From Spirochaetota bacterium (GTDB lineage Bacteria > Spirochaetota > UBA6919 > CBDBPB01), in the NCBI GenBank assembly GCA_965208615.1, contig CBDBPB010000004.1:160001-224000 (forward strand): a DNA stretch of 64,000 nt. The letters are read 5' to 3'. This document shows positions 1 through 64,000 of this stretch, in pieces; within the stretch, counting starts at the first letter, position 1; each line of letters starts with the position of its first letter. The notes beneath the pieces were generated by a model. It saw nothing but the letters and a program-made list of their open reading frames with translations, did not search any database and had not been told where the DNA came from. The position numbers were made by a program, and so were the translations under genes.

Positions 1-214
1 TACCCCTTTTAGGAAATAGACCAGAACGATTGCCATAAAAAAACTCTCTTTCTTCTTCTCCAGCAGTAATAGATGATTTATCACCAGCCTTTCCGCCGCC
101 TCTTATTGTCTCTTTATCTTCATATAGCTTAGTAGATAGGCCTTTAGCAAATATTGTTGAGTTAGTTTGAGTTATAGCAAAGACTAAAGTAATAATTACA
201 ATATATTTTTTCAT
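1..214 (-). CDS. 5' part of a secreted hypothetical protein (runs off the window start)
   Basis: ATG at 214 preceded by AAGGAG; open to base 1; MKKYIVIITLVFAITQTNSTIFA signal-like N-terminus; not in the ORF track. Confidence 0.75.
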   Translation of the reverse strand, partial: MKKYIVIITLVFAITQTNSTIFAKGLSTKLYEDKETIRGGGKAGDKSSITAGEEEREFFYGNRSGLFPKRG

Positions 215-416
215 ATAATGTCTCCTTAATTTATTAGCCAAAAACTAGTATTGTTTACTCTTTAAAGTTAACACAGTTAAATGAATATAATCATAGTATA
301 TAAGAAGTGTCAATTAAAAAAATATTTTATTTATGTTAAAAAAAATAAAATAATTAGGCTAGCTTATTATCTTTAAATAAGGTTGATAGTTAACCAATAT
401 AAGTGAGGTGTTAATT

Positions 417-1412
417 ATGGATAGAAGAGAATTTATAAAAAACTCTTTTGTACTTGGTTCTGGAACAGTAATCCTCTCAAGCTGTAGCCTTATAAATAAA
501 GATAAACAAAAAAAATATATAAGAACAATTAATCCATCTAATTATGTGTCTTACGTAACAACAAATAATATTAACAATGCGGCATCCGATAACATAATAG
601 GCAAAATGACCCAAGAGGCTGTTAACATTATTGCTCAGTTAAGCCATAACAAAAAAAAGGGGATGGAGGCTTTTGTCAAACGAGCCGATAAGGTAATAAT
701 AAAACCAAATATTGGATGGGCAAGAATACCTGAGCTGGCCGCTACTACTAATCCCATTGTAATAAAAAAGATTATTGAAATGTGTTATGATGCAGGTGCA
801 TCAAAAGTTATTGTTAGTGATCTACCTGCTAACTCGGTCAATATAGCCTTTGATAGAACCGGTATTAGTAAAGCGGTTAAGTCTGTGGATGGTATTATAA
901 GTTATCCCAAATCCCATAGAATAAAAGAAATGAAACTTGAAAAACCCATTTATCTACCCCTTGATAAAAAAGAAATAAAAAAATGGCCTATATTCATAGA
1001 CTTTATAGAAGCAGATGTAATAATAAACATCCCCATAGCAAAACATCATAATCTATCCAAGCTCAGTATTGGTATGAAAAATTGGTATGGTGCAGTGTCA
1101 GGAAGAAGGAATCAACTTCATCAGGCCATTAACGAGAGTATAGCTTCTTTAGCATACCACTTTAAACCGGATTTAACTATTGTTGACTGCATAAGAATAC
1201 TATTAAGAAATGGTCCAACAGGCGGATCAGTAAAAGATACCAAAATAACAAATACCATAATAGCGAGTCAGAGCCAAGTCGCCGCCGATAGTATAGCTAG
1301 TACACTTTTCAATATAAAACCAAGTGATATACCATACATTAAAATAGCGAGTCAAATGGGAATGGGTGATTATAACTCTATCAACATAATAAAAAAGACC
1401 TTAAATAGCTAA
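417..1412 (+). CDS. DUF362 domain protein with Tat-type signal
   Basis: MDRREFIK twin-arginine motif; IKPNIGW, ATTNP, PIAKHH..KNWYG motifs of DUF362; ATG 417 preferred over the track's GTG 408. Confidence 0.85.
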   Translation: MDRREFIKNSFVLGSGTVILSSCSLINKDKQKKYIRTINPSNYVSYVTTNNINNAASDNIIGKMTQEAVNIIAQLSHNKKKGMEAFVKRADKVIIKPNIGWARIPELAATTNPIVIKKIIEMCYDAGASKVIVSDLPANSVNIAFDRTGISKAVKSVDGIISYPKSHRIKEMKLEKPIYLPLDKKEIKKWPIFIDFIEADVIINIPIAKHHNLSKLSIGMKNWYGAVSGRRNQLHQAINESIASLAYHFKPDLTIVDCIRILLRNGPTGGSVKDTKITNTIIASQSQVAADSIASTLFNIKPSDIPYIKIASQMGMGDYNSINIIKKTLNS

Positions 1413-1472
1413 AATATAGCCTCTTTAAAACTGATCCATTATCATCCATGGAATACTTTTTACTTAGCATCT

Positions 1473-1501
1473 TTGACAAAGATAGACTATAGTATTATAT
1501 T
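1473..1501 (+). promoter_or_regulatory. putative sigma70 promoter for the 1516-birA-coaX operon
   Basis: TTGACA-17 bp-TATATT just upstream of ORF 1516. Confidence 0.5.
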
Positions 1502-1515
1502 TTTTTATTGTTTAT

Positions 1516-2895
1516 ATGGAGAAGCCTATGTTAATAAAAATTGGCAAACATTTATCCCTATTGTTATTCTTACTAACAATAACTATAACATCATTTGCTA
1601 GAGACAGTATAAAATTCTATAACAATATATATGTAAACCATAAGGGTAAGCTGATTGCAGAAAAACCTTATAACCTATATTTGGCTTCATACCTATTTAA
1701 CGTCAAAAATAGGGCTGTTATTAAAGCTAAATTAAGAGATGGATATATAATAGAGTACAACTCAAATAAAACTGCATATTACGTAGTATATAACGATAAC
1801 TCTAAGGTTAGAGAACTAGGAGAGAAAACAGGATCAGAACATGATATTGCCCATGTATATAAGTATAATAAAAATGGATATGTTAAAGAGATTAGTCATT
1901 ATCATGTGATAGAGGGTAGAACTACATTTAAGTATTATTTGTTATATACAACAAAATTTATATATGATAAGCAACTCATCAAAAAAGTTGACTATAACAA
2001 GTCAAAAAAGAAAATAGCACATACCATTTATAAATACGACAAAAAAGGCAAAAAACTATATACCAAAACATACTCCAATAACAGTCTCAAGTCTATTATA
2101 GCTTATGATTACAAAAATAACAAATTAAGGGCCATAAACCTATATGATCCTAATAAAACACTAATAAAAAAAGTTAACTACTATTATAAAAATAATAGTA
2201 TAAGCTATATTAAACCAATAATATATAATATAAAATACTATAAAAACCCTTCTAAAAAGGATATTATAAAACTACCATATCAAAAAGGTATAGAGGTTAA
2301 TGGTTTTAGGTTTAATAACAATGAAATTGTTAGCATTAAGGGTACCATAGCAAATATACAAAGTTATATTGTTTACAACTTTAAGTTTAAACCAGTAAAT
2401 AAAGAGTGGAAGGCTGAAATAATCGGAACCTTTAAAAGCTATAACATAAAAAATAATCAATTTATGAACATGGTTAAAGTTTATAATACTCAAACTGGTA
2501 ATGAGATTAAAACTGAGTGGTATAATCATCAAGGAAAAGAACTATTTCATAAAATACCAAAAGACATTAAACTTACTAACATTTTTAAAATTGAAAATAT
2601 ATTGAATACCAAACATCTAATATATGGCAAAATCATGACTGAAAATAAACATAAAATCAAAAGAGAAATTATTATAGAAATATATAACAAATCAGGAGAT
2701 AGAAGCTGGTGTTATGTATCCCATGGATACTATTTTTATTTAATAAGCTATCATGATAAAAAACAACCCGTTAATAAGATCCACATTCTAAAAGCCGGAT
2801 ATAATTATAAAATAATTAATTTTAATTTAATAAGAAATAAGTCTCTGTTGGCTCTCCCGCCAACCTTTTTAAAATCTGTAATAAAGAAAAACTAG
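1516..2895 (+). CDS. hypothetical exported Tyr/Lys-rich protein
   Basis: 459-aa ORF with hydrophobic signal-like segment (LSLLLFLLTITITSFA) and YxYDKKG-like beta-hairpin repeats. Confidence 0.65.
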   Translation: MEKPMLIKIGKHLSLLLFLLTITITSFARDSIKFYNNIYVNHKGKLIAEKPYNLYLASYLFNVKNRAVIKAKLRDGYIIEYNSNKTAYYVVYNDNSKVRELGEKTGSEHDIAHVYKYNKNGYVKEISHYHVIEGRTTFKYYLLYTTKFIYDKQLIKKVDYNKSKKKIAHTIYKYDKKGKKLYTKTYSNNSLKSIIAYDYKNNKLRAINLYDPNKTLIKKVNYYYKNNSISYIKPIIYNIKYYKNPSKKDIIKLPYQKGIEVNGFRFNNNEIVSIKGTIANIQSYIVYNFKFKPVNKEWKAEIIGTFKSYNIKNNQFMNMVKVYNTQTGNEIKTEWYNHQGKELFHKIPKDIKLTNIFKIENILNTKHLIYGKIMTENKHKIKREIIIEIYNKSGDRSWCYVSHGYYFYLISYHDKKQPVNKIHILKAGYNYKIINFNLIRNKSLLALPPTFLKSVIKKN

Positions 2896-2911
2896 TTGTT
2901 TAGGCGATAAT

Positions 2912-3667
2912 ATGTATTCCTTTTCCACAAAGTATATTGGTAAAAAGCTAATATTACTAAAAACTGTAACATCAACAAATAGCTATCTTCTTAACTATAA
3001 CGGCACTCTAGAAGAAGGTACTACAGTTGTTGCCGAAGAACAAACTAAAGCTAGAGGCAGGCTTAATCGAAAATGGTTTTCTACTGCTAATTCCCTAACT
3101 TTTTCTGTATTGCTTAAGCCTAAAATTAATCCTATAAAGCTTCCTCAGCTAACACAGATTTCATCCCTTGCTATTGCTAAGGCCATAGAAAATATGTGTT
3201 TTTTAAATACCATGATAAAGTGGCCCAATGATATTTATATTAACGATAAAAAGTGCTGTGGTATATTAACTGAGACAAGGTTTAATAGTATTCCTATTGT
3301 TGTTTTGGGTGTTGGTATAAACGTTAACGCAAATAAGAATGATATTCCTTATGAGATAAAGAAAAAAGCTAGTTCCTTATATATAGAGACAAATAAAACA
3401 TGGAACTTAGAAAAATTACTATCTGCCTTGCTTAGTGAGATAGAACACCATTATGAACTCTGGCTAAATAATTCTTTTAGCACATTCGTTAGTGAGATTG
3501 AACATAGGTTTTATCTTAGGAATAAAAAGGTTATGGTTAACTTGACTAATGACTATGTTTTAAGAGGCAAAGTACTAGGCATTAATTCAAATGGATATTT
3601 AATTATAGCTGACCAAAATGACAAAGTTCATCAACTTTCATCGGGGGAAGTTATATTGTGCTCTTAG
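2912..3667 (+). CDS. birA: biotin--[acetyl-CoA-carboxylase] ligase
   Basis: STN, EEQTKARGRLNRKW, KWPNDIY, KKCCGILTE, GVGINVN motifs; no N-terminal HTH. Confidence 0.93.
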   Translation: MYSFSTKYIGKKLILLKTVTSTNSYLLNYNGTLEEGTTVVAEEQTKARGRLNRKWFSTANSLTFSVLLKPKINPIKLPQLTQISSLAIAKAIENMCFLNTMIKWPNDIYINDKKCCGILTETRFNSIPIVVLGVGINVNANKNDIPYEIKKKASSLYIETNKTWNLEKLLSALLSEIEHHYELWLNNSFSTFVSEIEHRFYLRNKKVMVNLTNDYVLRGKVLGINSNGYLIIADQNDKVHQLSSGEVILCS

Positions 3668-4434
3668 CAATGGATATAGGGAATACTAATATAAATATAG
3701 GTCTATTCTCCTTACAGACAAAAGGAAAGCTAATTAACAGTTTTAGCCTGACTACAAAAACAAATATAACTGCCGATGAAATGGCTATTTTTATTATATC
3801 CATTTTAAAGAATAGTTCTATAGAGCCTTCTAACATCCATTATATAGTTTGTTCTAGTGTAGTCCCCCGTTTAAATGGATGTATAAAGAGTATGTCCAGT
3901 AAATATTTTAGTGGTAATATTATATTTATCTCAAGCAAAATGAATACTGGATTAGTTTTTAACTATCCCAATCCCGATGAGATAGGCGCTGATAGAATTG
4001 TAAATGCCGTAGCAGTAAGTAATATATACGGTGGTCCTGCGATAATAGTCGATTTTGGTACTGCTATAACTTTTTGTGCATTATCAAAAAACAAAGAATA
4101 TTTAGGGGGACTCATATCCACAGGGATAACTACAAGTTTAGAGGCATTAATTCTCAAAACCTCTAAACTCCCATATATTAGTCTTAAAAAGCCAAGTTCT
4201 ATTTTGGCTAATACCACTAAGGATGGAATGACCTCTGGCATATACTTTGGGACTATTTATATGTTAGAGGGTATTATATCCCACATTCGCAGAAATCCTA
4301 AGCTTAAGAGTGCAAAAGTCATTGCCACTGGTGGAGACCTTCATCTTATAGCTGATACAAATATTATCGATATTATTGACTATAATCTTACTCTAAAGGG
4401 TTTAGAACTATTATTTTATAAAAACCATAACTAA
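3658..4434 (+). CDS. coaX: type III pantothenate kinase
   Basis: DIGNTN, SSVVP, IGADR, VDFGTA, ATGG motifs; overlaps the end of birA. Confidence 0.95.
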   Translation: MLLAMDIGNTNINIGLFSLQTKGKLINSFSLTTKTNITADEMAIFIISILKNSSIEPSNIHYIVCSSVVPRLNGCIKSMSSKYFSGNIIFISSKMNTGLVFNYPNPDEIGADRIVNAVAVSNIYGGPAIIVDFGTAITFCALSKNKEYLGGLISTGITTSLEALILKTSKLPYISLKKPSSILANTTKDGMTSGIYFGTIYMLEGIISHIRRNPKLKSAKVIATGGDLHLIADTNIIDIIDYNLTLKGLELLFYKNHN

Positions 4435-4476
4435 AAAATCATCCAACATCTTGATACGTCTATAATAATACTTAAA

Positions 4477-5679
4477 CTAAATATACTGACCTATATGTAT
4501 AACCGGCTTATTATTATATATTATTGTGTTATACGGATCCCTTGAACTATTTGTATATACGGCAATTAGATAATGATTATAACCTTTTTTTATTATACCT
4601 AATCCGTTATTCAGCTTGAGTGCCCTTGCTCCATTTATTGTAGCAAGGTTAATAACCTGTTCTGGAGTTAATTGACAAAAGTTTTCTTTCACTTGTCTTA
4701 ATTCCTCAAAGAAGTTTAGAGAATAGTTACTGGCAAGAGAATCAGTACCTAAAGCTATATTTATACCGTTTTTTATTAGCTTATCCATTTTAAACTCAGG
4801 ATGACTAAAAAAACTATGGCTACGAGAACAATGAATAATAGACAGATTTAACCTTTTTATTATACTTATCTCTCTATCATCTAATATATTTAGGTGTATT
4901 ATAATACTGGATTTTGTTAAATATTTTTTTATGTCCAGGTAAGAAAGTGGATAAGTATTATTAATATCCTTTTCAACAGGATTATAACTATTTATAAAGC
5001 TGAAAAGCTCTCCACTACGACTATTAAAAAAACTTTCTTCTTCACTACTCTCCCCTAGGTGTATGGCTGAGTGATAACTCTTTTGTCTTATATATGATGT
5101 AACCTCCCTAAATGCCTTACTACAAAGAGTATATGGTGAATGAGGAGATATTCCATGACTAATATTATCTGCATAGCTATAATGGCTTATCTGTTCATCT
5201 ATTTTATTGAGCTTTTCTTTTACCTCATTTGGTTTTAGGGCTATATACTCCCAATATACCCGTCCAATTAGATTAGAGCTAATAAGCTCCTGAAAAGCTA
5301 AACCATTAGAACATATATCTGCTACTGCCACTACTCCGCTCTCCCACAGCTGGCTTATACCATCTCTAATAGCTAAAACTATATCATTTTTAGACAGCTT
5401 AGCTTTTAAAGTAATTACTTTCCTGATCCAGTCGGCGAATGAACCATTATATTTAACCTTATCTTTTAGGGCGGAAAGCTCAAGATGGCTATGACAGTTA
5501 ACAAATCCGGGTAATATAATATATTCACTAAGATCAACCTTCTCAACAGAAGGATATTTCTTTATTATGTTAGAATAGAGGCCAATATCCAAAATCCTAT
5601 GTTTGTTAATAAGCAGTGCACCATCAACAATTGGCTTCTGGATAATAGGTAAAATACATTTTGATATAAGTATTTTCAA
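4477..5679 (-). CDS. metal-dependent amidohydrolase (possibly aminodeoxyfutalosine deaminase-like)
   Basis: PGFVNCHSHLE, SPHSPY, IHLGES, LGTDSLASN, ATINGARAL motifs. Confidence 0.8.
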   Translation of the reverse strand: MKILISKCILPIIQKPIVDGALLINKHRILDIGLYSNIIKKYPSVEKVDLSEYIILPGFVNCHSHLELSALKDKVKYNGSFADWIRKVITLKAKLSKNDIVLAIRDGISQLWESGVVAVADICSNGLAFQELISSNLIGRVYWEYIALKPNEVKEKLNKIDEQISHYSYADNISHGISPHSPYTLCSKAFREVTSYIRQKSYHSAIHLGESSEEESFFNSRSGELFSFINSYNPVEKDINNTYPLSYLDIKKYLTKSSIIIHLNILDDREISIIKRLNLSIIHCSRSHSFFSHPEFKMDKLIKNGINIALGTDSLASNYSLNFFEELRQVKENFCQLTPEQVINLATINGARALKLNNGLGIIKKGYNHYLIAVYTNSSRDPYNTIIYNNKPVIHIGQYI

Positions 5680-6356
5680 GATAGTATTTTATCAGTAGTT
5701 TTGAAGTGTATTTTAGCAACCTCGTTAAGGATGTCTTTTCCATACAGCTTAACCATACTCTTACCAAAATCAATGACTTTTTTTGAAGCACCTTTTACTA
5801 CACTAACTCCATATTGCTTAGAAAGACGATCAATATACTGTAAAAAGGCATTCCTTGCTAAAATGGATGAAGCCGCTACAGCAATATTATTTTCAGCATG
5901 AGTTTTTTGCCTAAGACATATTTGTTTACCCTTATCCATTAAGGCATTAACAATAAGGCTCTCATGGCCAAACTTGTCAGATAAAGCATAATTACAGTCA
6001 ACCATATCTAATATGTTCTCAAGTACCCTTGCATGACCCCATGCTAATAGTTTATTTAGATTGGCAATTTTATTATAAAGTTCATTATACCTCTTAGGGC
6101 CAATCACTACCACAGAATGAGGACAACTAATAATATCCTTAGCAATACTTATAACCTTTCCATCGGATAGCTTTTTACTATCCCGCACTCCAATATCATA
6201 TAGCCTATCTTTATTATGGTTATCTACAAATACACCGGCAATCACCAAAGGGCCAAAGTAATCCCCTTTACCAGACTCATCAATACCAATAATGGGATAA
6301 TTATCCTTTTCATTTTCGCTATTATAAAGATTTAATGATTTTTGCTTATTAATTAT
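5676..6356 (-). CDS. rnhC: ribonuclease HIII (catalytic domain only); start extended upstream of the track's 6248
   Basis: In-frame IGIDESGKGDYFGP lies upstream of 6248; DSKKLSD and VAASSILAR motifs; probable ATA/ATT start at 6356/6353 after AAGGTG. Confidence 0.85.
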   Translation of the reverse strand: MINKQKSLNLYNSENEKDNYPIIGIDESGKGDYFGPLVIAGVFVDNHNKDRLYDIGVRDSKKLSDGKVISIAKDIISCPHSVVVIGPKRYNELYNKIANLNKLLAWGHARVLENILDMVDCNYALSDKFGHESLIVNALMDKGKQICLRQKTHAENNIAVAASSILARNAFLQYIDRLSKQYGVSVVKGASKKVIDFGKSMVKLYGKDILNEVAKIHFKTTDKILS

Positions 6357-6390
6357 TTTACTACACCTTTATTTTATTTATTTTTAGTAG

Positions 6391-8418
6391 CTATATTCCT
6401 TTATATTTAACAATAGATGTTTGTTCTGAGGGAATATCACTAGATTTAAATACCTTTACTAACATCTTAAGGTTTTTACCAATAGCTTCATTCTTATTGG
6501 CAGTACCCTCAAGCTCTACTACTGAATTACTAATTTTTTGAGCATCAACGGTTTGACTCTCAATAGCTTTATGTATTTCCAAAGCAATTTCTGATAGCTC
6601 ATTAAATGCCTCTATAACTCGCTTATTGTCTTTTTGAAAGCCAGTTAATGATTCTTTAACAACCCGTGCATTATCTACAAGAGAGACAATAGAGGTTATT
6701 AATTCATTAATTCCCTTAGACTGGCTTAAAGTAGTCTCTGCTATTTTTGAGTTAACATCTCTTGCCTTATTAACGTCAGATAATATTTTACCTAAGCCTT
6801 TATCAGCTTCACCTGCAAGGGTATCAGCGTTATATATTTTCGAGATTATTTGTTTAAGCAAATTGGATATATTCCTAGCATTATTTCCACTATTCTCAGC
6901 CAGCTTTCTAATTTCATCCGCCACAACAGCAAAACCTTTACCAAAGTCTCCAGCGTGAGCCGCCTCAATAGCGGCATTCATGGCTAAAAGGTTTGTTTGC
7001 TCAGATATACCGTTAATAACCGTTGCTATATCCCCTACTTCTTTGGATGACTCCTCAATATCCTTAATAGCCCCTATAACATTTTGTACAGACTCAGCAC
7101 CCTGCTTAGCCACTAGTGATAGATCTTGAGTTATAGTATCAGCTTTTTTTGCAGTATCAACAATCTCCTGAAAGGTATTTTCCATCATCTCAAGGGAAGT
7201 AGAACTTTTATCCATAGACTTGGATTGCTCATTAGATATACTCAAAATATTATTTATCTTTTCGGATAGCTCATCAATACGATTAGATGTTACAGTTTTA
7301 ATACGCTGTTGAGATTCAACAAGCTTTTTTACCCTACTAGAATTACTAGCAACAGTCTTAAGGGAGTGGGATACGTTTTGTATAGACTCAAAAACCTCTG
7401 CACCTGACTCATTAACCTTTACAATGGTCTCTTCTAATTGATCCACGCCATCACTCAGCCTTTTCATCAACTTGTTGAACCAGTGAGTTAACTGACCCAC
7501 TTCATCCAAAGAGGCTACATCAATACGCTGTATCACATTACCAGTGCCCTCAGCAATATCCTTAAGACTACGAGTTAAGATTTGTGTTCTTTTAATAATA
7601 TCCCCAGAAAACAGCAGGTAGATAATAACAGATATAACCATTAATGAAAATACGAAAATACTATCATTTAGTTGTATATTATCCAAAGCCATATAAACTA
7701 AATAGCGTCTCATTATTTCAATAATAAGCATATTAGTTCCTAAAGAACCTAAAAAGAACTTCCACTTAAATGAAAAGCCTATCTTTCTCTCTGAGACATC
7801 TAAAAACTCCAAACTTTTTTCTACATTAAAGGTTAATACATAAATCGATGGAATAAACCCTACAAGCATAGACAATAACATTGGCTCACCACCAAATAAG
7901 TTTAAAATATAGGTAATACCATACGATGTTAAAAAGTCTACTTTAGTAAAAGTTGCATAACCATAAAACCACCACCAACCAAGAGGTAATAATGGCGCTA
8001 TAATAACAAATAAAAAAACATAGCCTAAAAGCCAAAATGGAAAACGATAAATATGATATTTAGACCTATCACGTTCTTCATAAGTACTCCCTTCTCTAGT
8101 ACCAATATCAATTATAGCAAGCCACTTTTTCATTCTAAGCATCACAAATAGAGAATAAATAAAGGTACCTAAAATAGTAAATAAATTAAATGAGGTACTT
8201 AATATAAGGTCTAAACTTTTCCATTCTTTTTCTTTAATAGTTAACTTACCATCGTTTAACCTTTTCCATTCTTTTTCTTCAAGAGTTAAAAGACTCTCTA
8301 ATTTTTTATCCCCTAAAACACGGTCTAAAGCACTAAGAGGATAATGCAGCGGCTTAATAAACGGAGTTAGCCCAAAAATTACAAATAATAATAAATATAT
8401 TAACCAATTCTTTCTCAT
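6391..8418 (-). CDS. methyl-accepting chemotaxis protein
   Basis: Multiple TM segments, HAMP (DEVGQL..FN), signalling motif QTNLLAMNAAIEAAHAG..GFAVVADEIRKLAE. Confidence 0.95.
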   Translation of the reverse strand: MRKNWLIYLLLFVIFGLTPFIKPLHYPLSALDRVLGDKKLESLLTLEEKEWKRLNDGKLTIKEKEWKSLDLILSTSFNLFTILGTFIYSLFVMLRMKKWLAIIDIGTREGSTYEERDRSKYHIYRFPFWLLGYVFLFVIIAPLLPLGWWWFYGYATFTKVDFLTSYGITYILNLFGGEPMLLSMLVGFIPSIYVLTFNVEKSLEFLDVSERKIGFSFKWKFFLGSLGTNMLIIEIMRRYLVYMALDNIQLNDSIFVFSLMVISVIIYLLFSGDIIKRTQILTRSLKDIAEGTGNVIQRIDVASLDEVGQLTHWFNKLMKRLSDGVDQLEETIVKVNESGAEVFESIQNVSHSLKTVASNSSRVKKLVESQQRIKTVTSNRIDELSEKINNILSISNEQSKSMDKSSTSLEMMENTFQEIVDTAKKADTITQDLSLVAKQGAESVQNVIGAIKDIEESSKEVGDIATVINGISEQTNLLAMNAAIEAAHAGDFGKGFAVVADEIRKLAENSGNNARNISNLLKQIISKIYNADTLAGEADKGLGKILSDVNKARDVNSKIAETTLSQSKGINELITSIVSLVDNARVVKESLTGFQKDNKRVIEAFNELSEIALEIHKAIESQTVDAQKISNSVVELEGTANKNEAIGKNLKMLVKVFKSSDIPSEQTSIVKYKGI

Positions 8419-8597
8419 CTTTCCCCCTTAATATTTGGCAATGTTTATTATTGATAGCATTATTTAATATTAGCCAGCTTAAATCATATACCCTTTGTTA
8501 ATCTAACAAATAAGCCTACAGATAGTTAATAACACTACTTTTTTAATAAAAACACTAAATTTGATTATACTAAAACTATAAAACATTATAAATCTAT

Positions 8598-10040
8598 CTA
8601 CTCAAATAAGTTCTGCCACATACTATCAACTTTTTTCTTTACGGAATCACTCATTTTAATAGTCTCGGGATAGTTTCTCATAATACCTTCATTCTCCCAG
8701 CGAGTAGTAGCATCAAAACCCATCTTAACCCCTCCCATAGGATAAGGAGAAGAGTGATCCAGCTGATCTAATGGTCCTTCTGTAAGTAATACATCCCGTT
8801 TTGGATCAACATTATTCCCCAGCTTCCACATAACCTCATTAACACTTTGAACATTAACATCTTCATCAACTATTACAATAAATTTAGTTAACATCATTTG
8901 TCCAAGCCCCCAAAGGGCATTCATTACCTTCTTACCATGATAGGGATAGTCCTTTTTTATAGATACAAAAACAAAGTTATGGAATACGCCAAACTCAGGA
9001 AAGTGCATATCAACAATCTCAGGCACTATCATCTTTATCATAGGTAAAAATAACCTTTCAGTAGCCTTACCCATATATGTATCCTCCATAGGAGGCTTTC
9101 CAACAATAATAGAAGGATATATAGGTTTATTCCGTCTTGTAATGGCAGTAATATGGAATACGGGGAACATTCCTGCTTCAGAATAGTAACCCGTATGATC
9201 ACCAAAAGGTCCCTCTATCTTAAGATCTTCATTGGGATCAACATAACCTTCTAATATGATCTCTGCATTGGCAGGTACTTTAAGATCAATAGTCTTGCAT
9301 TGAACCATGTCAATACTGCCTTTCATTAAAAAACATGCAAAAGTTATCTCATCAACAAAAGGTGGACAAGGTGCAGTAGCAGAAAAAATAAGACTAGGCG
9401 GTCCACCTAATACTACAGCAACCTCCATTTTTTTTCCAAGACGCTTATGCTTTCTATAGTTAACAGCACCATCATGATGTTCGTGCCAATGCATTCCAGT
9501 AGTATTTTTATCAAATACCTGAAGTCTATACATTCCAGCGTTAAGCCTATCATTCTCTGGATCTTTGGTAATAACTATTGGCAGTGTAATATAGCGTCCA
9601 GCATCATGAGGCCAGCACTTTAATATGGGTATACTAAATAAATCAATATTACTTTCTATAACTTCCTGACATACAGCTTTTTTAACCGTTTTACTGTGAT
9701 AAGAAAACAGCTTTCCATATTTAGGAAAAAGTTTAATTCCTTCCATCAGGCTCTTAGGAGGAGAAATACTAATAATATCCTTGATTTCATAAGCCAGCTC
9801 TTCAATATCACTAACACCTAATGCCATAGCCATACGCTTATCAGAACCAAATAAATTCATTACTACAGGAATATCACTATCCAAAGGATTCTCAAAAAGA
9901 ACTGCCTTTCCACGATCCTTACAAATACGATCAACTATCTCTGACATCTCTAATATAGGATCAACGGTTTTCTTTATGCGTATAATTTCATTTTTACTTT
10001 CTAATAAATCAATAAAATCCGATATACTACTAAGCTTCAA
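8598..10040 (-). CDS. UbiD-family decarboxylase (menaquinone-biosynthesis type)
   Basis: EGPFGDHTGYY, GKPPMED, GPLDQLDH motifs. Confidence 0.9.
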   Translation of the reverse strand: MKLSSISDFIDLLESKNEIIRIKKTVDPILEMSEIVDRICKDRGKAVLFENPLDSDIPVVMNLFGSDKRMAMALGVSDIEELAYEIKDIISISPPKSLMEGIKLFPKYGKLFSYHSKTVKKAVCQEVIESNIDLFSIPILKCWPHDAGRYITLPIVITKDPENDRLNAGMYRLQVFDKNTTGMHWHEHHDGAVNYRKHKRLGKKMEVAVVLGGPPSLIFSATAPCPPFVDEITFACFLMKGSIDMVQCKTIDLKVPANAEIILEGYVDPNEDLKIEGPFGDHTGYYSEAGMFPVFHITAITRRNKPIYPSIIVGKPPMEDTYMGKATERLFLPMIKMIVPEIVDMHFPEFGVFHNFVFVSIKKDYPYHGKKVMNALWGLGQMMLTKFIVIVDEDVNVQSVNEVMWKLGNNVDPKRDVLLTEGPLDQLDHSSPYPMGGVKMGFDATTRWENEGIMRNYPETIKMSDSVKKKVDSMWQNLFE

Positions 10041-10282
10041 AATTATATCTCCAACTTATTGTTAGCTAAGATTAGTTTTTCATAAAAAATATTATAAAAT
10101 AGTAAGATTTTATATAACATAAATAAAGAAAATTAACCATAATATAGCTTTGTAATATAACAAGTCCCTAAAGTATAATTAATGGTCTTTTTTCAGTTAT
10201 ATTTCATCAAAATATATTTTAAGTTTTAAATATATTTAGAAAATATGCTTTTTACAAGTATAAATATTATAATTTATTACTC

Positions 10283-10579
10283 TTATCGTTTATAAGGTTC
10301 AGGAATATTAATAGTCAAATCTTTAACGGAATAAAGTTGGCAAGCTAGTCTCCAGTTTTGCTTAATTTTAACTTCACCTAAACGGAATTTCTCAACATCA
10401 TTAGGAGGCAGTAGAAAGTTATTATTTTTTAATATCTGTACTTTACAAGTACCGCAATTACCCCGTCCTCCGCACATAGACTCAATATTTACATCAAGTA
10501 TTTTAAAGTTGTTAAGCAAGCTAATTGCGGGATTATACTCAACTGTTAGGTTACGATTTTCAATAGTTACTTTGGACAT
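10283..10579 (-). CDS. 2Fe-2S ferredoxin-like protein
   Basis: CGGRGNCGTC ... RLACQ. Confidence 0.9.
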   Translation of the reverse strand: MSKVTIENRNLTVEYNPAISLLNNFKILDVNIESMCGGRGNCGTCKVQILKNNNFLLPPNDVEKFRLGEVKIKQNWRLACQLYSVKDLTINIPEPYKR

Positions 10580-10655
10580 ATTATAACCACTATTAATTTA
10601 TTCCAGATGGCTATAAGTTTGATTTAGACAAAAAAATAAGACCTTTTTATAAACC

Positions 10656-11492
10656 TTAGTTTTTTTGTCCGTTTCTAATGGCACGTTTTCGTTGTTGCTC
10701 TTTTATCTCTTCTTCTTTATTTAACATTTGATTCCAGCTTTCAATGGTTTTCTTACTTGTTCCCACTTCTTCCTGACTACCCAAAAGAGAGTTAATTTTT
10801 CTAAGAGCTTCTTGGAAATTAATAGCCTGTTTAATATCCACAACTTCTTTAGTCCCCAACATATACTTTTCTCTAAATTTATGACTTATAGCTTGAAGGT
10901 CAATTTTAATCATATTAAGGAGTTCAACATTTTCTGCAAAATAAGCATCCGTAGGACTATTTATTGATAAACGTTTATAATCCAGCAAGTTTTTAAATAT
11001 AGTTACGTAGCGTCCGTACATATCAACAAAACTCCACTTATATTTGCTATTTTCTCCATAGCCGTCTTCAATCATTTTTAATATGATTTGAAGTTTTTTA
11101 ATTATATTCAATACACGCTTTGGATTTAGCTTATCCAAGGACTTAAGGATTTCTTGTTTTTCATGCAAGGGTTCATCCACAAAGTTTCCGAGAAACTTTT
11201 CAAACTCTATTAGAGCTTTAAAGTATGTTTTTCTGGCATCATTTAAAAAATCGTCATTTTTCTTTTTCATATATACTTCGGATGTTTTACTCATCTCACA
11301 TGATAACCTGCATATTTCAAGATGTTCATTACTTATGGCTATATGATAGTAGTTTTCAAAGCTATACGAATCTTCATTTATATCCTTTTCAAGCTTAGTT
11401 AGTCTTGCCATTCTATTAACTATTAGCCCTTTGATACGTTTTATTTCCTCTTGATATTTTAATTTGTCTTCTACGGATATCTTTTTAGCCAT
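10656..11492 (-). CDS. helical hypothetical protein
   Basis: 278-aa ORF with plausible RBS; KYKWSFVDM segment recalls a conserved spirochaete protein (recollection, not searched). Confidence 0.7.
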   Translation of the reverse strand: MAKKISVEDKLKYQEEIKRIKGLIVNRMARLTKLEKDINEDSYSFENYYHIAISNEHLEICRLSCEMSKTSEVYMKKKNDDFLNDARKTYFKALIEFEKFLGNFVDEPLHEKQEILKSLDKLNPKRVLNIIKKLQIILKMIEDGYGENSKYKWSFVDMYGRYVTIFKNLLDYKRLSINSPTDAYFAENVELLNMIKIDLQAISHKFREKYMLGTKEVVDIKQAINFQEALRKINSLLGSQEEVGTSKKTIESWNQMLNKEEEIKEQQRKRAIRNGQKN

Positions 11493-11641
11493 AAATATTT
11501 ACCTTAAGGTTATTTTATAGTTATTGTATTTTTAATAATTTGATTAAGCCATTATACCTCTAATTAATTTTGTGTTAATTAAGCTTTATCTTAATATTTA
11601 TCGATCATTTAATAATAAAAATAAATAAAATAAGAATTATA

Positions 11642-12362
11642 TATTAACAAGCGTTTTAGCAAATATAACAAAAAAGGTTTTATCGGGCGATTTTGTTAGT
11701 GAAGGTTTTAGGAAGTTATTTTTTTATTTGTTATTTACTCATAGAGGATTAGCTATACTTTTTGAGGCTTTACATATAAAGTCAATATGTGATATTTAAA
11801 TAATCTGCTCTAAGGCTTTATGGAACGGCAAATCCGTTATCACTTAATAAAGGTGTATAATTCTTAGTCTCAGTAAGGGATTCTTAATAGCTCTCGTAGT
11901 GATGACTACTTGCATAAAAAGTGATATTTTGTGTTCATTGCTGAAGTATTTAAGCAGTACTTAAAGAGCATAAAGGGATAACCTGCTTGAGACAAGAAAA
12001 TAGCTTTTCCGTAAATATCTTAACTTTCCTGTTCCATAAAGAAATCTAAAATCTATCTGCCTTTACGTTATATGTCTTCTTTTTGCCTTGTAGACTTTGT
12101 CATAAATCTATCATAAAATGATAACTGAATTATTAAATAATATCCCCTTAACCTTAATAAAAAAATAAATATACTTACTCGTCTGACTCAAAACCTAAGC
12201 CTACATGTTTATATTTATCCCCATTGTCAATAACCTATTTCACTGCCTTTTTACTTTCATCAGAACACTTTCTATAACTTCATAATCTCTATTTTACTAA
12301 GCTTTAAATAGATAAACTAACTAGAGTACTTTTGAGCTACACTACTAAAACAATTAGTAACA
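11642..12362 (-). mobile_element. dispersed non-coding repeat, copy A (MITE-like, 721 bp)
   Basis: Reverse-complement homologue of 40430-41354 and 22517-23108; imperfect inverted ends 11642-11659 and 12345-12362 (13/18); no ORF >=60 aa. The repeat is directly visible; mobility is inferred. Confidence 0.65.
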
Positions 12363-13203
12363 CCTAAACCTACATGTTTATATCTATCCCCATTGTCAAA
12401 AACCTATTTCATAACCTTTTTACCTTCATCAGAACACTTTCTATAACTTCATAATCTCTATTTTACTAAGCTTTAAATAGATAAACTAACTAGAGTACTT
12501 TTGAGCTACACTACTAAAACAATTAGTAACACCTAAACCTACATGCTTATATCTATCCCCATTGTCAAAAACCTATTTCATAACCTTTTTACCTTCATCA
12601 GAACACTTTCTATAACTTCATAATCTCTATTTTTTAAGCTTTAAATAGATAAACTAACTAGAGTACTTTTGAGCTACACTACTAAAACAATTAGTAACAC
12701 CTAAACCTACATGCTTATATCTATCCCCATTGTCAATAACCTATTTCACTGCCTTTTTACCTTCATCAGAACACTTTCTATAACTTCATAATCTCTATTT
12801 TACTAAGCTTTAAATAGATAAACTAACTAGAGTACTTTTGAGCTACACTACTAAAACAATTAGTAACACCTAAACCTACATGCTTATATCTATCCCCATT
12901 GTCAAAAACCTATTTCATAACCTTTTTACCTTCATCAGAACACTTTCTATAACTTCATAATCTCTATTTTACTAAGCTTTAAATAGATAAACTAACTAGA
13001 GTACTTTTGAGCTACACTACTAAAACAATTAGTAACACCTAAACCTACATGCTTATATCTATCCCCATTGTCAATAACCTATTTCATAACCTTTTTACCT
13101 TCATCAGAACACTTTCTATAACTTCATAATCTCTATTTTACTAAGCTTTAAATAGATAAATTAGCTAGAATACTTTAGTAACACTATCCTAAAACATCGT
13201 AGT
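12194..13203. repeat. tandem array of about six 169-bp units (the left end of the element)
   Basis: CTACATG anchor at 12201, 12370, 12539, 12707, 12876, 13045 (periods 169,169,168,169,169); last unit degenerates after ~13160. Confidence 0.97.
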
Positions 13204-13275
13204 CGTTAATTATATTAAGTTTGAGTCGATTATATCGATAATATACCCTAATTCTATAAACTGGTGGTATAATTT

Positions 13276-14784
13276 ATGAGACTAGGTATAGCTGTAATAT
13301 CTACGCTGAATACAAAATGGGCAAAAACTAATATAGTTGATAATATGTCCTCTGTTGACTACGTTAAAAACCTTGTTGATAATATATATGCAGAAAGGGT
13401 ATGGCATTTTATAAATGAAGATGAACTTGATAAGCCATTTTATGAGTCTATATTTAATAGCTATTCTATGGTAAAAAAGGATGTATATTCATTTTTAACA
13501 AAGTGTATAGAGGTGTTTAACAAACAGGATACAATACTAATTATATATACAGATTCCCCCTTAAACAGTATAGACCTTATAAAACACCTATTAGACCTAC
13601 ACCAAAAAGAAATGACCGAATATACTTTTACAGAAAACTATCCCAATGGAATTGGTGCTGAGGTTATATCCTATGCTACTTTGGAAAAACTTAAAAATAT
13701 ATCATCGGGGAATAATAGTACATTTACTAAAAACTCCATATCAAAGCTAATAAACCTTGATATTAACCACTACGATGTTGATGTATTAATATCCCAAAAG
13801 GATGTTAGAAAAGAACGTCTTAGTCTAACTTGTGATAGTTACTTAAATTATATGGTTGTTAAGGGTTTTATTGACAAGCTCTACGAATTAGGTTATGATA
13901 TATCTACTGATAATATATACTCTATAATTGATGACTATCCACAGCTTATGAGGACTATACCTGCATACGTTGAGATTGAGATTACTAATGACTGTAACTC
14001 CAGCTGTGATATTTGTCCAAGAACTAATATAATGGATAGGCCTATACGCAATATGACTTTGGATGAGTATAAGCAAATAGTTAATGGTCTTAAGGATATG
14101 TGTGATGAGCTTACTATTGCATTAACCCTTATGGGTGAGCCTACTCTACACCCTAACATAGTGGATATTATAGACTTTAGCTTATCTATAAAGGGTATAA
14201 CTCTTATATTAGAGACTAACGGCTTATTATTAGATAATGTTATGGTAGATAATATTATGAAGCTTAAAACTGATAATCTTATAATTATAGTTGCTTTGGA
14301 TAGCCCTAATGCAGAGTTATACAAAGAAATTAGGGGTATTGACGGCTTTAAGACAGTAGAGGATAATATATCATATATTTTAAATAAGTTTGCTAAAAAC
14401 ACTTATCTTCAAATAATAAGGCTAAGGGATAATAATGACCTTTTAGACCTCTACTACAAAAGGTGGAACCAATATAAAGATCATATTATTATGCAAAAGT
14501 ATAACTCCTATAGAAATGATCTATCAGACCTAAAGGCTGTAGACTTATCCCCCCTTAGACGATTCTCATGCTGGCACCTAAAACGGGATATGCTAATATT
14601 AAGTAATGGTACTGTGCCTTTTTGTAAGCAGGATATTAATGGTATTAAGGCTGTGGGTAACGCTTTTGAAGAAGGTGTTAAGGTTTTATGGCAAAACTTA
14701 GAAAAGGCTTTTATAGACGATCACAACGACAATATAAATGACTTTTGCAAAAACTGTGATGAGTGGTTTACATATAATTTTTAG
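13276..14784 (+). CDS. radical SAM/SPASM protein with N-terminal cytidylyltransferase-like domain (spiro-SPASM type)
   Basis: CNSSCDIC, GEPTLHP, ETNG; C-terminal CWHL..FCKQD..CKNCDEW; N-terminal NTP-transferase-like region (ENYPNGIGAEV, RLSLTCD). Confidence 0.85.
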   Translation: MRLGIAVISTLNTKWAKTNIVDNMSSVDYVKNLVDNIYAERVWHFINEDELDKPFYESIFNSYSMVKKDVYSFLTKCIEVFNKQDTILIIYTDSPLNSIDLIKHLLDLHQKEMTEYTFTENYPNGIGAEVISYATLEKLKNISSGNNSTFTKNSISKLINLDINHYDVDVLISQKDVRKERLSLTCDSYLNYMVVKGFIDKLYELGYDISTDNIYSIIDDYPQLMRTIPAYVEIEITNDCNSSCDICPRTNIMDRPIRNMTLDEYKQIVNGLKDMCDELTIALTLMGEPTLHPNIVDIIDFSLSIKGITLILETNGLLLDNVMVDNIMKLKTDNLIIIVALDSPNAELYKEIRGIDGFKTVEDNISYILNKFAKNTYLQIIRLRDNNDLLDLYYKRWNQYKDHIIMQKYNSYRNDLSDLKAVDLSPLRRFSCWHLKRDMLILSNGTVPFCKQDINGIKAVGNAFEEGVKVLWQNLEKAFIDDHNDNINDFCKNCDEWFTYNF

Positions 14785-14808
14785 TTTAACCTAAAACTAA
14801 TATATATT

Positions 14809-14837
14809 TTGACTTTACTATTATTATTTGTTAGTTT
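14809..14837 (+). promoter_or_regulatory. putative promoter of ferritin gene
   Basis: TTGACT-17 bp-TAGTTT with TG extended -10. Confidence 0.4.
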
Positions 14838-14884
14838 TACTTAAAATTATTAATACTTTTATAAATTAAGATAAGGGGAATATA

Positions 14885-15388
14885 TTGATATCAAGTAAAT
14901 TAGCTAAAGAGTTAAACATACAACTAAAAAATGAATATTACTCAGCATACTTTTATATGGGTATAGCTTCATATTTTGCCTCTATAAACCTAGACGGATT
15001 TGAAAAGTTTATGCTTACTCAAACAGAAGAAGAACAATTTCACTGTATGAAGTTCTATAACTATCTTAAGATGAGGGGTATAAAAATTGAGCTTTATAGT
15101 TTGGATCAGCCAAAGTTTGAATTTGACTCCCCAAAGGATGCCTTTAAAGCTGCCTTAGATCATGAAAAGGCGGTATCTGGGTCTATATATAAGCTTATGG
15201 ACATTGCAACTACAGAAAAAGAATATGCTACTGTTAGCTTTTTAAAATGGTTTATGGATGAACAAGTCGAAGAAGAAAGTGTTTTTGAGTCATGGCTATC
15301 TAAACTAAATCAGGTTGGTAATGATGGTGCGGGTTTATTAATGCTAAGCAAAGAGGCTGGAGAGCGTACTTTCACTCCTGATCAATAA
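14885..15388 (+). CDS. ftnA: non-haem ferritin
   Basis: E..SAYFY, EEQFH, HEK, FLKWFMDEQVEEE ferroxidase motifs; TTG start with AAGGGG RBS. Confidence 0.93.
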   Translation: MISSKLAKELNIQLKNEYYSAYFYMGIASYFASINLDGFEKFMLTQTEEEQFHCMKFYNYLKMRGIKIELYSLDQPKFEFDSPKDAFKAALDHEKAVSGSIYKLMDIATTEKEYATVSFLKWFMDEQVEEESVFESWLSKLNQVGNDGAGLLMLSKEAGERTFTPDQ

Positions 15389-15441
15389 ACACTTATTACT
15401 ACTACTTTGTATTTTAATATAAAAATTATAATGGAGGGCTT

Positions 15442-16245
15442 GTGAAAAAATTATTGCTACTATTTAGTATATTTTTAATAATTGCTTGTACTAGTCAAAA
15501 TGTTATACCAAACTCTAGTGAGGTTCTAAATAAAGGGGGTAAAATTGATATAGTATCGTTTTATAAGGATAATCCAAAGTATATTGTTTATTATGATCTA
15601 AAAATGAGAGCTTTTTATGTAAACCTTATAAAGGCTGATAAAAAAAACTCTGATAAAAAAGGGAGTATAAATAAGCCTAAAAACTCTCAAAGCCTATCCC
15701 AACTTGGGGGTAGACCTATAAGTATAAAAAAAGGTTCTAGTAAGGTTGAGTATAAGGATGAGTATACTATAAAGGCTAGGAGTATGCTTGAGAGGTTTAA
15801 TATTAACAATTATTTAATGAAGCATTTTATACTTAAGTTTAAGCAGAGGGAGTCTAATATTACTCTAGGTTTTAATTTGGATGCCTCTAAGAGAGTTGCT
15901 CCTTTTGTGAAACATAGTTCTATCAGCTCCGACAGGGATTTTGCTAATATTAAGGATTCTTTAAATTCCAACTTGGTATTAGAACTTCGTATCCTAAAAC
16001 TTCTTATAGAGGAGGATGAGCAAAGGTTTTTATCTACGTGGAATATTACAATGGTTGCAAAGGGCATTCTTTATAACTTAGATACTAATACAAGGCTTTG
16101 GGAGTCTAGTCCTATAGAGTATCAACTTGAAACGCCTACTTTTTCAAGCTTTAAGGAGTCGAGGAAAAAAAGCTTGCAGGAAAACTTTGAAGATTTATCA
16201 GAAAAGATTGCAGATAAGTTAGTTGATGCCTTTTTTGATAAATAG
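15442..16245 (+). CDS. hypothetical lipoprotein
   Basis: MKKLLLLFSIFLIIAC lipobox-like; GGAGG RBS. Confidence 0.75.
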   Translation: MKKLLLLFSIFLIIACTSQNVIPNSSEVLNKGGKIDIVSFYKDNPKYIVYYDLKMRAFYVNLIKADKKNSDKKGSINKPKNSQSLSQLGGRPISIKKGSSKVEYKDEYTIKARSMLERFNINNYLMKHFILKFKQRESNITLGFNLDASKRVAPFVKHSSISSDRDFANIKDSLNSNLVLELRILKLLIEEDEQRFLSTWNITMVAKGILYNLDTNTRLWESSPIEYQLETPTFSSFKESRKKSLQENFEDLSEKIADKLVDAFFDK

Positions 16246-16250
16246 TTATT

Positions 16251-17144
16251 TTATTTGGATAACTCTTCTTTTAAGCTATTAATGGTTTTATTCTGTTTAA
16301 TTTTAAGTATTATCATATAGATATTTAATATAGTGGCTTCAAATATAAGAAATAGGTCTATTCGGTTAAATGCTGCAAATATCATAATATATGTAACATG
16401 ATTTGTAGACCCTATAAAAGACCACAGTCTTAGTAGACCACTATTTTTTGCTTTATATAGCTGGCTAAAGTTTTCTGATATTTCATACTTATCACTTAGA
16501 TTATTTTTTTTATTGAGTTTTTGTTGAACAGCTGTATAGGCCAAATATATCCTCAATAAAAGCTGATTAAACCACTTATTATTTTCAATAGAGTTAAGTT
16601 CATTTTTAATTAATTCTATTGTAGTACTCTCACTTTCATAGCTTTTCGTTGTATACTTTATATATTCATTACGATAGTAGTCAAAGAATACTGTTTGAAA
16701 GTAGTGTCCAAGTGATGCCGCTATTGCTATTATCAATATTATTAAGCCGTAGTTTTCTAGTCCTTCTATCATTAGTATAGGTTCACTATAGAATTTTAGT
16801 ACAGAGGCAAGATAAATACTAGTAAAAACTAAATAGTCAGAAAGTCCATCTAGTATTCTACCTGCCATTGACCCTCCTGATGGTCTGGTTCTGGCAAGCT
16901 GTCCATCACTACAGTCAAATATATTGGATAGCATTAATAAAAATATACCAGTTATTATATAAGCGTATTCTGAAAAGTATAAAAACCCACCGGATGCTAT
17001 ACCTAATAACAAGGATATAATGGTTAGATGATTTGGCGTTATTGATGTATTAACAACTCCTTTTACTATAAGCCATGCCGCTGGTCTATAAAAGAAGTAA
17101 TCTAGGTGTTCTTCTGTATCATAGGGTTTAAAACTGTGCTTCAT
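16251..17144 (-). CDS. CDP-alcohol phosphatidyltransferase family protein
   Basis: TPNHLT and DCSDGQLAR...GRILDGLSD signature. Confidence 0.9.
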   Translation of the reverse strand: MKHSFKPYDTEEHLDYFFYRPAAWLIVKGVVNTSITPNHLTIISLLLGIASGGFLYFSEYAYIITGIFLLMLSNIFDCSDGQLARTRPSGGSMAGRILDGLSDYLVFTSIYLASVLKFYSEPILMIEGLENYGLIILIIAIAASLGHYFQTVFFDYYRNEYIKYTTKSYESESTTIELIKNELNSIENNKWFNQLLLRIYLAYTAVQQKLNKKNNLSDKYEISENFSQLYKAKNSGLLRLWSFIGSTNHVTYIMIFAAFNRIDLFLIFEATILNIYMIILKIKQNKTINSLKEELSK

Positions 17145-17149
17145 TTATT

Positions 17150-18217
17150 TTAGTAAGTAGGCATTTTTTTAAGGGTTAATTTATTCACAATACTCAGAAC
17201 AGTCTGATTATGTATTTCTGTTCCCAGCGATATTCTTGCATAGCCAATAAAAGACGGTTCAGTAAAGAATTTAATTATTATACCTTCTTTTTTTAGTTCA
17301 CTGTCCAAAGGCTTTTGTATTTTATTTGGTATTTTAACCAGTATAAAGTTTGAGCTAGACTTATATGCAGTTATACCATCTATTTTATTTAGTTCATGGA
17401 ATAGCATTTCTCTATCTTTAATAATAGACTTAACCACTTGACCATAATATCCGTTAGAGTTAAGGGCAGCTACTGCAAGACGTTCAGATATTCTATTAAA
17501 GCCTAAAATCTTATTATAAAACTTCATTCTATCCCTTACTTCAGCCTTAGAAAAAGCGTATCCAATACGCACTCCAGCAAGGGCATAGTATTTTGAGAAA
17601 GAACGTACTACAATTAAGTTACTATATTTTTCTAATAGTTCTATAATTTTATTAGTTGTATCCTCATTAGTGAATCCCCAATAAGTCTCATCAAGACAAA
17701 CTATTCCATCTTTATGTACTTTTAAGAGTTCCTCTAGTTCATTTAGGTCTACGTAATTACCAGTTGGATTATTGGGAGCACAAACTAATATTAATTTTGA
17801 ATTATATTTTTTTTTATATTCCAGTATAGTTTTAATATTGGTTATAAACTCTGTTCCTTTTTGATCAAGGGGATAGTTAATTGGATTAGCATTTCTTTGT
17901 TCCACAAGGGTATTATAGTACCACCATGACTTAGCAGGTAGAAGTACATTATCTCCCTGGGATATATATAGAGTGAAAAGTGTTTTTATAATATCTTCAG
18001 CTCCATAGCCTAAGATTATATCCTCAACGGATATATTAAATCTTTTAGCTATTTCTTGTTCTATAACCCCGATACTACTGCGAGAGTAATAAATAAAGTC
18101 ATCAATTGATATATTTTTTACTACATCATAACAATCTGGTGCTGGACCGTATAGATTTTCATTTTTATTTAGTTGTATCATATTTTGACCAGTTTTTTTC
18201 ATTAAGTTAGTCTCCAT
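17150..18217 (-). CDS. PLP-dependent class I/II aminotransferase or decarboxylase (HisC/CobD-like)
   Basis: NENLYG, PNNPTG, DETY, RSFSKYYALAGVRIGY. Confidence 0.85.
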   Translation of the reverse strand: METNLMKKTGQNMIQLNKNENLYGPAPDCYDVVKNISIDDFIYYSRSSIGVIEQEIAKRFNISVEDIILGYGAEDIIKTLFTLYISQGDNVLLPAKSWWYYNTLVEQRNANPINYPLDQKGTEFITNIKTILEYKKKYNSKLILVCAPNNPTGNYVDLNELEELLKVHKDGIVCLDETYWGFTNEDTTNKIIELLEKYSNLIVVRSFSKYYALAGVRIGYAFSKAEVRDRMKFYNKILGFNRISERLAVAALNSNGYYGQVVKSIIKDREMLFHELNKIDGITAYKSSSNFILVKIPNKIQKPLDSELKKEGIIIKFFTEPSFIGYARISLGTEIHNQTVLSIVNKLTLKKMPTY

Positions 18218-18435
18218 ATTATAAATCTATATTTATTTTCTAAAATACAAAATAGTTATCATGCTAGCTTAAAAGAAGGCTAAAGTTTATAATAAGTATT
18301 TATATAAATAATACAAAACTTTTAAAAGTCAATTTACTATTTTTTGCTTATTTTTTTATACTATAAAGCTTCGTTTAAAAAACAATAATAACAATACTCT
18401 AGTTTATAGTTATTGTATAATTCCTGTTAAACCCT

Positions 18436-19545
18436 ATGACTAATACTAAAGAAGAAAACCCAGACTACTTATCAAAGCAGATTATTACTTATATAGGCAG
18501 TAAAAGGGCATTACTACCCTTCATTGGAAAGGGGATTAATATTATATTAAAAAGGCTTAACAAAAAAAAGCTAAAAATGTTTGATTGTTTTTCTGGCTCT
18601 GGCATTGTAGCAAGATATTGTAAGCAGTTTTCTGAGAAAATTATAGTTAATGACATTGAAAAATACTCTGAGATAATTAATAAGTGTTACCTAACTAACA
18701 ACTCATCCTTGGATATAAAAAGCCTTAGAGACTTATATAATACAATTAGGCATAAACTTAAAGAGTTCCCTCTTGAAAAGGGTATAATATCTGAGTTTTA
18801 TGCTCCAAAAGACGATAAACATATTGAATATGGAGAAAGAGTATTTTATACCACAAGGAATGCTGGATATATTGACTCAGTAATAAAATATATTAATGAC
18901 GTCCCAAAGGATATAAGGCATTTATTTATAGCCCCTTTGCTATCAGAGGCCTCTATACATGTAAATACTGCTGGTACATTTAAAGGGTTTTATAAAAACT
19001 CTTATGGCATTGGACAGTTTGGTGGGAGCAATGGTGATGCATTATTCAGGATTAAAGGCAATATAGACTTACCATTTCCTATTTTTAGTAATTTTGATTG
19101 TGAGTTTAAAATATATAACGGACCTGCTAATGACATAGTAAAAATAGCTGAAGAGACAGATGTAGCATATATTGATCCTCCTTACAACCAGCATCCTTAT
19201 GGTTCTAACTATTTTATGTTAAATATATTATGCGATTATAAAAACCCTAATAAAATTAGCAGGGTATCCGGAATACCCTCAAATTGGAATAGATCACCAT
19301 ATAACAAAAAACCTGATTATTATAAGGCTTTTTCTAATTTGTTATTTGACATAAAGGCAAAATATTTATTAATATCTTTTAGCTCAGAAGGCTTTATTGA
19401 AGCTGAATCTATGTTAAGTCTTCTAAAAAAGATAGGCAGGGTTAAGGTTTTAGAGAAAAAGTATAATACTTTTAGAGCTAGTAGAAATCTTAAGAATAGA
19501 CCCACACACATAAAAGAGTACCTTTATATACTGGAAAAGGCTTAA
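18436..19545 (+). CDS. orphan adenine-specific DNA methyltransferase (D12/Dam-like class)
   Basis: YIGSKR, DCFSGSG (motif I), YIDPPY (motif IV). Confidence 0.9.
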   Translation: MTNTKEENPDYLSKQIITYIGSKRALLPFIGKGINIILKRLNKKKLKMFDCFSGSGIVARYCKQFSEKIIVNDIEKYSEIINKCYLTNNSSLDIKSLRDLYNTIRHKLKEFPLEKGIISEFYAPKDDKHIEYGERVFYTTRNAGYIDSVIKYINDVPKDIRHLFIAPLLSEASIHVNTAGTFKGFYKNSYGIGQFGGSNGDALFRIKGNIDLPFPIFSNFDCEFKIYNGPANDIVKIAEETDVAYIDPPYNQHPYGSNYFMLNILCDYKNPNKISRVSGIPSNWNRSPYNKKPDYYKAFSNLLFDIKAKYLLISFSSEGFIEAESMLSLLKKIGRVKVLEKKYNTFRASRNLKNRPTHIKEYLYILEKA

Positions 19546-19548
19546 ATC

Positions 19549-20865
19549 TTATCTATGCTTTTTAGTATAAATTAATATTGGCACTCCACTAAAACTAAAT
19601 TCCTGTCTTATTTGGTTAATTAAATAATCTTTATAGTTTTTAGTAAACAAGTCTTTTCTATTTATAAACAGCAGAAACTTAGGAGGTGAACTAGTTATTT
19701 GAGTACCATAATATATTTTTAACCTACCACGTTTAGTTGAGGGTATATATTTATGTTGAGCTTTTTCCAATAAGCTATTCAGTTCACTAGTACTTATACG
19801 ACGGCTAGCCTCATTATATATATTAATAGTTTTATCTAGGAGTTTATTAATATTAGCACCAGTTTTTGCGGATATATTAATTACCGGTATGAACTTAGAT
19901 ATAGCAAAGCGGAATCTTAAATAATCTACATATTTGGGAAAGCTGGCATTTTTATCTAAAACATCCCATTTATTTACTGCAATAATAAGGGTCTTACCTC
20001 TATTTACTGCTACTGCTATTATTTTTTTATCTTGTTCAGTTATGTTATCACAGGAGTCTATAAGATGAATGGCAATATCACTTTTTTCAATACTCTTAAT
20101 AGCCCTATTCACGCTGTAGTATTCTATACTATCTATAACCTTAGTTTTTTTTCTTATACCTGCAGTATCAATAAAGTTAATGTTATAGTTTTTATACTTT
20201 ACGACAACAGATATAGAATCCCTTGTAGTACCTGGTATATCAGATACAAGACTTCTTTCCCAGCCAATAATTTTATTAATAAGAGTGGACTTTCCTACAT
20301 TAGGCTTACCTACAATAGCTATATTAACTAATTGTTTATTTTCATTTATATTATTTACCATTGGTATTTTTAGGATTATATTATCCATTAGCGCATCAAA
20401 GTTAGTACCATGGCTTGCAGATATAGGTATAGGCTTACCTATATTAAGTTTATAAGCCTCCACACTGTTATATTCAAGGTTTATGTTATCGCATTTATTA
20501 ACTAGTAATATTAATTTTTCAACATATTTTCTAAGTATATCGCCAATTATATAGTCATCCTTAGTTAGTTGAGATTCCACAACTAAAAGGATTAGGTCAG
20601 CTTCTTCAATGGCAATCTCAGTTTGTATTCTCACGATATTGGAAAAGTCATCCTCATTAATATCCTCAGTTATACCCCCTGTATCAATTATAGTAAAGTT
20701 ATAATTATTATAGTTAACATTATGGTAATGACGATTTCTGGTAACTCCAGGAGTTGGGTTTATAATAGATTCTCGTTTTCCAATTATTCTATTATAAATA
20801 GAGGATTTTCCTACATTTGGTCTTCCTACAATTGCGATTTTTGGTATACTGTTTAGTTTTTTCAA
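19549..20865 (-). CDS. der: ribosome biogenesis GTPase Der
   Basis: Two G-domains (GRPNVGKS/DTGG/NKCD; GKPNVGKS/DTAG/NKWD) plus KH-like C-terminus. Confidence 0.97.
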   Translation of the reverse strand: MKKLNSIPKIAIVGRPNVGKSSIYNRIIGKRESIINPTPGVTRNRHYHNVNYNNYNFTIIDTGGITEDINEDDFSNIVRIQTEIAIEEADLILLVVESQLTKDDYIIGDILRKYVEKLILLVNKCDNINLEYNSVEAYKLNIGKPIPISASHGTNFDALMDNIILKIPMVNNINENKQLVNIAIVGKPNVGKSTLINKIIGWERSLVSDIPGTTRDSISVVVKYKNYNINFIDTAGIRKKTKVIDSIEYYSVNRAIKSIEKSDIAIHLIDSCDNITEQDKKIIAVAVNRGKTLIIAVNKWDVLDKNASFPKYVDYLRFRFAISKFIPVINISAKTGANINKLLDKTINIYNEASRRISTSELNSLLEKAQHKYIPSTKRGRLKIYYGTQITSSPPKFLLFINRKDLFTKNYKDYLINQIRQEFSFSGVPILIYTKKHR

Positions 20866-21032
20866 TATTTTTCCTAAAAAAAGTTATAAAATTATAATAT
20901 AACAAAATTATAGGCAATATATAAAATAGATTTATATAGATATTATATTAGCAAGGGTTTTATAGGGTATAATGTTAATAAGAAATCCCCTAATAATGTG
21001 GATTAAACATTATTAATAAGATAGAAATATTT

Positions 21033-21065
21033 AAAAAAAGTTAGACCTTAAAAAAGGTCAACTTT
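21033..21065 (-). terminator. Rho-independent terminator of the metalloprotease gene
   Basis: Minus strand AAAGTTGACCTT...AAGGTCTAACTTT stem running into a T tract, ~20 bp after the stop at 21084. Confidence 0.7.
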
Positions 21066-21083
21066 AGTAGGTTTTTTAATAGA

Positions 21084-22337
21084 CTAGTTATCTATAACGT
21101 GTACCTTTCTTTCTTTATCCTTAAGGCTATCATCTATTATATAACTATCTTCGGGTTGAACAGACCTTCTTGTTCGACTTGGTTTTCCATATACATAAAT
21201 CTGCGGCTTTGTTTTTATACGCCAGGGATGATAATGAGTCCTATAAAAATATTGATAATAAAAATCTTTGATAAATACATTTATATTATTAATAGGTTTA
21301 TTAATATTAATAGTTTTATAACCCGGGTATTGTGTATAACCATTACCACCATAAACTCCTTTTATTGCTTGAAGTTCGTAGTCATGGGGTTCATCAGGGC
21401 TAGCTGGACTTAAATGGCTATACATAATAAGCCTTCTAAGGTCTATTAGGCCAGATAGTGACTCTAAACTAGGGATAGGGGTAGGGCTACGGGGAAGCTC
21501 TGGCCTGTTTGGGTGTCGTAAACCAAGAAGATGTCCTATTTCATGAGTCATTACTATTTGATTTTTATTTCTATTTTTATTTTTATTTTCAAACTCTTCA
21601 AACTTTGCCTTATTTATTATAACAGTTGCACTGTCTATTATGTTGCCGTAAGTGGTTATTATTGTTATCCCCAGTGTCTTAGGAGTAAAGTTACAGTATT
21701 TTTTTTCTAGCTCTGATATTCCATAACCATTACAATTATAATCTGCTAAAGTAACCCAAAAGCTTGGCCTTAAATACATATTATTACCTTTTTTTATAAG
21801 TACCCTTTTTGTAGTATATTTAGCGTTAGGTATATTTGATTTCCATTTGCTAACAGCATTATTTGTATAGTTGTATAGTTTTGTTTGTTGAACTTTATTT
21901 TCGCCAAGATTTACCTTGCAATCTTTTGGGTCCCACTCACCATTACACTTAGCCTTAGTAGTCTTATCACAAGTAACAACGCCGATATAAGTAGTTGTAC
22001 CTTTTTCTATCTTACAAACTTTAAGGAACTTATCTTCTAAGTATTTTAATCTTTTTTCTGCTTCTTTTAATCTTTTTTCTGCTTCTTTTAATCTTTTTTC
22101 TGCTTCTTTTAATCTTTCTTTTGCTTCTGCTGTTTTTGATTCATCAGAATTTGCGTTTTCAACCTCTTTCTCTGCATCTTCAACCTCTTTCTCTGCATCT
22201 TTAACCTCTTTATCTGCTTTGTCTAACAGACTTTCAACATTTTTATCACAATTACCCAGAGCCTCACAGGATATATCATCCTCTCCGCATCCTATTAGTA
22301 AAAGTAAAGTTAGTAAAATAAAGAATATCTTTTTCAT
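21084..22337 (-). CDS. lipoprotein zinc metalloprotease (metzincin/matrixin-like) with heptad-repeat stalk
   Basis: LLLIGC lipobox; HEIGHLLGLRH zinc motif and downstream Met-turn (LIMYS); EAEKRLK and DAEKEVE repeats. Confidence 0.8.
   Translation of the reverse strand: MKKIFFILLTLLLLIGCGEDDISCEALGNCDKNVESLLDKADKEVKDAEKEVEDAEKEVENANSDESKTAEAKERLKEAEKRLKEAEKRLKEAEKRLKYLEDKFLKVCKIEKGTTTYIGVVTCDKTTKAKCNGEWDPKDCKVNLGENKVQQTKLYNYTNNAVSKWKSNIPNAKYTTKRVLIKKGNNMYLRPSFWVTLADYNCNGYGISELEKKYCNFTPKTLGITIITTYGNIIDSATVIINKAKFEEFENKNKNRNKNQIVMTHEIGHLLGLRHPNRPELPRSPTPIPSLESLSGLIDLRRLIMYSHLSPASPDEPHDYELQAIKGVYGGNGYTQYPGYKTININKPINNINVFIKDFYYQYFYRTHYHPWRIKTKPQIYVYGKPSRTRRSVQPEDSYIIDDSLKDKERKVHVIDN
22044..22218. 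repeat. two blocks of 21-bp coding tandem repeats (about 4x EAEKRLK, 3x DAEKEVE-like)
   Basis: TTTTAATCTTTTTTCTGCTTC and TTCAACCTCTTTCTCTGCATC units. Confidence 0.9.
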
Positions 22338-22516
22338 GATTTCAATCTATTATATTTGTTAGTTAGATTTGAACTTTTATTATTAAGCTCATTAAAAGTA
22401 TATAGTAACAGTTTATTTATAATATTCAAGGAAAAAAGCTTAAATTTATTTCAAAAGGTATAACTATATTTTAATAATAGGTTTTAATATTCTCAATTTG
22501 GCATATCTAAACATAA

Positions 22517-23108
22517 TGTTAATAATTGTTCTAGTGGTATAGAGCAAAAGTATTCTAAGTTAGTTTATCTTTTTAAACTTCCTAAAATGCGGATAAAATC
22601 TATTTAGCAATTGTGTTATAATAATTTTTTATCTAAAAGCTATAGTAATTAGTAACTGGGGAGGATGGCGTTTTTTTTTTTTGATATTAGGTTATTTAAG
22701 GGGATATTATTTAATAATTTAGTTATCATTTTATGATAGAGTTATGGTTAGTCATACAGGGTAAAAAGGCAAGACATATAACGTAAAGGGAAGTGAATTC
22801 CAGATTTCTTTGTGGAACAGGAAAGTTAAGATATTTATGAAAAAGTTATTTTCTTGTGTCAAGCAGGTTATCCCTTTATGCTCTTTAAGTGCTGTTTAAA
22901 TGCCTTAGCAATGAACACAAAATATCACTTTTTATGCAAGTAGTCATCACTACGAGAGCTATTAAGAATCCCTTACTGAGACTAAGGATTATAGACCTTT
23001 ATTAAGTGATAACGGATTTGCCGTTCCATAAAAGCTTAGAGCAGATTATTGGAATATTCTATATTGACTTTATGTGTAAAACTTCAGAAAGTATACCAAT
23101 CCTCTATG
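22517..23108 (+). mobile_element. dispersed non-coding repeat, copy B (left end plus conserved core; other flanks diverged)
   Basis: 22517-22580 matches the element's left end; 22697-23108 is near-identical to 40844-41255; only weak right-end similarity out to ~23230. Confidence 0.6.
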
Positions 23109-23436
23109 TGTTAAATACCTTAAGCTGACTCCTATAAAAAGTAACTTGCGTCTTGAACAACATAATAAAACCTCTCGTAATATCACTAAAATATTCCATA
23201 ATAACTAATAATATATAGCAAAACTACTTATATATAAATATTGACAAATTAAAAAAATTATTTATATTTTTAATTTTTATGTTATTATAACTATTAGGTT
23301 ATTAAAAAAAAATACTAACCCTTATAATGACTAATATATATTAACTCCTTAGCCTGTTTTATAATAACTTGTTAAAAATATCTAATAGAAATATCACTTG
23401 ACAATATATACATAAATACCTTAGCTAACTAATAAA

Positions 23437-24468
23437 ATGAAAAATAAACCATCAAAAAGTATACATAAATTAAAAATAAAAAACCTTGTTAAAAATAATA
23501 AAAAACTCTTAAAATTAATGATCATTAGTTCCTTATTAATACTACCTATAAGCTTATATTACTACCTTAATACTCATTCGCAAATTAATAGACTAATAAA
23601 AAATAAAAACTATACGAAAGCAATCAAACTAATAAATAACCTTCTTAAAAAAAATGCAAATGATCCATTTGCACTAAAAGCAAAAGGACAAGTCTACTTT
23701 ATCACAACTCTATATAATTTAAATCCCAATGATAATGAAAAATTACTTGATCAATCCATAAAGTTTTTATTACTATTACAAAAAAACAATAAAGAATATA
23801 TAAAAAGTGATACCTACTTTTTTATAGGATGCCTACACTTCATTAAAGCACAGTTATACCAAAATGAATACTATTATACAGATGCCCTTAAGTATCTTAA
23901 AAAAAGCTATAAGCTAAATCAAAAAGATAAAGAAACTAAAAAATATATAAAAGAAAACGGATTTAAACTCCCTCTTAATGAAAAATTATACTCCATATCA
24001 TTATTAGGGTTAATAGGATATATATCCTATAATACCGGGGATTATAATAAAGCAGTCTTATACTTCGAAAAAGCCGTTAAAGAAAAAAGCTCCCCTTATA
24101 TATATTATCTCTATTTAGCTCTGGCATACAAAGAAATGGATAATTATAATAAAGCAATTGAAAATATGCTAATTGTTATTAATAATGAAAAAAAGACTGA
24201 TATTTTAGAACAAAGTTATTATATTCTAAGTAAAATATTTATACTAAAAAAAGAGTATTCAAAAGCTGAAAAATATATTAAAAAAATACAACAACTCTTT
24301 TTAACAGCTGAAAGCTATTATCAGCTCGGCCTTATATATGAAGCTAAAAATAATCTTGATAAGGCTATTGGCTTTTGGAAAAGTGCAATCAAAAAAGATC
24401 CTAACCATAGTGGATCAATACAAAAATTGTTGCAGTTTGTTAAAAAAAAGCAAATAATTTTAAGGTAA
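23437..24468 (+). CDS. tetratricopeptide repeat protein with N-terminal TM anchor
   Basis: Repeated TPR patterns (YNKAVLYFEKAV, AESYYQLGLIY..KAIGFWKSAI). Confidence 0.85.
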   Translation: MKNKPSKSIHKLKIKNLVKNNKKLLKLMIISSLLILPISLYYYLNTHSQINRLIKNKNYTKAIKLINNLLKKNANDPFALKAKGQVYFITTLYNLNPNDNEKLLDQSIKFLLLLQKNNKEYIKSDTYFFIGCLHFIKAQLYQNEYYYTDALKYLKKSYKLNQKDKETKKYIKENGFKLPLNEKLYSISLLGLIGYISYNTGDYNKAVLYFEKAVKEKSSPYIYYLYLALAYKEMDNYNKAIENMLIVINNEKKTDILEQSYYILSKIFILKKEYSKAEKYIKKIQQLFLTAESYYQLGLIYEAKNNLDKAIGFWKSAIKKDPNHSGSIQKLLQFVKKKQIILR

Positions 24469-24480
24469 TAAGTAGGTAAT

Positions 24481-25515
24481 ATGTTATTCGATAATCTATT
24501 AGGTGTATTCTCCAACGATATGGGTATTGACTTAGGTACTGCTAATACCCTTATCCATGTAAAAAGTCATGGTGTGGTTCTATCTGAACCCAGTGTAGTA
24601 GCCGTTCACGTGGGAAGTAGAAAAGCTTTGGCTGTTGGACGAGAAGCTAAATATATGCTCGGCAGAACTCCAAAAGATATTGTTGCAATAAGACCTATGA
24701 GAGATGGTGTTATTGCTGACTTCGACATTGTAGAAGAAATGATTCGTCACTTTATCAAAAAAGTACACAATAGACGTATATTTATTCGTCCCAGAGTAGT
24801 AATTGGTATTCCATCTGGTATTACAGAAGTAGAAAAACGTGCTGTAAAAGAATCCGCAGAACAAGCCGGAGCAAGAGAAGTCTATCTTATTGAAGAATCA
24901 TTCGCCGCCGCTATTGGAGCTAATGTACCAATTCAAGAACCTGCAGGAAATATGGTAATGGATATTGGAGGCGGTACTACAGAAGTTAGTGTAATATCAC
25001 TTGGTGGAATGGTTATATCAAAATCCATTAGACTAGGGGGTAATGAATTTGACGAAACCTTAATAAGTTACGTTAAAAAAGAACACGGACTTGTAATAGG
25101 TGAACGAACTGCTGAAGAAGTAAAAATTAGATTGGGTGTTGCATATTTAGAAAGAAATAAAAAACATGATGTAATAGAAATTCGAGGTAGAGATTCTGCC
25201 AGCGGACTACCAAGAGTTTTAGAAATGGATAGTCTTGAAATACGAAATTGTTTTGATGATCCACTTAATCAAATTTTAGATGTCCTTAGAAGTACTCTGG
25301 ATGAGACTCCTGCAGAGTTAGCCGCAGATATAGTCGAACGTGGTATTACTATGACAGGCGGAGGATCCTTACTTAGAGGTTTTCCAAAATTAATTTCTAA
25401 AGAAACTGGTGTCCCTGTTATTCTGGCAGAAAATCCTTTGCACTGTGTTGTTTTAGGAACAGGAAAGTTCTTAGAAGAAATGAATAAGTTTAATTATTCA
25501 AACTTTCAGCAATAG
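24481..25515 (+). CDS. mreB: rod shape-determining protein MreB
   Basis: [24 protein letters not shown]. Confidence 0.98.
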
Positions 25516-25639
25516 TAATATCAAATAGCAAAAAAGACTAATTTTACCTTATTCTTTACTACTTAATAATAAAACATTTTTACATACCTAATATTCGTTT
25601 TATATATATTTAATGTTCCACTATCAAAAAGGCTGACTT

Positions 25640-26560
25640 ATGTTTACTTTTTTTTTACAGAAGAATAAAAATATCTTAGTTTTTATTCTTTTAATTTCTA
25701 TATCCATGTCATTTATTTCATATAAAACAAATATAGTACATACTAATATCTCTGGTATTCTGTTAACTATTACTGCTCCTATATATAATGTACTCCACTA
25801 TGTTTATGCCCCAATTAAATCTATAGTAAATGGTATAATTAACTTTACTGATAAAATAGAAGATATGAAAAAAGCACAGATAGAAATCGAAAAAAAACAA
25901 AGACTTTTTGCTGATTATGAACTGCTGTTAGAAGAAAACCAAAGACTTAAAAAAATATTGGACTATAAAAAAGACTATAACGCAAAAGGCGGATTATTTG
26001 ATAAAAATTATTCCATCAAAATGGCAGAAATCATAATGAAAGATCCCCAGTCTCATTATAAAACTTTAATTATAAATAAAGGCTCATCCCATGGTATTTA
26101 CGTTAATATGCCTGTAGTGGCTATTCAGAAAGTAAAACAAATAGACAATAAAGAAAACTATGAAAGTGTTGTTGTTGGAAAGGTTATTCAAACTAGCCTT
26201 TTTGCATCTAAAATAATTCCCATAATCGATAAGAGATGTATTATATATGCCACACTTAAAAAGTCTAAATACCCTGGAATTATACAAGGAAAAAATGAAC
26301 TAAAAAAAGAGTTGGCTATGACACATATTGATAAATCTGCTACTATTGTTAAAAATGATGAGGTTATAACATCAGGGGGAAAAAGTATATTCCCAAAGGG
26401 GCTTAAAATAGGTTATGTTAAAAAGGATAGTTCTACGACTTCTAGCTTTATGAAAGAGATTATTGTTATCCCATATCTTAACTTGTCAAAATTAAAAACT
26501 GTGGTATTAATTAATAAACCTATACCAAAAGACTTACAGGAACTTATTAAAGAAAAATGA
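25640..26560 (+). CDS. mreC: rod shape-determining protein MreC
   Basis: ENQRLKKIL, INKGSSHG, VITSG..FPKGLKIG; follows mreB. Confidence 0.93.
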   Translation: MFTFFLQKNKNILVFILLISISMSFISYKTNIVHTNISGILLTITAPIYNVLHYVYAPIKSIVNGIINFTDKIEDMKKAQIEIEKKQRLFADYELLLEENQRLKKILDYKKDYNAKGGLFDKNYSIKMAEIIMKDPQSHYKTLIINKGSSHGIYVNMPVVAIQKVKQIDNKENYESVVVGKVIQTSLFASKIIPIIDKRCIIYATLKKSKYPGIIQGKNELKKELAMTHIDKSATIVKNDEVITSGGKSIFPKGLKIGYVKKDSSTTSSFMKEIIVIPYLNLSKLKTVVLINKPIPKDLQELIKEK

Positions 26561-27063
26561 TAGGCTATTTATTTAGATTTTTTATAATACTTATAGCTGT
26601 ATTAATACAAACAACCATTCTAGAAGATATTAAAATTATTAATGCAAAGCTTGATCTAGTTTTAATATTAACCACTTATTTCGCTTTTATAGGTGGTATT
26701 ATGCTTGGACAAACTTCAGGGTTTACTGGGGGTTTATTAGAAGATATTTTTGGCAACCCTGATCTTACTGGTATTTCGACTCTTATTAAGACTATTATTG
26801 GTTTTGGAGTTGGAAACTTATATAAGCGTGTATATACGGCAAATTTTATTTCAATCTTCACTATTATTTTGATTGTAACAACAGTTAAGGCAATTTTATT
26901 TATTTTAATAAATCATTTTTTTAGTAGTCCTTGGACTTGGATAGATATATACGGATATTTTAAAGATACCTTATTGATAGAGCTTTTATTGAATTCTATT
27001 GTAGCACCGTTTATTTTTTCTGGTTTAAATAAATTAAACCTAAACATAAAAAAAGAGGATTAG
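26557..27063 (+). CDS. mreD: rod shape-determining protein MreD
   Basis: Hydrophobic, DLVLIL..GFTGGLLED; ATGA-coupled to mreC. Confidence 0.9.
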   Translation: MIGYLFRFFIILIAVLIQTTILEDIKIINAKLDLVLILTTYFAFIGGIMLGQTSGFTGGLLEDIFGNPDLTGISTLIKTIIGFGVGNLYKRVYTANFISIFTIILIVTTVKAILFILINHFFSSPWTWIDIYGYFKDTLLIELLLNSIVAPFIFSGLNKLNLNIKKED

Positions 27064-27072
27064 GAATACATT

Positions 27073-29238
27073 TTGAAAGATATATATAAGCCTAATATTA
27101 AAAAAAACTTTACAAGGCGTATTTACGCTTTAGTAGGAGTTTTCTTATTAATTCTTATTTTATTAGTTTTAAAGATAGGCTATATTCAGGTGGTTAAAGA
27201 GGACTATTACCAAAAGTTTGCTCAAGGACAAGTAGAACAGAGGGTGCCTATTAGAGCTACCAGAGGGCTAATTTATGATAGAAATGGTGAACTAATCGTT
27301 GATAATAGACGCGGCTATTCTGTATTTATTATACCAGCATACTTTCCTAAAAACAAAATAAAAAGAGAAAAGTTAATTAAATATTTAGCTTCTACACTAA
27401 ATATAACCATTAATGACATTAAAAACAAGATTGAAATTAAGGATAGATATTTACAAAATAAATATACTCCCGTTCTTCTTAAGCGTGACATAAATAGCAA
27501 TATTGCTTTTATTCTAAAAGAAAATGAAGACTACTTTGAGGGAGTAGAAGTTAATGTTATCCCCATGAGGCGATATTTAATGGGTAATAATCTTGCACAT
27601 ATCCTTGGTTATACTGGTATTATTGACTCAAAAACATGGTCAGCCTATAAAAAGATATATAGTGATGAAAATCCTTATGAGGATAAAAACATTGCTATTG
27701 GTAAGCGTGGTCTTGAAAAGGGTATGGATTTACAATTAAGAGGAAAAGATGGTGTTGCTGTTAGGTTAGTTGACTCCAGAGGAAAGCCTATAGACGCTAA
27801 TGTTGACTCTAGAGAAAAACTAATAATAGAGTCTAAAAGTGTTATAAAAAAGCCTTTTGGTGGTAAACAAATATATTTGACTATTGATAAAAAACTCCAA
27901 AGTGTAGCAAAAGATTCTTTAAACGGAAAAAGAGGCGTAGTTATTATATCTAAGCCTTCTAATGGTGAAATATTAGCTTTAGTTAGCAATCCTTCATTTG
28001 ATCCTAAAATATTTATTAAAAGACAAGCTAGGTTAATTAAAGAGTTGGATGAACGACCTGATACACCATGGTTTAATAGAGCCATTAATGGAGCTTATGC
28101 CCCCAGTTCTGTTTTTAAGTTAGTTGTTGCATTAGCGGCTCTAGATGGTAAAGGTATTAATCCTAATAAAAAGTTTAATTGTACTGGTATGGTAGCGGCT
28201 GGAAATCGTTATTTTAGGTGTCATGCAATACACGGTAGACTTAATATGATACAGGCTATTAGAGATTCTTGTAATTCTTATTTCTATCAGCTGGGGGATG
28301 AAATAGGATGGAATATTATTTATAAATATGCCACTATGTTTAACCTCACTAAACCTTATGAACTATTTAAAGGAATGAGGATTACAGGTTTTGTCCCCAA
28401 TGCTAAACTAAAGAAAAAAAACTATAATGAACCTTGGTATAAAGGAGACACTTTTAATCACTCTATAGGACAAGGTTATACTTTATTACCTCCTTTAAAG
28501 GTTCATAATATTATATCTGCAATAGCAGGTGATGGAGTTTTATATAAGCTTAAATTAATAAAAAAGATAGTTGGCCCAAATAACAAAGAAGGAACTATTG
28601 AACCAAAGCCTATTCTTTTGCAAAAAAAGTTTATCTCTGACTCAACACTAAAAACTTTAAAACAAGCTGTACTAAGCGTAGTAACCCACGGAACTGCTAG
28701 CTACTATGGAAAGTTTTCAAAAACTTATTTGATTGCTGGTAAAACAGGAACTGCCCAAAATGCTAATAATCACCCCCATGCATGGTTTAGTGCTTATGCT
28801 CCATATAATTCAAAATCTCCAGATGACAGAATTGTAGTTACCGTCTTAGTTGAAAACACTCCAAAAGGTGGAGGTGGAACAATAGCAGCTCCTATTGCTA
28901 CTGCCATTATTAAGTATTATTTTGAAGGTACCTCTTTAGCTCAAACTCAAAAAGAAATGGGCAGAATCGACCTTTTTAATATTAAAGTTAATAACAACGA
29001 AAATCAAAATGATAATAAGAAAAAAGATTTATTAAATAATTCCTTAAATAAAAAATACCTCAAAAATACTACTAATAAACCAAAACCTAAATATATTAAA
29101 CCTAAAAGGATAAAAAAATATAGACTAAAAAATATTAAAAAGAAGACTAAACATAAAAAAAATAAAACCTTAGCTACTAAACAAAATCAAAAAACCAATA
29201 CAAAAAATGAAAAAAATAAGATAGCTAAAGATTCTTAA
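27073..29238 (+). CDS. mrdA: penicillin-binding protein 2
   Basis: RGLIYDRNG, SVFK (SxxK), SCN (SxN), KTGTAQ; Lys-rich C-terminal extension. Confidence 0.93.
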   Translation: MKDIYKPNIKKNFTRRIYALVGVFLLILILLVLKIGYIQVVKEDYYQKFAQGQVEQRVPIRATRGLIYDRNGELIVDNRRGYSVFIIPAYFPKNKIKREKLIKYLASTLNITINDIKNKIEIKDRYLQNKYTPVLLKRDINSNIAFILKENEDYFEGVEVNVIPMRRYLMGNNLAHILGYTGIIDSKTWSAYKKIYSDENPYEDKNIAIGKRGLEKGMDLQLRGKDGVAVRLVDSRGKPIDANVDSREKLIIESKSVIKKPFGGKQIYLTIDKKLQSVAKDSLNGKRGVVIISKPSNGEILALVSNPSFDPKIFIKRQARLIKELDERPDTPWFNRAINGAYAPSSVFKLVVALAALDGKGINPNKKFNCTGMVAAGNRYFRCHAIHGRLNMIQAIRDSCNSYFYQLGDEIGWNIIYKYATMFNLTKPYELFKGMRITGFVPNAKLKKKNYNEPWYKGDTFNHSIGQGYTLLPPLKVHNIISAIAGDGVLYKLKLIKKIVGPNNKEGTIEPKPILLQKKFISDSTLKTLKQAVLSVVTHGTASYYGKFSKTYLIAGKTGTAQNANNHPHAWFSAYAPYNSKSPDDRIVVTVLVENTPKGGGGTIAAPIATAIIKYYFEGTSLAQTQKEMGRIDLFNIKVNNNENQNDNKKKDLLNNSLNKKYLKNTTNKPKPKYIKPKRIKKYRLKNIKKKTKHKKNKTLATKQNQKTNTKNEKNKIAKDS

Positions 29239-29324
29239 TTTTTTATTTATCCAAAAATAGATATAAATTAGACTGGAATAGCTATTAATTAATTTACTAC
29301 TTTTATCATTAATACGGCGGAAAA

Positions 29325-30803
29325 ATGACTTTTAACAAAAGTAAAACCTTTAACTTTAGTATAGATGTCATACTCATAGGAGTTATGGCTATTCTTATTG
29401 TAATAGGTATTGCTTTTATATATAGTGCAGAGAGTTATCATGATCAAAATAGTTCTATTTTATCGCAGTCATATATAAAACAGTTGATATTTTTAATACC
29501 AGGCATTCTATTATTTATTTTTTTCGTATTTATTAACTATCAAAAAATTACAAGGGTTGCATTACTTAGTTATCTAGTTATAATTACGTTGCTTATTTTA
29601 GTACTTCTCATAGGTAAGAGAGTTCATGGAGCAAAAAGCTGGTTTAACTTCTTTGGATTATTTGCTTTTCAGCCTTCTGAAATAGCTAAGTTATTTTTAA
29701 TATTTATCCTCGCTAAATATATAGATAAGATTGGTAAGGATATTACCAGACTCCATCATTTTCTTATATGTGTAGCAATATCTTTACCTCCTACTTTTTT
29801 AGTGATTATCCAGCCCGATTTAGGGACTGCTTTAGTATATATCCCCATTACCTTGGCTATGTTATTTATTGGTGGAGCAAAAATACGCCATTTAATAGTA
29901 ACCATTGCTATAGGACTGATTGCTATTTCTATTGGAATATTTAGTAATTACCAGCTTAAACTCAATGAAAAATATATTCCAAAAGATAAAATTGATGCTA
30001 TGGTCAAAAATAGCTATATATATTCCAATATTTTAAGTAGCTCTGACATAAAAGAACTTAAAAAAGTAAAAATTAATAATATATCTAATATAAAAGCCCT
30101 TAGAAAAGCCGTTAAAAAAAAGATAAAGGTACTAAAGAAAATTGTTATTTATAAGACCGTAAAACTTAGTATTATATTTTTACTTGCTGGTATAGTTGTT
30201 TTCACTTTTGCTAACTTATTAAAGGTTAAGATATTAAATACTATAACCCTGGTATTATTAGTATTTGCTATAGGCTTATTAAGCTCTATTATTTCCCAGT
30301 CAACGTTAAAACCACACCATACAACAAGAATATTAAGTTTTATCGATCAAGACAAGGATCCAAAAGGAGTTGGCTATAATCAAAGACAAAGTATTATTGC
30401 TATTGGTTCAGGAGGTGCTACTGGACATGGTTGGCTTCAAGGACCACAAAATCGTCTTAATTTTATCCCAGAAAAGAAAACTGACTTTATCTTTGCTGTT
30501 ATCCTTGAAGAATTAGGGTTTTTAAAAGGTACTATTCTTATTATTTTTCTCTATTCGGTCTTAATTTATAAGGGATTTATTATTGCCTATAACTCAAAAG
30601 ACCATTTTGGAACCCTTATTGCAACCGGAATAACAACAATGTTTTTCATTCATATATTCATAAATATAGGTATGTGTATAGGTATTCTCCCTGTAATGGG
30701 TATACCTCTTCCTTTTCTTAGTTCAGGAGGGTCATCCCTTATCACAAACATAATAGGTATTGCATTACTAGTCAATATAGACAATAGAAAATATGTTCAT
30801 TAA
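29325..30803 (+). CDS. rodA: SEDS glycosyltransferase RodA
   Basis: FQPSEIAK, QPDLGT, AIGSGG, TDFIFAV, GIPLPFLSSGGSS. Confidence 0.95.
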   Translation: MTFNKSKTFNFSIDVILIGVMAILIVIGIAFIYSAESYHDQNSSILSQSYIKQLIFLIPGILLFIFFVFINYQKITRVALLSYLVIITLLILVLLIGKRVHGAKSWFNFFGLFAFQPSEIAKLFLIFILAKYIDKIGKDITRLHHFLICVAISLPPTFLVIIQPDLGTALVYIPITLAMLFIGGAKIRHLIVTIAIGLIAISIGIFSNYQLKLNEKYIPKDKIDAMVKNSYIYSNILSSSDIKELKKVKINNISNIKALRKAVKKKIKVLKKIVIYKTVKLSIIFLLAGIVVFTFANLLKVKILNTITLVLLVFAIGLLSSIISQSTLKPHHTTRILSFIDQDKDPKGVGYNQRQSIIAIGSGGATGHGWLQGPQNRLNFIPEKKTDFIFAVILEELGFLKGTILIIFLYSVLIYKGFIIAYNSKDHFGTLIATGITTMFFIHIFINIGMCIGILPVMGIPLPFLSSGGSSLITNIIGIALLVNIDNRKYVH

Positions 30804-30809
30804 TTAAGT

Positions 30810-31955
30810 TCAGTTAACTAAGAAGTTTTTATGATAGTTAGTTAAGTTTTTATATCCTTTTTCCGTAACTAAAATAATATCCTCTATTCTGATCCCCCCA
30901 TGCTCAGGATCATATAATCCTGGTTCAATGGCAATAACATTACCCGGTTCAAGTTTGATATTCTGATTAAAAAGTTGAGGACTCTCATGAACATCAAGAC
31001 CAAGACCGTGTCCAATAGAATGAATAAAACCATACTTCATCATAGGCTCATAAGGTTTTTGATCCATTAGTGTAGGAAAACCATATTCTCTAAAACACTC
31101 ACAGGCAGTCTTATAAAGATAAGAGCCGTTTATTCCAGGTTTAATCTCGCTAATAACCTTTTGTTGAGTTTTTAATACAGCCTCATACATTTTATGAATA
31201 TGCTTACTAGCCCCTCCTTTTATTAATGTACGAGTCATATCTGAAAAATAACGGTTTTCTTTGTGATATGGATACATGTCAATCAATATAGGCTCATTAG
31301 CCATAATATTGTTTTCACCGATATAGTGGGGGTTAGCGGCATTTTTACCACAGGCTATAATTGTTTCAAGTATATGGCAGTCTTCTTTCAAAAGCGATAG
31401 TTCAATGGCTTTTTTGAGCTTGGATGAAGTTAAAGGTGAATTATCATACATCAAAAATCCATTTTTTATTTTAGAGCTTTTAATCATATTTTCAACTATA
31501 CTCATTGTATTTTCTAATGATTTTTGTGTTTTTCTAATGAATAAGATTTCCTCATCTGTTTTAATACTTCTTTCTTTGACAAAGAGTTTACAGTCTATTA
31601 TTATTTTAATTCCAAGTTTTGATAATCCGCTTGCATAAAAGACCGGAAAGTTTTTTGGTATAGTTATTGTTTTGACTTTAAAGTAGTCCATTATTTCTTT
31701 TAGCATCATTACAAAAGCCCAATCTTTGTGTTTAAGTAGTTTTACTTTTTTGGGATAACCAAAATCCTGATAAGAATATATATTTTTTATCTTTGATTTC
31801 TTTATACACATAGCCGTTGCAACAGGGGATATAATATTACCTATACCATTGCAATACAAATATACAAATGGTACAGAACTTAAAAATCTTGTTTTATAAA
31901 AGAGATTGGTATTTTGATAGCTATCGTCAAAAATAAGAATTGATCTATTTTCCAT
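30810..31955 (-). CDS. Xaa-Pro aminopeptidase (M24)
   Basis: SDMTRT, HSIGHGLGLDVHE, EPGLY, GGIRIED. Confidence 0.92.
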   Translation of the reverse strand: MENRSILIFDDSYQNTNLFYKTRFLSSVPFVYLYCNGIGNIISPVATAMCIKKSKIKNIYSYQDFGYPKKVKLLKHKDWAFVMMLKEIMDYFKVKTITIPKNFPVFYASGLSKLGIKIIIDCKLFVKERSIKTDEEILFIRKTQKSLENTMSIVENMIKSSKIKNGFLMYDNSPLTSSKLKKAIELSLLKEDCHILETIIACGKNAANPHYIGENNIMANEPILIDMYPYHKENRYFSDMTRTLIKGGASKHIHKMYEAVLKTQQKVISEIKPGINGSYLYKTACECFREYGFPTLMDQKPYEPMMKYGFIHSIGHGLGLDVHESPQLFNQNIKLEPGNVIAIEPGLYDPEHGGIRIEDIILVTEKGYKNLTNYHKNFLVN

Positions 31956-32103
31956 AAAGTTGCACCTTAATGTTTAACTATCGGATAGCTTATAAACTAA
32001 TTATAAGCTCATAAGGAAGAATTCGAATACTAGGAAAGTTGACTTTTATAAAAAAAATTTATAACTTTATTTATAAATAAAATACCTCTATAGGGTAACT
32101 ATA

Positions 32104-32877
32104 ATGGCACATACTGATATACTATATGAAATTACTAGTATGACAGAAAAACAAGAACTACTCCTAAAAAATAAACAAGTATTTAGCGAAATAATCCAAG
32201 AACTCTCTAAGCTTATTGACTACGATAAAAATAATAAAGACCTAAAAGCCCTTTTAACACATACAAAAACATGGAACAACATCCTCAATTTGTGGACAGA
32301 ACTAAAATACAAAACAAATCAAAGAATTACTAAAATACAAAAACTCATAAATAAAGCCGAAGATAACGAATTCCTCGAAATTAAACCCTTTGTCAATGAA
32401 CTAAATTCTATTATTAATAACATTGGCTATCGCTCTCTTAATGCTTTTAACGTTGATAGATTTGAAGAGTTAGTAAATAAACTGTCTTATAAGGGAAAAA
32501 TCTCAGACGACTATATCAAAAAAATAAAAAATACTATTTCATCCTACGATAGAATACTTAACTTCTTTGAAGAAACTCAAAAAAGCATTCCTAAATATAA
32601 ATACTACCACGTAAAATATGAACTACAACTCTCCACTGAAGAACAGTTAAAAGAAATATACTCCATAGAAGAAGAACTTAATAACATTAAAAATGGTGAA
32701 TATAAACTCCCAGAAGATAGAGTTATTCAAGTTGTACAAAGACTTTTAAATGACTTCCCCGGCAATAAAGAAGCTCAGAAAAAAATTATTGACAAAGTTA
32801 AATTATATAACCCGCTGACTAATTATCCCATTTCAGATAAGCCAGAAAAAGATACACCAAAAATAATAGACTTTTAA
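32104..32877 (+). CDS. hypothetical helical protein
   Basis: 257-aa ORF with AGGG RBS; no motif recognised. Confidence 0.65.
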   Translation: MAHTDILYEITSMTEKQELLLKNKQVFSEIIQELSKLIDYDKNNKDLKALLTHTKTWNNILNLWTELKYKTNQRITKIQKLINKAEDNEFLEIKPFVNELNSIINNIGYRSLNAFNVDRFEELVNKLSYKGKISDDYIKKIKNTISSYDRILNFFEETQKSIPKYKYYHVKYELQLSTEEQLKEIYSIEEELNNIKNGEYKLPEDRVIQVVQRLLNDFPGNKEAQKKIIDKVKLYNPLTNYPISDKPEKDTPKIIDF

Positions 32878-32887
32878 TCATATAAAG

Positions 32888-32918
32888 ATAAGCCTCCCCT
32901 TAACAAAGGAAGGCTTAT
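32888..32918. terminator. hairpin downstream of ORF 32104
   Basis: ATAAGCCT...AGGCTTAT stem with inner CCTT/AAGG; weak U tract. Confidence 0.45.
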
Positions 32919-33243
32919 AAACAGGGTAGTAAAATAGTTTTTGATGGAGAAGTAAATTAACTCTAACTTTTTTATTTTTAAACGCATTATAACAACCCAA
33001 ATAGTTTAATTTTATTCCAAAAGTATTATTTTTTTTTTAAATTATCAAAAATATATTACTGTATAGTTAGTTTTTTATAAAATGTTGGTTTTTCGTGGAA
33101 CCTAAAATTATATTCTAAGTGTTATAAAATTGAGTTTCTAATATTTAGAAAAAAATAGTTAATTTTAAAATATTAGAAGCTGTACAATAACCTATACGCC
33201 AAACTTAAAAAAAATTAATAAACTTAAAACAAGGAGTGTATTT

Positions 33244-33489
33244 ATGGAAATTAAAGCAGATGATTTATTAGATGCCAGAGGACTAACTTGTCCTATGCCA
33301 ATTATTAAGGCTAAAAAAGCCATTGAAAAATTAAAAGAAGGTAATATCCTTGAAGTTTTGGGAACTGATCCAGGATCAGCGGCTGACTTTAATGGATGGT
33401 GTAAACAAACCGGCCATATCCTTGAAGAGGCTAACGAAATAGAAAAAGACGGACAAAAAGTTTTTCAGTTCTTTATACGACGTAAATAA
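33244..33489 (+). CDS. tusA: sulfurtransferase TusA family protein
   Basis: LDARGLTCPMP, TDPGS..D..WC; AAGGAG RBS. Confidence 0.9.
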   Translation: MEIKADDLLDARGLTCPMPIIKAKKAIEKLKEGNILEVLGTDPGSAADFNGWCKQTGHILEEANEIEKDGQKVFQFFIRRK

Positions 33490-33712
33490 TCCCTTTTAAA
33501 ATGGGTGTATACAACTTAAACCTTTATAATTATTAAAAAGCTAGTACAGCCTTTTTTGGGTATGCAATATAGTAGGATTTAGATTATCCTTCCATAATAA
33601 ATTATTTTTCCTCGTAAATATTATTTAATTTATTATATATATATAATCGTATTTAACTGAAAATAACTATCCCTAGTCATTGTATACCTTAACACATATT
33701 AGGAAGACTTTT

Positions 33713-35159
33713 ATGAGGTTTTATATAATAGTTTTTCTTTGTATAATATTAAGTCAGTTGGCCTGGACAAATAATAAAATAAAACCTTATACCATTACCC
33801 CTTTAGAAGGAGTACGGAAAATAAGAAAGGCTAACCCTAATATATTTAAATATATATCATATAAAGCTTTAATGGTATTAAGCAGGTATATTAGGAATAA
33901 ATCCAGCTTAAAGGGTATATCTCCAATTAAATATTTGTTGGGGGAAAATGATAAATGGCATAAAGGTATTATTAAAGCTTCTGTAAAAGGTCTTATAAAC
34001 AAAGATCCGAGGGTTAGACTGTTTTGTATGCACCTTTTATTTAAAATGTCCATAAAAAGAGAGTGGATAGAAAAAGATATACTAAAAACTATAGAAAATG
34101 AAACCGTAGATCACTATTACTACTTTAAAAATATATACGGCAATACCCAATACCAAAACATAAAAGATTGGCTATTCTTATTTCTAAATATAGATAACCA
34201 ACTTATACTCCTTAGCCCTAAACCTAATTCTTCTACTTATAAAAACTCTATTGGCTTCGACTGGATAAACATTTATGACGCATATAAATACGAACTATAT
34301 ATTAATGATATACTATATTACAGCGGAAAGGATTCTTTTGTAAAAAAGGTTAACCTGCATAATAATAAATCATCATACTCCCCGTATAGGTGGACTGTAA
34401 TTGCTAAAGATGTAAACGGTAAAATTATTAAATCAAGCTATTCTCTTTTTGACATAAAAAAACTTAATAAACCCAACTTAATTATTAATCAAAAAAACCC
34501 TCCAAGCTTTAAATGGGAAAAAATAAAAAGTATTACTTACTACAAACTATACATATATAAAAAAGGTGACAAAAAACATAAACTTTTGTATAACGGTAAT
34601 AAAGTGTATTATAACCATAAACAACCACTAGCAAAAGGAAAGTATTTATGTTATAATAGTTGCCGGTAACGAGGATCAGACTATAAAAAGTGCGGAAGTA
34701 TTATTAAATATAGATAAATCAAAAGTAATGGATAAACCACTAAAACCAGATAAGCCTAAGGAAACTGATGAGCTATACTTCGATATTGACGAATTTAAAA
34801 AACTAGAAGATGATCCCCTTAGTGAATCAAGGTTAAAAGAGCCTAAACCTGATAAAGCTAAGCCTGATAAAGCTAAGCCTGATAAAGCTAAACCTGATAA
34901 AGCTAAACCTGATAAAGCTAAACCTGATAAAACTAAGCCTGATAAAACTAAGCCTGATAAAGCTAAACCTGATAAAGCTAAGCCTGATAAAGCTAAACCT
35001 GATAAAACTAAGCCTGATAAAGCTAAACCTGATAAAGCTAAACCTGATAAAGCTAAACCTGATAAAACTAAGCCTGATAAAGCTAAACCTGATAAAGCTA
35101 AACCTGATAAAACTAAGCCTGATAAAGCTAAACCTGATAAAGTCGATTCTATTCAGTAG
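33713..35159 (+). pseudogene. secreted protein (HEAT-like segment, FN3/Ig-like domains, KPDKA tail) split by a +1 frameshift near 34646
   Basis: Track ORFs 33680-34669 and 34728-35159 join in frame on deleting one T from 34645-34647 (GKYYVIIVAGNEDQ...); signal-like MRFYIIVFLCIILSQLAW at ATG 33713. Confidence 0.7.
34845..35144. repeat. 20 x 15-bp coding tandem repeat, KPDK(A/T/V)
   Basis: AA(A/G)CCTGATAAA(G/A)CT units counted from the translation. Confidence 0.97.
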
Positions 35160-36396
35160 GTGACTTTGGGATAAAATTAAAAATCAGTCCTATTATCCAC
35201 AAAACTCCGAAAACAATAATAGTAAAGGCGCATAATAAAGCAACATAACGAGGATCAAAATAATTAATAGCTAATCCGGCTAATAATGAAGATAACATTA
35301 AAAATAAAGTAGATATACCTTCATCATGAGCAAAAACTCTTCCCCTTAAATTTGGTGGTATGGTCTTCTGTAGTGTTACTCTGGTGAATAGCCACAAATT
35401 AGAACTGGATATAGTAGCAAAAACTAATACAATAGCTCCTAAAGATATTATAGGCATTATACTAAAAATACCATAAAAAATGCCATACAAACAAAAGGCA
35501 AATCCAATATACCAAACTACACTAACTTTACTCTGTCCAACTATAGCCTTCCCAACAAAGCTCCCTAACACTACTCCCAATCCTCTACACATATACAAAA
35601 TACCAATTCCAAAACTACCAGCATCAAACACATCCCTCGCAAATACCGTATGTAATGTAAGTATAGCTCCGCCTCCAATAGCCCATCCTGGTTTAACAAG
35701 CAAAATAGCAATAATAAACCTATCCCTAATTATATAAGAAATACCGAGTTTAAAGTCAGTCCAAAACTTCTTAAGAAAAGAGATAGACTGGCTATAATCA
35801 CTTTTATTATATTGAGGCTCATCCACGGCTATAAAGCTAATCAATATAGCTGACATAAAAAAGGTAGCAGAATTAACAACTATAGCTATATGAAAACCAA
35901 ATACCGTAATAGCAATACCACCAAGTAATGCTCCTAATGAAAGCATTATACCCCAAGTCATTTGTCCTAAGGCATTAGCAGTACCAAGCTCATCAGAAGT
36001 CAAAATAACCGGCAATATGGATAGTTTTGCAGGTAAAAAAAAAGAAGAGGCCGAAAATACTAAAAACTCAACTATAAACAATAACCACAATATATCAGGA
36101 CTAATAAATAAAAAAACTAATACTAAGTATCCTCTTACTAAATCGCTAATTATAAGAATGCTTTTCTTGCTAAACCTGTCAATTATAACACCAGCAAATG
36201 GACCAAGAATAAACTGGGGAAGTAAAGAACAAACTAAAACTACACCAAGATAAACTCTATTATCCTCGTGGATAGCAATATAGTCAAGTAAGGCGATTCT
36301 GTTAAACCAATCCCCCACCAGACTAATAGATTGAGCTATCCACAATAACCTAAATAAAACATTACCTTTAAGCACCTGTCTATAAGATAATAGCAT
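35149..36396 (-). CDS. MFS transporter (DHA3/macrolide-efflux-like)
   Basis: About 12 TM; GDWFN, GVIIDRFSKK, LRGRVF. Confidence 0.9.
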   Translation of the reverse strand: MLLSYRQVLKGNVLFRLLWIAQSISLVGDWFNRIALLDYIAIHEDNRVYLGVVLVCSLLPQFILGPFAGVIIDRFSKKSILIISDLVRGYLVLVFLFISPDILWLLFIVEFLVFSASSFFLPAKLSILPVILTSDELGTANALGQMTWGIMLSLGALLGGIAITVFGFHIAIVVNSATFFMSAILISFIAVDEPQYNKSDYSQSISFLKKFWTDFKLGISYIIRDRFIIAILLVKPGWAIGGGAILTLHTVFARDVFDAGSFGIGILYMCRGLGVVLGSFVGKAIVGQSKVSVVWYIGFAFCLYGIFYGIFSIMPIISLGAIVLVFATISSSNLWLFTRVTLQKTIPPNLRGRVFAHDEGISTLFLMLSSLLAGLAINYFDPRYVALLCAFTIIVFGVLWIIGLIFNFIPKSPTE

Positions 36397-36402
36397 AAAA
36401 TG

Positions 36403-37890
36403 TTAAACTAAACCCTCTATAAACCTAACTAAACTACTAACCATTATCCCAGTTCCACCCTTAGAATAATATTCATCCCTATTAGACCATGCAGTCCCTG
36501 CAATATCAAGATGTATCCACGGTTTATTATCCACAAACTTCTCCAAGAATGCGGCCGCAGTAATAGCACCTGCTGATCTATCCCCCACGTTTGCGACATC
36601 AGCAATATCGCTCTTAATCTGATCATGATACTTTTTAAATAGAGGTAACTGCCATACTCTTTCTCCAACATCATCACAAGCCTTTTTAAACTTATCCATT
36701 AACTCTTGATTATTCCCCATCATCCCAGTGGTAATCTCACCCAAGGCAACCACACATGCACCAGTTAATGTAGCCAAGTCTATTATTTTAGTTGCACCAT
36801 GCTCAACAGCATAACAAAGAGCATCAGCTAAAATTAATCTACCTTCTGCATCAGTGTTCAGTATTTCAATTGACTTACCATTCATAGCAGTAACAACATC
36901 CCCAGGCTTATTGGCACTACCAGACGGCATATTCTCAGCAACAGGAATAACAACAATAACCTCAACATTAAGCTTAAGCCTGGATATAGCTACCATAGCA
37001 CCTATAACAGTTGCAGCACCAGCCATATCACCTTTCATTTCATGCATATTTTTAGGAGGCTTAATAGATATCCCACCAGAATCAAATGTAATACCCTTAC
37101 CAACCAAAGCTATAACATCATCAGACTTTTTATTTTCAGGCTCATAGTACATTGTTATTAGCTTCTCAGGCTCAACTGATCCCTTTGAAACAGATAGAAA
37201 TGACCCCATACCCATCTTTTCAAGCTCATAGTGATCAAAAATATTAACCCTAATATCATTACCTCTGGCAAACCTAAGAGCCTCATTAGCCAAAATAGCT
37301 GGTGTACACTTATTCCCGGGTTGATTAACCATATTCCTTGCAAAACCCATTGACTCACCTATTATCCTACCTCTATCTAACATATCACTGCTTATAGGCT
37401 TATTAGAACAAGAAATGATTTTAATTGTATCAACATTAACTTTGAACTCTTCATTATCATCCCTATTTTTATATAAATCAAAGGAATAATCCCCAACCAT
37501 AATACCCTCTATCAAACAAGGTATCCTAAGAATATGCTCGTCTATACCCCTTATAAAGAAAGACATATTAATAAATCCACGCTTTTTAGCCTCACGAATG
37601 CCTTTAGCACCAAAAGACTTATGCTCCTCTATAGTGTATTCAGCTTCTTTGCCGCATCCAATTAATAATAGGGACATTTTAGAGTTAGGCATAAATATTG
37701 TATTACCTATATTCCCTTTCATTTCTTTTCTGTCAACACTGGATTGTAATAAACCTGCTGTTAGTGAGTCAAGCTCAATAAGGGTTTTATTAGTTAATTT
37801 ATTATCCCTTATATCCTCTTTGAAAAAGTTAATGATTATAAGGTCAGTCTTAACCGACTCAAAGGATTCATTAGAAGCCTCAAATTTCAT
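36403..37890 (-). CDS. pepA: leucyl aminopeptidase (M17)
   Basis: GKGITFDSGG, MKGDMAG, NTDAEGRL, DLATLTGA; ATG 37890 after AGGAGGAG. Confidence 0.95.
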   Translation of the reverse strand: MKFEASNESFESVKTDLIIINFFKEDIRDNKLTNKTLIELDSLTAGLLQSSVDRKEMKGNIGNTIFMPNSKMSLLLIGCGKEAEYTIEEHKSFGAKGIREAKKRGFINMSFFIRGIDEHILRIPCLIEGIMVGDYSFDLYKNRDDNEEFKVNVDTIKIISCSNKPISSDMLDRGRIIGESMGFARNMVNQPGNKCTPAILANEALRFARGNDIRVNIFDHYELEKMGMGSFLSVSKGSVEPEKLITMYYEPENKKSDDVIALVGKGITFDSGGISIKPPKNMHEMKGDMAGAATVIGAMVAISRLKLNVEVIVVIPVAENMPSGSANKPGDVVTAMNGKSIEILNTDAEGRLILADALCYAVEHGATKIIDLATLTGACVVALGEITTGMMGNNQELMDKFKKACDDVGERVWQLPLFKKYHDQIKSDIADVANVGDRSAGAITAAAFLEKFVDNKPWIHLDIAGTAWSNRDEYYSKGGTGIMVSSLVRFIEGLV

Positions 37891-38047
37891 ACTACTCCTC
37901 CTTAACAAAAAATACTATCTTTAATAATAAGTAGAACATAATTAAAAGTCTTTTACTTGCTAATATTTTTTAAATAAAAACAAAAATATTTTGACCATTA
38001 CAACTTATAAAGCTAACTTATAGACCTACTAACAACGGAGACCAAAA

Positions 38048-39808
38048 TTGAGCTATGACTTTATTCAGCTTATAATTTTAAATACTGGTATTCTTCTTAT
38101 ACTGGCTCTTACTGCTGGTAAGTTTGTCTCACTAATGAATATACCAAAAGTTACCGGATATTTACTTGTTGGAATATTATTAGGTCCTTCTGTATTAGGA
38201 TATTTTTATCCGGCTTATGGTAATTTCATACTTAACAAAAAGATACTTGAGACATATAACATTATTACTCAAGTTGGACTCGGATTAATTGTATTCAACA
38301 TTGGTGGAGAGTTTAAGCTGGAAAACGTTAAAAAGCTTGGTAAAAATGTATTTTGGATATCTATATTCGAAATTATCTTTACCACACTAAGTGTTTTAGC
38401 CCTTAGTTTTATAGCCTTAAAGCTATTCTATCCTAATTTTGGCGACTCAACTTTTATATACGCTATTTTATTTGGCGTTATTAGTATTGCCACTGCACCT
38501 GCTGCCACTCTTTTAGTTTTACGGGAATATGAATCTCAAGGACCTTTAACAAATCATATTTTGGTATTAGTGGGTCTAAACAATATTATATGTATTGTTG
38601 TTTTCAAGATTATGTTTTCTGGCTTTATTAGTGAGGGACATAGTTTTATTATGCCTATTTTAGAGGTGTTAGCCTCTATGTTAATGGGAGTTATTATCGG
38701 GTTAATAATTAGTTTTATTGAGAAGTCCGTAGAAAAGCCTGTCGAACTCATTATGCTCGCAACAGGCGGGATTGCTTTTAATATTGGAATAGCTTTTATT
38801 ATTGAAGATATAATTCACATATCCAATATTCTATCCATTTTGTTTATGGGTATTACTATGGTTAACTCATCCACAAAAGGAGATTCTACATTTAAGGCTC
38901 TAAAAGAGGTAGACTTACCCATATACGCCATATTCTTTGTATTAGCCGGTGCAAACCTACATATTGACGAGTTTTTAAATGGAGGTATACTATTTATTGT
39001 TTACGTTATAGGAAGAGCATTTGGTAAAATATACGGTTCTTTTTTTGGTGTTAAGCTTTCTAACATGTTCAAAAAGCTTGGAAACAATATAGGATATGGA
39101 TTACTACCCCAAGCTGGAGTAGCTATTGGTCTTGCGTTAATAATGAAAAGGGACGATCCATATATGGGTGGGATTATGTCTTCGGTTATATTATCTGCTG
39201 TTATGGTATTTGAGTTAATTGGACCTTTATTTACTCGATTAGCAGTAATACGCTCGGGCGAGGTAAAAGAAATATCTTTATCAAAAAGGTTATCCCATAA
39301 GGCTAAATATAGGTATTTACGAGTATTGGCAAGATTAAGGCATTCCCTTGGTATTCAAAAGTGGAAGAAAAAACGAGATAAGACTATATTATGCAAAGAG
39401 CTAATGAGAAGTTCTGTTGAGGCCATACACTCAGACCTAGCATTTGATGAGGTATTAAAGTTTGCATCGGAATATAAATATGATCAGTTCCCCGTTATTG
39501 ATGAGGATAATCATTTTATTGGAACTATATCCTATCAGGAGATTAGAGATATTCTATTAGATATAGAGTTTGCTAATCTTATTATAGCACAGGATATGGT
39601 TGATGAGAATCCACTTGTTGCCTATCCAAGTGATAGTTTGAAAAAGCTTTTAATGTTATTCCACGACTCAAAAGAAGAATTAGACTATCTCCCGGTAATT
39701 GACGAACATAAACCACCTCATCTAATCGGCATGGTAACACAAAAAGACGTAATTGAGGTATATAGGAGCCTTAAAGACAGTAACAGCCTAAAAGAGTTTG
39801 ACTTATGA
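38048..39808 (+). CDS. cation:proton antiporter with C-terminal CBS pair
   Basis: ATAPAAT, FFVLAGA, LLPQAGVAIGL; two CBS domains at the C-terminus. Confidence 0.88.
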   Translation: MSYDFIQLIILNTGILLILALTAGKFVSLMNIPKVTGYLLVGILLGPSVLGYFYPAYGNFILNKKILETYNIITQVGLGLIVFNIGGEFKLENVKKLGKNVFWISIFEIIFTTLSVLALSFIALKLFYPNFGDSTFIYAILFGVISIATAPAATLLVLREYESQGPLTNHILVLVGLNNIICIVVFKIMFSGFISEGHSFIMPILEVLASMLMGVIIGLIISFIEKSVEKPVELIMLATGGIAFNIGIAFIIEDIIHISNILSILFMGITMVNSSTKGDSTFKALKEVDLPIYAIFFVLAGANLHIDEFLNGGILFIVYVIGRAFGKIYGSFFGVKLSNMFKKLGNNIGYGLLPQAGVAIGLALIMKRDDPYMGGIMSSVILSAVMVFELIGPLFTRLAVIRSGEVKEISLSKRLSHKAKYRYLRVLARLRHSLGIQKWKKKRDKTILCKELMRSSVEAIHSDLAFDEVLKFASEYKYDQFPVIDEDNHFIGTISYQEIRDILLDIEFANLIIAQDMVDENPLVAYPSDSLKKLLMLFHDSKEELDYLPVIDEHKPPHLIGMVTQKDVIEVYRSLKDSNSLKEFDL

Positions 39809-39814
39809 TAAAAC

Positions 39815-40315
39815 CTAGAATATATGAGATAAATATCTCCCAGGCATCCTAAAACGCATAACCGATAATGGCTTTAGAAACTTATCGTAGTTTATTAGGT
39901 CATAGGCTATAAGACTACGTTTATCGTCGTAATAGCTTATTTTATGCAGTATATCTGACATAATACTATCCACATTACCATAAGAATAAATTGCATAAGC
40001 TTTTAGACTATTCTGTTGATAAAACTCATACCTATCTATCATCTGGGACAGGTTAGAGTAATACACTTTATAGTAGCTATCTTTTTCTTTATTCAAGGTT
40101 TTTAGCTTTTGATCTATCTCATAAGGGGAACCATGTATCTCTTTATCAAATCTGATATTAACATATTTGTAGTTATTCTTCGATGTAATATTTTTTTCTT
40201 TAAAATACTTAATATAATAAGTCGGCTTAAATACTTTAATCTTAGGTTTCTTATCAGAACAGCTAAACAGGCTTATTATAACTAATATAAGAATTAGAGC
40301 TTTAATCTTTGTCAT
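39815..40315 (-). CDS. hypothetical lipoprotein
   Basis: MTKIKALILILVIISLFSC lipobox; ATG 40315 preferred over the track's 40375. Confidence 0.7.
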   Translation of the reverse strand: MTKIKALILILVIISLFSCSDKKPKIKVFKPTYYIKYFKEKNITSKNNYKYVNIRFDKEIHGSPYEIDQKLKTLNKEKDSYYKVYYSNLSQMIDRYEFYQQNSLKAYAIYSYGNVDSIMSDILHKISYYDDKRSLIAYDLINYDKFLKPLSVMRFRMPGRYLSHIF

Positions 40316-40429
40316 ATTAATACCAATATATTTAAAAGTTAGTATCCATTTTCGGATCAATACCCCAAAGCACATTAATCAAAATTAACATTTTTATTAT
40401 ATTTGTTAACCTTATAATTGCTAAGTTAT

Positions 40430-41354
40430 TGTTAGTAACTGTTCTATTGGTGTAGATCAAAAGTATTATAAGGTAATTCATCTATCTAAAGCTTAAAAAA
40501 TAGAGATTATCAAGTTATAGAAAGTGTTTTGATGAAAGTAAAAAGGTTATAAAATAGGTTGTTGACAATGGGAATACATATAAACATGTAGGTTTAGACT
40601 TTGAGTTAGGGGTTTATAAGCATATTTATTTTTTTAATGTTAAGGGGATATTATTTAATAATAAAGTATTATAAGGTAATTCATCTATCTAAAGCTTAAA
40701 AAATAGAGATTATCAAGTTATAGAAAGTGTTTTGATGAAAGTAAAAAGGTTATAAAATAGGTTGTTGACAATGGGAATACATATAAACATGTAGGTTTAG
40801 ACTTTGAGTTAGGGGTTTATAAGCATATTTATTTTTTTAATGTTAAGGGGATATTATTTAATAATTCAGTTATCATTTTATGATAGAGTTATGACGAGTC
40901 ATACAAGGTAAAAAGCAATACATATAACGTAAAGGGAAGTGAATTCCAGATTTCTTTATGGAACAGGAAAGTTAAGATATTCATGAAAAAGTTATTTTCT
41001 TGTGTCAAGCAGGTTATCCCTTTATGCTCTTTAAGTGCTGTTTAAATGCCTTAGCAATGAACACAAAATATCACTTTTTATGCAAGTAGTCATCACTACG
41101 AGAGCTATTAAGAATCCCTTACTGAGACTAAGAATTATAGACCTTTATTAAGTGATAACGAATTCGCCGTCCCATAAAGGCTTAGAGCAGATTATTGGAA
41201 TATTCTATATTGACTTTATATGTAAAACTTCAAAAAGTATAGCTAATCCTCTATGAGTAAATAACAAATAAAAAATAACTTCCTAAAACCTTCACTAACA
41301 AAATTGCCCGATAGAATGTTTTCTTTGTTATATTTGCTAAAACGTTTGTTAACA
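40430..41354 (+). mobile_element. dispersed non-coding repeat, copy C (722 bp plus a 203-bp internal duplication)
   Basis: Homologous end to end with copy A; begins TGTTAGTAAC, ends GTTTGTTAACA. Mobility is inferred. Confidence 0.65.
40460..40865. repeat. 203-bp tandem duplication (apparently exact)
   Basis: 40460-40662 repeats at 40663-40865; no differences seen by eye. Confidence 0.95.
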
Positions 41355-41527
41355 TAGCCCAAGGGGTACATGCTCTGGAACTATAAAAGAAAACGGGATA
41401 GATACTAATGATATATGCTTTAATACTTCTGAATTAGAGTGTGATGATCTTAATAACAACCATAGGCATCAAATAGCGTTAACTAATAATAATAAATTTA
41501 CGTATAAGCTTAAAACAACTTTTCAAA

Positions 41528-42541
41528 TTAGAGTCTTTTATCTTTAGCAGTCCACCTAACAACAGCAACTCCCCATGTAAGACCTGCTCCAAAACCAACC
41601 ATTGTAATATTAGACGGCACTTTAACCGTTTTACGCTTAAAAGCTCTGGTAAGAGCAATGGGAATAGATGCCGAAGATGTATTACCAAAGTTCTCTAGCT
41701 TTGCAATAACCTGTTCTTCTTTTAGCTTAAGCTTATTCCTAATTGCATTTATAATCCTAATGTTAGCCTGATGAGGGATAAGATAGTCCAACTCAGATAA
41801 TGGAAGATTCGCATTTTTTAATGTATCCAATATTGCATTTGGCACAACCTTTACAGAAAACTTATATATTTCTTTCCCGTTCATAGATACAAATTGCTTC
41901 TTAGACTCATTAGCCCCAACAAAAGGAGAATTATTACCATGAAGAGGTATATAAAGCTCTTTAGCCTTAGAGCCGTCAGAATGTATATCTATTGCCAATA
42001 TCTCATCCTCACCCTCATGCCTTTCGACTATCATAGCACCAGCACCATCTCCAAAAAGAATACAGGTATTACGATCAGTCCAGTCCAAAAACCTTGAGTG
42101 TATATCCACACCAATAACCAAGGCTTTTTTATATACCCCGCTCTTAATAAAAGAATTGGCAATGCTTAAACCATAAACAAATCCACTACAAGCGGCTACA
42201 ACGTCAAAACCAACTGCATTATCTGCCCCTATTTTACCCTGAACCTCACAAGACGTTGATGGATAAAGATGATCAGGTAGTGAAGTGGCTGTAATTATTA
42301 AATCTATATCCTTTGGTAATAAGCCTGCATATCCCAAAGCATCCCTACTAGCCTTTACAGATAAAGAAACAGTTCCCTCATTAGCACTAACAACCCGTCT
42401 TTGTTTAATCCCTGTTCTGCTGGAAATCCATTCATCGTTTGTATCCACAATTTTGCTAATATCATCGTTTGTAACAACCCGATCAGGGAATGCCGCACCT
42501 ACTCCAGTAATTTTAACAGGATAACCTTTAATCTTATCCAC
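41528..42541 (-). CDS. fabH: beta-ketoacyl-ACP synthase III
   Basis: AACSGF, LFGDGAGA, PHQANIRI, GNTSSASIP, GFGAGLTWG. Confidence 0.96.
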   Translation of the reverse strand: MDKIKGYPVKITGVGAAFPDRVVTNDDISKIVDTNDEWISSRTGIKQRRVVSANEGTVSLSVKASRDALGYAGLLPKDIDLIITATSLPDHLYPSTSCEVQGKIGADNAVGFDVVAACSGFVYGLSIANSFIKSGVYKKALVIGVDIHSRFLDWTDRNTCILFGDGAGAMIVERHEGEDEILAIDIHSDGSKAKELYIPLHGNNSPFVGANESKKQFVSMNGKEIYKFSVKVVPNAILDTLKNANLPLSELDYLIPHQANIRIINAIRNKLKLKEEQVIAKLENFGNTSSASIPIALTRAFKRKTVKVPSNITMVGFGAGLTWGVAVVRWTAKDKRL

Positions 42542-42862
42542 AATTCACCTCTACAATATAATAGGTTTAATGTTAGCTAAATGTAAACAAGACGTCAAGT
42601 AAAAAATAGCTAATAACTATTATTATTTTAACTGGCCAATTAATAAATATACAACTAATCTGTTAATATACTATATTATATAAAAGTTAAAGCTGTAATG
42701 CAACATTATATATAGCTATATTTAAATATATTTTAACTTGATTAAAGTTAACAAATAATAATATTTAACATAAACTTTTTTTAATAATAATTTCTTGTTA
42801 ACGATTTTTATATTAATTTTGTACTAATTAAAAGATAACTAATCTATAAAGCCGAGGTAGCT

Positions 42863-44572
42863 TTGAATAAATATATTTTCGTACTAATAATGTTAATATG
42901 CTCTAATACATTTGGAGCAAAAAAACAAACCTTTTGGTCTCTCACAATAGAAGGAATTATAAAAGATAAAATTAATAACGTCCCTCTTTTCTATGATATA
43001 AGAAATAGAAACCTTCAACCTATTTTAGAGTCCATTAACAAAGCTAAAAGTAATCCAAAAATTAATGGGATTATTCTAAAAATTAACTCTCCAATAACTG
43101 ATTTCGCCAAACTCCAAGAAATAATACAGGCTATAAAAAACTTTAAGGCTAAAGGAAAAACTGTTTATGTTTACAGCGAAACCCTTTCTAATAACGATTA
43201 TCTTTTAGCATCAGCCGCAAATAAAATATTTATATCCCCACAAGGTGGAGTGGAAATTAAAGGTATAGCTATTGAACTGCTTTTTATGAAGGATACCCTT
43301 GATATGTTAGGAATTGAACCAAACTTCTATCAAGTCGGAACCCATAAATCAGCCGCGGAAAACTTTACTAGATCAAAGGCATCAAAATATCAAAAGGAAT
43401 CAATTAACCTATTATTAGACGGCATACACAATGAAATGATAAAACTCATTTCTAAAAGCCGTAGCCTACCTATATCAAAAGTAAAAAAACTAATTGATAA
43501 GGGATATTTTACGCCTAAAGAAGCTAAACAATCTAAACTGATAGATGGTTACCTCTATGAAGACCTATTTCAAAGCTATATAAATAAAAAAGGAATTATA
43601 GTTATACCCCAAAAACAAACTAAAAAAAGATTCTCTATTTATCAGATATTTAAAGGATTAAGAAAAAAAACTAATAAAACCAATAGTACTAATAAAATTG
43701 CTATTGTTTTCGCCCAAGGAGCTATTATATCAGGTAAAAGTAGAATTGGCTTATTCTCAAGAGACTCTATTAGCTCCGATAACTATATAAAAATATTTAG
43801 AAAACTAAGAAAAAACAAGTCTATTAAGGCGGTTATAGTTAGAATTGATAGTCCTGGTGGTTCTGCTCTTGCATCAGACGTAATCTGGAGAGAAATAGTC
43901 TTACTTAGCAAGGTTAAACCTGTTATAGCTAGTCTTTCTGGTATAGCGGCATCTGGAGGATATTATATTGCTATGGCTTGTCCTACTATTGTTGCTAATC
44001 CAACCAGTATAACAGGTTCTATTGGTGTAGTCGGCGGTAAGTTTAACTTTAAAGGACTCTATGATAAAATTGGCTTCAAAAAAGAAATCTTTAAAAGAGG
44101 AAAAAAAGCTGACTTATTTAGTGATTACCGTAGCTGGACCAAAGAAGAAAGCCAGTTAATAAAAAAACAAATGAAATATGTATATAACTCCTTTGTGAGC
44201 AAAGTAGCTAAACAGCGTAATATTCCTTATAAAAAAATGCTTAATCTGGCTCAGGGAAAGGTATACACAGGTAGACAAGCTCTAAAAGTCGGCTTGATAG
44301 ATAAACTCGGAGGACTTTATAAAGCCATTACTATCGCTAGACAAAAAGCTAAGGATGATAAAAATCAGTTTAAAATAGTTAGCTATCCCAAAACCAAAAG
44401 CTTTATAGACCTTCTTAAGGGCAATATAAATATGCAAAATAAAACCGCTATAGAGCTCTGGAAAATAAACTCTACTTTATCAAAGGCTTTTAACTATTAT
44501 TTACTTGTTAATAAAATATTCCAAAAAGAACGAGTTGCACTTTTTATGCCTTTTATTATTAGCTATAAATAA
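42863..44572 (+). CDS. sppA: signal peptide peptidase SppA (long form)
   Basis: Two S49 domains; HKSAAE, RIDSPGGSALAS, AASGGYY, TGSIGV. Confidence 0.93.
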   Translation: MNKYIFVLIMLICSNTFGAKKQTFWSLTIEGIIKDKINNVPLFYDIRNRNLQPILESINKAKSNPKINGIILKINSPITDFAKLQEIIQAIKNFKAKGKTVYVYSETLSNNDYLLASAANKIFISPQGGVEIKGIAIELLFMKDTLDMLGIEPNFYQVGTHKSAAENFTRSKASKYQKESINLLLDGIHNEMIKLISKSRSLPISKVKKLIDKGYFTPKEAKQSKLIDGYLYEDLFQSYINKKGIIVIPQKQTKKRFSIYQIFKGLRKKTNKTNSTNKIAIVFAQGAIISGKSRIGLFSRDSISSDNYIKIFRKLRKNKSIKAVIVRIDSPGGSALASDVIWREIVLLSKVKPVIASLSGIAASGGYYIAMACPTIVANPTSITGSIGVVGGKFNFKGLYDKIGFKKEIFKRGKKADLFSDYRSWTKEESQLIKKQMKYVYNSFVSKVAKQRNIPYKKMLNLAQGKVYTGRQALKVGLIDKLGGLYKAITIARQKAKDDKNQFKIVSYPKTKSFIDLLKGNINMQNKTAIELWKINSTLSKAFNYYLLVNKIFQKERVALFMPFIISYK

Positions 44573-44585
44573 TAAGGATTATGCT

Positions 44586-45566
44586 TTGTCAAAGGGAAAA
44601 GTATTAGTTACCGGCGGCAGTGGCTTTTTGGGAAGTCATCTTATAAATAAGCTCTTAAGTGAGGGATTTGAGGTTTTTGTTGCCACTAGACAGTGTTCTA
44701 ACCATAACTACTTATTAAACCTAAATATAAAAGAGATAGCTGTTGACTGGAATAATAATCAGCCTATTAAAAACCCTTTAGAAGTAGATTATGTAATACA
44801 CTGTGCCGGCACAACAAAAGCCCTTAACTATTATGAATACACTAAAGGGAATATATTACCCACTATAAAACTTCTAAAAGAAATAGACAAACAAAGACAT
44901 CGTATTAAACAATTTATTTTTATATCCACTCAGGCGGCGGCTGGTCCGTCTCCATTTTGTTATCCCATAAATGAAACCCATCAGCCTAAGCCTATTAGCG
45001 ATTACGGGCTTAGTAAACTAAAAGCAGAGATTGAGGTTCTTAAATATAAAAATCGATTTCCCATACTAATTTTAAGGCCATGTTCTATATATGGTCCAAG
45101 GGATTATGAGTTTTTACCTCTTTTTAGACTAATTAAAAATAATATTTCTCTTATAGTCGGTGACGGCACTAATCAGGTTAATATGATATACGTTAGCGAC
45201 TTTGTGGATATTATTATAAAATCAATTGCTAAGCTGTCAAAACCAATATACTTCGCTACTGACGGACATATTTATAACTGGAGCAAGATTATAAGTACTG
45301 CACAGGAGGTTTATGGTAAAAAACCTATTACAATTAAGCTTCCGATTTTCATACCCAAAGTGTTAGGTTTTATAAATGACTATATATCAAAGCTTAACAA
45401 AAAACCCAGTCTTCTTAACTCTCAAAAGATTAGGGAAATGATTGAGAAATATTGGCTTTGTGATCCTTCTATGCTATTTAGAGAAATAAACTTTAAACCT
45501 AAATATACCCTAAAACAAGGTTTTGAAAATACACTATCATGGTATAAGAAAGAAAATTGGTTATAA
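44586..45566 (+). CDS. NAD-dependent epimerase/dehydratase
   Basis: VTGGSGFLG, YGLSK, IYGPRD; TTG 44586 after AAGGA is the likelier start. Confidence 0.88.
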   Translation: MSKGKVLVTGGSGFLGSHLINKLLSEGFEVFVATRQCSNHNYLLNLNIKEIAVDWNNNQPIKNPLEVDYVIHCAGTTKALNYYEYTKGNILPTIKLLKEIDKQRHRIKQFIFISTQAAAGPSPFCYPINETHQPKPISDYGLSKLKAEIEVLKYKNRFPILILRPCSIYGPRDYEFLPLFRLIKNNISLIVGDGTNQVNMIYVSDFVDIIIKSIAKLSKPIYFATDGHIYNWSKIISTAQEVYGKKPITIKLPIFIPKVLGFINDYISKLNKKPSLLNSQKIREMIEKYWLCDPSMLFREINFKPKYTLKQGFENTLSWYKKENWL

Positions 45567-45902
45567 GCCCTATAAATAAAGGGATAACTATGTTAAAACC
45601 AATAGCTTATAGCATTTTAACAAATAAGAAAAGATATTATCGTCATTCTATATAACAAATATTACCCTATACCGCCTAATAAAAAAAATATAAATATTCT
45701 TTGTATCACACTGCATATAAAAACCTTATTCCCTTATATAAACAAACTAATAATACTTTGTTAGCAAATTATTTTTTACTTAAACATAGCCTTCCTAATC
45801 TATTATCTTGCAGAGTAAATTTAATCTATCCCCACGTCGAATAATAAGATTATGGCTATAACTTTATTGGTGCTACACTTAACATTTTAAGTTGGAGTTA
45901 AT

Positions 45903-46919
45903 ATGGTTGATGTTTTATCTCAAGAGGAAATTGATAGTTTATTAACAACAATTAGGCCAACTAAAAATAAAGAAGAGCCTAAAGATATTAGTACTACACG
46001 GCGTATAAAAATATACGATTTTAAAAGACCGGATAAGTTTTCTAAAGATCAAATTCGTACCATACAAATAATATATGAAACCTTTGCAAGACTAACTAGT
46101 ACTAGCCTTTCTGCACAGCTTAGGACTGTAATAAGTATGCATGTTGTCTCAGTCGATCAAATAACCTATGAAGAGTTTATAAGGGCTATTCCAAGCCCTA
46201 CTACCCTAGGACTTATTAAAATGGAACCTTTAAAAGGAAGTTCTATTTTAGAGATTGATCCAAAAGTTACTTTTAGCATCATTGATAGGCTTTTTGGCGG
46301 ACCTGGTACTGGCTCTAAAACAAATAGAGAGTTAACAGATATTGAATTAGCCGTTATGGAAAAGATTATTATATATATTGCTACTAGTCTTCGTGAAGCA
46401 TGGGCTAATGTAATCGATATAAGTACAAGACTTCAGAATATTGAAACTAATCCACAATTTGCTCAGGTAGTGCCTCCTAGTGATATGGTTGTTCTTATAA
46501 CCTTGGAGACCAAAGTTAATAATATTGAAGGTATAACTAATTTTTGTATTCCGTATATAACCCTAGAACCGCTTATTAATAAGCTAAGCGCACAATATTG
46601 GTACTCTAGTATTAAAAAAGGAGTTACTAATAAAAACTTTAACATGCTAAGAAGGGGAATATCTATTATGGAAGTAGAACTAACCGCTGAAATAGGTAAT
46701 ACTAGCATTAGTATAGAAGAACTTATTAGCCTGGAAGAAGGTGATATTATCAAGCTACCACAGTCTTACCTAAATGGCCAGTTAAAACTAAAAATAGGTA
46801 ATAAAAAAAAGTTTTCGTGTACTCCTGGATTAGTCGGGAAAAATGTTGCAGTTAAAATATCCAATGTTATTGAATACGGCTTAACTAATATATATAACAA
46901 CGTTAATAATATTAAATAG
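45903..46919 (+). CDS. fliM: flagellar motor switch protein FliM
   Basis: LSQEEIDSLL CheY-binding peptide, YDFKRPDKFSKDQIR, ETNPQFAQ, SPOA C-terminus. Confidence 0.96.
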   Translation: MVDVLSQEEIDSLLTTIRPTKNKEEPKDISTTRRIKIYDFKRPDKFSKDQIRTIQIIYETFARLTSTSLSAQLRTVISMHVVSVDQITYEEFIRAIPSPTTLGLIKMEPLKGSSILEIDPKVTFSIIDRLFGGPGTGSKTNRELTDIELAVMEKIIIYIATSLREAWANVIDISTRLQNIETNPQFAQVVPPSDMVVLITLETKVNNIEGITNFCIPYITLEPLINKLSAQYWYSSIKKGVTNKNFNMLRRGISIMEVELTAEIGNTSISIEELISLEEGDIIKLPQSYLNGQLKLKIGNKKKFSCTPGLVGKNVAVKISNVIEYGLTNIYNNVNNIK

Positions 46920-47298
46920 CTATCCAGCCATCATTATCAGTTATATTATAGGTTTTAGTATTTTTTTCTAGTCTAAATGAGGATGTATCCTTTAAAACGC
47001 TTTCAAGTTCATTAAGATATTTAATAAAGCGTTCTTTGCCCTCTGATGTTATACGACAAATAGTTTGAGGCCTTTTATTCCTAAAGCCCTTCCATAGTTC
47101 AACAAGTCCTTCTTCCCTAAGATGTTGAATATGTCTACTAAGATTACCGTCAGTTAGGGAGCATAGTGATTTTAAGTCATTAAACAGCAATCCTGAACCA
47201 TTTACTACAAGGGATGACATAACACTAAGCCTAGCTTTTTCGTGTATAAGTCTATCCAAACCATTATATGCATATTTACCATCTTTAGTATTACTCAC
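46912..47298 (-). CDS. winged-helix transcriptional regulator
   Basis: IHEKARL, LTDGNLSRH, ITSEG..F..YL..LE. Confidence 0.88.
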   Translation of the reverse strand: MSNTKDGKYAYNGLDRLIHEKARLSVMSSLVVNGSGLLFNDLKSLCSLTDGNLSRHIQHLREEGLVELWKGFRNKRPQTICRITSEGKERFIKYLNELESVLKDTSSFRLEKNTKTYNITDNDGWIAI

Positions 47299-47581
47299 AA
47301 TATCACCTCTAATTAATTTTACGAGCTATCTATACTTTATATTTCATTTTACACAAAATATATTAATACTTTTTAAGATAATAGTTTACTTTATATTGTC
47401 AAGCAAAACTGCATAACCCTTATTAAGAAGGTATATTATACATAAAAGTAATAAAATTGCCTAAACCATAATTACTATAGCAAAAAAGCTAAGTTTATAC
47501 TCTATATAACTTGTTTTTCCCCGTATATTGGCTATATTTTCATAATACATTTAAGGCTCACCCATAAAAGGGGGATATAAA

Positions 47582-47740
47582 ATGAAAAAGTTATTTGTTG
47601 ATGCAATTGAAAAAGGTGACTATAAAGAGGTTGAGAGCTTAATATCTAAGGAAGCTAACATTAATGCAAAAAATAAAGATGGTAAAACTCCTTATGATTT
47701 AGCAAAAAATAAAGAAATAAGGCAGTTACTTAAAAAATAG
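47582..47740 (+). CDS. 52-aa ankyrin-repeat mini-protein (below the track's length cutoff)
   Basis: AAGGGGG RBS; MKKLFVDAIEKGDYKEVESLISKEANINAKNKDGKTPYDLAKNKEIRQLLKK*. Confidence 0.75.
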   Translation: MKKLFVDAIEKGDYKEVESLISKEANINAKNKDGKTPYDLAKNKEIRQLLKK

Positions 47741-47955
47741 GTTTATCCTATAAGGCTTTTAGACTATCCTAAAGTGCTTTTTATTACAATATATTTATTA
47801 ACGTATAATGTCCTTTCATTGTTGCCAATTTATGTTAAACTTCTTATTATTTATATTCGCAATTAGTCTTAGGCTATTTACTATATTTATTACTTAGTAT
47901 TTTATGGTGTAATATTTATTTAGCTTAGCTAAGGCTTTCACATTGGAGAAGTACT

Positions 47956-49404
47956 ATGGAGAATAAGAAAGATAAAAATAACCTTTTTAAAAGGGAAGAG
48001 TATAAATATGGTTTTGTAACGGATATAGAGGCTGACGTATTTAAAAAAGGCTTGAATGAGGATGTTATACGAGCTATATCCAAAAAGAAGAGTGAGCCTC
48101 AGTTTATGTTAGACTTTAGATTAAAGGCTTATAAGAGTTGGCTTAAGATGAAGGCACCAAAATGGGCTAATTTAACCTATAAACCAATTGACTATCAGAA
48201 TATATCGTATTACTCGGCTCCAAAGCAAAAGGAGAAGTTAGATAGTCTTGATGACGTGCCAAAAGAGATATTAGATACATTTGATAAACTCGGTATACCC
48301 CTACAAGAGCAAAAGCGTTTATCTAATGTGGCTGTGGATGCTGTGTTTGATAGTGTTAGTGTTGCCACTACTCACAAAAAGAAGTTAATGGAACAGGGTA
48401 TTATATTTTGCCCTATTAGTGAGGCCATACAAGAGCATCCAGACTTAGTTAAGAAGTATATAGGTTCGGTTGTGCCTGTGGGGGATAACTTTTATGCCGC
48501 TCTTAATAGTGCGGTATTTACTGACGGTTCATTTGTTTATATACCGCCAAATACTAAGCCTACAATGGAGTTATCCACTTACTTTAGGATAAACACTGAA
48601 GAAACTGGACAGTTTGAAAGAACATTAATTATCTGTGATAATAATAGTTATGTATCATATTTAGAAGGTTGTACTGCTCCTCAGTTTGATACTAATCAAC
48701 TTCATGCCGCTGTTGTAGAACTGGTTGCCCTTGATAATTCAGAAATTAAGTATAGCACTGTACAAAACTGGTATGCTGGTGACCCTGAGACTGGATTAGG
48801 GGGTATTTATAACTTTGTTACCAAAAGAGGAAAGTGTATAGGTAATAAGTCCAAAATATCTTGGACCCAGGTTGAGACTGGATCTGCTATTACCTGGAAG
48901 TATCCAAGTTGTGTTTTATTAGGGGATCACTCAATTGGTGAGTTTTACTCAGTGGCTCTTACCAATGGCAAACAGCAGGCTGATACTGGCTCTAAAATGA
49001 TACACATTGGAAAAAATACTAAATCTACGATTATATCAAAAGGTATATCTGCTGATCACTCCAGTAACAGTTATCGTGGACTTGTTAGGGTTAATAGACC
49101 TTCTGATAAGGCAAGGAACTATACTCAATGTGATAGTATGTTAGTTGGTAACAGTTCTAGTGCACATACATTCCCTTATGTTGAGGCTTTAAACAGTTCT
49201 GCTAATTTAGAACATGAGGCATCAACGTCCAAGATTAGTGAGGAACAGTTATTCTACTTTCAGCAAAGGGGTATATCAAAAGAGGATGCCATTAGTACTA
49301 TTGTAAATGGGTTTTGTAAGGATGTGTTTAGGCATTTACCTATGGAGTTTGCTGTAGAGGCTCAGAGGCTTTTAGCTTTAAAGCTTGAGAATAGCGTTGG
49401 ATGA
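47956..49404 (+). CDS. sufB: Fe-S cluster assembly protein SufB
   Basis: [44 protein letters not shown]. Confidence 0.98.
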
Positions 49405-49427
49405 TTTTATTAGGAGTATAAAATATT

Positions 49428-50174
49428 ATGTTGGAGATAAAAGATTTAAAAGCTGGATATGAAGGGCTGGAGATTCTTAAGGGTATATCTCTTAAGGTTA
49501 AAAAGGGTGAAATACACTCTATAATGGGTCCTAATGGCTCGGGTAAGAGTACTTTATCCAAAATACTAACTGGACATCCATTATACGAGGTTATGGGTGG
49601 CTCTATAGTTTTTAATGGAGAGGATATTATAAACATAGAGGCTGATGAGCGGTCTTTAAAGGGGATTTTTTTAGCTTATCAATATCCTGTTGAGGTACCT
49701 GGGGTTAATAACGCTGAGTTCATTAGAATGGCTTATAACGCTAGATTAAAATATGAGGGTAAAGAGCCTGTTGACCCACTAGACTTTGAGGATATATTAA
49801 ATGATAAAATGAAACTTTTGGCTATGGATAGCAAATATAAAGAGCGATCTGTTAATGACGGCTTTTCTGGTGGTGAAAAAAAGAAAAATGAGATACTACA
49901 AATGGCTCTACTAGAGCCTAAGCTTACTATCTTGGATGAAATAGATTCTGGCTTAGATATTGATGCCCTTAGGATAGTTGCTGAGGGGGTTAATTCATTA
50001 ATTAATAGTGATAATGCCCTAATTGTTATAACACACTATCCCAGACTCCTTGAGTATATAAAACCTCATTATGTTCATATTCTTAGCGGGGGACAAATAG
50101 TTAGGTCTGGTGGTTTTGATTTAGCTTTAGAGTTGGAATCCAGTGGATATGACAAGATAATCGCTAAGGCTTAA
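49428..50174 (+). CDS. sufC: Fe-S cluster assembly ATPase SufC
   Basis: GPNGSGKST, FSGGEKKKNE, LDEIDSGLDID. Confidence 0.98.
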   Translation: MLEIKDLKAGYEGLEILKGISLKVKKGEIHSIMGPNGSGKSTLSKILTGHPLYEVMGGSIVFNGEDIINIEADERSLKGIFLAYQYPVEVPGVNNAEFIRMAYNARLKYEGKEPVDPLDFEDILNDKMKLLAMDSKYKERSVNDGFSGGEKKKNEILQMALLEPKLTILDEIDSGLDIDALRIVAEGVNSLINSDNALIVITHYPRLLEYIKPHYVHILSGGQIVRSGGFDLALELESSGYDKIIAKA

Positions 50175-50184
50175 AGGGGGTATA

Positions 50185-51489
50185 GTGTCTAATAAAAATG
50201 AGATAGAAATAATAAATAATCACAACCACTTCATAAGAAACCATGCTGACTCAGCTATTAAGCCTATTAATGAAAAGGCAATTGAGCGGTTTAAGTTATT
50301 AGGACTGCCTAATACAAAGCATGAGATGTATACATTTGTTAATACAAAAGATATATTATCTAGGTCATTTGATATAGTTTATAAAAATAGAGAAGCCGCT
50401 GATCCTGAATGTGTTAGGTTCCACACTTATTCTGGGTGTGAAAATAGTCTTATAGTTTTAGTAGATGGCTTTTTTAATAAAAACTTATCTAACACATCTG
50501 CTATAGATAAAAATATTAATATAAGCTCATTAAATAATATTATCAACCATGAATATATTGATTATGCTACTGACTATATTAATAAAGAGAATGATATTTT
50601 TGCCTTATTGAATATCAGTTTTATTAACAAAGGATTAGTACTTAATATAAATAGTGATTTAGATATACCCATACAGATTTTAAATATATCTCTTGGCTCT
50701 AGTAGTGACCTGGTAACTAGTAATACTAACGTTCTTATTAGAATAGGTCACGGGGTTAAGGCTAAACTAATAAACAAGTTTGTTAGTGCTTCTGGGAAAT
50801 ACTTTGTAAACTCTTTACAAAATATTGACCTTAGTTCTAATGCGGAATTATATTATACTCAAGTACAAAATGATCATAAAAACAGTTGGCACTTTTCTAA
50901 ATCTGTTATCAGTCTATCTGATAATAGTAAATTTATGGCCACTAATACGTCTTCTGGGAATAGGCTGACCAGACATCATTATGATATTAGCTTTATGGGA
51001 AATAATAGTAAGCTATCCCTTAATAGTTTGGCTATTCTGGAGGGTGAAGAACAGGTTCATAATTATGTTAGAGTTAACCATGATGGTTTAGGTTGCACTT
51101 CTAACCAGAACTTTAGAAATATACTTAACAATAAGGCTAGGACAAGTGTTGATACAACTGTAGTTGTTAACAAGGATGCAAGGCTTACTAAGTCGGATCA
51201 GCTTATTAATAATCTAATGCTATCCGAGAATGCCAGAGCTGATGCTAAACCTAACCTTATGATATTTAACGATGATGTTAAATGTACGCATGGAGCCACT
51301 GTTGGACAGATTAATGATGATCAGTTATTATATTTAAAATCTAGAGGGCTTTCTGATAGAGAGGCAAGGTCATTACTAACTACTGGTTTTGCAAAAGGCA
51401 TTGTAGAGTATATACCCCATAAACCTGTGGCAACTAATATTTATAATACACTGTTTAGAAAGTTGGAGGGAACTTATGATAAAAAATAG
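50185..51489 (+). CDS. sufD: Fe-S cluster assembly protein SufD
   Basis: KPNLMIFNDDVKCTHGATVG..YLKSRG. Confidence 0.93.
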   Translation: MSNKNEIEIINNHNHFIRNHADSAIKPINEKAIERFKLLGLPNTKHEMYTFVNTKDILSRSFDIVYKNREAADPECVRFHTYSGCENSLIVLVDGFFNKNLSNTSAIDKNINISSLNNIINHEYIDYATDYINKENDIFALLNISFINKGLVLNINSDLDIPIQILNISLGSSSDLVTSNTNVLIRIGHGVKAKLINKFVSASGKYFVNSLQNIDLSSNAELYYTQVQNDHKNSWHFSKSVISLSDNSKFMATNTSSGNRLTRHHYDISFMGNNSKLSLNSLAILEGEEQVHNYVRVNHDGLGCTSNQNFRNILNNKARTSVDTTVVVNKDARLTKSDQLINNLMLSENARADAKPNLMIFNDDVKCTHGATVGQINDDQLLYLKSRGLSDREARSLLTTGFAKGIVEYIPHKPVATNIYNTLFRKLEGTYDKK

Positions 51490-52711
51490 TCTTATTGATG
51501 TGGATAAGATTCGTATAGATTTCCCTATATTGTCGAGGGTTATTGGTGATAAGCCATTAGTTTATTTGGATAATGGGGCTACTACGCAAAAGCCTTTACA
51601 GGTTATAGACCGTGTTAGGCAGTTTGACACAGAAGAATACGCTAACATACATAGAGGATCATATAAACTTGGGGAACGCTCCACTGAGTTATATCATAGC
51701 ACTAGAGAGAAGGTAGCTAAGTTTATTGGTAGTTCTAACTCTAAAGAGATAATATTCACTAGTGGGACTACACAATCAATTAATTTAGTTGCACATAGTT
51801 ATGGAAGGTCATTTATTAAAGAAGGCGATGAGATTATTATATCCCACATGGAACACCATGCTAATATTGTACCATGGCAGGTATTATGCGATGAAGTGGG
51901 AGCTATCCTTAAAGTTATACCTATTAACGATGACGGTGAGATTATTATTGAGGAATATAAAAAGCTATTATCTAAAAAGACTAAGATGGTGGCTATTACT
52001 TATATATCAAATTCCCTTGGCACTATAAACCCTGTTAAAGATATTACGGCTATGGCACACTCAGTCGGGGCAAAGGTGCTAATAGATGGTGCACAGTCTA
52101 CCCCTCATACAAAGGTTGACGTTAAAGATATTGATTGTGATTTTTATTGTTTTTCTGGTCATAAGATGTTTGCTCCCACTGGTGTTGGAGTTTTATATGG
52201 AAAGTTTGATCTTTTGAACTCTATGCCACCTTATATTACTGGTGGTGATATGATAAATTATGTATCCTTTGAAAAAAAGACCACTTATAACAAGCCTCCA
52301 AGCAAGTTTGAGGCAGGTACACCTCCTATATCTCAGGTTATTGGGTTGGGTACTGCTATTGACTATCTTAACAATATTGGCATGGATAACATTAGTCTTT
52401 ACGAAAGAGAGTTACTTAAGTATGCCACTAATACTTTATCCAAAATACCTGAGCTAAAGATTATTGGTACGGCAAAGCATAAGGCTAGTATAATTTCTTT
52501 TGTATTGGATGTTGTTCATCCTCATGACGTGGTTACCTTTTTGGATAGTGATGGTATTGCCTGTAGAGGCGGACATCATTGTACTCAACCTCTTATGCAG
52601 CGATTTAATATTCCTGCAACTACAAGGGCATCTATGGCTTTTTACAATAAGTTTGAAGAGATTGATATTTTAGCTAAGAGCATAAAAAAGGTTATTGAGG
52701 TATTTAAGTAA
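51476..52711 (+). CDS. sufS: cysteine desulfurase SufS
   Basis: YLDNGATTQKP, EHHAN, SGHKM, RGGHHC. Confidence 0.97.
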   Translation: MIKNSLIDVDKIRIDFPILSRVIGDKPLVYLDNGATTQKPLQVIDRVRQFDTEEYANIHRGSYKLGERSTELYHSTREKVAKFIGSSNSKEIIFTSGTTQSINLVAHSYGRSFIKEGDEIIISHMEHHANIVPWQVLCDEVGAILKVIPINDDGEIIIEEYKKLLSKKTKMVAITYISNSLGTINPVKDITAMAHSVGAKVLIDGAQSTPHTKVDVKDIDCDFYCFSGHKMFAPTGVGVLYGKFDLLNSMPPYITGGDMINYVSFEKKTTYNKPPSKFEAGTPPISQVIGLGTAIDYLNNIGMDNISLYERELLKYATNTLSKIPELKIIGTAKHKASIISFVLDVVHPHDVVTFLDSDGIACRGGHHCTQPLMQRFNIPATTRASMAFYNKFEEIDILAKSIKKVIEVFK

Positions 52712-53157
52712 TGTCATATACTAGTGAGCTTTATCAGCAGGTTATTTTAGACCACAATCGTAGTCCAAGGAACTTTAGGTCTATGGATCATGGTGATCAT
52801 TGTGATGGTAAAAACCCATTATGCGGGGATGAGATAACCGTATTTATTGATGTGGACGGTGATGTTATTAAGGATATTAGTTTTCATGGTTCTGGTTGTG
52901 CAATATCAAAGGCGAGTTCGTCCATGATGACTATGGCTATTAAGGGTAAGAGAGTTAGTGAGGCAAGGCTTATGTTTAGCGAGTTCCATAAAATGATAAA
53001 GGATGAGTTTGACCCAAATAAGACTGACAATCATCTCGGAAAGCTAAAAGTATTTATGGGCGTTAGGGAGTATCCATCAAGGACTAAGTGTGCAACCCTT
53101 CCATGGCATACTATGGTATGTGCGTTAAATAAAGAAGGAGAGATATCTACTGAATAA
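52711..53157 (+). CDS. sufU: SUF system NifU-family protein SufU
   Basis: NPLCGD, GCAIS, RTKCATLPW. Confidence 0.95.
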   Translation: MSYTSELYQQVILDHNRSPRNFRSMDHGDHCDGKNPLCGDEITVFIDVDGDVIKDISFHGSGCAISKASSSMMTMAIKGKRVSEARLMFSEFHKMIKDEFDPNKTDNHLGKLKVFMGVREYPSRTKCATLPWHTMVCALNKEGEISTE

Positions 53158-53177
53158 ATACATAGGGAAATTAATTT

Positions 53178-53897
53178 ATGAAATCGTTAAGTGTAAACAT
53201 TGATCACGTTGCAACATTAAGGCAGGCAAGGCTTATTAAATATCCATCTGTGGTTTTTGCTGCTGGGATATGTGAATTAGCCGGTGCTGATGGTATTACC
53301 TTTCACCTAAGGGAAGACCGAAGGCATATACAAGATAATGATGTTAGGTTATTAAAAGAAAGTGTTAATACAAAGTTAAACTTTGAGATGGCTGCTACTG
53401 ATGAGATGCTTAATATTGCTAAAAGTATAAAGCCCTTCCAGGTTACTCTTGTGCCAGAAAAACGTGAGGAACTTACTACTGAAGGCGGACTTAATGTTAT
53501 TAGTAGGGTTAGTGAGCTTAAAGGTTATGGTGAGGCTATAAAGGACTCAGGTATCTTTTTATGTTTATTTGTTGATCCTGACTTACGCCAAATAGAAGCC
53601 TGTAAAGAGGCTGGCTGTGATTATATAGAGATTCATACTGGTACATATTGTGATAGTACAACATTAGAAGGTCAAAACATAGAGCTTAAGAAGGTTATAA
53701 AAGCCGCTAAGTTTGCTAATGACCTCGGAATGGTTGTTACTGCTGGTCATGGTATAAACTATCACAATATAAATAGGCTTGCACAGATTAACGAGATTAA
53801 AGAATTTAGTATTGGTCATGGGATAATATCAAAGGCCATTTTTGTTGGCTTAGAGAATGCAGTTAGAGAGATGAAAAGTCTTATACAGTCCGATTAA
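53178..53897 (+). CDS. pdxJ: pyridoxine 5'-phosphate synthase
   Basis: VNIDHVATLRQAR, HLREDRRHI, ELTTEGG, EIHTG, IGHGII. Confidence 0.97.
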   Translation: MKSLSVNIDHVATLRQARLIKYPSVVFAAGICELAGADGITFHLREDRRHIQDNDVRLLKESVNTKLNFEMAATDEMLNIAKSIKPFQVTLVPEKREELTTEGGLNVISRVSELKGYGEAIKDSGIFLCLFVDPDLRQIEACKEAGCDYIEIHTGTYCDSTTLEGQNIELKKVIKAAKFANDLGMVVTAGHGINYHNINRLAQINEIKEFSIGHGIISKAIFVGLENAVREMKSLIQSD

Positions 53898-54040
53898 CTT
53901 TGTTAGTCCATTATTAAATAGTATTATTTATCCCCGGCATAAAAAAGCAGGTCTAAACTTAAGATTAAAGTCCTTATAATCCCAATAGAATAGCTTTTAA
54001 TTTATTATAAAGTGTATAAGTTTAGTATAGTAATAAGAAT

Positions 54041-55054
54041 TTAATCATTTAGTTTTTCCCACTCATAAGCACTTTTACATATTAAGTCAAGGTTTTCATA
54101 TTTAGGTTTCCAGTTCATTTTATCTTTTATTTTGCTATTATTAGATATTAACTCCGCTATATCACCTGCCCTTTTTGCTGCAATATCAACTCTAAAGTCA
54201 GTATTAACAACTCTCTTTATAGCCTCTATCACCTCTTTTACGCTATACCCTTTTCCATAACCTACATTAAATATATCATTATCATTAAAATTATAAATAG
54301 CATTTATGTGAGCATCAGCCAAGTCATCCACATGTATATAATCTCTTACCCCTGTACCATCTTTTGTATTAAAATCATCTCCAAATATTAGCATTTTTTT
54401 TCTTTTGTTTGCGGCACACTCTGAAGCAACTTTTATTAAATGGGTTGCATTTGTAGAAGATTGTCCAATTCTAGGAGTTAGCTCATTTTTAGCATTATAG
54501 TTTATATCTGCACCTGCTACATTAAAATACCTAAAGATTACAAATTTAAAACTGTTATAAGCCTTAGCGGTATCTTGGATTATTTTTTCACTAATAAGTT
54601 TGCTCATTCCGTATGGATTCATGGGATTTGTTGGATAACTTTCATCTACCCCATTTTTTGGAATATTAGATGGTTCCCCATAAACAGCTGCCGTAGAAGA
54701 AAATATAAACTTTTCAACTCCATTTTCAACCGCAGATCTAACTAGATTTGTAGTATTTACAGTATTATTCATATAATATTTTAACGGATTCTCTATGGAT
54801 TCTGGTATAACAGTATTTGCAGCAAAATGTATAATGATTTTTATATTGTTATCTTTAATAACTTTGTCTATCTCATAAAACTCTTTTAAATCGAGCCTTA
54901 TAAATTTAAAAGGTTTTATCCTTTGCAATGTATTTATAGTTTTTATTTTACCAGTAGAAAGATTATCTATAACTACAAGGTTTATTTTTCTTTCGAGTAG
55001 CTGTTTAACTACATGACTCCCTATATACCCAGCACCACCTGTTATTAAAATAAT
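54041..55054 (-). CDS. galE: UDP-glucose 4-epimerase; start extended to ATT at 55054
   Basis: In-frame ILITGGAGYIGSH upstream of the track start; SSTAAVYG, YGMSK, RYFNVAGA, RDYIHV; AAGGAG 6 nt before ATT. Confidence 0.92.
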   Translation of the reverse strand: MILITGGAGYIGSHVVKQLLERKINLVVIDNLSTGKIKTINTLQRIKPFKFIRLDLKEFYEIDKVIKDNNIKIIIHFAANTVIPESIENPLKYYMNNTVNTTNLVRSAVENGVEKFIFSSTAAVYGEPSNIPKNGVDESYPTNPMNPYGMSKLISEKIIQDTAKAYNSFKFVIFRYFNVAGADINYNAKNELTPRIGQSSTNATHLIKVASECAANKRKKMLIFGDDFNTKDGTGVRDYIHVDDLADAHINAIYNFNDNDIFNVGYGKGYSVKEVIEAIKRVVNTDFRVDIAAKRAGDIAELISNNSKIKDKMNWKPKYENLDLICKSAYEWEKLND

Positions 55055-55098
55055 ATTAATCTCCTTTTCTGTTTTAACAATTGTATTTAATAATATAC

Positions 55099-56193
55099 TT
55101 ACAAAATACTCTCATAAACTTTTTTCATATTATAAGCAGTTTTTTTCCAAGAAAAATACTTTAACCTTTCGGTTCCTTTAGATATAATTTTTTTTCTTAA
55201 TTCTTTATCTTTTAAAACTTTGTTAATACTCTCTTGCATAGACTCAATACTATAAGGATCAAAATAGACTGCACCGTCAGTAGCAATTTCTGGAAAACAA
55301 CTTGTATTACTACATACTAAAGGACATTTACAAGCAAAAGCCTCTAAAATTGGAATACCAAAACCTTCATACAAAGAAGGGAATACAAAAAGTTGTGCAT
55401 TTTTATAAAGATAAGCTAATTGTTCATCATCTAAATTATAATGATAAACTCTTTTTGATAGATTCATTGAATCTATTATTTTTTTTTCTTCATCATTAAA
55501 GCCATTACCGCCAGTACAAACTAAAGATAAGTCTAAGTGTTCCAAAAAGAGTTTTTCTAAAGCATAAAGAAATCTATTAAAGTTTTTATACATATGTCTT
55601 GCACCAACATATAAAATATATTTTGAGGGGATTTTTAGTTTTATATTGTTTAACATACTCTTATTACCAAACATACTCTGCCCATGATATACAACTTCAA
55701 TTTTCGATTGATCAATCCCAAATATTTGTACTAAATCTTTTTTTGTATTCTCTGATACAGCAATTATTTTTGTTGCTTTTTGTGTTAAATATTTTTTATA
55801 TTCTGTTGTTTTGTCATCTAAATTAAACATATCTTTAAATTTTTCATGGATCATATCATGTGCAGTGAATACAAATGGTTTATCTGTGTATTTTGTGAAA
55901 TACATATCATAATAAGTTGGGTGGAAGACGTCAAATTTTTGTCTTTTTAATTGTAATATTGAATAAATTTTATTTAGAGGATTAGTTATATGGTGATGTT
56001 TAAAATAGTTAGGCAAAAAAGAGTTTATTACTAAGTTCATTTTTGAAATATAGTAATTGTTAGATAACAATAATGATATACTTGTAGAGATATTATCAAT
56101 ATCCTTAAATTCTTTATTTAATTCATAAAAATACCTTGATATCCCCCCGTACGTTTGAGCAATAAATATTTGATGATCATAAAGTATTTTCAT
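55099..56193 (-). CDS. glycosyltransferase family 4
   Basis: YGGISRYF, FHPTYY, FPSLYEGFGIPILEA. Confidence 0.93.
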   Translation of the reverse strand: MKILYDHQIFIAQTYGGISRYFYELNKEFKDIDNISTSISLLLSNNYYISKMNLVINSFLPNYFKHHHITNPLNKIYSILQLKRQKFDVFHPTYYDMYFTKYTDKPFVFTAHDMIHEKFKDMFNLDDKTTEYKKYLTQKATKIIAVSENTKKDLVQIFGIDQSKIEVVYHGQSMFGNKSMLNNIKLKIPSKYILYVGARHMYKNFNRFLYALEKLFLEHLDLSLVCTGGNGFNDEEKKIIDSMNLSKRVYHYNLDDEQLAYLYKNAQLFVFPSLYEGFGIPILEAFACKCPLVCSNTSCFPEIATDGAVYFDPYSIESMQESINKVLKDKELRKKIISKGTERLKYFSWKKTAYNMKKVYESIL

Positions 56194-56194
56194 T
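56164..56194. repeat. 31-bp direct repeat, copy 1 (start of the GT4 gene)
   Basis: AAATATTTGATGATCATAAAGTATTTTCATT, identical at 57170-57200. Confidence 0.95.
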
Positions 56195-56196
56195 AT

Positions 56197-57142
56197 TTAT
56201 AACTCCTTAGATTCTATTAAAGACTTAAGTTTGACTTTTGTATTTGTTTCCATATTTATAAGTTCCATTTCTTTAATTAGATTTAATCCTTGCTTAGCTC
56301 TAATATATGTAAGATTTCCTTCCTTATCTCGTGATTGTCTTGCCTTTAGTTCAACAAATGAATCTACAGGTGTAGTAATTAGTTCTTTAATATATTTTTC
56401 AGCATATTCTTTCTTAACAAAAAAAGCATCATTTCCTGCTTCTGTACAACCTATATATTCATAGCCTTTGCTTTTAGCAAGAGAGTATAAAGCTTGGATT
56501 GAAGCTCCAAAGTATAAACCAGAATAATGTTTTTTAGTTCTTAGAAAATTGTCATCATATGGTACTGTTAATTGTAGTTTATTTCCAAATATCCAATTAT
56601 ATTCACAAATAACTATCACTGGGTTAATCGATTTAATAGACTTCCAAATATAGTAATCATTACCGTCAATATCAATACTGAGTAATCCTATCTCTTTATT
56701 AAACCCACTACAATTAATATACTCTGAAATAACAGGATCTATATTATCTTTTGTAATAAAAAGTTCTCTTGCTAATAAATCATATTTCCAGTAAAAGTCG
56801 CTATTTTTTATATAATATATATTATTAGCTGAGCTGTCTAAAACAAAACCAAACCAATTGTCATTTTCAAGTAAAAACTTTGTATTAGCCTCCTCATAAT
56901 TAGATACACCAAACTCTATAAATACCTTATTTTCTATTGGTAGTTTATTAATAAGATATTGAATAATGCCATCTTCACCCCATTGTGAAAATATTTTAAA
57001 TTCTATTTCTTTTAAAGAATTAATCTTTTTCTTTCTAAACATATTAGAAAGTATTTTTCCCTGATTAATTAAAATTTGCTTAGTATAGTGTGTTTGGTTT
57101 AAAAATAATTTATTACTAACTTTTTTTTATTATACTTAGCAT
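56197..57142 (-). CDS. FkbM-like/methyltransferase-fold protein; 5' end frameshifted at an A8 tract
   Basis: FSQWGEDG, FIEFG, LSIDIDGNDY, EYN motifs; ATG 57142 with AGGGG RBS is one base out of frame with track ORF 56197-57042. Confidence 0.7.
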
Positions 57143-57169
57143 TTAGTACCCCTATATATTTTATTAATA

Positions 57170-57200
57170 AAATATTTGATGATCATAAAGTATTTTCATT
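57170..57200. repeat. 31-bp direct repeat, copy 2
   Basis: Identical to 56164-56194; its ATG overlaps the TGA of ORF 57196-57963. Confidence 0.95.
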
Positions 57201-57963
57201 CCTGACTCATTTTTATGTGGTCATCCCAGGTTTTACTTTTGAGTTTTTTTATAAACAAACTATAAAAATTAAATCTATCAAGCCTTAAAATATATTTTGT
57301 ATAAATTGCTAAACGCTTTTTTGTTATTAAGTGAAAACCATTTAAATTGTAATAATAAAGTTTATACTTATTTGCTATAAATCTTAAAGCTTTTTCACTA
57401 TAAAAAGAAATATGCTGTCCATGTTCAAGTCCGTAATACCACCAGTCTTTTGGCTTTGGTATAGGATTTGCTAAAAGCTCAGTTGTAAAAATAATATTAT
57501 CAGAAATATCTAATAATTTTTCTATTTCTTTTATAGGATTTACAAAATGTTCAAAACTTTCAAAAGTTGTTATAGCCTCTATAGTACAACCTGTATTTAC
57601 GAACTCAAAGCCTTTAGCAAAAAGGTTTTGAGTATATAAATCATCCCAATAAAAATCAAACCCTATATCTCTCATTAATCTAACAAACATACCGTATCCA
57701 CCAGCATAATCTATATATTTTCCATTTTTATTAAAAAAAAGAACTAATAAGGTAGCTAATCCTTTAGATAGCTCTAAATTTCGTCGTATATAACCAGTAT
57801 CTGATAGATTTATAGATTCACTATAAGCCTCTTTAAGCCAGTATGGTTCTTCAGTTTGTAAAAAACCACAATCCCCGCAATGAAAGTATTTTATATCATA
57901 CTTATTTAATATCTTTCCATCAAATATATAGTTGGTTTTTTTAGTACATACTTTGCAATTCAT
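57196..57963 (-). CDS. class I SAM-dependent methyltransferase with N-terminal Zn ribbon
   Basis: CKVC...CGDC, DYAGGYG, FESFEHF, GQHISFYS. Confidence 0.88.
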   Translation of the reverse strand: MNCKVCTKKTNYIFDGKILNKYDIKYFHCGDCGFLQTEEPYWLKEAYSESINLSDTGYIRRNLELSKGLATLLVLFFNKNGKYIDYAGGYGMFVRLMRDIGFDFYWDDLYTQNLFAKGFEFVNTGCTIEAITTFESFEHFVNPIKEIEKLLDISDNIIFTTELLANPIPKPKDWWYYGLEHGQHISFYSEKALRFIANKYKLYYYNLNGFHLITKKRLAIYTKYILRLDRFNFYSLFIKKLKSKTWDDHIKMSQE

Positions 57964-59153
57964 GTTATTATTTCTTTAACTATGTTCATTAGCTTTTCAT
58001 AATATTTCTCTTGTGTATTATGTTTTAGAACATATTGATAATTTAAATATTGTAATTTAATTATTTCATCATTTGTTAATTTTAATGCATTTTTTACAGC
58101 CATATCTATTCCCCTATTATCATAACTATCTATCCATATCTCACTACCTGTTGAAATACTGGTCTCTTTAGTTATAATTGGTATAAGCCCTCCATTGCCT
58201 ATAGCTGTTAATACGGATGGAGCACCACCTTCTGAGCAAGAGGGAAGAATAACAAAAGAAGAGCTTTTTAATATATCACAAAATGTATCGCTAGCAATAT
58301 CTATAAAACCGTGAACAATTATATTGGGAGTATTAAATAACTCATTTTTATATACATTAACAAATTCTCTTTCATTATTTATTAGTCCGCATATATGAAG
58401 TGTTAAATCAGTGTTTTTATAAAAGTAATCCAAGAGCAAATCTAAACCTTTATGAACTAATCCTGCACTACCAAACCAAAGAAAACTTTTATTTGCTTCT
58501 TTTGATCTATTTTTTATAATTTCTTCAGCATTTTGAGTTTTAAAGAATAGACATGCTAGACTATAGACTCTACCATCATAATACTTTCTATAGCTATCTG
58601 CGCATACATTATTACCAAGTGCTATTATTGCATCAACTAAAGTTGTTTGATGTGACCATGTTTTTTCAACAAATCTTGCAGATTTACCAAGCCAAACATT
58701 TCTTTTATGATAAACATCTTTAACTCTATTTAAGCTAGCATGGTTTTGATGGCAAACATGCATTCCTCCGCCATAATAAATTGTAGTAATATGTTTGTTT
58801 ATATTGCTTTCAAAATAAGTTTGGAATACATCACCAAAACCCAATATTAAATCATATTTTGCTAATTCTAATTTTCTTTCACGTCTAAAGTCTATAATAT
58901 CAACATTATACCCTAATTCAAAAAGTATTTTAGCCCAACTTCTTGCTTCATAACAATTAGTATGATAAATATATTGTTTTTTAAATGGCAAAGTTATATA
59001 CGATAACAATGCATTTTTATCATAATTTGTACTGTAATAATTAAGAATAATTTCTCTATTTATTAAGTATTCATCAAAGTACCCCTTAATATTGCTCAAA
59101 ATATAAAATAGACGTGGGAAGTACTTTTTTATAAATAACTTTAAAAGTTTCAT
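57960..59153 (-). CDS. glycosyltransferase (GT-B fold)
   Basis: GLVHKGLDLLL, LPSCSEG; first gene of the glycan operon. Confidence 0.82.
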   Translation of the reverse strand: MKLLKLFIKKYFPRLFYILSNIKGYFDEYLINREIILNYYSTNYDKNALLSYITLPFKKQYIYHTNCYEARSWAKILFELGYNVDIIDFRRERKLELAKYDLILGFGDVFQTYFESNINKHITTIYYGGGMHVCHQNHASLNRVKDVYHKRNVWLGKSARFVEKTWSHQTTLVDAIIALGNNVCADSYRKYYDGRVYSLACLFFKTQNAEEIIKNRSKEANKSFLWFGSAGLVHKGLDLLLDYFYKNTDLTLHICGLINNEREFVNVYKNELFNTPNIIVHGFIDIASDTFCDILKSSSFVILPSCSEGGAPSVLTAIGNGGLIPIITKETSISTGSEIWIDSYDNRGIDMAVKNALKLTNDEIIKLQYLNYQYVLKHNTQEKYYEKLMNIVKEIIT

Positions 59154-59281
59154 TTAAATATTTTTTTAAAAAACCTTATAGTTCTGTTAGCAAAAGTTCT
59201 AATAAAGATAGCAAAAAGTACTCTAAAAGTTTAAGTATTTTTACATTTATCAAAAAAAGCAATTTAACAAATACATTATAG

Positions 59282-60658
59282 CTATGCCAACTTAGACATA
59301 GATAATTCTAATATATCACATACTTTGTCTATATCAGCCGGGGTTATAATAACAGGTACTAAAAAACGTATCCTAACAGGATTAGAACCAGCAATAAAGC
59401 AAATAATACCGTCGTCAAACAAGGTCTTTGCCAGTTTAGTAGCGATATTCATGGTTCCATCAAAGGGAGTAAAGGCTATCATTAAGCCAAAACCAAAAGG
59501 TCCAGCTATCCAATGAGGATGCCTATTTTTAATATCCATAAGCCTCTTTACAAAATAATTATGCAGTATGGCTATTTTACCATTATCCCCAAAATAATTA
59601 TTAGTAGAAAGCTCATCCAAAAGCATATTAGCCACCCTAATAGCCCCTGTACTAGACGTATACGTTTGACTAACTAGTCCAGGTTTAGGCTTTAAATCAT
59701 CCGTAAATAAAGTGGCACAAACTTGAGTCATTTTTCCAACAGTGATAACGTCAACATAATCATCCAAAGCAAAGTGCTGAAAAGCGAAAGGTAAATATGT
59801 CCTTGCAAAAGTTTGTATTTCATCCACCATGACAATTATGTTATTCTCTTTTAATACTTTAATTAGCTCAAGGAAAAAGTTATGGTCACCAGGATAAAAC
59901 CCACCCTCACCCTGAACCATCTCAAAACACATAAGAGCATGATCATTAGGATACCTTTTAATACAATTCCTCAAAGCCTTAATAGCCCTATCAATAGAGC
60001 CCTTAGGATCACAATAATCAAAAAATGGGATATAATCCACATCCAGAGTGTGGGGTAATCCAACTCTGCTCTTAGGCCTGTCTGTAAGCTGAGATAAAGC
60101 TAAAGTCCTACCCATAAAGCATCCCTCAAATGCCAGTATACGCTTTTTAGGATACTGTTTCTGAAATACAATTTTTAAGGCATTTTCATTAGCCATTGCA
60201 CCACTAGTCGTTAAAAAACAATGACTAAACCTATGATTCCCGCGATTAGCCAGCCTAATAAACCGTTTTGATAGTTCATAACTAATAATATCCTGCTGTA
60301 AATTACCCTGCATAACCGTATCAGAAACAGAAGAGTCAAGCATAGCCTCTATAACCTTAAGATTACTATGACCAAAATAATGAACCCCAATACCCGTTAT
60401 AAAATCATATTTAACACTTCCATCAAGAAGCTCAACCAATGAACCACTACCAAGACCACTAGTAATATACGGATAATAAAGTCCTGATCCGCGAATATTA
60501 GAAAAATCATCTATAATATTAAGATAATCATCCACTAAGTCGCTCTCAGAAGGCTTAATATCGACTATCTTAGCTGAGTAGTCCTTCACAACGGATAATA
60601 TAAGCTCCTTAGCCCTAATATACCGTTGGTCAGACAGTATAAGCTCCAAACTATTCAT
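59282..60658 (-). CDS. class III PLP-dependent aminotransferase
   Basis: SGAMANENALK, FMGRT, EMVQGEGG, DEIQT, GKM. Confidence 0.9.
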   Translation of the reverse strand: MNSLELILSDQRYIRAKELILSVVKDYSAKIVDIKPSESDLVDDYLNIIDDFSNIRGSGLYYPYITSGLGSGSLVELLDGSVKYDFITGIGVHYFGHSNLKVIEAMLDSSVSDTVMQGNLQQDIISYELSKRFIRLANRGNHRFSHCFLTTSGAMANENALKIVFQKQYPKKRILAFEGCFMGRTLALSQLTDRPKSRVGLPHTLDVDYIPFFDYCDPKGSIDRAIKALRNCIKRYPNDHALMCFEMVQGEGGFYPGDHNFFLELIKVLKENNIIVMVDEIQTFARTYLPFAFQHFALDDYVDVITVGKMTQVCATLFTDDLKPKPGLVSQTYTSSTGAIRVANMLLDELSTNNYFGDNGKIAILHNYFVKRLMDIKNRHPHWIAGPFGFGLMIAFTPFDGTMNIATKLAKTLFDDGIICFIAGSNPVRIRFLVPVIITPADIDKVCDILELSMSKLA

Positions 60659-61866
60659 AGTAATCCCTTAAAATCTCCATTGGCTAACCTCGTCAAAAAT
60701 ATAGTAGTTAACTTAGTCCGCTCAACTAAACTGTCTATATAAAGAAACTCATCCCCGCTATGAATGCCGCTTCCCATAGCTCCCATGGTATCCACAACGG
60801 GTATACCCATACTGGATATTATATTACCATCACATACCCCACCAGTATGAGTCCAAGTAATGCGTTCACCCAAGCTATTAGCGGTATCAGTTATAGCCCT
60901 TTGCAAGTTTTTAGTTTTTTCATCAATATGCTTAGGAGGACGTAAAAATATACCATCCACTTCTATCTTAACAGACCTATTTTTATAATCCCTAATTAGA
61001 CCATCTAAAAACGACTCCACATAGCTAACATCATCAGAACTTCCCACCCTAATATTAAAAGCACATCCAGCTCTATCAGGTACTACATTAGTCACTCCCC
61101 CGCCTTTAACTGAACCTACATTCACTGTTAAGCCATCCCTCTTACCCGTTAGACTGGACAATTTTAATATAATCTCAGATAAAATATCTATGGCATTAAT
61201 ACCAAGATGATGTTCCCTACCTGCATGAGCAGATTTACCATGAACTACTAAGGTAAAATTAGCTGATCCTTTTCTGGATATAACCATTGATCCGTCGGAT
61301 AAACAAGGCTCATAAACCAATGCCAATAAAGAATCCTTAGAAAGCTCCTTAAAAAACTTTGCACTTCCAATTGAACCTATTTCTTCATCAGGGTTTATAA
61401 ATATGTCCCAGCCTAAACTATTAGCATATTCACTATGCTCAAATGCCATTAGGGACATTAACATGATTATAATACCCGACTTTGCATCCAGTACCCCAGG
61501 CCCCCTTAATATATCTGCGGACTCGCTAACAGGAAAATCGTAAGACTCCAAAAAAACTGTATCGTAGTGAATGGATAAAAATATCCTCTTAGGACTATCT
61601 AATCGCTTATACCCTCTAATAGCCCTACCCAGCTTAATATTATGACGCTTACCATCCATACCAAGACTATTAAAACTATCCAAATCCAGATAATAACACT
61701 TATCACTAATCTCGCTAATAAAACGATACAGCAACTCAGCTAACTTGTTAAGACCAGATATATTAAAAGAATGAGTGTTAATATTAGCCCACTCTTTTAA
61801 CAAATCCAGCATATAACCTTTTTGACCGTCAATCCAATCTAATATTTTATTCTTCATTATAATCAA
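60655..61866 (-). CDS. M20 family metallo-hydrolase (ArgE/carboxypeptidase G2-like)
   Basis: HYDTV, GPGVLDAKSG, DEEIGS, HAGR, GGVCDGN, IHSGDE. Confidence 0.9.
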   Translation of the reverse strand: MIIMKNKILDWIDGQKGYMLDLLKEWANINTHSFNISGLNKLAELLYRFISEISDKCYYLDLDSFNSLGMDGKRHNIKLGRAIRGYKRLDSPKRIFLSIHYDTVFLESYDFPVSESADILRGPGVLDAKSGIIIMLMSLMAFEHSEYANSLGWDIFINPDEEIGSIGSAKFFKELSKDSLLALVYEPCLSDGSMVISRKGSANFTLVVHGKSAHAGREHHLGINAIDILSEIILKLSSLTGKRDGLTVNVGSVKGGGVTNVVPDRAGCAFNIRVGSSDDVSYVESFLDGLIRDYKNRSVKIEVDGIFLRPPKHIDEKTKNLQRAITDTANSLGERITWTHTGGVCDGNIISSMGIPVVDTMGAMGSGIHSGDEFLYIDSLVERTKLTTIFLTRLANGDFKGLL

Positions 61867-61986
61867 GCAAAATGATAAATTTTATCAATTTGTATTCCAA
61901 ATCCAATACCTTATACTTTACTGTCATCCTGTCCTCCGTAACTATAACACAAGGATAGCCAACGTCATAGAAATACATTTATTTTG

Positions 61987-62015
61987 TTGACATATCTATT
62001 TTATAATGCTACTTT
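61987..62015 (+). promoter_or_regulatory. putative promoter of the VIT1/CCC1 gene
   Basis: TTGACA-17 bp-TACTTT with TG extended -10. Confidence 0.45.
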
Positions 62016-62085
62016 TAATAAGTTTACATATTTGTTACCCATAATCAACAAATATATAATAAATAAAATCTAAAAAAGAGATAAC

Positions 62086-62967
62086 ATGAACTATAACGGA
62101 TACCACATTAGCAAAGATACCCTTAAGGATATTATTAAATCACAAAAAAATGAAATTACCGAATTCTTATTGTACTCAAAACTTGCCAGTACTACTAAAG
62201 ATCAACAAAATAAAAAAGTATTAATAGAAATAGCCAAAGATGAACTTAGACATTATAGATTTTGGAAAAAAATATCAAAGAAAAAACTAAAACCCAATAA
62301 CATAAAAATATTCATATATTACTGGATAGCTAAAATATTTGGACTCACCTTCGGTGTAAAACTAATGGAAAAAGGTGAGGCTAAAGCACAAATATTATAC
62401 AATCACATCGCAAAAGAAATACCAGAGGTAAAAGAAATAGCTAAAGAAGAGGATATCCACGAAAAAGAATTGCTAAAATTAATAAACGAAGATAGACTAA
62501 AATACGTAGGATCAGTAGTACTAGGCCTAAATGATGCCCTTGTAGAGCTAACAGGTACACTAGCAGGACTAACCTTTGCACTACAAAAAACTAAACTAAT
62601 AGCCATAATAGGACTAATAACAGGTATAGCGGCTTCACTATCTATGGCGTCATCAGAGTATTTATCAACCAAATCAGACGGTGGAAGTAAGCATCCTATA
62701 AAATCATCTCTCTATACAGGAGTAGCCTATATAATTACAGTATTCCTTTTGATAATACCGTATTTACTACTAGATAACTACCTATTATGCTTATCCATAA
62801 CGGTTTTAAACGCCATATTAATAATTATTATATTTAACTTTTACATATCCATTGCAAAAGACCTTCCATTCAAAAAAAGGCTAACAGAAATGATCCTAAT
62901 CAGCATAAGCGTAACTATAATATCATTTGCCATAGGCTACCTAATTAGACTAAATATAGACCTATAA
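62086..62967 (+). CDS. VIT1/CCC1 transporter with N-terminal ferritin/rubrerythrin-like domain
   Basis: DELRH and EEDIHE ExxH motifs; VLGLNDALVELTG, SMASSEYLS. Confidence 0.9.
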   Translation: MNYNGYHISKDTLKDIIKSQKNEITEFLLYSKLASTTKDQQNKKVLIEIAKDELRHYRFWKKISKKKLKPNNIKIFIYYWIAKIFGLTFGVKLMEKGEAKAQILYNHIAKEIPEVKEIAKEEDIHEKELLKLINEDRLKYVGSVVLGLNDALVELTGTLAGLTFALQKTKLIAIIGLITGIAASLSMASSEYLSTKSDGGSKHPIKSSLYTGVAYIITVFLLIIPYLLLDNYLLCLSITVLNAILIIIIFNFYISIAKDLPFKKRLTEMILISISVTIISFAIGYLIRLNIDL

Positions 62968-62968
62968 T

Positions 62969-63604
62969 CTAATATATTAACGGTATTAACTTATACTTAA
63001 CCCTTTTCTTATATTCTACATACTCTTTATGCTTAGACAAAAAAGATTCTTCATAATGAATCCTAAGCAAAAATAAACTAAGAGCAATAATAAATATTAT
63101 AACATTTATTAAACTAAAATATGCTAATATAATCCCAGTGTCCATAACCATATAAGACAAGTAAACAGGATGCCTTACAACCCTATACATATATTTTGTT
63201 TTGATCTCCCTATAACTAACCAATATACCAAAACTTTTATACAGGGATAATAAAGATAGAATAGTAAGTACGGCACCAACTGATACCAATATTAACTCAG
63301 CATCCTCGGATATAAGGTGTATGCTTTTATCAAAACTAAAAAAATAAAAATACATTACTGATAAAATAGACACTATATGAACAAGTATATTGTTTGATGT
63401 ATCCTTATTAGGCTTTCTAATAAGAAATAGAATAGCTACAATAAAATGTATGAAAAACCATAGCATAACAATAAAATAATCAGTCTGTATAAAGTCTTTA
63501 AGAAAACTATATGCTAAATAAAGGGCGTCAATAGCAAATATAATGTTATATACATAAGGTGGGACAGCTTTTAAATAAGTAAATAATACCCTAAAAAAAT
63601 ACAC
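62969..63604 (-). CDS. isoprenylcysteine carboxyl methyltransferase/PEMT family membrane protein
   Basis: YRVVRHPVY, RIHYEE..L, Y..YKKRV..KLIP. Confidence 0.85.
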   Translation of the reverse strand: MYFFRVLFTYLKAVPPYVYNIIFAIDALYLAYSFLKDFIQTDYFIVMLWFFIHFIVAILFLIRKPNKDTSNNILVHIVSILSVMYFYFFSFDKSIHLISEDAELILVSVGAVLTILSLLSLYKSFGILVSYREIKTKYMYRVVRHPVYLSYMVMDTGIILAYFSLINVIIFIIALSLFLLRIHYEESFLSKHKEYVEYKKRVKYKLIPLIY

Positions 63605-63609
63605 GATAA

Positions 63610-63999
63610 CTAAAATACATAAGATGCACCAAATTTAAGTATTATCTTAGGAAAATTATTAATACCTGTTACAGCCGCATCAGTAAATAGTATTGCTGCA
63701 AAATTATTTGTACTAGCTTCTACTCCCGCAACAATTGAGAATCCTCCCCAGAGTCTAATGCCTAACTCAGTTTCTATATCAACGGTAGTAACAGAAGAGA
63801 CATTATTATTAATATTAGCTATACCTACACCAATACGTATTCCAAATACTATTAACACAGGATCTAAATTTAATTCAATACGATTCCTAATACCTAATAT
63901 ATCCTTTAACCCAGGATCTCCTTGATAAAAATTAGTACTAAGCCAAGAAGTAAAGTTAGCTATACTACCACTATAACCAAAACCAAGCCCTACTTCTAC
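63610..63999 (-). CDS. 3' part of a probable outer-membrane beta-barrel protein (starts beyond the window end)
   Basis: Frame open from 63999; alternating beta-strand pattern; ends LKFGASYVF. Confidence 0.65.
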   Translation of the reverse strand, partial: VEVGLGFGYSGSIANFTSWLSTNFYQGDPGLKDILGIRNRIELNLDPVLIVFGIRIGVGIANINNNVSSVTTVDIETELGIRLWGGFSIVAGVEASTNNFAAILFTDAAVTGINNFPKIILKFGASYVF

Positions 64000-64000
64000 G

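Follow-up and report, generated by a model that had tools for sequence, protein, structure and literature searches.

The question raised by this locus is what a long non-coding sequence with inverted ends, present three times in one window (the whole 64,000-nucleotide stretch of DNA that was analysed), represents in the genome of a deep-branching uncultured member of the Spirochaetota (2.46 Mb, ~87% coding). The three window copies are members of a genome-wide, non-coding patchwork repeat family bounded by inverted repeats. The family looks like a set of decaying, hitch-hiking transposons with a conserved palindromic middle, and our verdict is that the repeat is a new MITE-like mosaic family with atypical features.

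The family is built from modules in the order a, c, core and right tail. The end module, a, begins with a 22-bp inverted repeat (TGTTAcTAATTGTTCTAGTAGT), module c is the captured tail of a lipoprotein gene, and the right tail is one of two alternatives (A-type or B-type), both of which end in the inverted motif. The main form measures 650-720 bp, to which arrays are added, and the minimal form consists of TIR-only mini-elements of 122-142 bp with little beyond the two ends.

Copy A occupies 11642..13196 on the minus strand and comprises the right tail, the core, module c and a tandem array of left-end-module units. Its terminal inverted motif, TATTAACAAGCGTTTTAG (11642..11659, plus strand), opens a terminal unit of ~42-51 bp that also occurs alone elsewhere; a lone ~42-bp unit akin to it (TGTTAGCAAAAGTTCTAATAAAGATAGC...) lies in an intergenic spacer of the window (59185..59226, plus strand). 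The subterminal inverted motif, TGTTAGTGAAGGTTTTAG (11694..11711, plus strand), is the better partner of the left repeat. The conserved core (11770..12144, minus strand; element positions 219-593) is an imperfect palindrome of ~300 nt. The array was delimited by TRF as 5.8 units of 169 bp (12193..13176, minus strand), each starting with TGTTACTAATTGTTTTAG, with motif starts in the minus-strand reading at 12362, 12531, 12699, 12868 and 13037; homology runs on to 13196, the outermost unit being degenerate. Position 12362, which a sequence-only reading of this DNA had taken as the end of copy A, is a unit boundary within this array, and the fixed ~720-bp unit proposed there is replaced by a patchwork of modules with tandem arrays. 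Copy B (22517..23117, plus strand) consists of module a (22517-22588, with the left end motif at 22517-22534) and element positions 194-631 (22673-23117), so that module a is joined to element position 194 and the copy stops at 631, without a right end. Copy C (40430..41354, plus strand) is complete and two-ended, with the left repeat at 40430-40447, the subterminal motif at 41283-41300 and the terminal motif at 41337-41354. It contains an exact 203-bp tandem duplication (40460..40865, plus strand) and a core (40850..41225, plus strand) whose best-conserved ~90 nt lie at about 41068-41157. All three copies are thus located where they had first been placed and the end motifs assigned to them are correct (13 of 18 positions agree between the left and right ends of copy A), as are the statements that the element has no ORF and no clear target-site duplication and that the window has no transposase. 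The tRNA/tmRNA scan found none.

At least 300 bp of the ~375-bp conserved core was detected at 41 loci genome-wide, at least 180 bp at 46 loci, and any family module at 75 loci, in agreement with the expectation of a high-copy, non-coding family; none of the 46 core loci overlaps an ORF of at least 80 aa. Every core differs from every other (median nearest-neighbour identity 94.5%, maximum 98.7%), so nothing points to very recent movement. The closest relative of a core is often on the same contig. The family is present at two of the 18 contig ends (C3 right and C4 left) and may therefore account for some of the assembly breaks. The copy search proposed with the sequence-only reading yields many loci in this genome and none in the relatives and collections covered: the core is absent from 40 relatives at order-to-phylum distance, and its pattern was not found in two public collections (genome contigs and metagenome contigs), where exact patterns miss diverged copies. 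A second exact 24-mer, subject to the same limit, was not found in metagenome contigs. Among sequencing runs, one carrier was identified, probably the source sample, with no RNA run listed as a carrier, and the contigs of that run break at the repeats. Contigs of a second sample from the same study differ from module a and from the core at 3-7 letters in alignments of 41-151 bases, which hints at a related carrier. A keyword search of the literature, limited in reach and no proof of being unpublished, returned no description of such an element.

The inverted repeats at the ends agree far better than chance would allow. Between the left consensus (78 occurrences) and the B-type right end, 18 of 22 positions agree (chance for a random genomic 22-mer ~1e-5), and between this consensus and the subterminal A-type motif 16 of 22 do (~6.5e-5); the inverted TGT...ACA ends described earlier are therefore real. 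A-type right ends carry two inverted motifs, one subterminal and one terminal. A 21-nt motif has 157 matches in the genome, 111 of them inside family loci, while a shuffled genome gives 19. The scaffold measures 122-142 bp and is closed on either side by a 22-bp end (TGTTAyyAAwnGTTCTAGTAG); both ends are kept at 15 of 44 loci. Modules and tails are freely recombined among loci, and tandem arrays with periods from 74 to 318 bp are built from family modules, the number of units varying by locus. Capture of cargo is supported by lone c modules, which coincide with the 3' ends of genes of the lipoprotein family and share their orientation, and by one 22-bp end that directly abuts a truncated CRISPR repeat. 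No CRISPR spacer matching the element was found.

The usual footprint of insertion is missing. Direct repeats of at least 4 bp flank none of the 15 two-ended copies (shorter ones occur at two copies, 3 bp at one and 2 bp at the other), comparison of flanks between copies revealed no pairing attributable to recombination, and the mini-elements have no target duplication either. The examination of many copies thus upholds the ends, as the 22-bp motif, and fails to recover short target-site duplications, within or across copies, so that the DDE-type transposition suggested earlier is not borne out. We infer that movement was not ordinary cut-and-paste with a short stagger. One of the 15 copies (C4:91067-92790) lies between two direct copies of a 246-bp stretch from the 3' part of fur (99.6% identical), which abut TGTTA... 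and ...TAACA exactly; a long duplication was detected at this copy only.

Which enzyme could have moved these sequences? We identified a 532-aa DDE protein with weak matches to the rve, IS481/IS21 and PHROG 'transposase' families, the gene of which adjoins a 282-aa AAA_22 ATPase and a GemA homologue. This Mu-like A/B/GemA block is present twice (98.5% identical over 5.2 kb), and a Mu/IS21-like pair of transposase and AAA+ ATPase is thus available in trans in this genome. The block has no recognisable matching ends: homology between the two blocks ends at non-repeat sequence, and neither is flanked by an inverted motif pair, one motif unit lying 236 bp from one block. No element with family ends encloses a transposase gene, and the same holds for motif sites outside family loci. 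A transposase gene with the same termini, which the sequence-only reading had proposed to look for, was accordingly not found, and the sole DDE transposase detected lacks demonstrable matching ends. Genome searches gave no match to the families rve, DDE_Tnp_1 (PF01609), Resolvase, PF07282, Y1_Tnp, IS110, Transposase_mut or DDE_3; the rve negative is false at the protein level, and the other negatives are therefore soft. The sole recombinases in the families tested are an XerC-like and an XerD-like tyrosine recombinase, and the search for dif-like sites was too noisy in this AT-rich genome.

We propose, with a probability of roughly 0.5, that the family consists of non-autonomous DNA repeats bounded by inverted repeats, in which a small MITE-like scaffold has acquired cargo. 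The sequences show that the element has gained, between the scaffold ends, module c (from the 3' tail of a family of surface-lipoprotein genes) and the ~375-bp imperfect-palindrome core, and that copies have later decayed as they were truncated, amplified their end modules in tandem and exchanged tails with one another. The 22-bp motif may mark where the mobilising protein bound or cut, and the best-conserved 90 nt of the core may act in cis and be maintained by selection or gene conversion. The Mu/IS21-like DDE transposase and its AAA+ ATPase partner are the only candidate mobiliser seen; alternatively, many copies may have spread by recombination.

A different explanation is an intergenic mosaic that never transposed, in which a host protein for DNA binding or recombination would act at the 22-bp motif and the modules would have spread and been reshuffled by homologous recombination, gene conversion and unequal crossing-over. 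Recombination-driven spread of modules has been proposed for the NIMEs of Neisseria and the BIMEs of enterobacteria. The absence of short target duplications, the free recombination of modules and tails, the arrays with periods of 74 to 318 bp and the frequent location of nearest relatives on the same contig are all consistent with it, the 246-bp flanking duplication could be a recombination product, and the XerC-like and XerD-like proteins are the only recombinases in the families tested. However, the 46 sites adjoin unrelated genes and their outer limits fall sharply at the motif, self-contained two-ended units of 122-142 bp exist, and recombination alone requires prior homology at each new site, none of which was seen. 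We consider this explanation unlikely, if the best placed of the alternatives.

A bolder version of the transposon reading is improbable in our estimation: an undescribed kind of inverted-repeat transposon that makes no short staggered cut, sometimes duplicates hundreds of target bases, and in the process captures the ends of neighbouring genes and amplifies them in tandem. Here the Mu/IS21-like pair or Xer would drive movement at the 22-bp TGTTA... sites, and the palindromic core would serve as an internal enhancer or hairpin that the reaction requires.

The strong conservation of the interior, predicted earlier as conserved cargo and supported by column variability (lowest in the centre, at 0.024-0.049, against 0.10-0.17 in the flanks), invites another explanation, in which the core is a multi-copy structured ncRNA gene or a type I toxin-antitoxin-like cassette (a 20-aa peptide and an antisense RNA). 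The core can be folded into a ~300-nt hairpin, and in copy C the minus strand folds with z = -2.67 (none of 100 shuffles as good), but the plus strand gives z = -0.5 and, across 40 copies, the minus strand is the better folder in only 13. Six plus-strand pairs have changes on both sides (23 cells), whereas controls with shifted partners give 0-6 pairs and 0-17 cells. Folding and covariation were rejected as support, since neither the strands nor the copies agree with one another. Similarly, a 20-codon ORF (40983-41045 in copy C), preceded by AGGAAAG, is of unchanged length in 35 of 41 copies, but codon positions 1, 2 and 3 have variabilities of 0.108, 0.063 and 0.039; position 1 is the most variable, the reverse of a coding pattern, and the ORF was rejected as a peptide under protein-level selection. 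Rfam 15 gave no match at the gathering score over the window and none at E <= 10 over 11400-13400 (copy A), in keeping with the sequence-only reading, which recognised no described family, and copies show no orientation bias relative to neighbouring genes. The Rfam, coding and covariation tests thus give no support for an RNA or peptide gene, and we regard this explanation as highly improbable. A terminator scan of copies B and C found none.

The genomic context bears on the possibility that the copies are invertible promoter switches, flipped by a shared tyrosine recombinase and toggling neighbouring genes. Invertible promoter systems of this kind are the mpl system of Mycoplasma penetrans and the Mpi system of Bacteroides. 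At least one gene start is abutted by 42 of 45 loci, both orientations occur among loci, the inverted repeats lack target duplications, and the two Xer-like tyrosine recombinases are the only recombinases in the families tested. Yet the loci (15 divergent, 27 tandem, of which 12 are co-oriented and 15 opposite, and three convergent) are spread in proportion to the non-coding DNA of the genome (31.6% divergent, 60.5% tandem and 7.9% convergent by bp), so there is no enrichment at gene starts. Promoter-like sites in copy C are not above shuffles (four against a shuffle mean of 7.1); copy B has 17 against 8.1, mostly outside the element, and we make no claim of a promoter. Both ends remain at only 15 of 44 loci, no dedicated recombinase was found beyond the XerC-like and XerD-like proteins (no resolvase match), and inversion leaves the dispersal unexplained. 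This makes promoter switches extremely unlikely.

The idea that the repeat is no more than an upstream region common to a variable family of lipoprotein genes, and co-copied with them, draws on the fixed divergent placement of seven or eight copies, 85-390 bp from the 5' ends of members of one such family, and on the derivation of module c from the 3' tail of that family, but as a general explanation it is barely credible and contradicted by the ~38 of 46 copies beside unrelated housekeeping genes (such as dnaK, rpsT, flgG, mdh, fabH and fur), being tenable only for the subset beside lipoprotein genes, which may have spread by segmental duplication.

The family accounts for most of the large intergenic spacers of this genome. 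If it is truly mobile, it illustrates how a tiny inverted-repeat element enlarges by taking in gene tails and palindromic cargo, and how such an element gives rise to the long-period tandem arrays by which intergenic DNA is shaped in this little-known lineage of spirochaetes. Missing footprints, together with the single 246-bp target duplication, point to a non-textbook mechanism of movement.

Among known systems, PMC2266710 describes long direct repeats of variable length (8-514 bp) for IS1634 and IS1549 of the IS1634 family, and a terminal consensus that starts with C rather than TGT. The family studied here is similar in having one copy flanked by a 246-bp target duplication that abuts both tips. 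It differs in that 14 of 15 two-ended copies have no long duplication, in that its tips start with TGT, and in that no DDE_Tnp_1-type (IS4-superfamily) transposase was detected in this genome, a soft negative.

In Mu, IS21 and Tn7-type elements, a DDE 'rve' transposase is paired with an AAA+ protein, the tips are TG...CA and each end holds several transposase sites. The TGT...ACA tips of the family and its multiple end motifs (more than one at the right end, often many at the left) are comparable, and the A/B/GemA block found twice in the genome is Mu-like; by analogy, one may speculate that the conserved internal segment acts like the enhancer of a mini-Mu. Unlike these elements, the family has no 4-8-bp target duplication and no matching ends around the transposase block, and its extra left motifs are whole-module tandem repeats rather than closely spaced sites.

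NIMEs are neisserial repeat units flanked by 20-bp dRS3 inverted repeats, and BIMEs are intergenic mosaics of E. coli. Like them, the family is a set of intergenic module patchworks with ~20-bp inverted repeats in variable combinations, often near surface-protein genes, but its units are much longer, with one dominant conserved core, clear two-ended units and a minimal form.

Finally, bacterial MITEs (for example Correia/NEMIS, RUP and Nezha) are non-coding, multi-copy, intergenic sequences with ~20-bp terminal inverted repeats. The main form of the family is larger (650-720 bp or longer) and carries a 375-bp palindromic cargo and a captured gene tail, its end modules are amplified into tandem arrays, it lacks short target-site duplications, and the genome yielded no parent IS that shares its ends. 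Like MITEs, it has no internal transposase, is non-coding, multi-copy and intergenic, and has ~20-bp terminal inverted repeats and a minimal form of 122-142 bp.

The three copies proposed in the sequence-only reading were all confirmed, with corrected boundaries (A, 11642-13196 on the minus strand; B, 22517-23117, and C, 40430-41354, both on the plus strand), as members of a much larger family of modular non-coding inverted repeats. A 721-bp query from copy A gave 142 matches in the genome, and a 549-bp query of core plus tail matched over at least 300 bp at 41 loci and at least 180 bp at 46 loci. After clustering, 75 loci carry some part of the element. Core depth summed to 247 on the short-read contigs of the one public run containing the region, versus ~4.5 on unique flanks, an excess that is consistent with a many-copy repeat and is not taken as a copy count. 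The host genome (2.46 Mb, 31% G+C) is in nine contigs, whose coordinates carry the prefix C, and the window is ordinary chromosome, with genes including birA, coaX, mreBCD, PBP2, rodA, the suf operon, fliM, der and fabH. Judged by MreB (best match an uncultured Spirochaetia MAG, 72%; Leptospira 67-68%), the host is a deep-branching member of the Spirochaetota, and it is the sole representative of its family among the genomes compared. The right end of C3 and the left end of C4 stop inside the element family, and the right end of C4 and the left end of C1 inside repetitive lipoprotein genes; the two kinds of repeat are probably the cause of these assembly breaks.

The elements are built from modules, numbered here along the minus strand of copy A (position 1 at 12362 and 721 at 11642 of the window). 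Module a (positions 1-78) starts with the left inverted repeat and is followed by module c (126-220), the core (219-593) and one of two alternative right tails. The A-type tail (594-719) has a subterminal inverted motif ~50 nt inside as well as a terminal motif; the B-type tail is ~100 nt long and terminates in CTAGAACATTTGATAACA. Modules a and/or c are very often repeated in tandem on the left side, as at C4:91067 (15 x 74 bp), C4:130938 (13 x 74 bp), C2:80764 (9 x ~146 bp), C1:406052 (4 x 318 bp), C7:333864 (4 x 263 bp), C1:41779 (3 x 201 bp) and in copy A (5.8 x 169 bp). What was taken for the left end of copy A, at 12362, is thus only an internal boundary between array units; the array continues to ~13196, with a degenerate outermost repeat. 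Copy C is complete and contains an exact 203-bp duplication, while copy B has module a fused to position 194, stops at position 631 and is missing its right end. With modules, tails and arrays in such varying make-up, a fixed 720-bp unit is unsupported.

The inverted ends themselves are real. The left-end consensus TGTTAcTAATTGTTCTAGTaGT (78 occurrences) is matched at 18/22 positions by the B-type right-end consensus TGTTATCAAATGTTcTAGTAGG (20 occurrences) and at 16/22 by the A-type subterminal motif (15 occurrences), scores found among random genomic 22-mers at frequencies of ~1e-5 and 6.5e-5, respectively; the A-type terminal motif reaches ~14/22 by hand count. Searching with a 21-nt form of this motif gives 157 matches in the genome (111 within family loci), versus 19 in a shuffled genome. 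Self-contained elements of 122-142 bp, hardly more than two ends, are found, for example, at C4:380253-380384, C4:381097-381231, C4:586375-586506, C1:261865-262006, C7:40286-40420 and C2:80762-80903, and the leftmost 142 bp of some large copies is a complete mini-element. The A-type tail's final ~42 bp (TGTTAnCAAACGTTCTAATAAATATAAyAAA...) also stand alone at about seven sites, one of them at 59185 of the window. In our reading, the large element is a small MITE-like scaffold with acquired cargo. At C4:380253-381231, a local duplication of ~850 bp has a mini-element of 132-135 bp at either end and lies just upstream of a core copy (C4:381979-382541).

Part of this cargo can be assigned a source. 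Module c is the 3' end of genes in a repetitive surface-lipoprotein family. At least five such genes (C2:78727-80679, C2:88749-90524, C2:115736-118189, C2:153539-154408 and C4:588593-589648) carry a solitary c copy on their 3' end, in matching orientation. The divergent neighbor of copy B, a lipoprotein-like gene at 21084-22337, belongs to a mosaic surface-lipoprotein family and contains two blocks of 21-bp tandem repeats (22044-22217; 4.0 and 2.9 units). A further tandem repeat in the window (34843-35142, 15 bp x 20, CTAAACCTGATAAAG) would encode a five-residue protein repeat within the ORF at 34728-35159. At C1:280316, a bare 22-bp end is joined directly to a truncated leader-side CRISPR repeat, the first of the seven in its array, upstream of a core copy that has a B-type end. 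The arrays at C1:280391-280820 and C1:341879-342302 each have seven 30-bp repeats (GTTTCAATTCCTTATAGGTACGGTTAAAAC) and spacers of 35-37 nt, none of which match the element or the genome.

A recognizable motif is present at both outer ends at 15 of 44 core loci. None of these 15 two-ended copies is flanked by direct repeats of at least 4 bp (3 bp in one, 2 bp in one), so the earlier observation of no clear target-site duplication holds, and the mini-elements have no flanking duplication either. The base before the left end is T in 12 of the 15 and the base after the right end is A in 10, read by eye; thus the repeat may extend one base further, or insertion may weakly favor certain targets. The exception is C4:91067-92790 (the 15 x 74-bp array, core and A-type tail), where the 3' part of fur is directly duplicated on either side of the element (246 bp, 99.6% identical). 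The duplicated sequence is immediately adjacent to TGTTAG... at the left tip and to ...GTTAACA at the right tip, which confirms the element tips to the base. In this region (C4:90623-93042), the fur-family gene upstream of the insert is full-length, and the downstream duplicate gives a 93-aa ORF repeating the Fur C-terminus. The duplication resembles the long variable direct repeats (8-514 bp) described for IS1634 and IS1549 (PMC2266710). Alternatively, it could be a product of recombination. The main rival explanation, which we consider unlikely, is an intergenic mosaic driven by recombination. Among the 15 two-ended copies, left flanks pair with neither the right nor the inverted flanks of other copies, a pairing that would be expected had recombination only swapped flanks.

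Coding sequence makes up ~87% of the genome, yet none of the 46 core loci overlaps an ORF. We tallied their contexts by hand and compared them with the share of non-coding bp: 15 loci are in divergent spacers (31.6% of non-coding bp), 27 between tandem genes (12 co-oriented and 15 opposite; 60.5%), three in convergent spacers (7.9%) and one at a contig end. The family is distributed as if landing anywhere in non-coding DNA, with no preference in orientation, which argues against a dedicated oriented regulatory role and is consistent with selfish DNA tolerated outside genes only. A minor alternative is that the family serves as the leader of the lipoprotein gene family, seven or eight copies adjoining its members in a fixed divergent arrangement; however, the neighbors of copies are mostly unrelated housekeeping genes, and these seven or eight may have been duplicated along with the lipoprotein genes.

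The core is an imperfect palindrome of ~300 nt whose ~90 central nt are the least variable (column variability 0.024-0.049, versus 0.10-0.17 in the flanks). As the sequence-only reading had noted for the element, it lacks a gene-sized frame (no ORF of at least 80 aa at any of the 46 loci), and Rfam contains no matching family, even at E <= 10. The minor possibility that it is an RNA gene draws on copy C, whose minus strand folds better than shuffled sequences (z = -2.67; plus strand, z = -0.5, not better), but of 40 copies only 13 fold better on the minus strand. Six pairs (23 cells) changed on both sides in the plus-strand consensus fold, against 0-6 pairs and 0-17 cells in shifted-partner controls, and none in the minus-strand fold. 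A 20-codon ORF (M[KE]KLFSC[VIL]KQVIPLCSLS..), with AGGAAAG just before it, is of conserved length in 35 of 41 copies; its variability at codon positions 1, 2 and 3 (0.108, 0.063 and 0.039) is the reverse of that in a translated gene. Rfam, folding, covariation and codon-position variability thus give no good support to the core as an RNA or peptide gene. The copies could also be read as invertons, to which we give little weight.

Which enzyme could have moved the family? A six-frame search of the genome with eight families gave no match for rve, DDE_Tnp_1, Resolvase, PF07282, Y1_Tnp, IS110, Transposase_mut or DDE_3; the rve (PF00665) negative was false, as a Pfam scan at protein level shows a divergent rve-type transposase, and the remaining negatives are therefore soft. 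Protein-level scans covered about 80 proteins, in a genome of ~2,150 ORFs. The only tyrosine recombinases found are one XerD-like and one XerC-like protein. An all-against-all comparison of ORFs revealed a 5.2-kb Mu-like early-region block present twice (C3:10639-15823 and C7:425842-431041, 98.5% identical). It encodes a 532-aa DDE protein (rve 23.4 bits, below the cut-off; IS481/IS21/ISNCY models, E = 4e-23 to 5e-11; PHROG 'transposase', E = 3e-35; also retroviral integrase cores in PDB), a 282-aa AAA_22 ATPase (which matches PHROG 'DNA transposition protein'), a GemA homologue and a DUF3102 protein. The block also contains two unknown ORFs, its repressor-side flanks differ between copies, the C3 block has no phage structural genes next to it, and a third, diverged relic lies near C7:168600-170700. 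The Mu/IS21-like pair of DDE protein and ATPase is the kind of enzyme that had been expected from TGT...ACA ends. However, a DDE mechanism is unsupported: such enzymes make 4-8-bp duplications, which element copies lack, and no inverted motif pair encloses either block, homology between the two stopping in ordinary sequence. A truncated element with one 42-bp unit, 236 bp from the C7 block, is the sole hint linking the pair to the element.

Median nearest-neighbor identity among cores is 94.5% (maximum 98.7%), with nearest relatives often on the same contig, and mean pairwise identity is ~85%. The family is old and decaying, not newly expanding. A search of 40 relatives, the closest sharing only the order, did not detect it, nor did exact-pattern scans of a one-genome-per-species set and of JGI metagenomes. 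Where contigs of a second sample from the same study align to module a and to the core, they differ by 3-7 letters over 41-151 aligned bases, which suggests a related carrier. A keyword literature search found no published description of such an element.

Taken together, we favor, at roughly even odds (about 0.5), a MITE-like, cargo-bearing inverted-repeat family with an atypical footprint, which would have dispersed across non-coding DNA and is now breaking down into arrays and fragments. The earlier proposal of a non-autonomous, high-copy element with conserved cargo largely stands, without its fixed unit and DDE mechanism. Other known systems for comparison are NIME/BIME, the Mu enhancer, mpl of Mycoplasma penetrans and Mpi of Bacteroides; potentially novel here is the way in which an inverted-repeat element would spread, leaving no short target duplications but taking up and amplifying the ends of neighboring genes.
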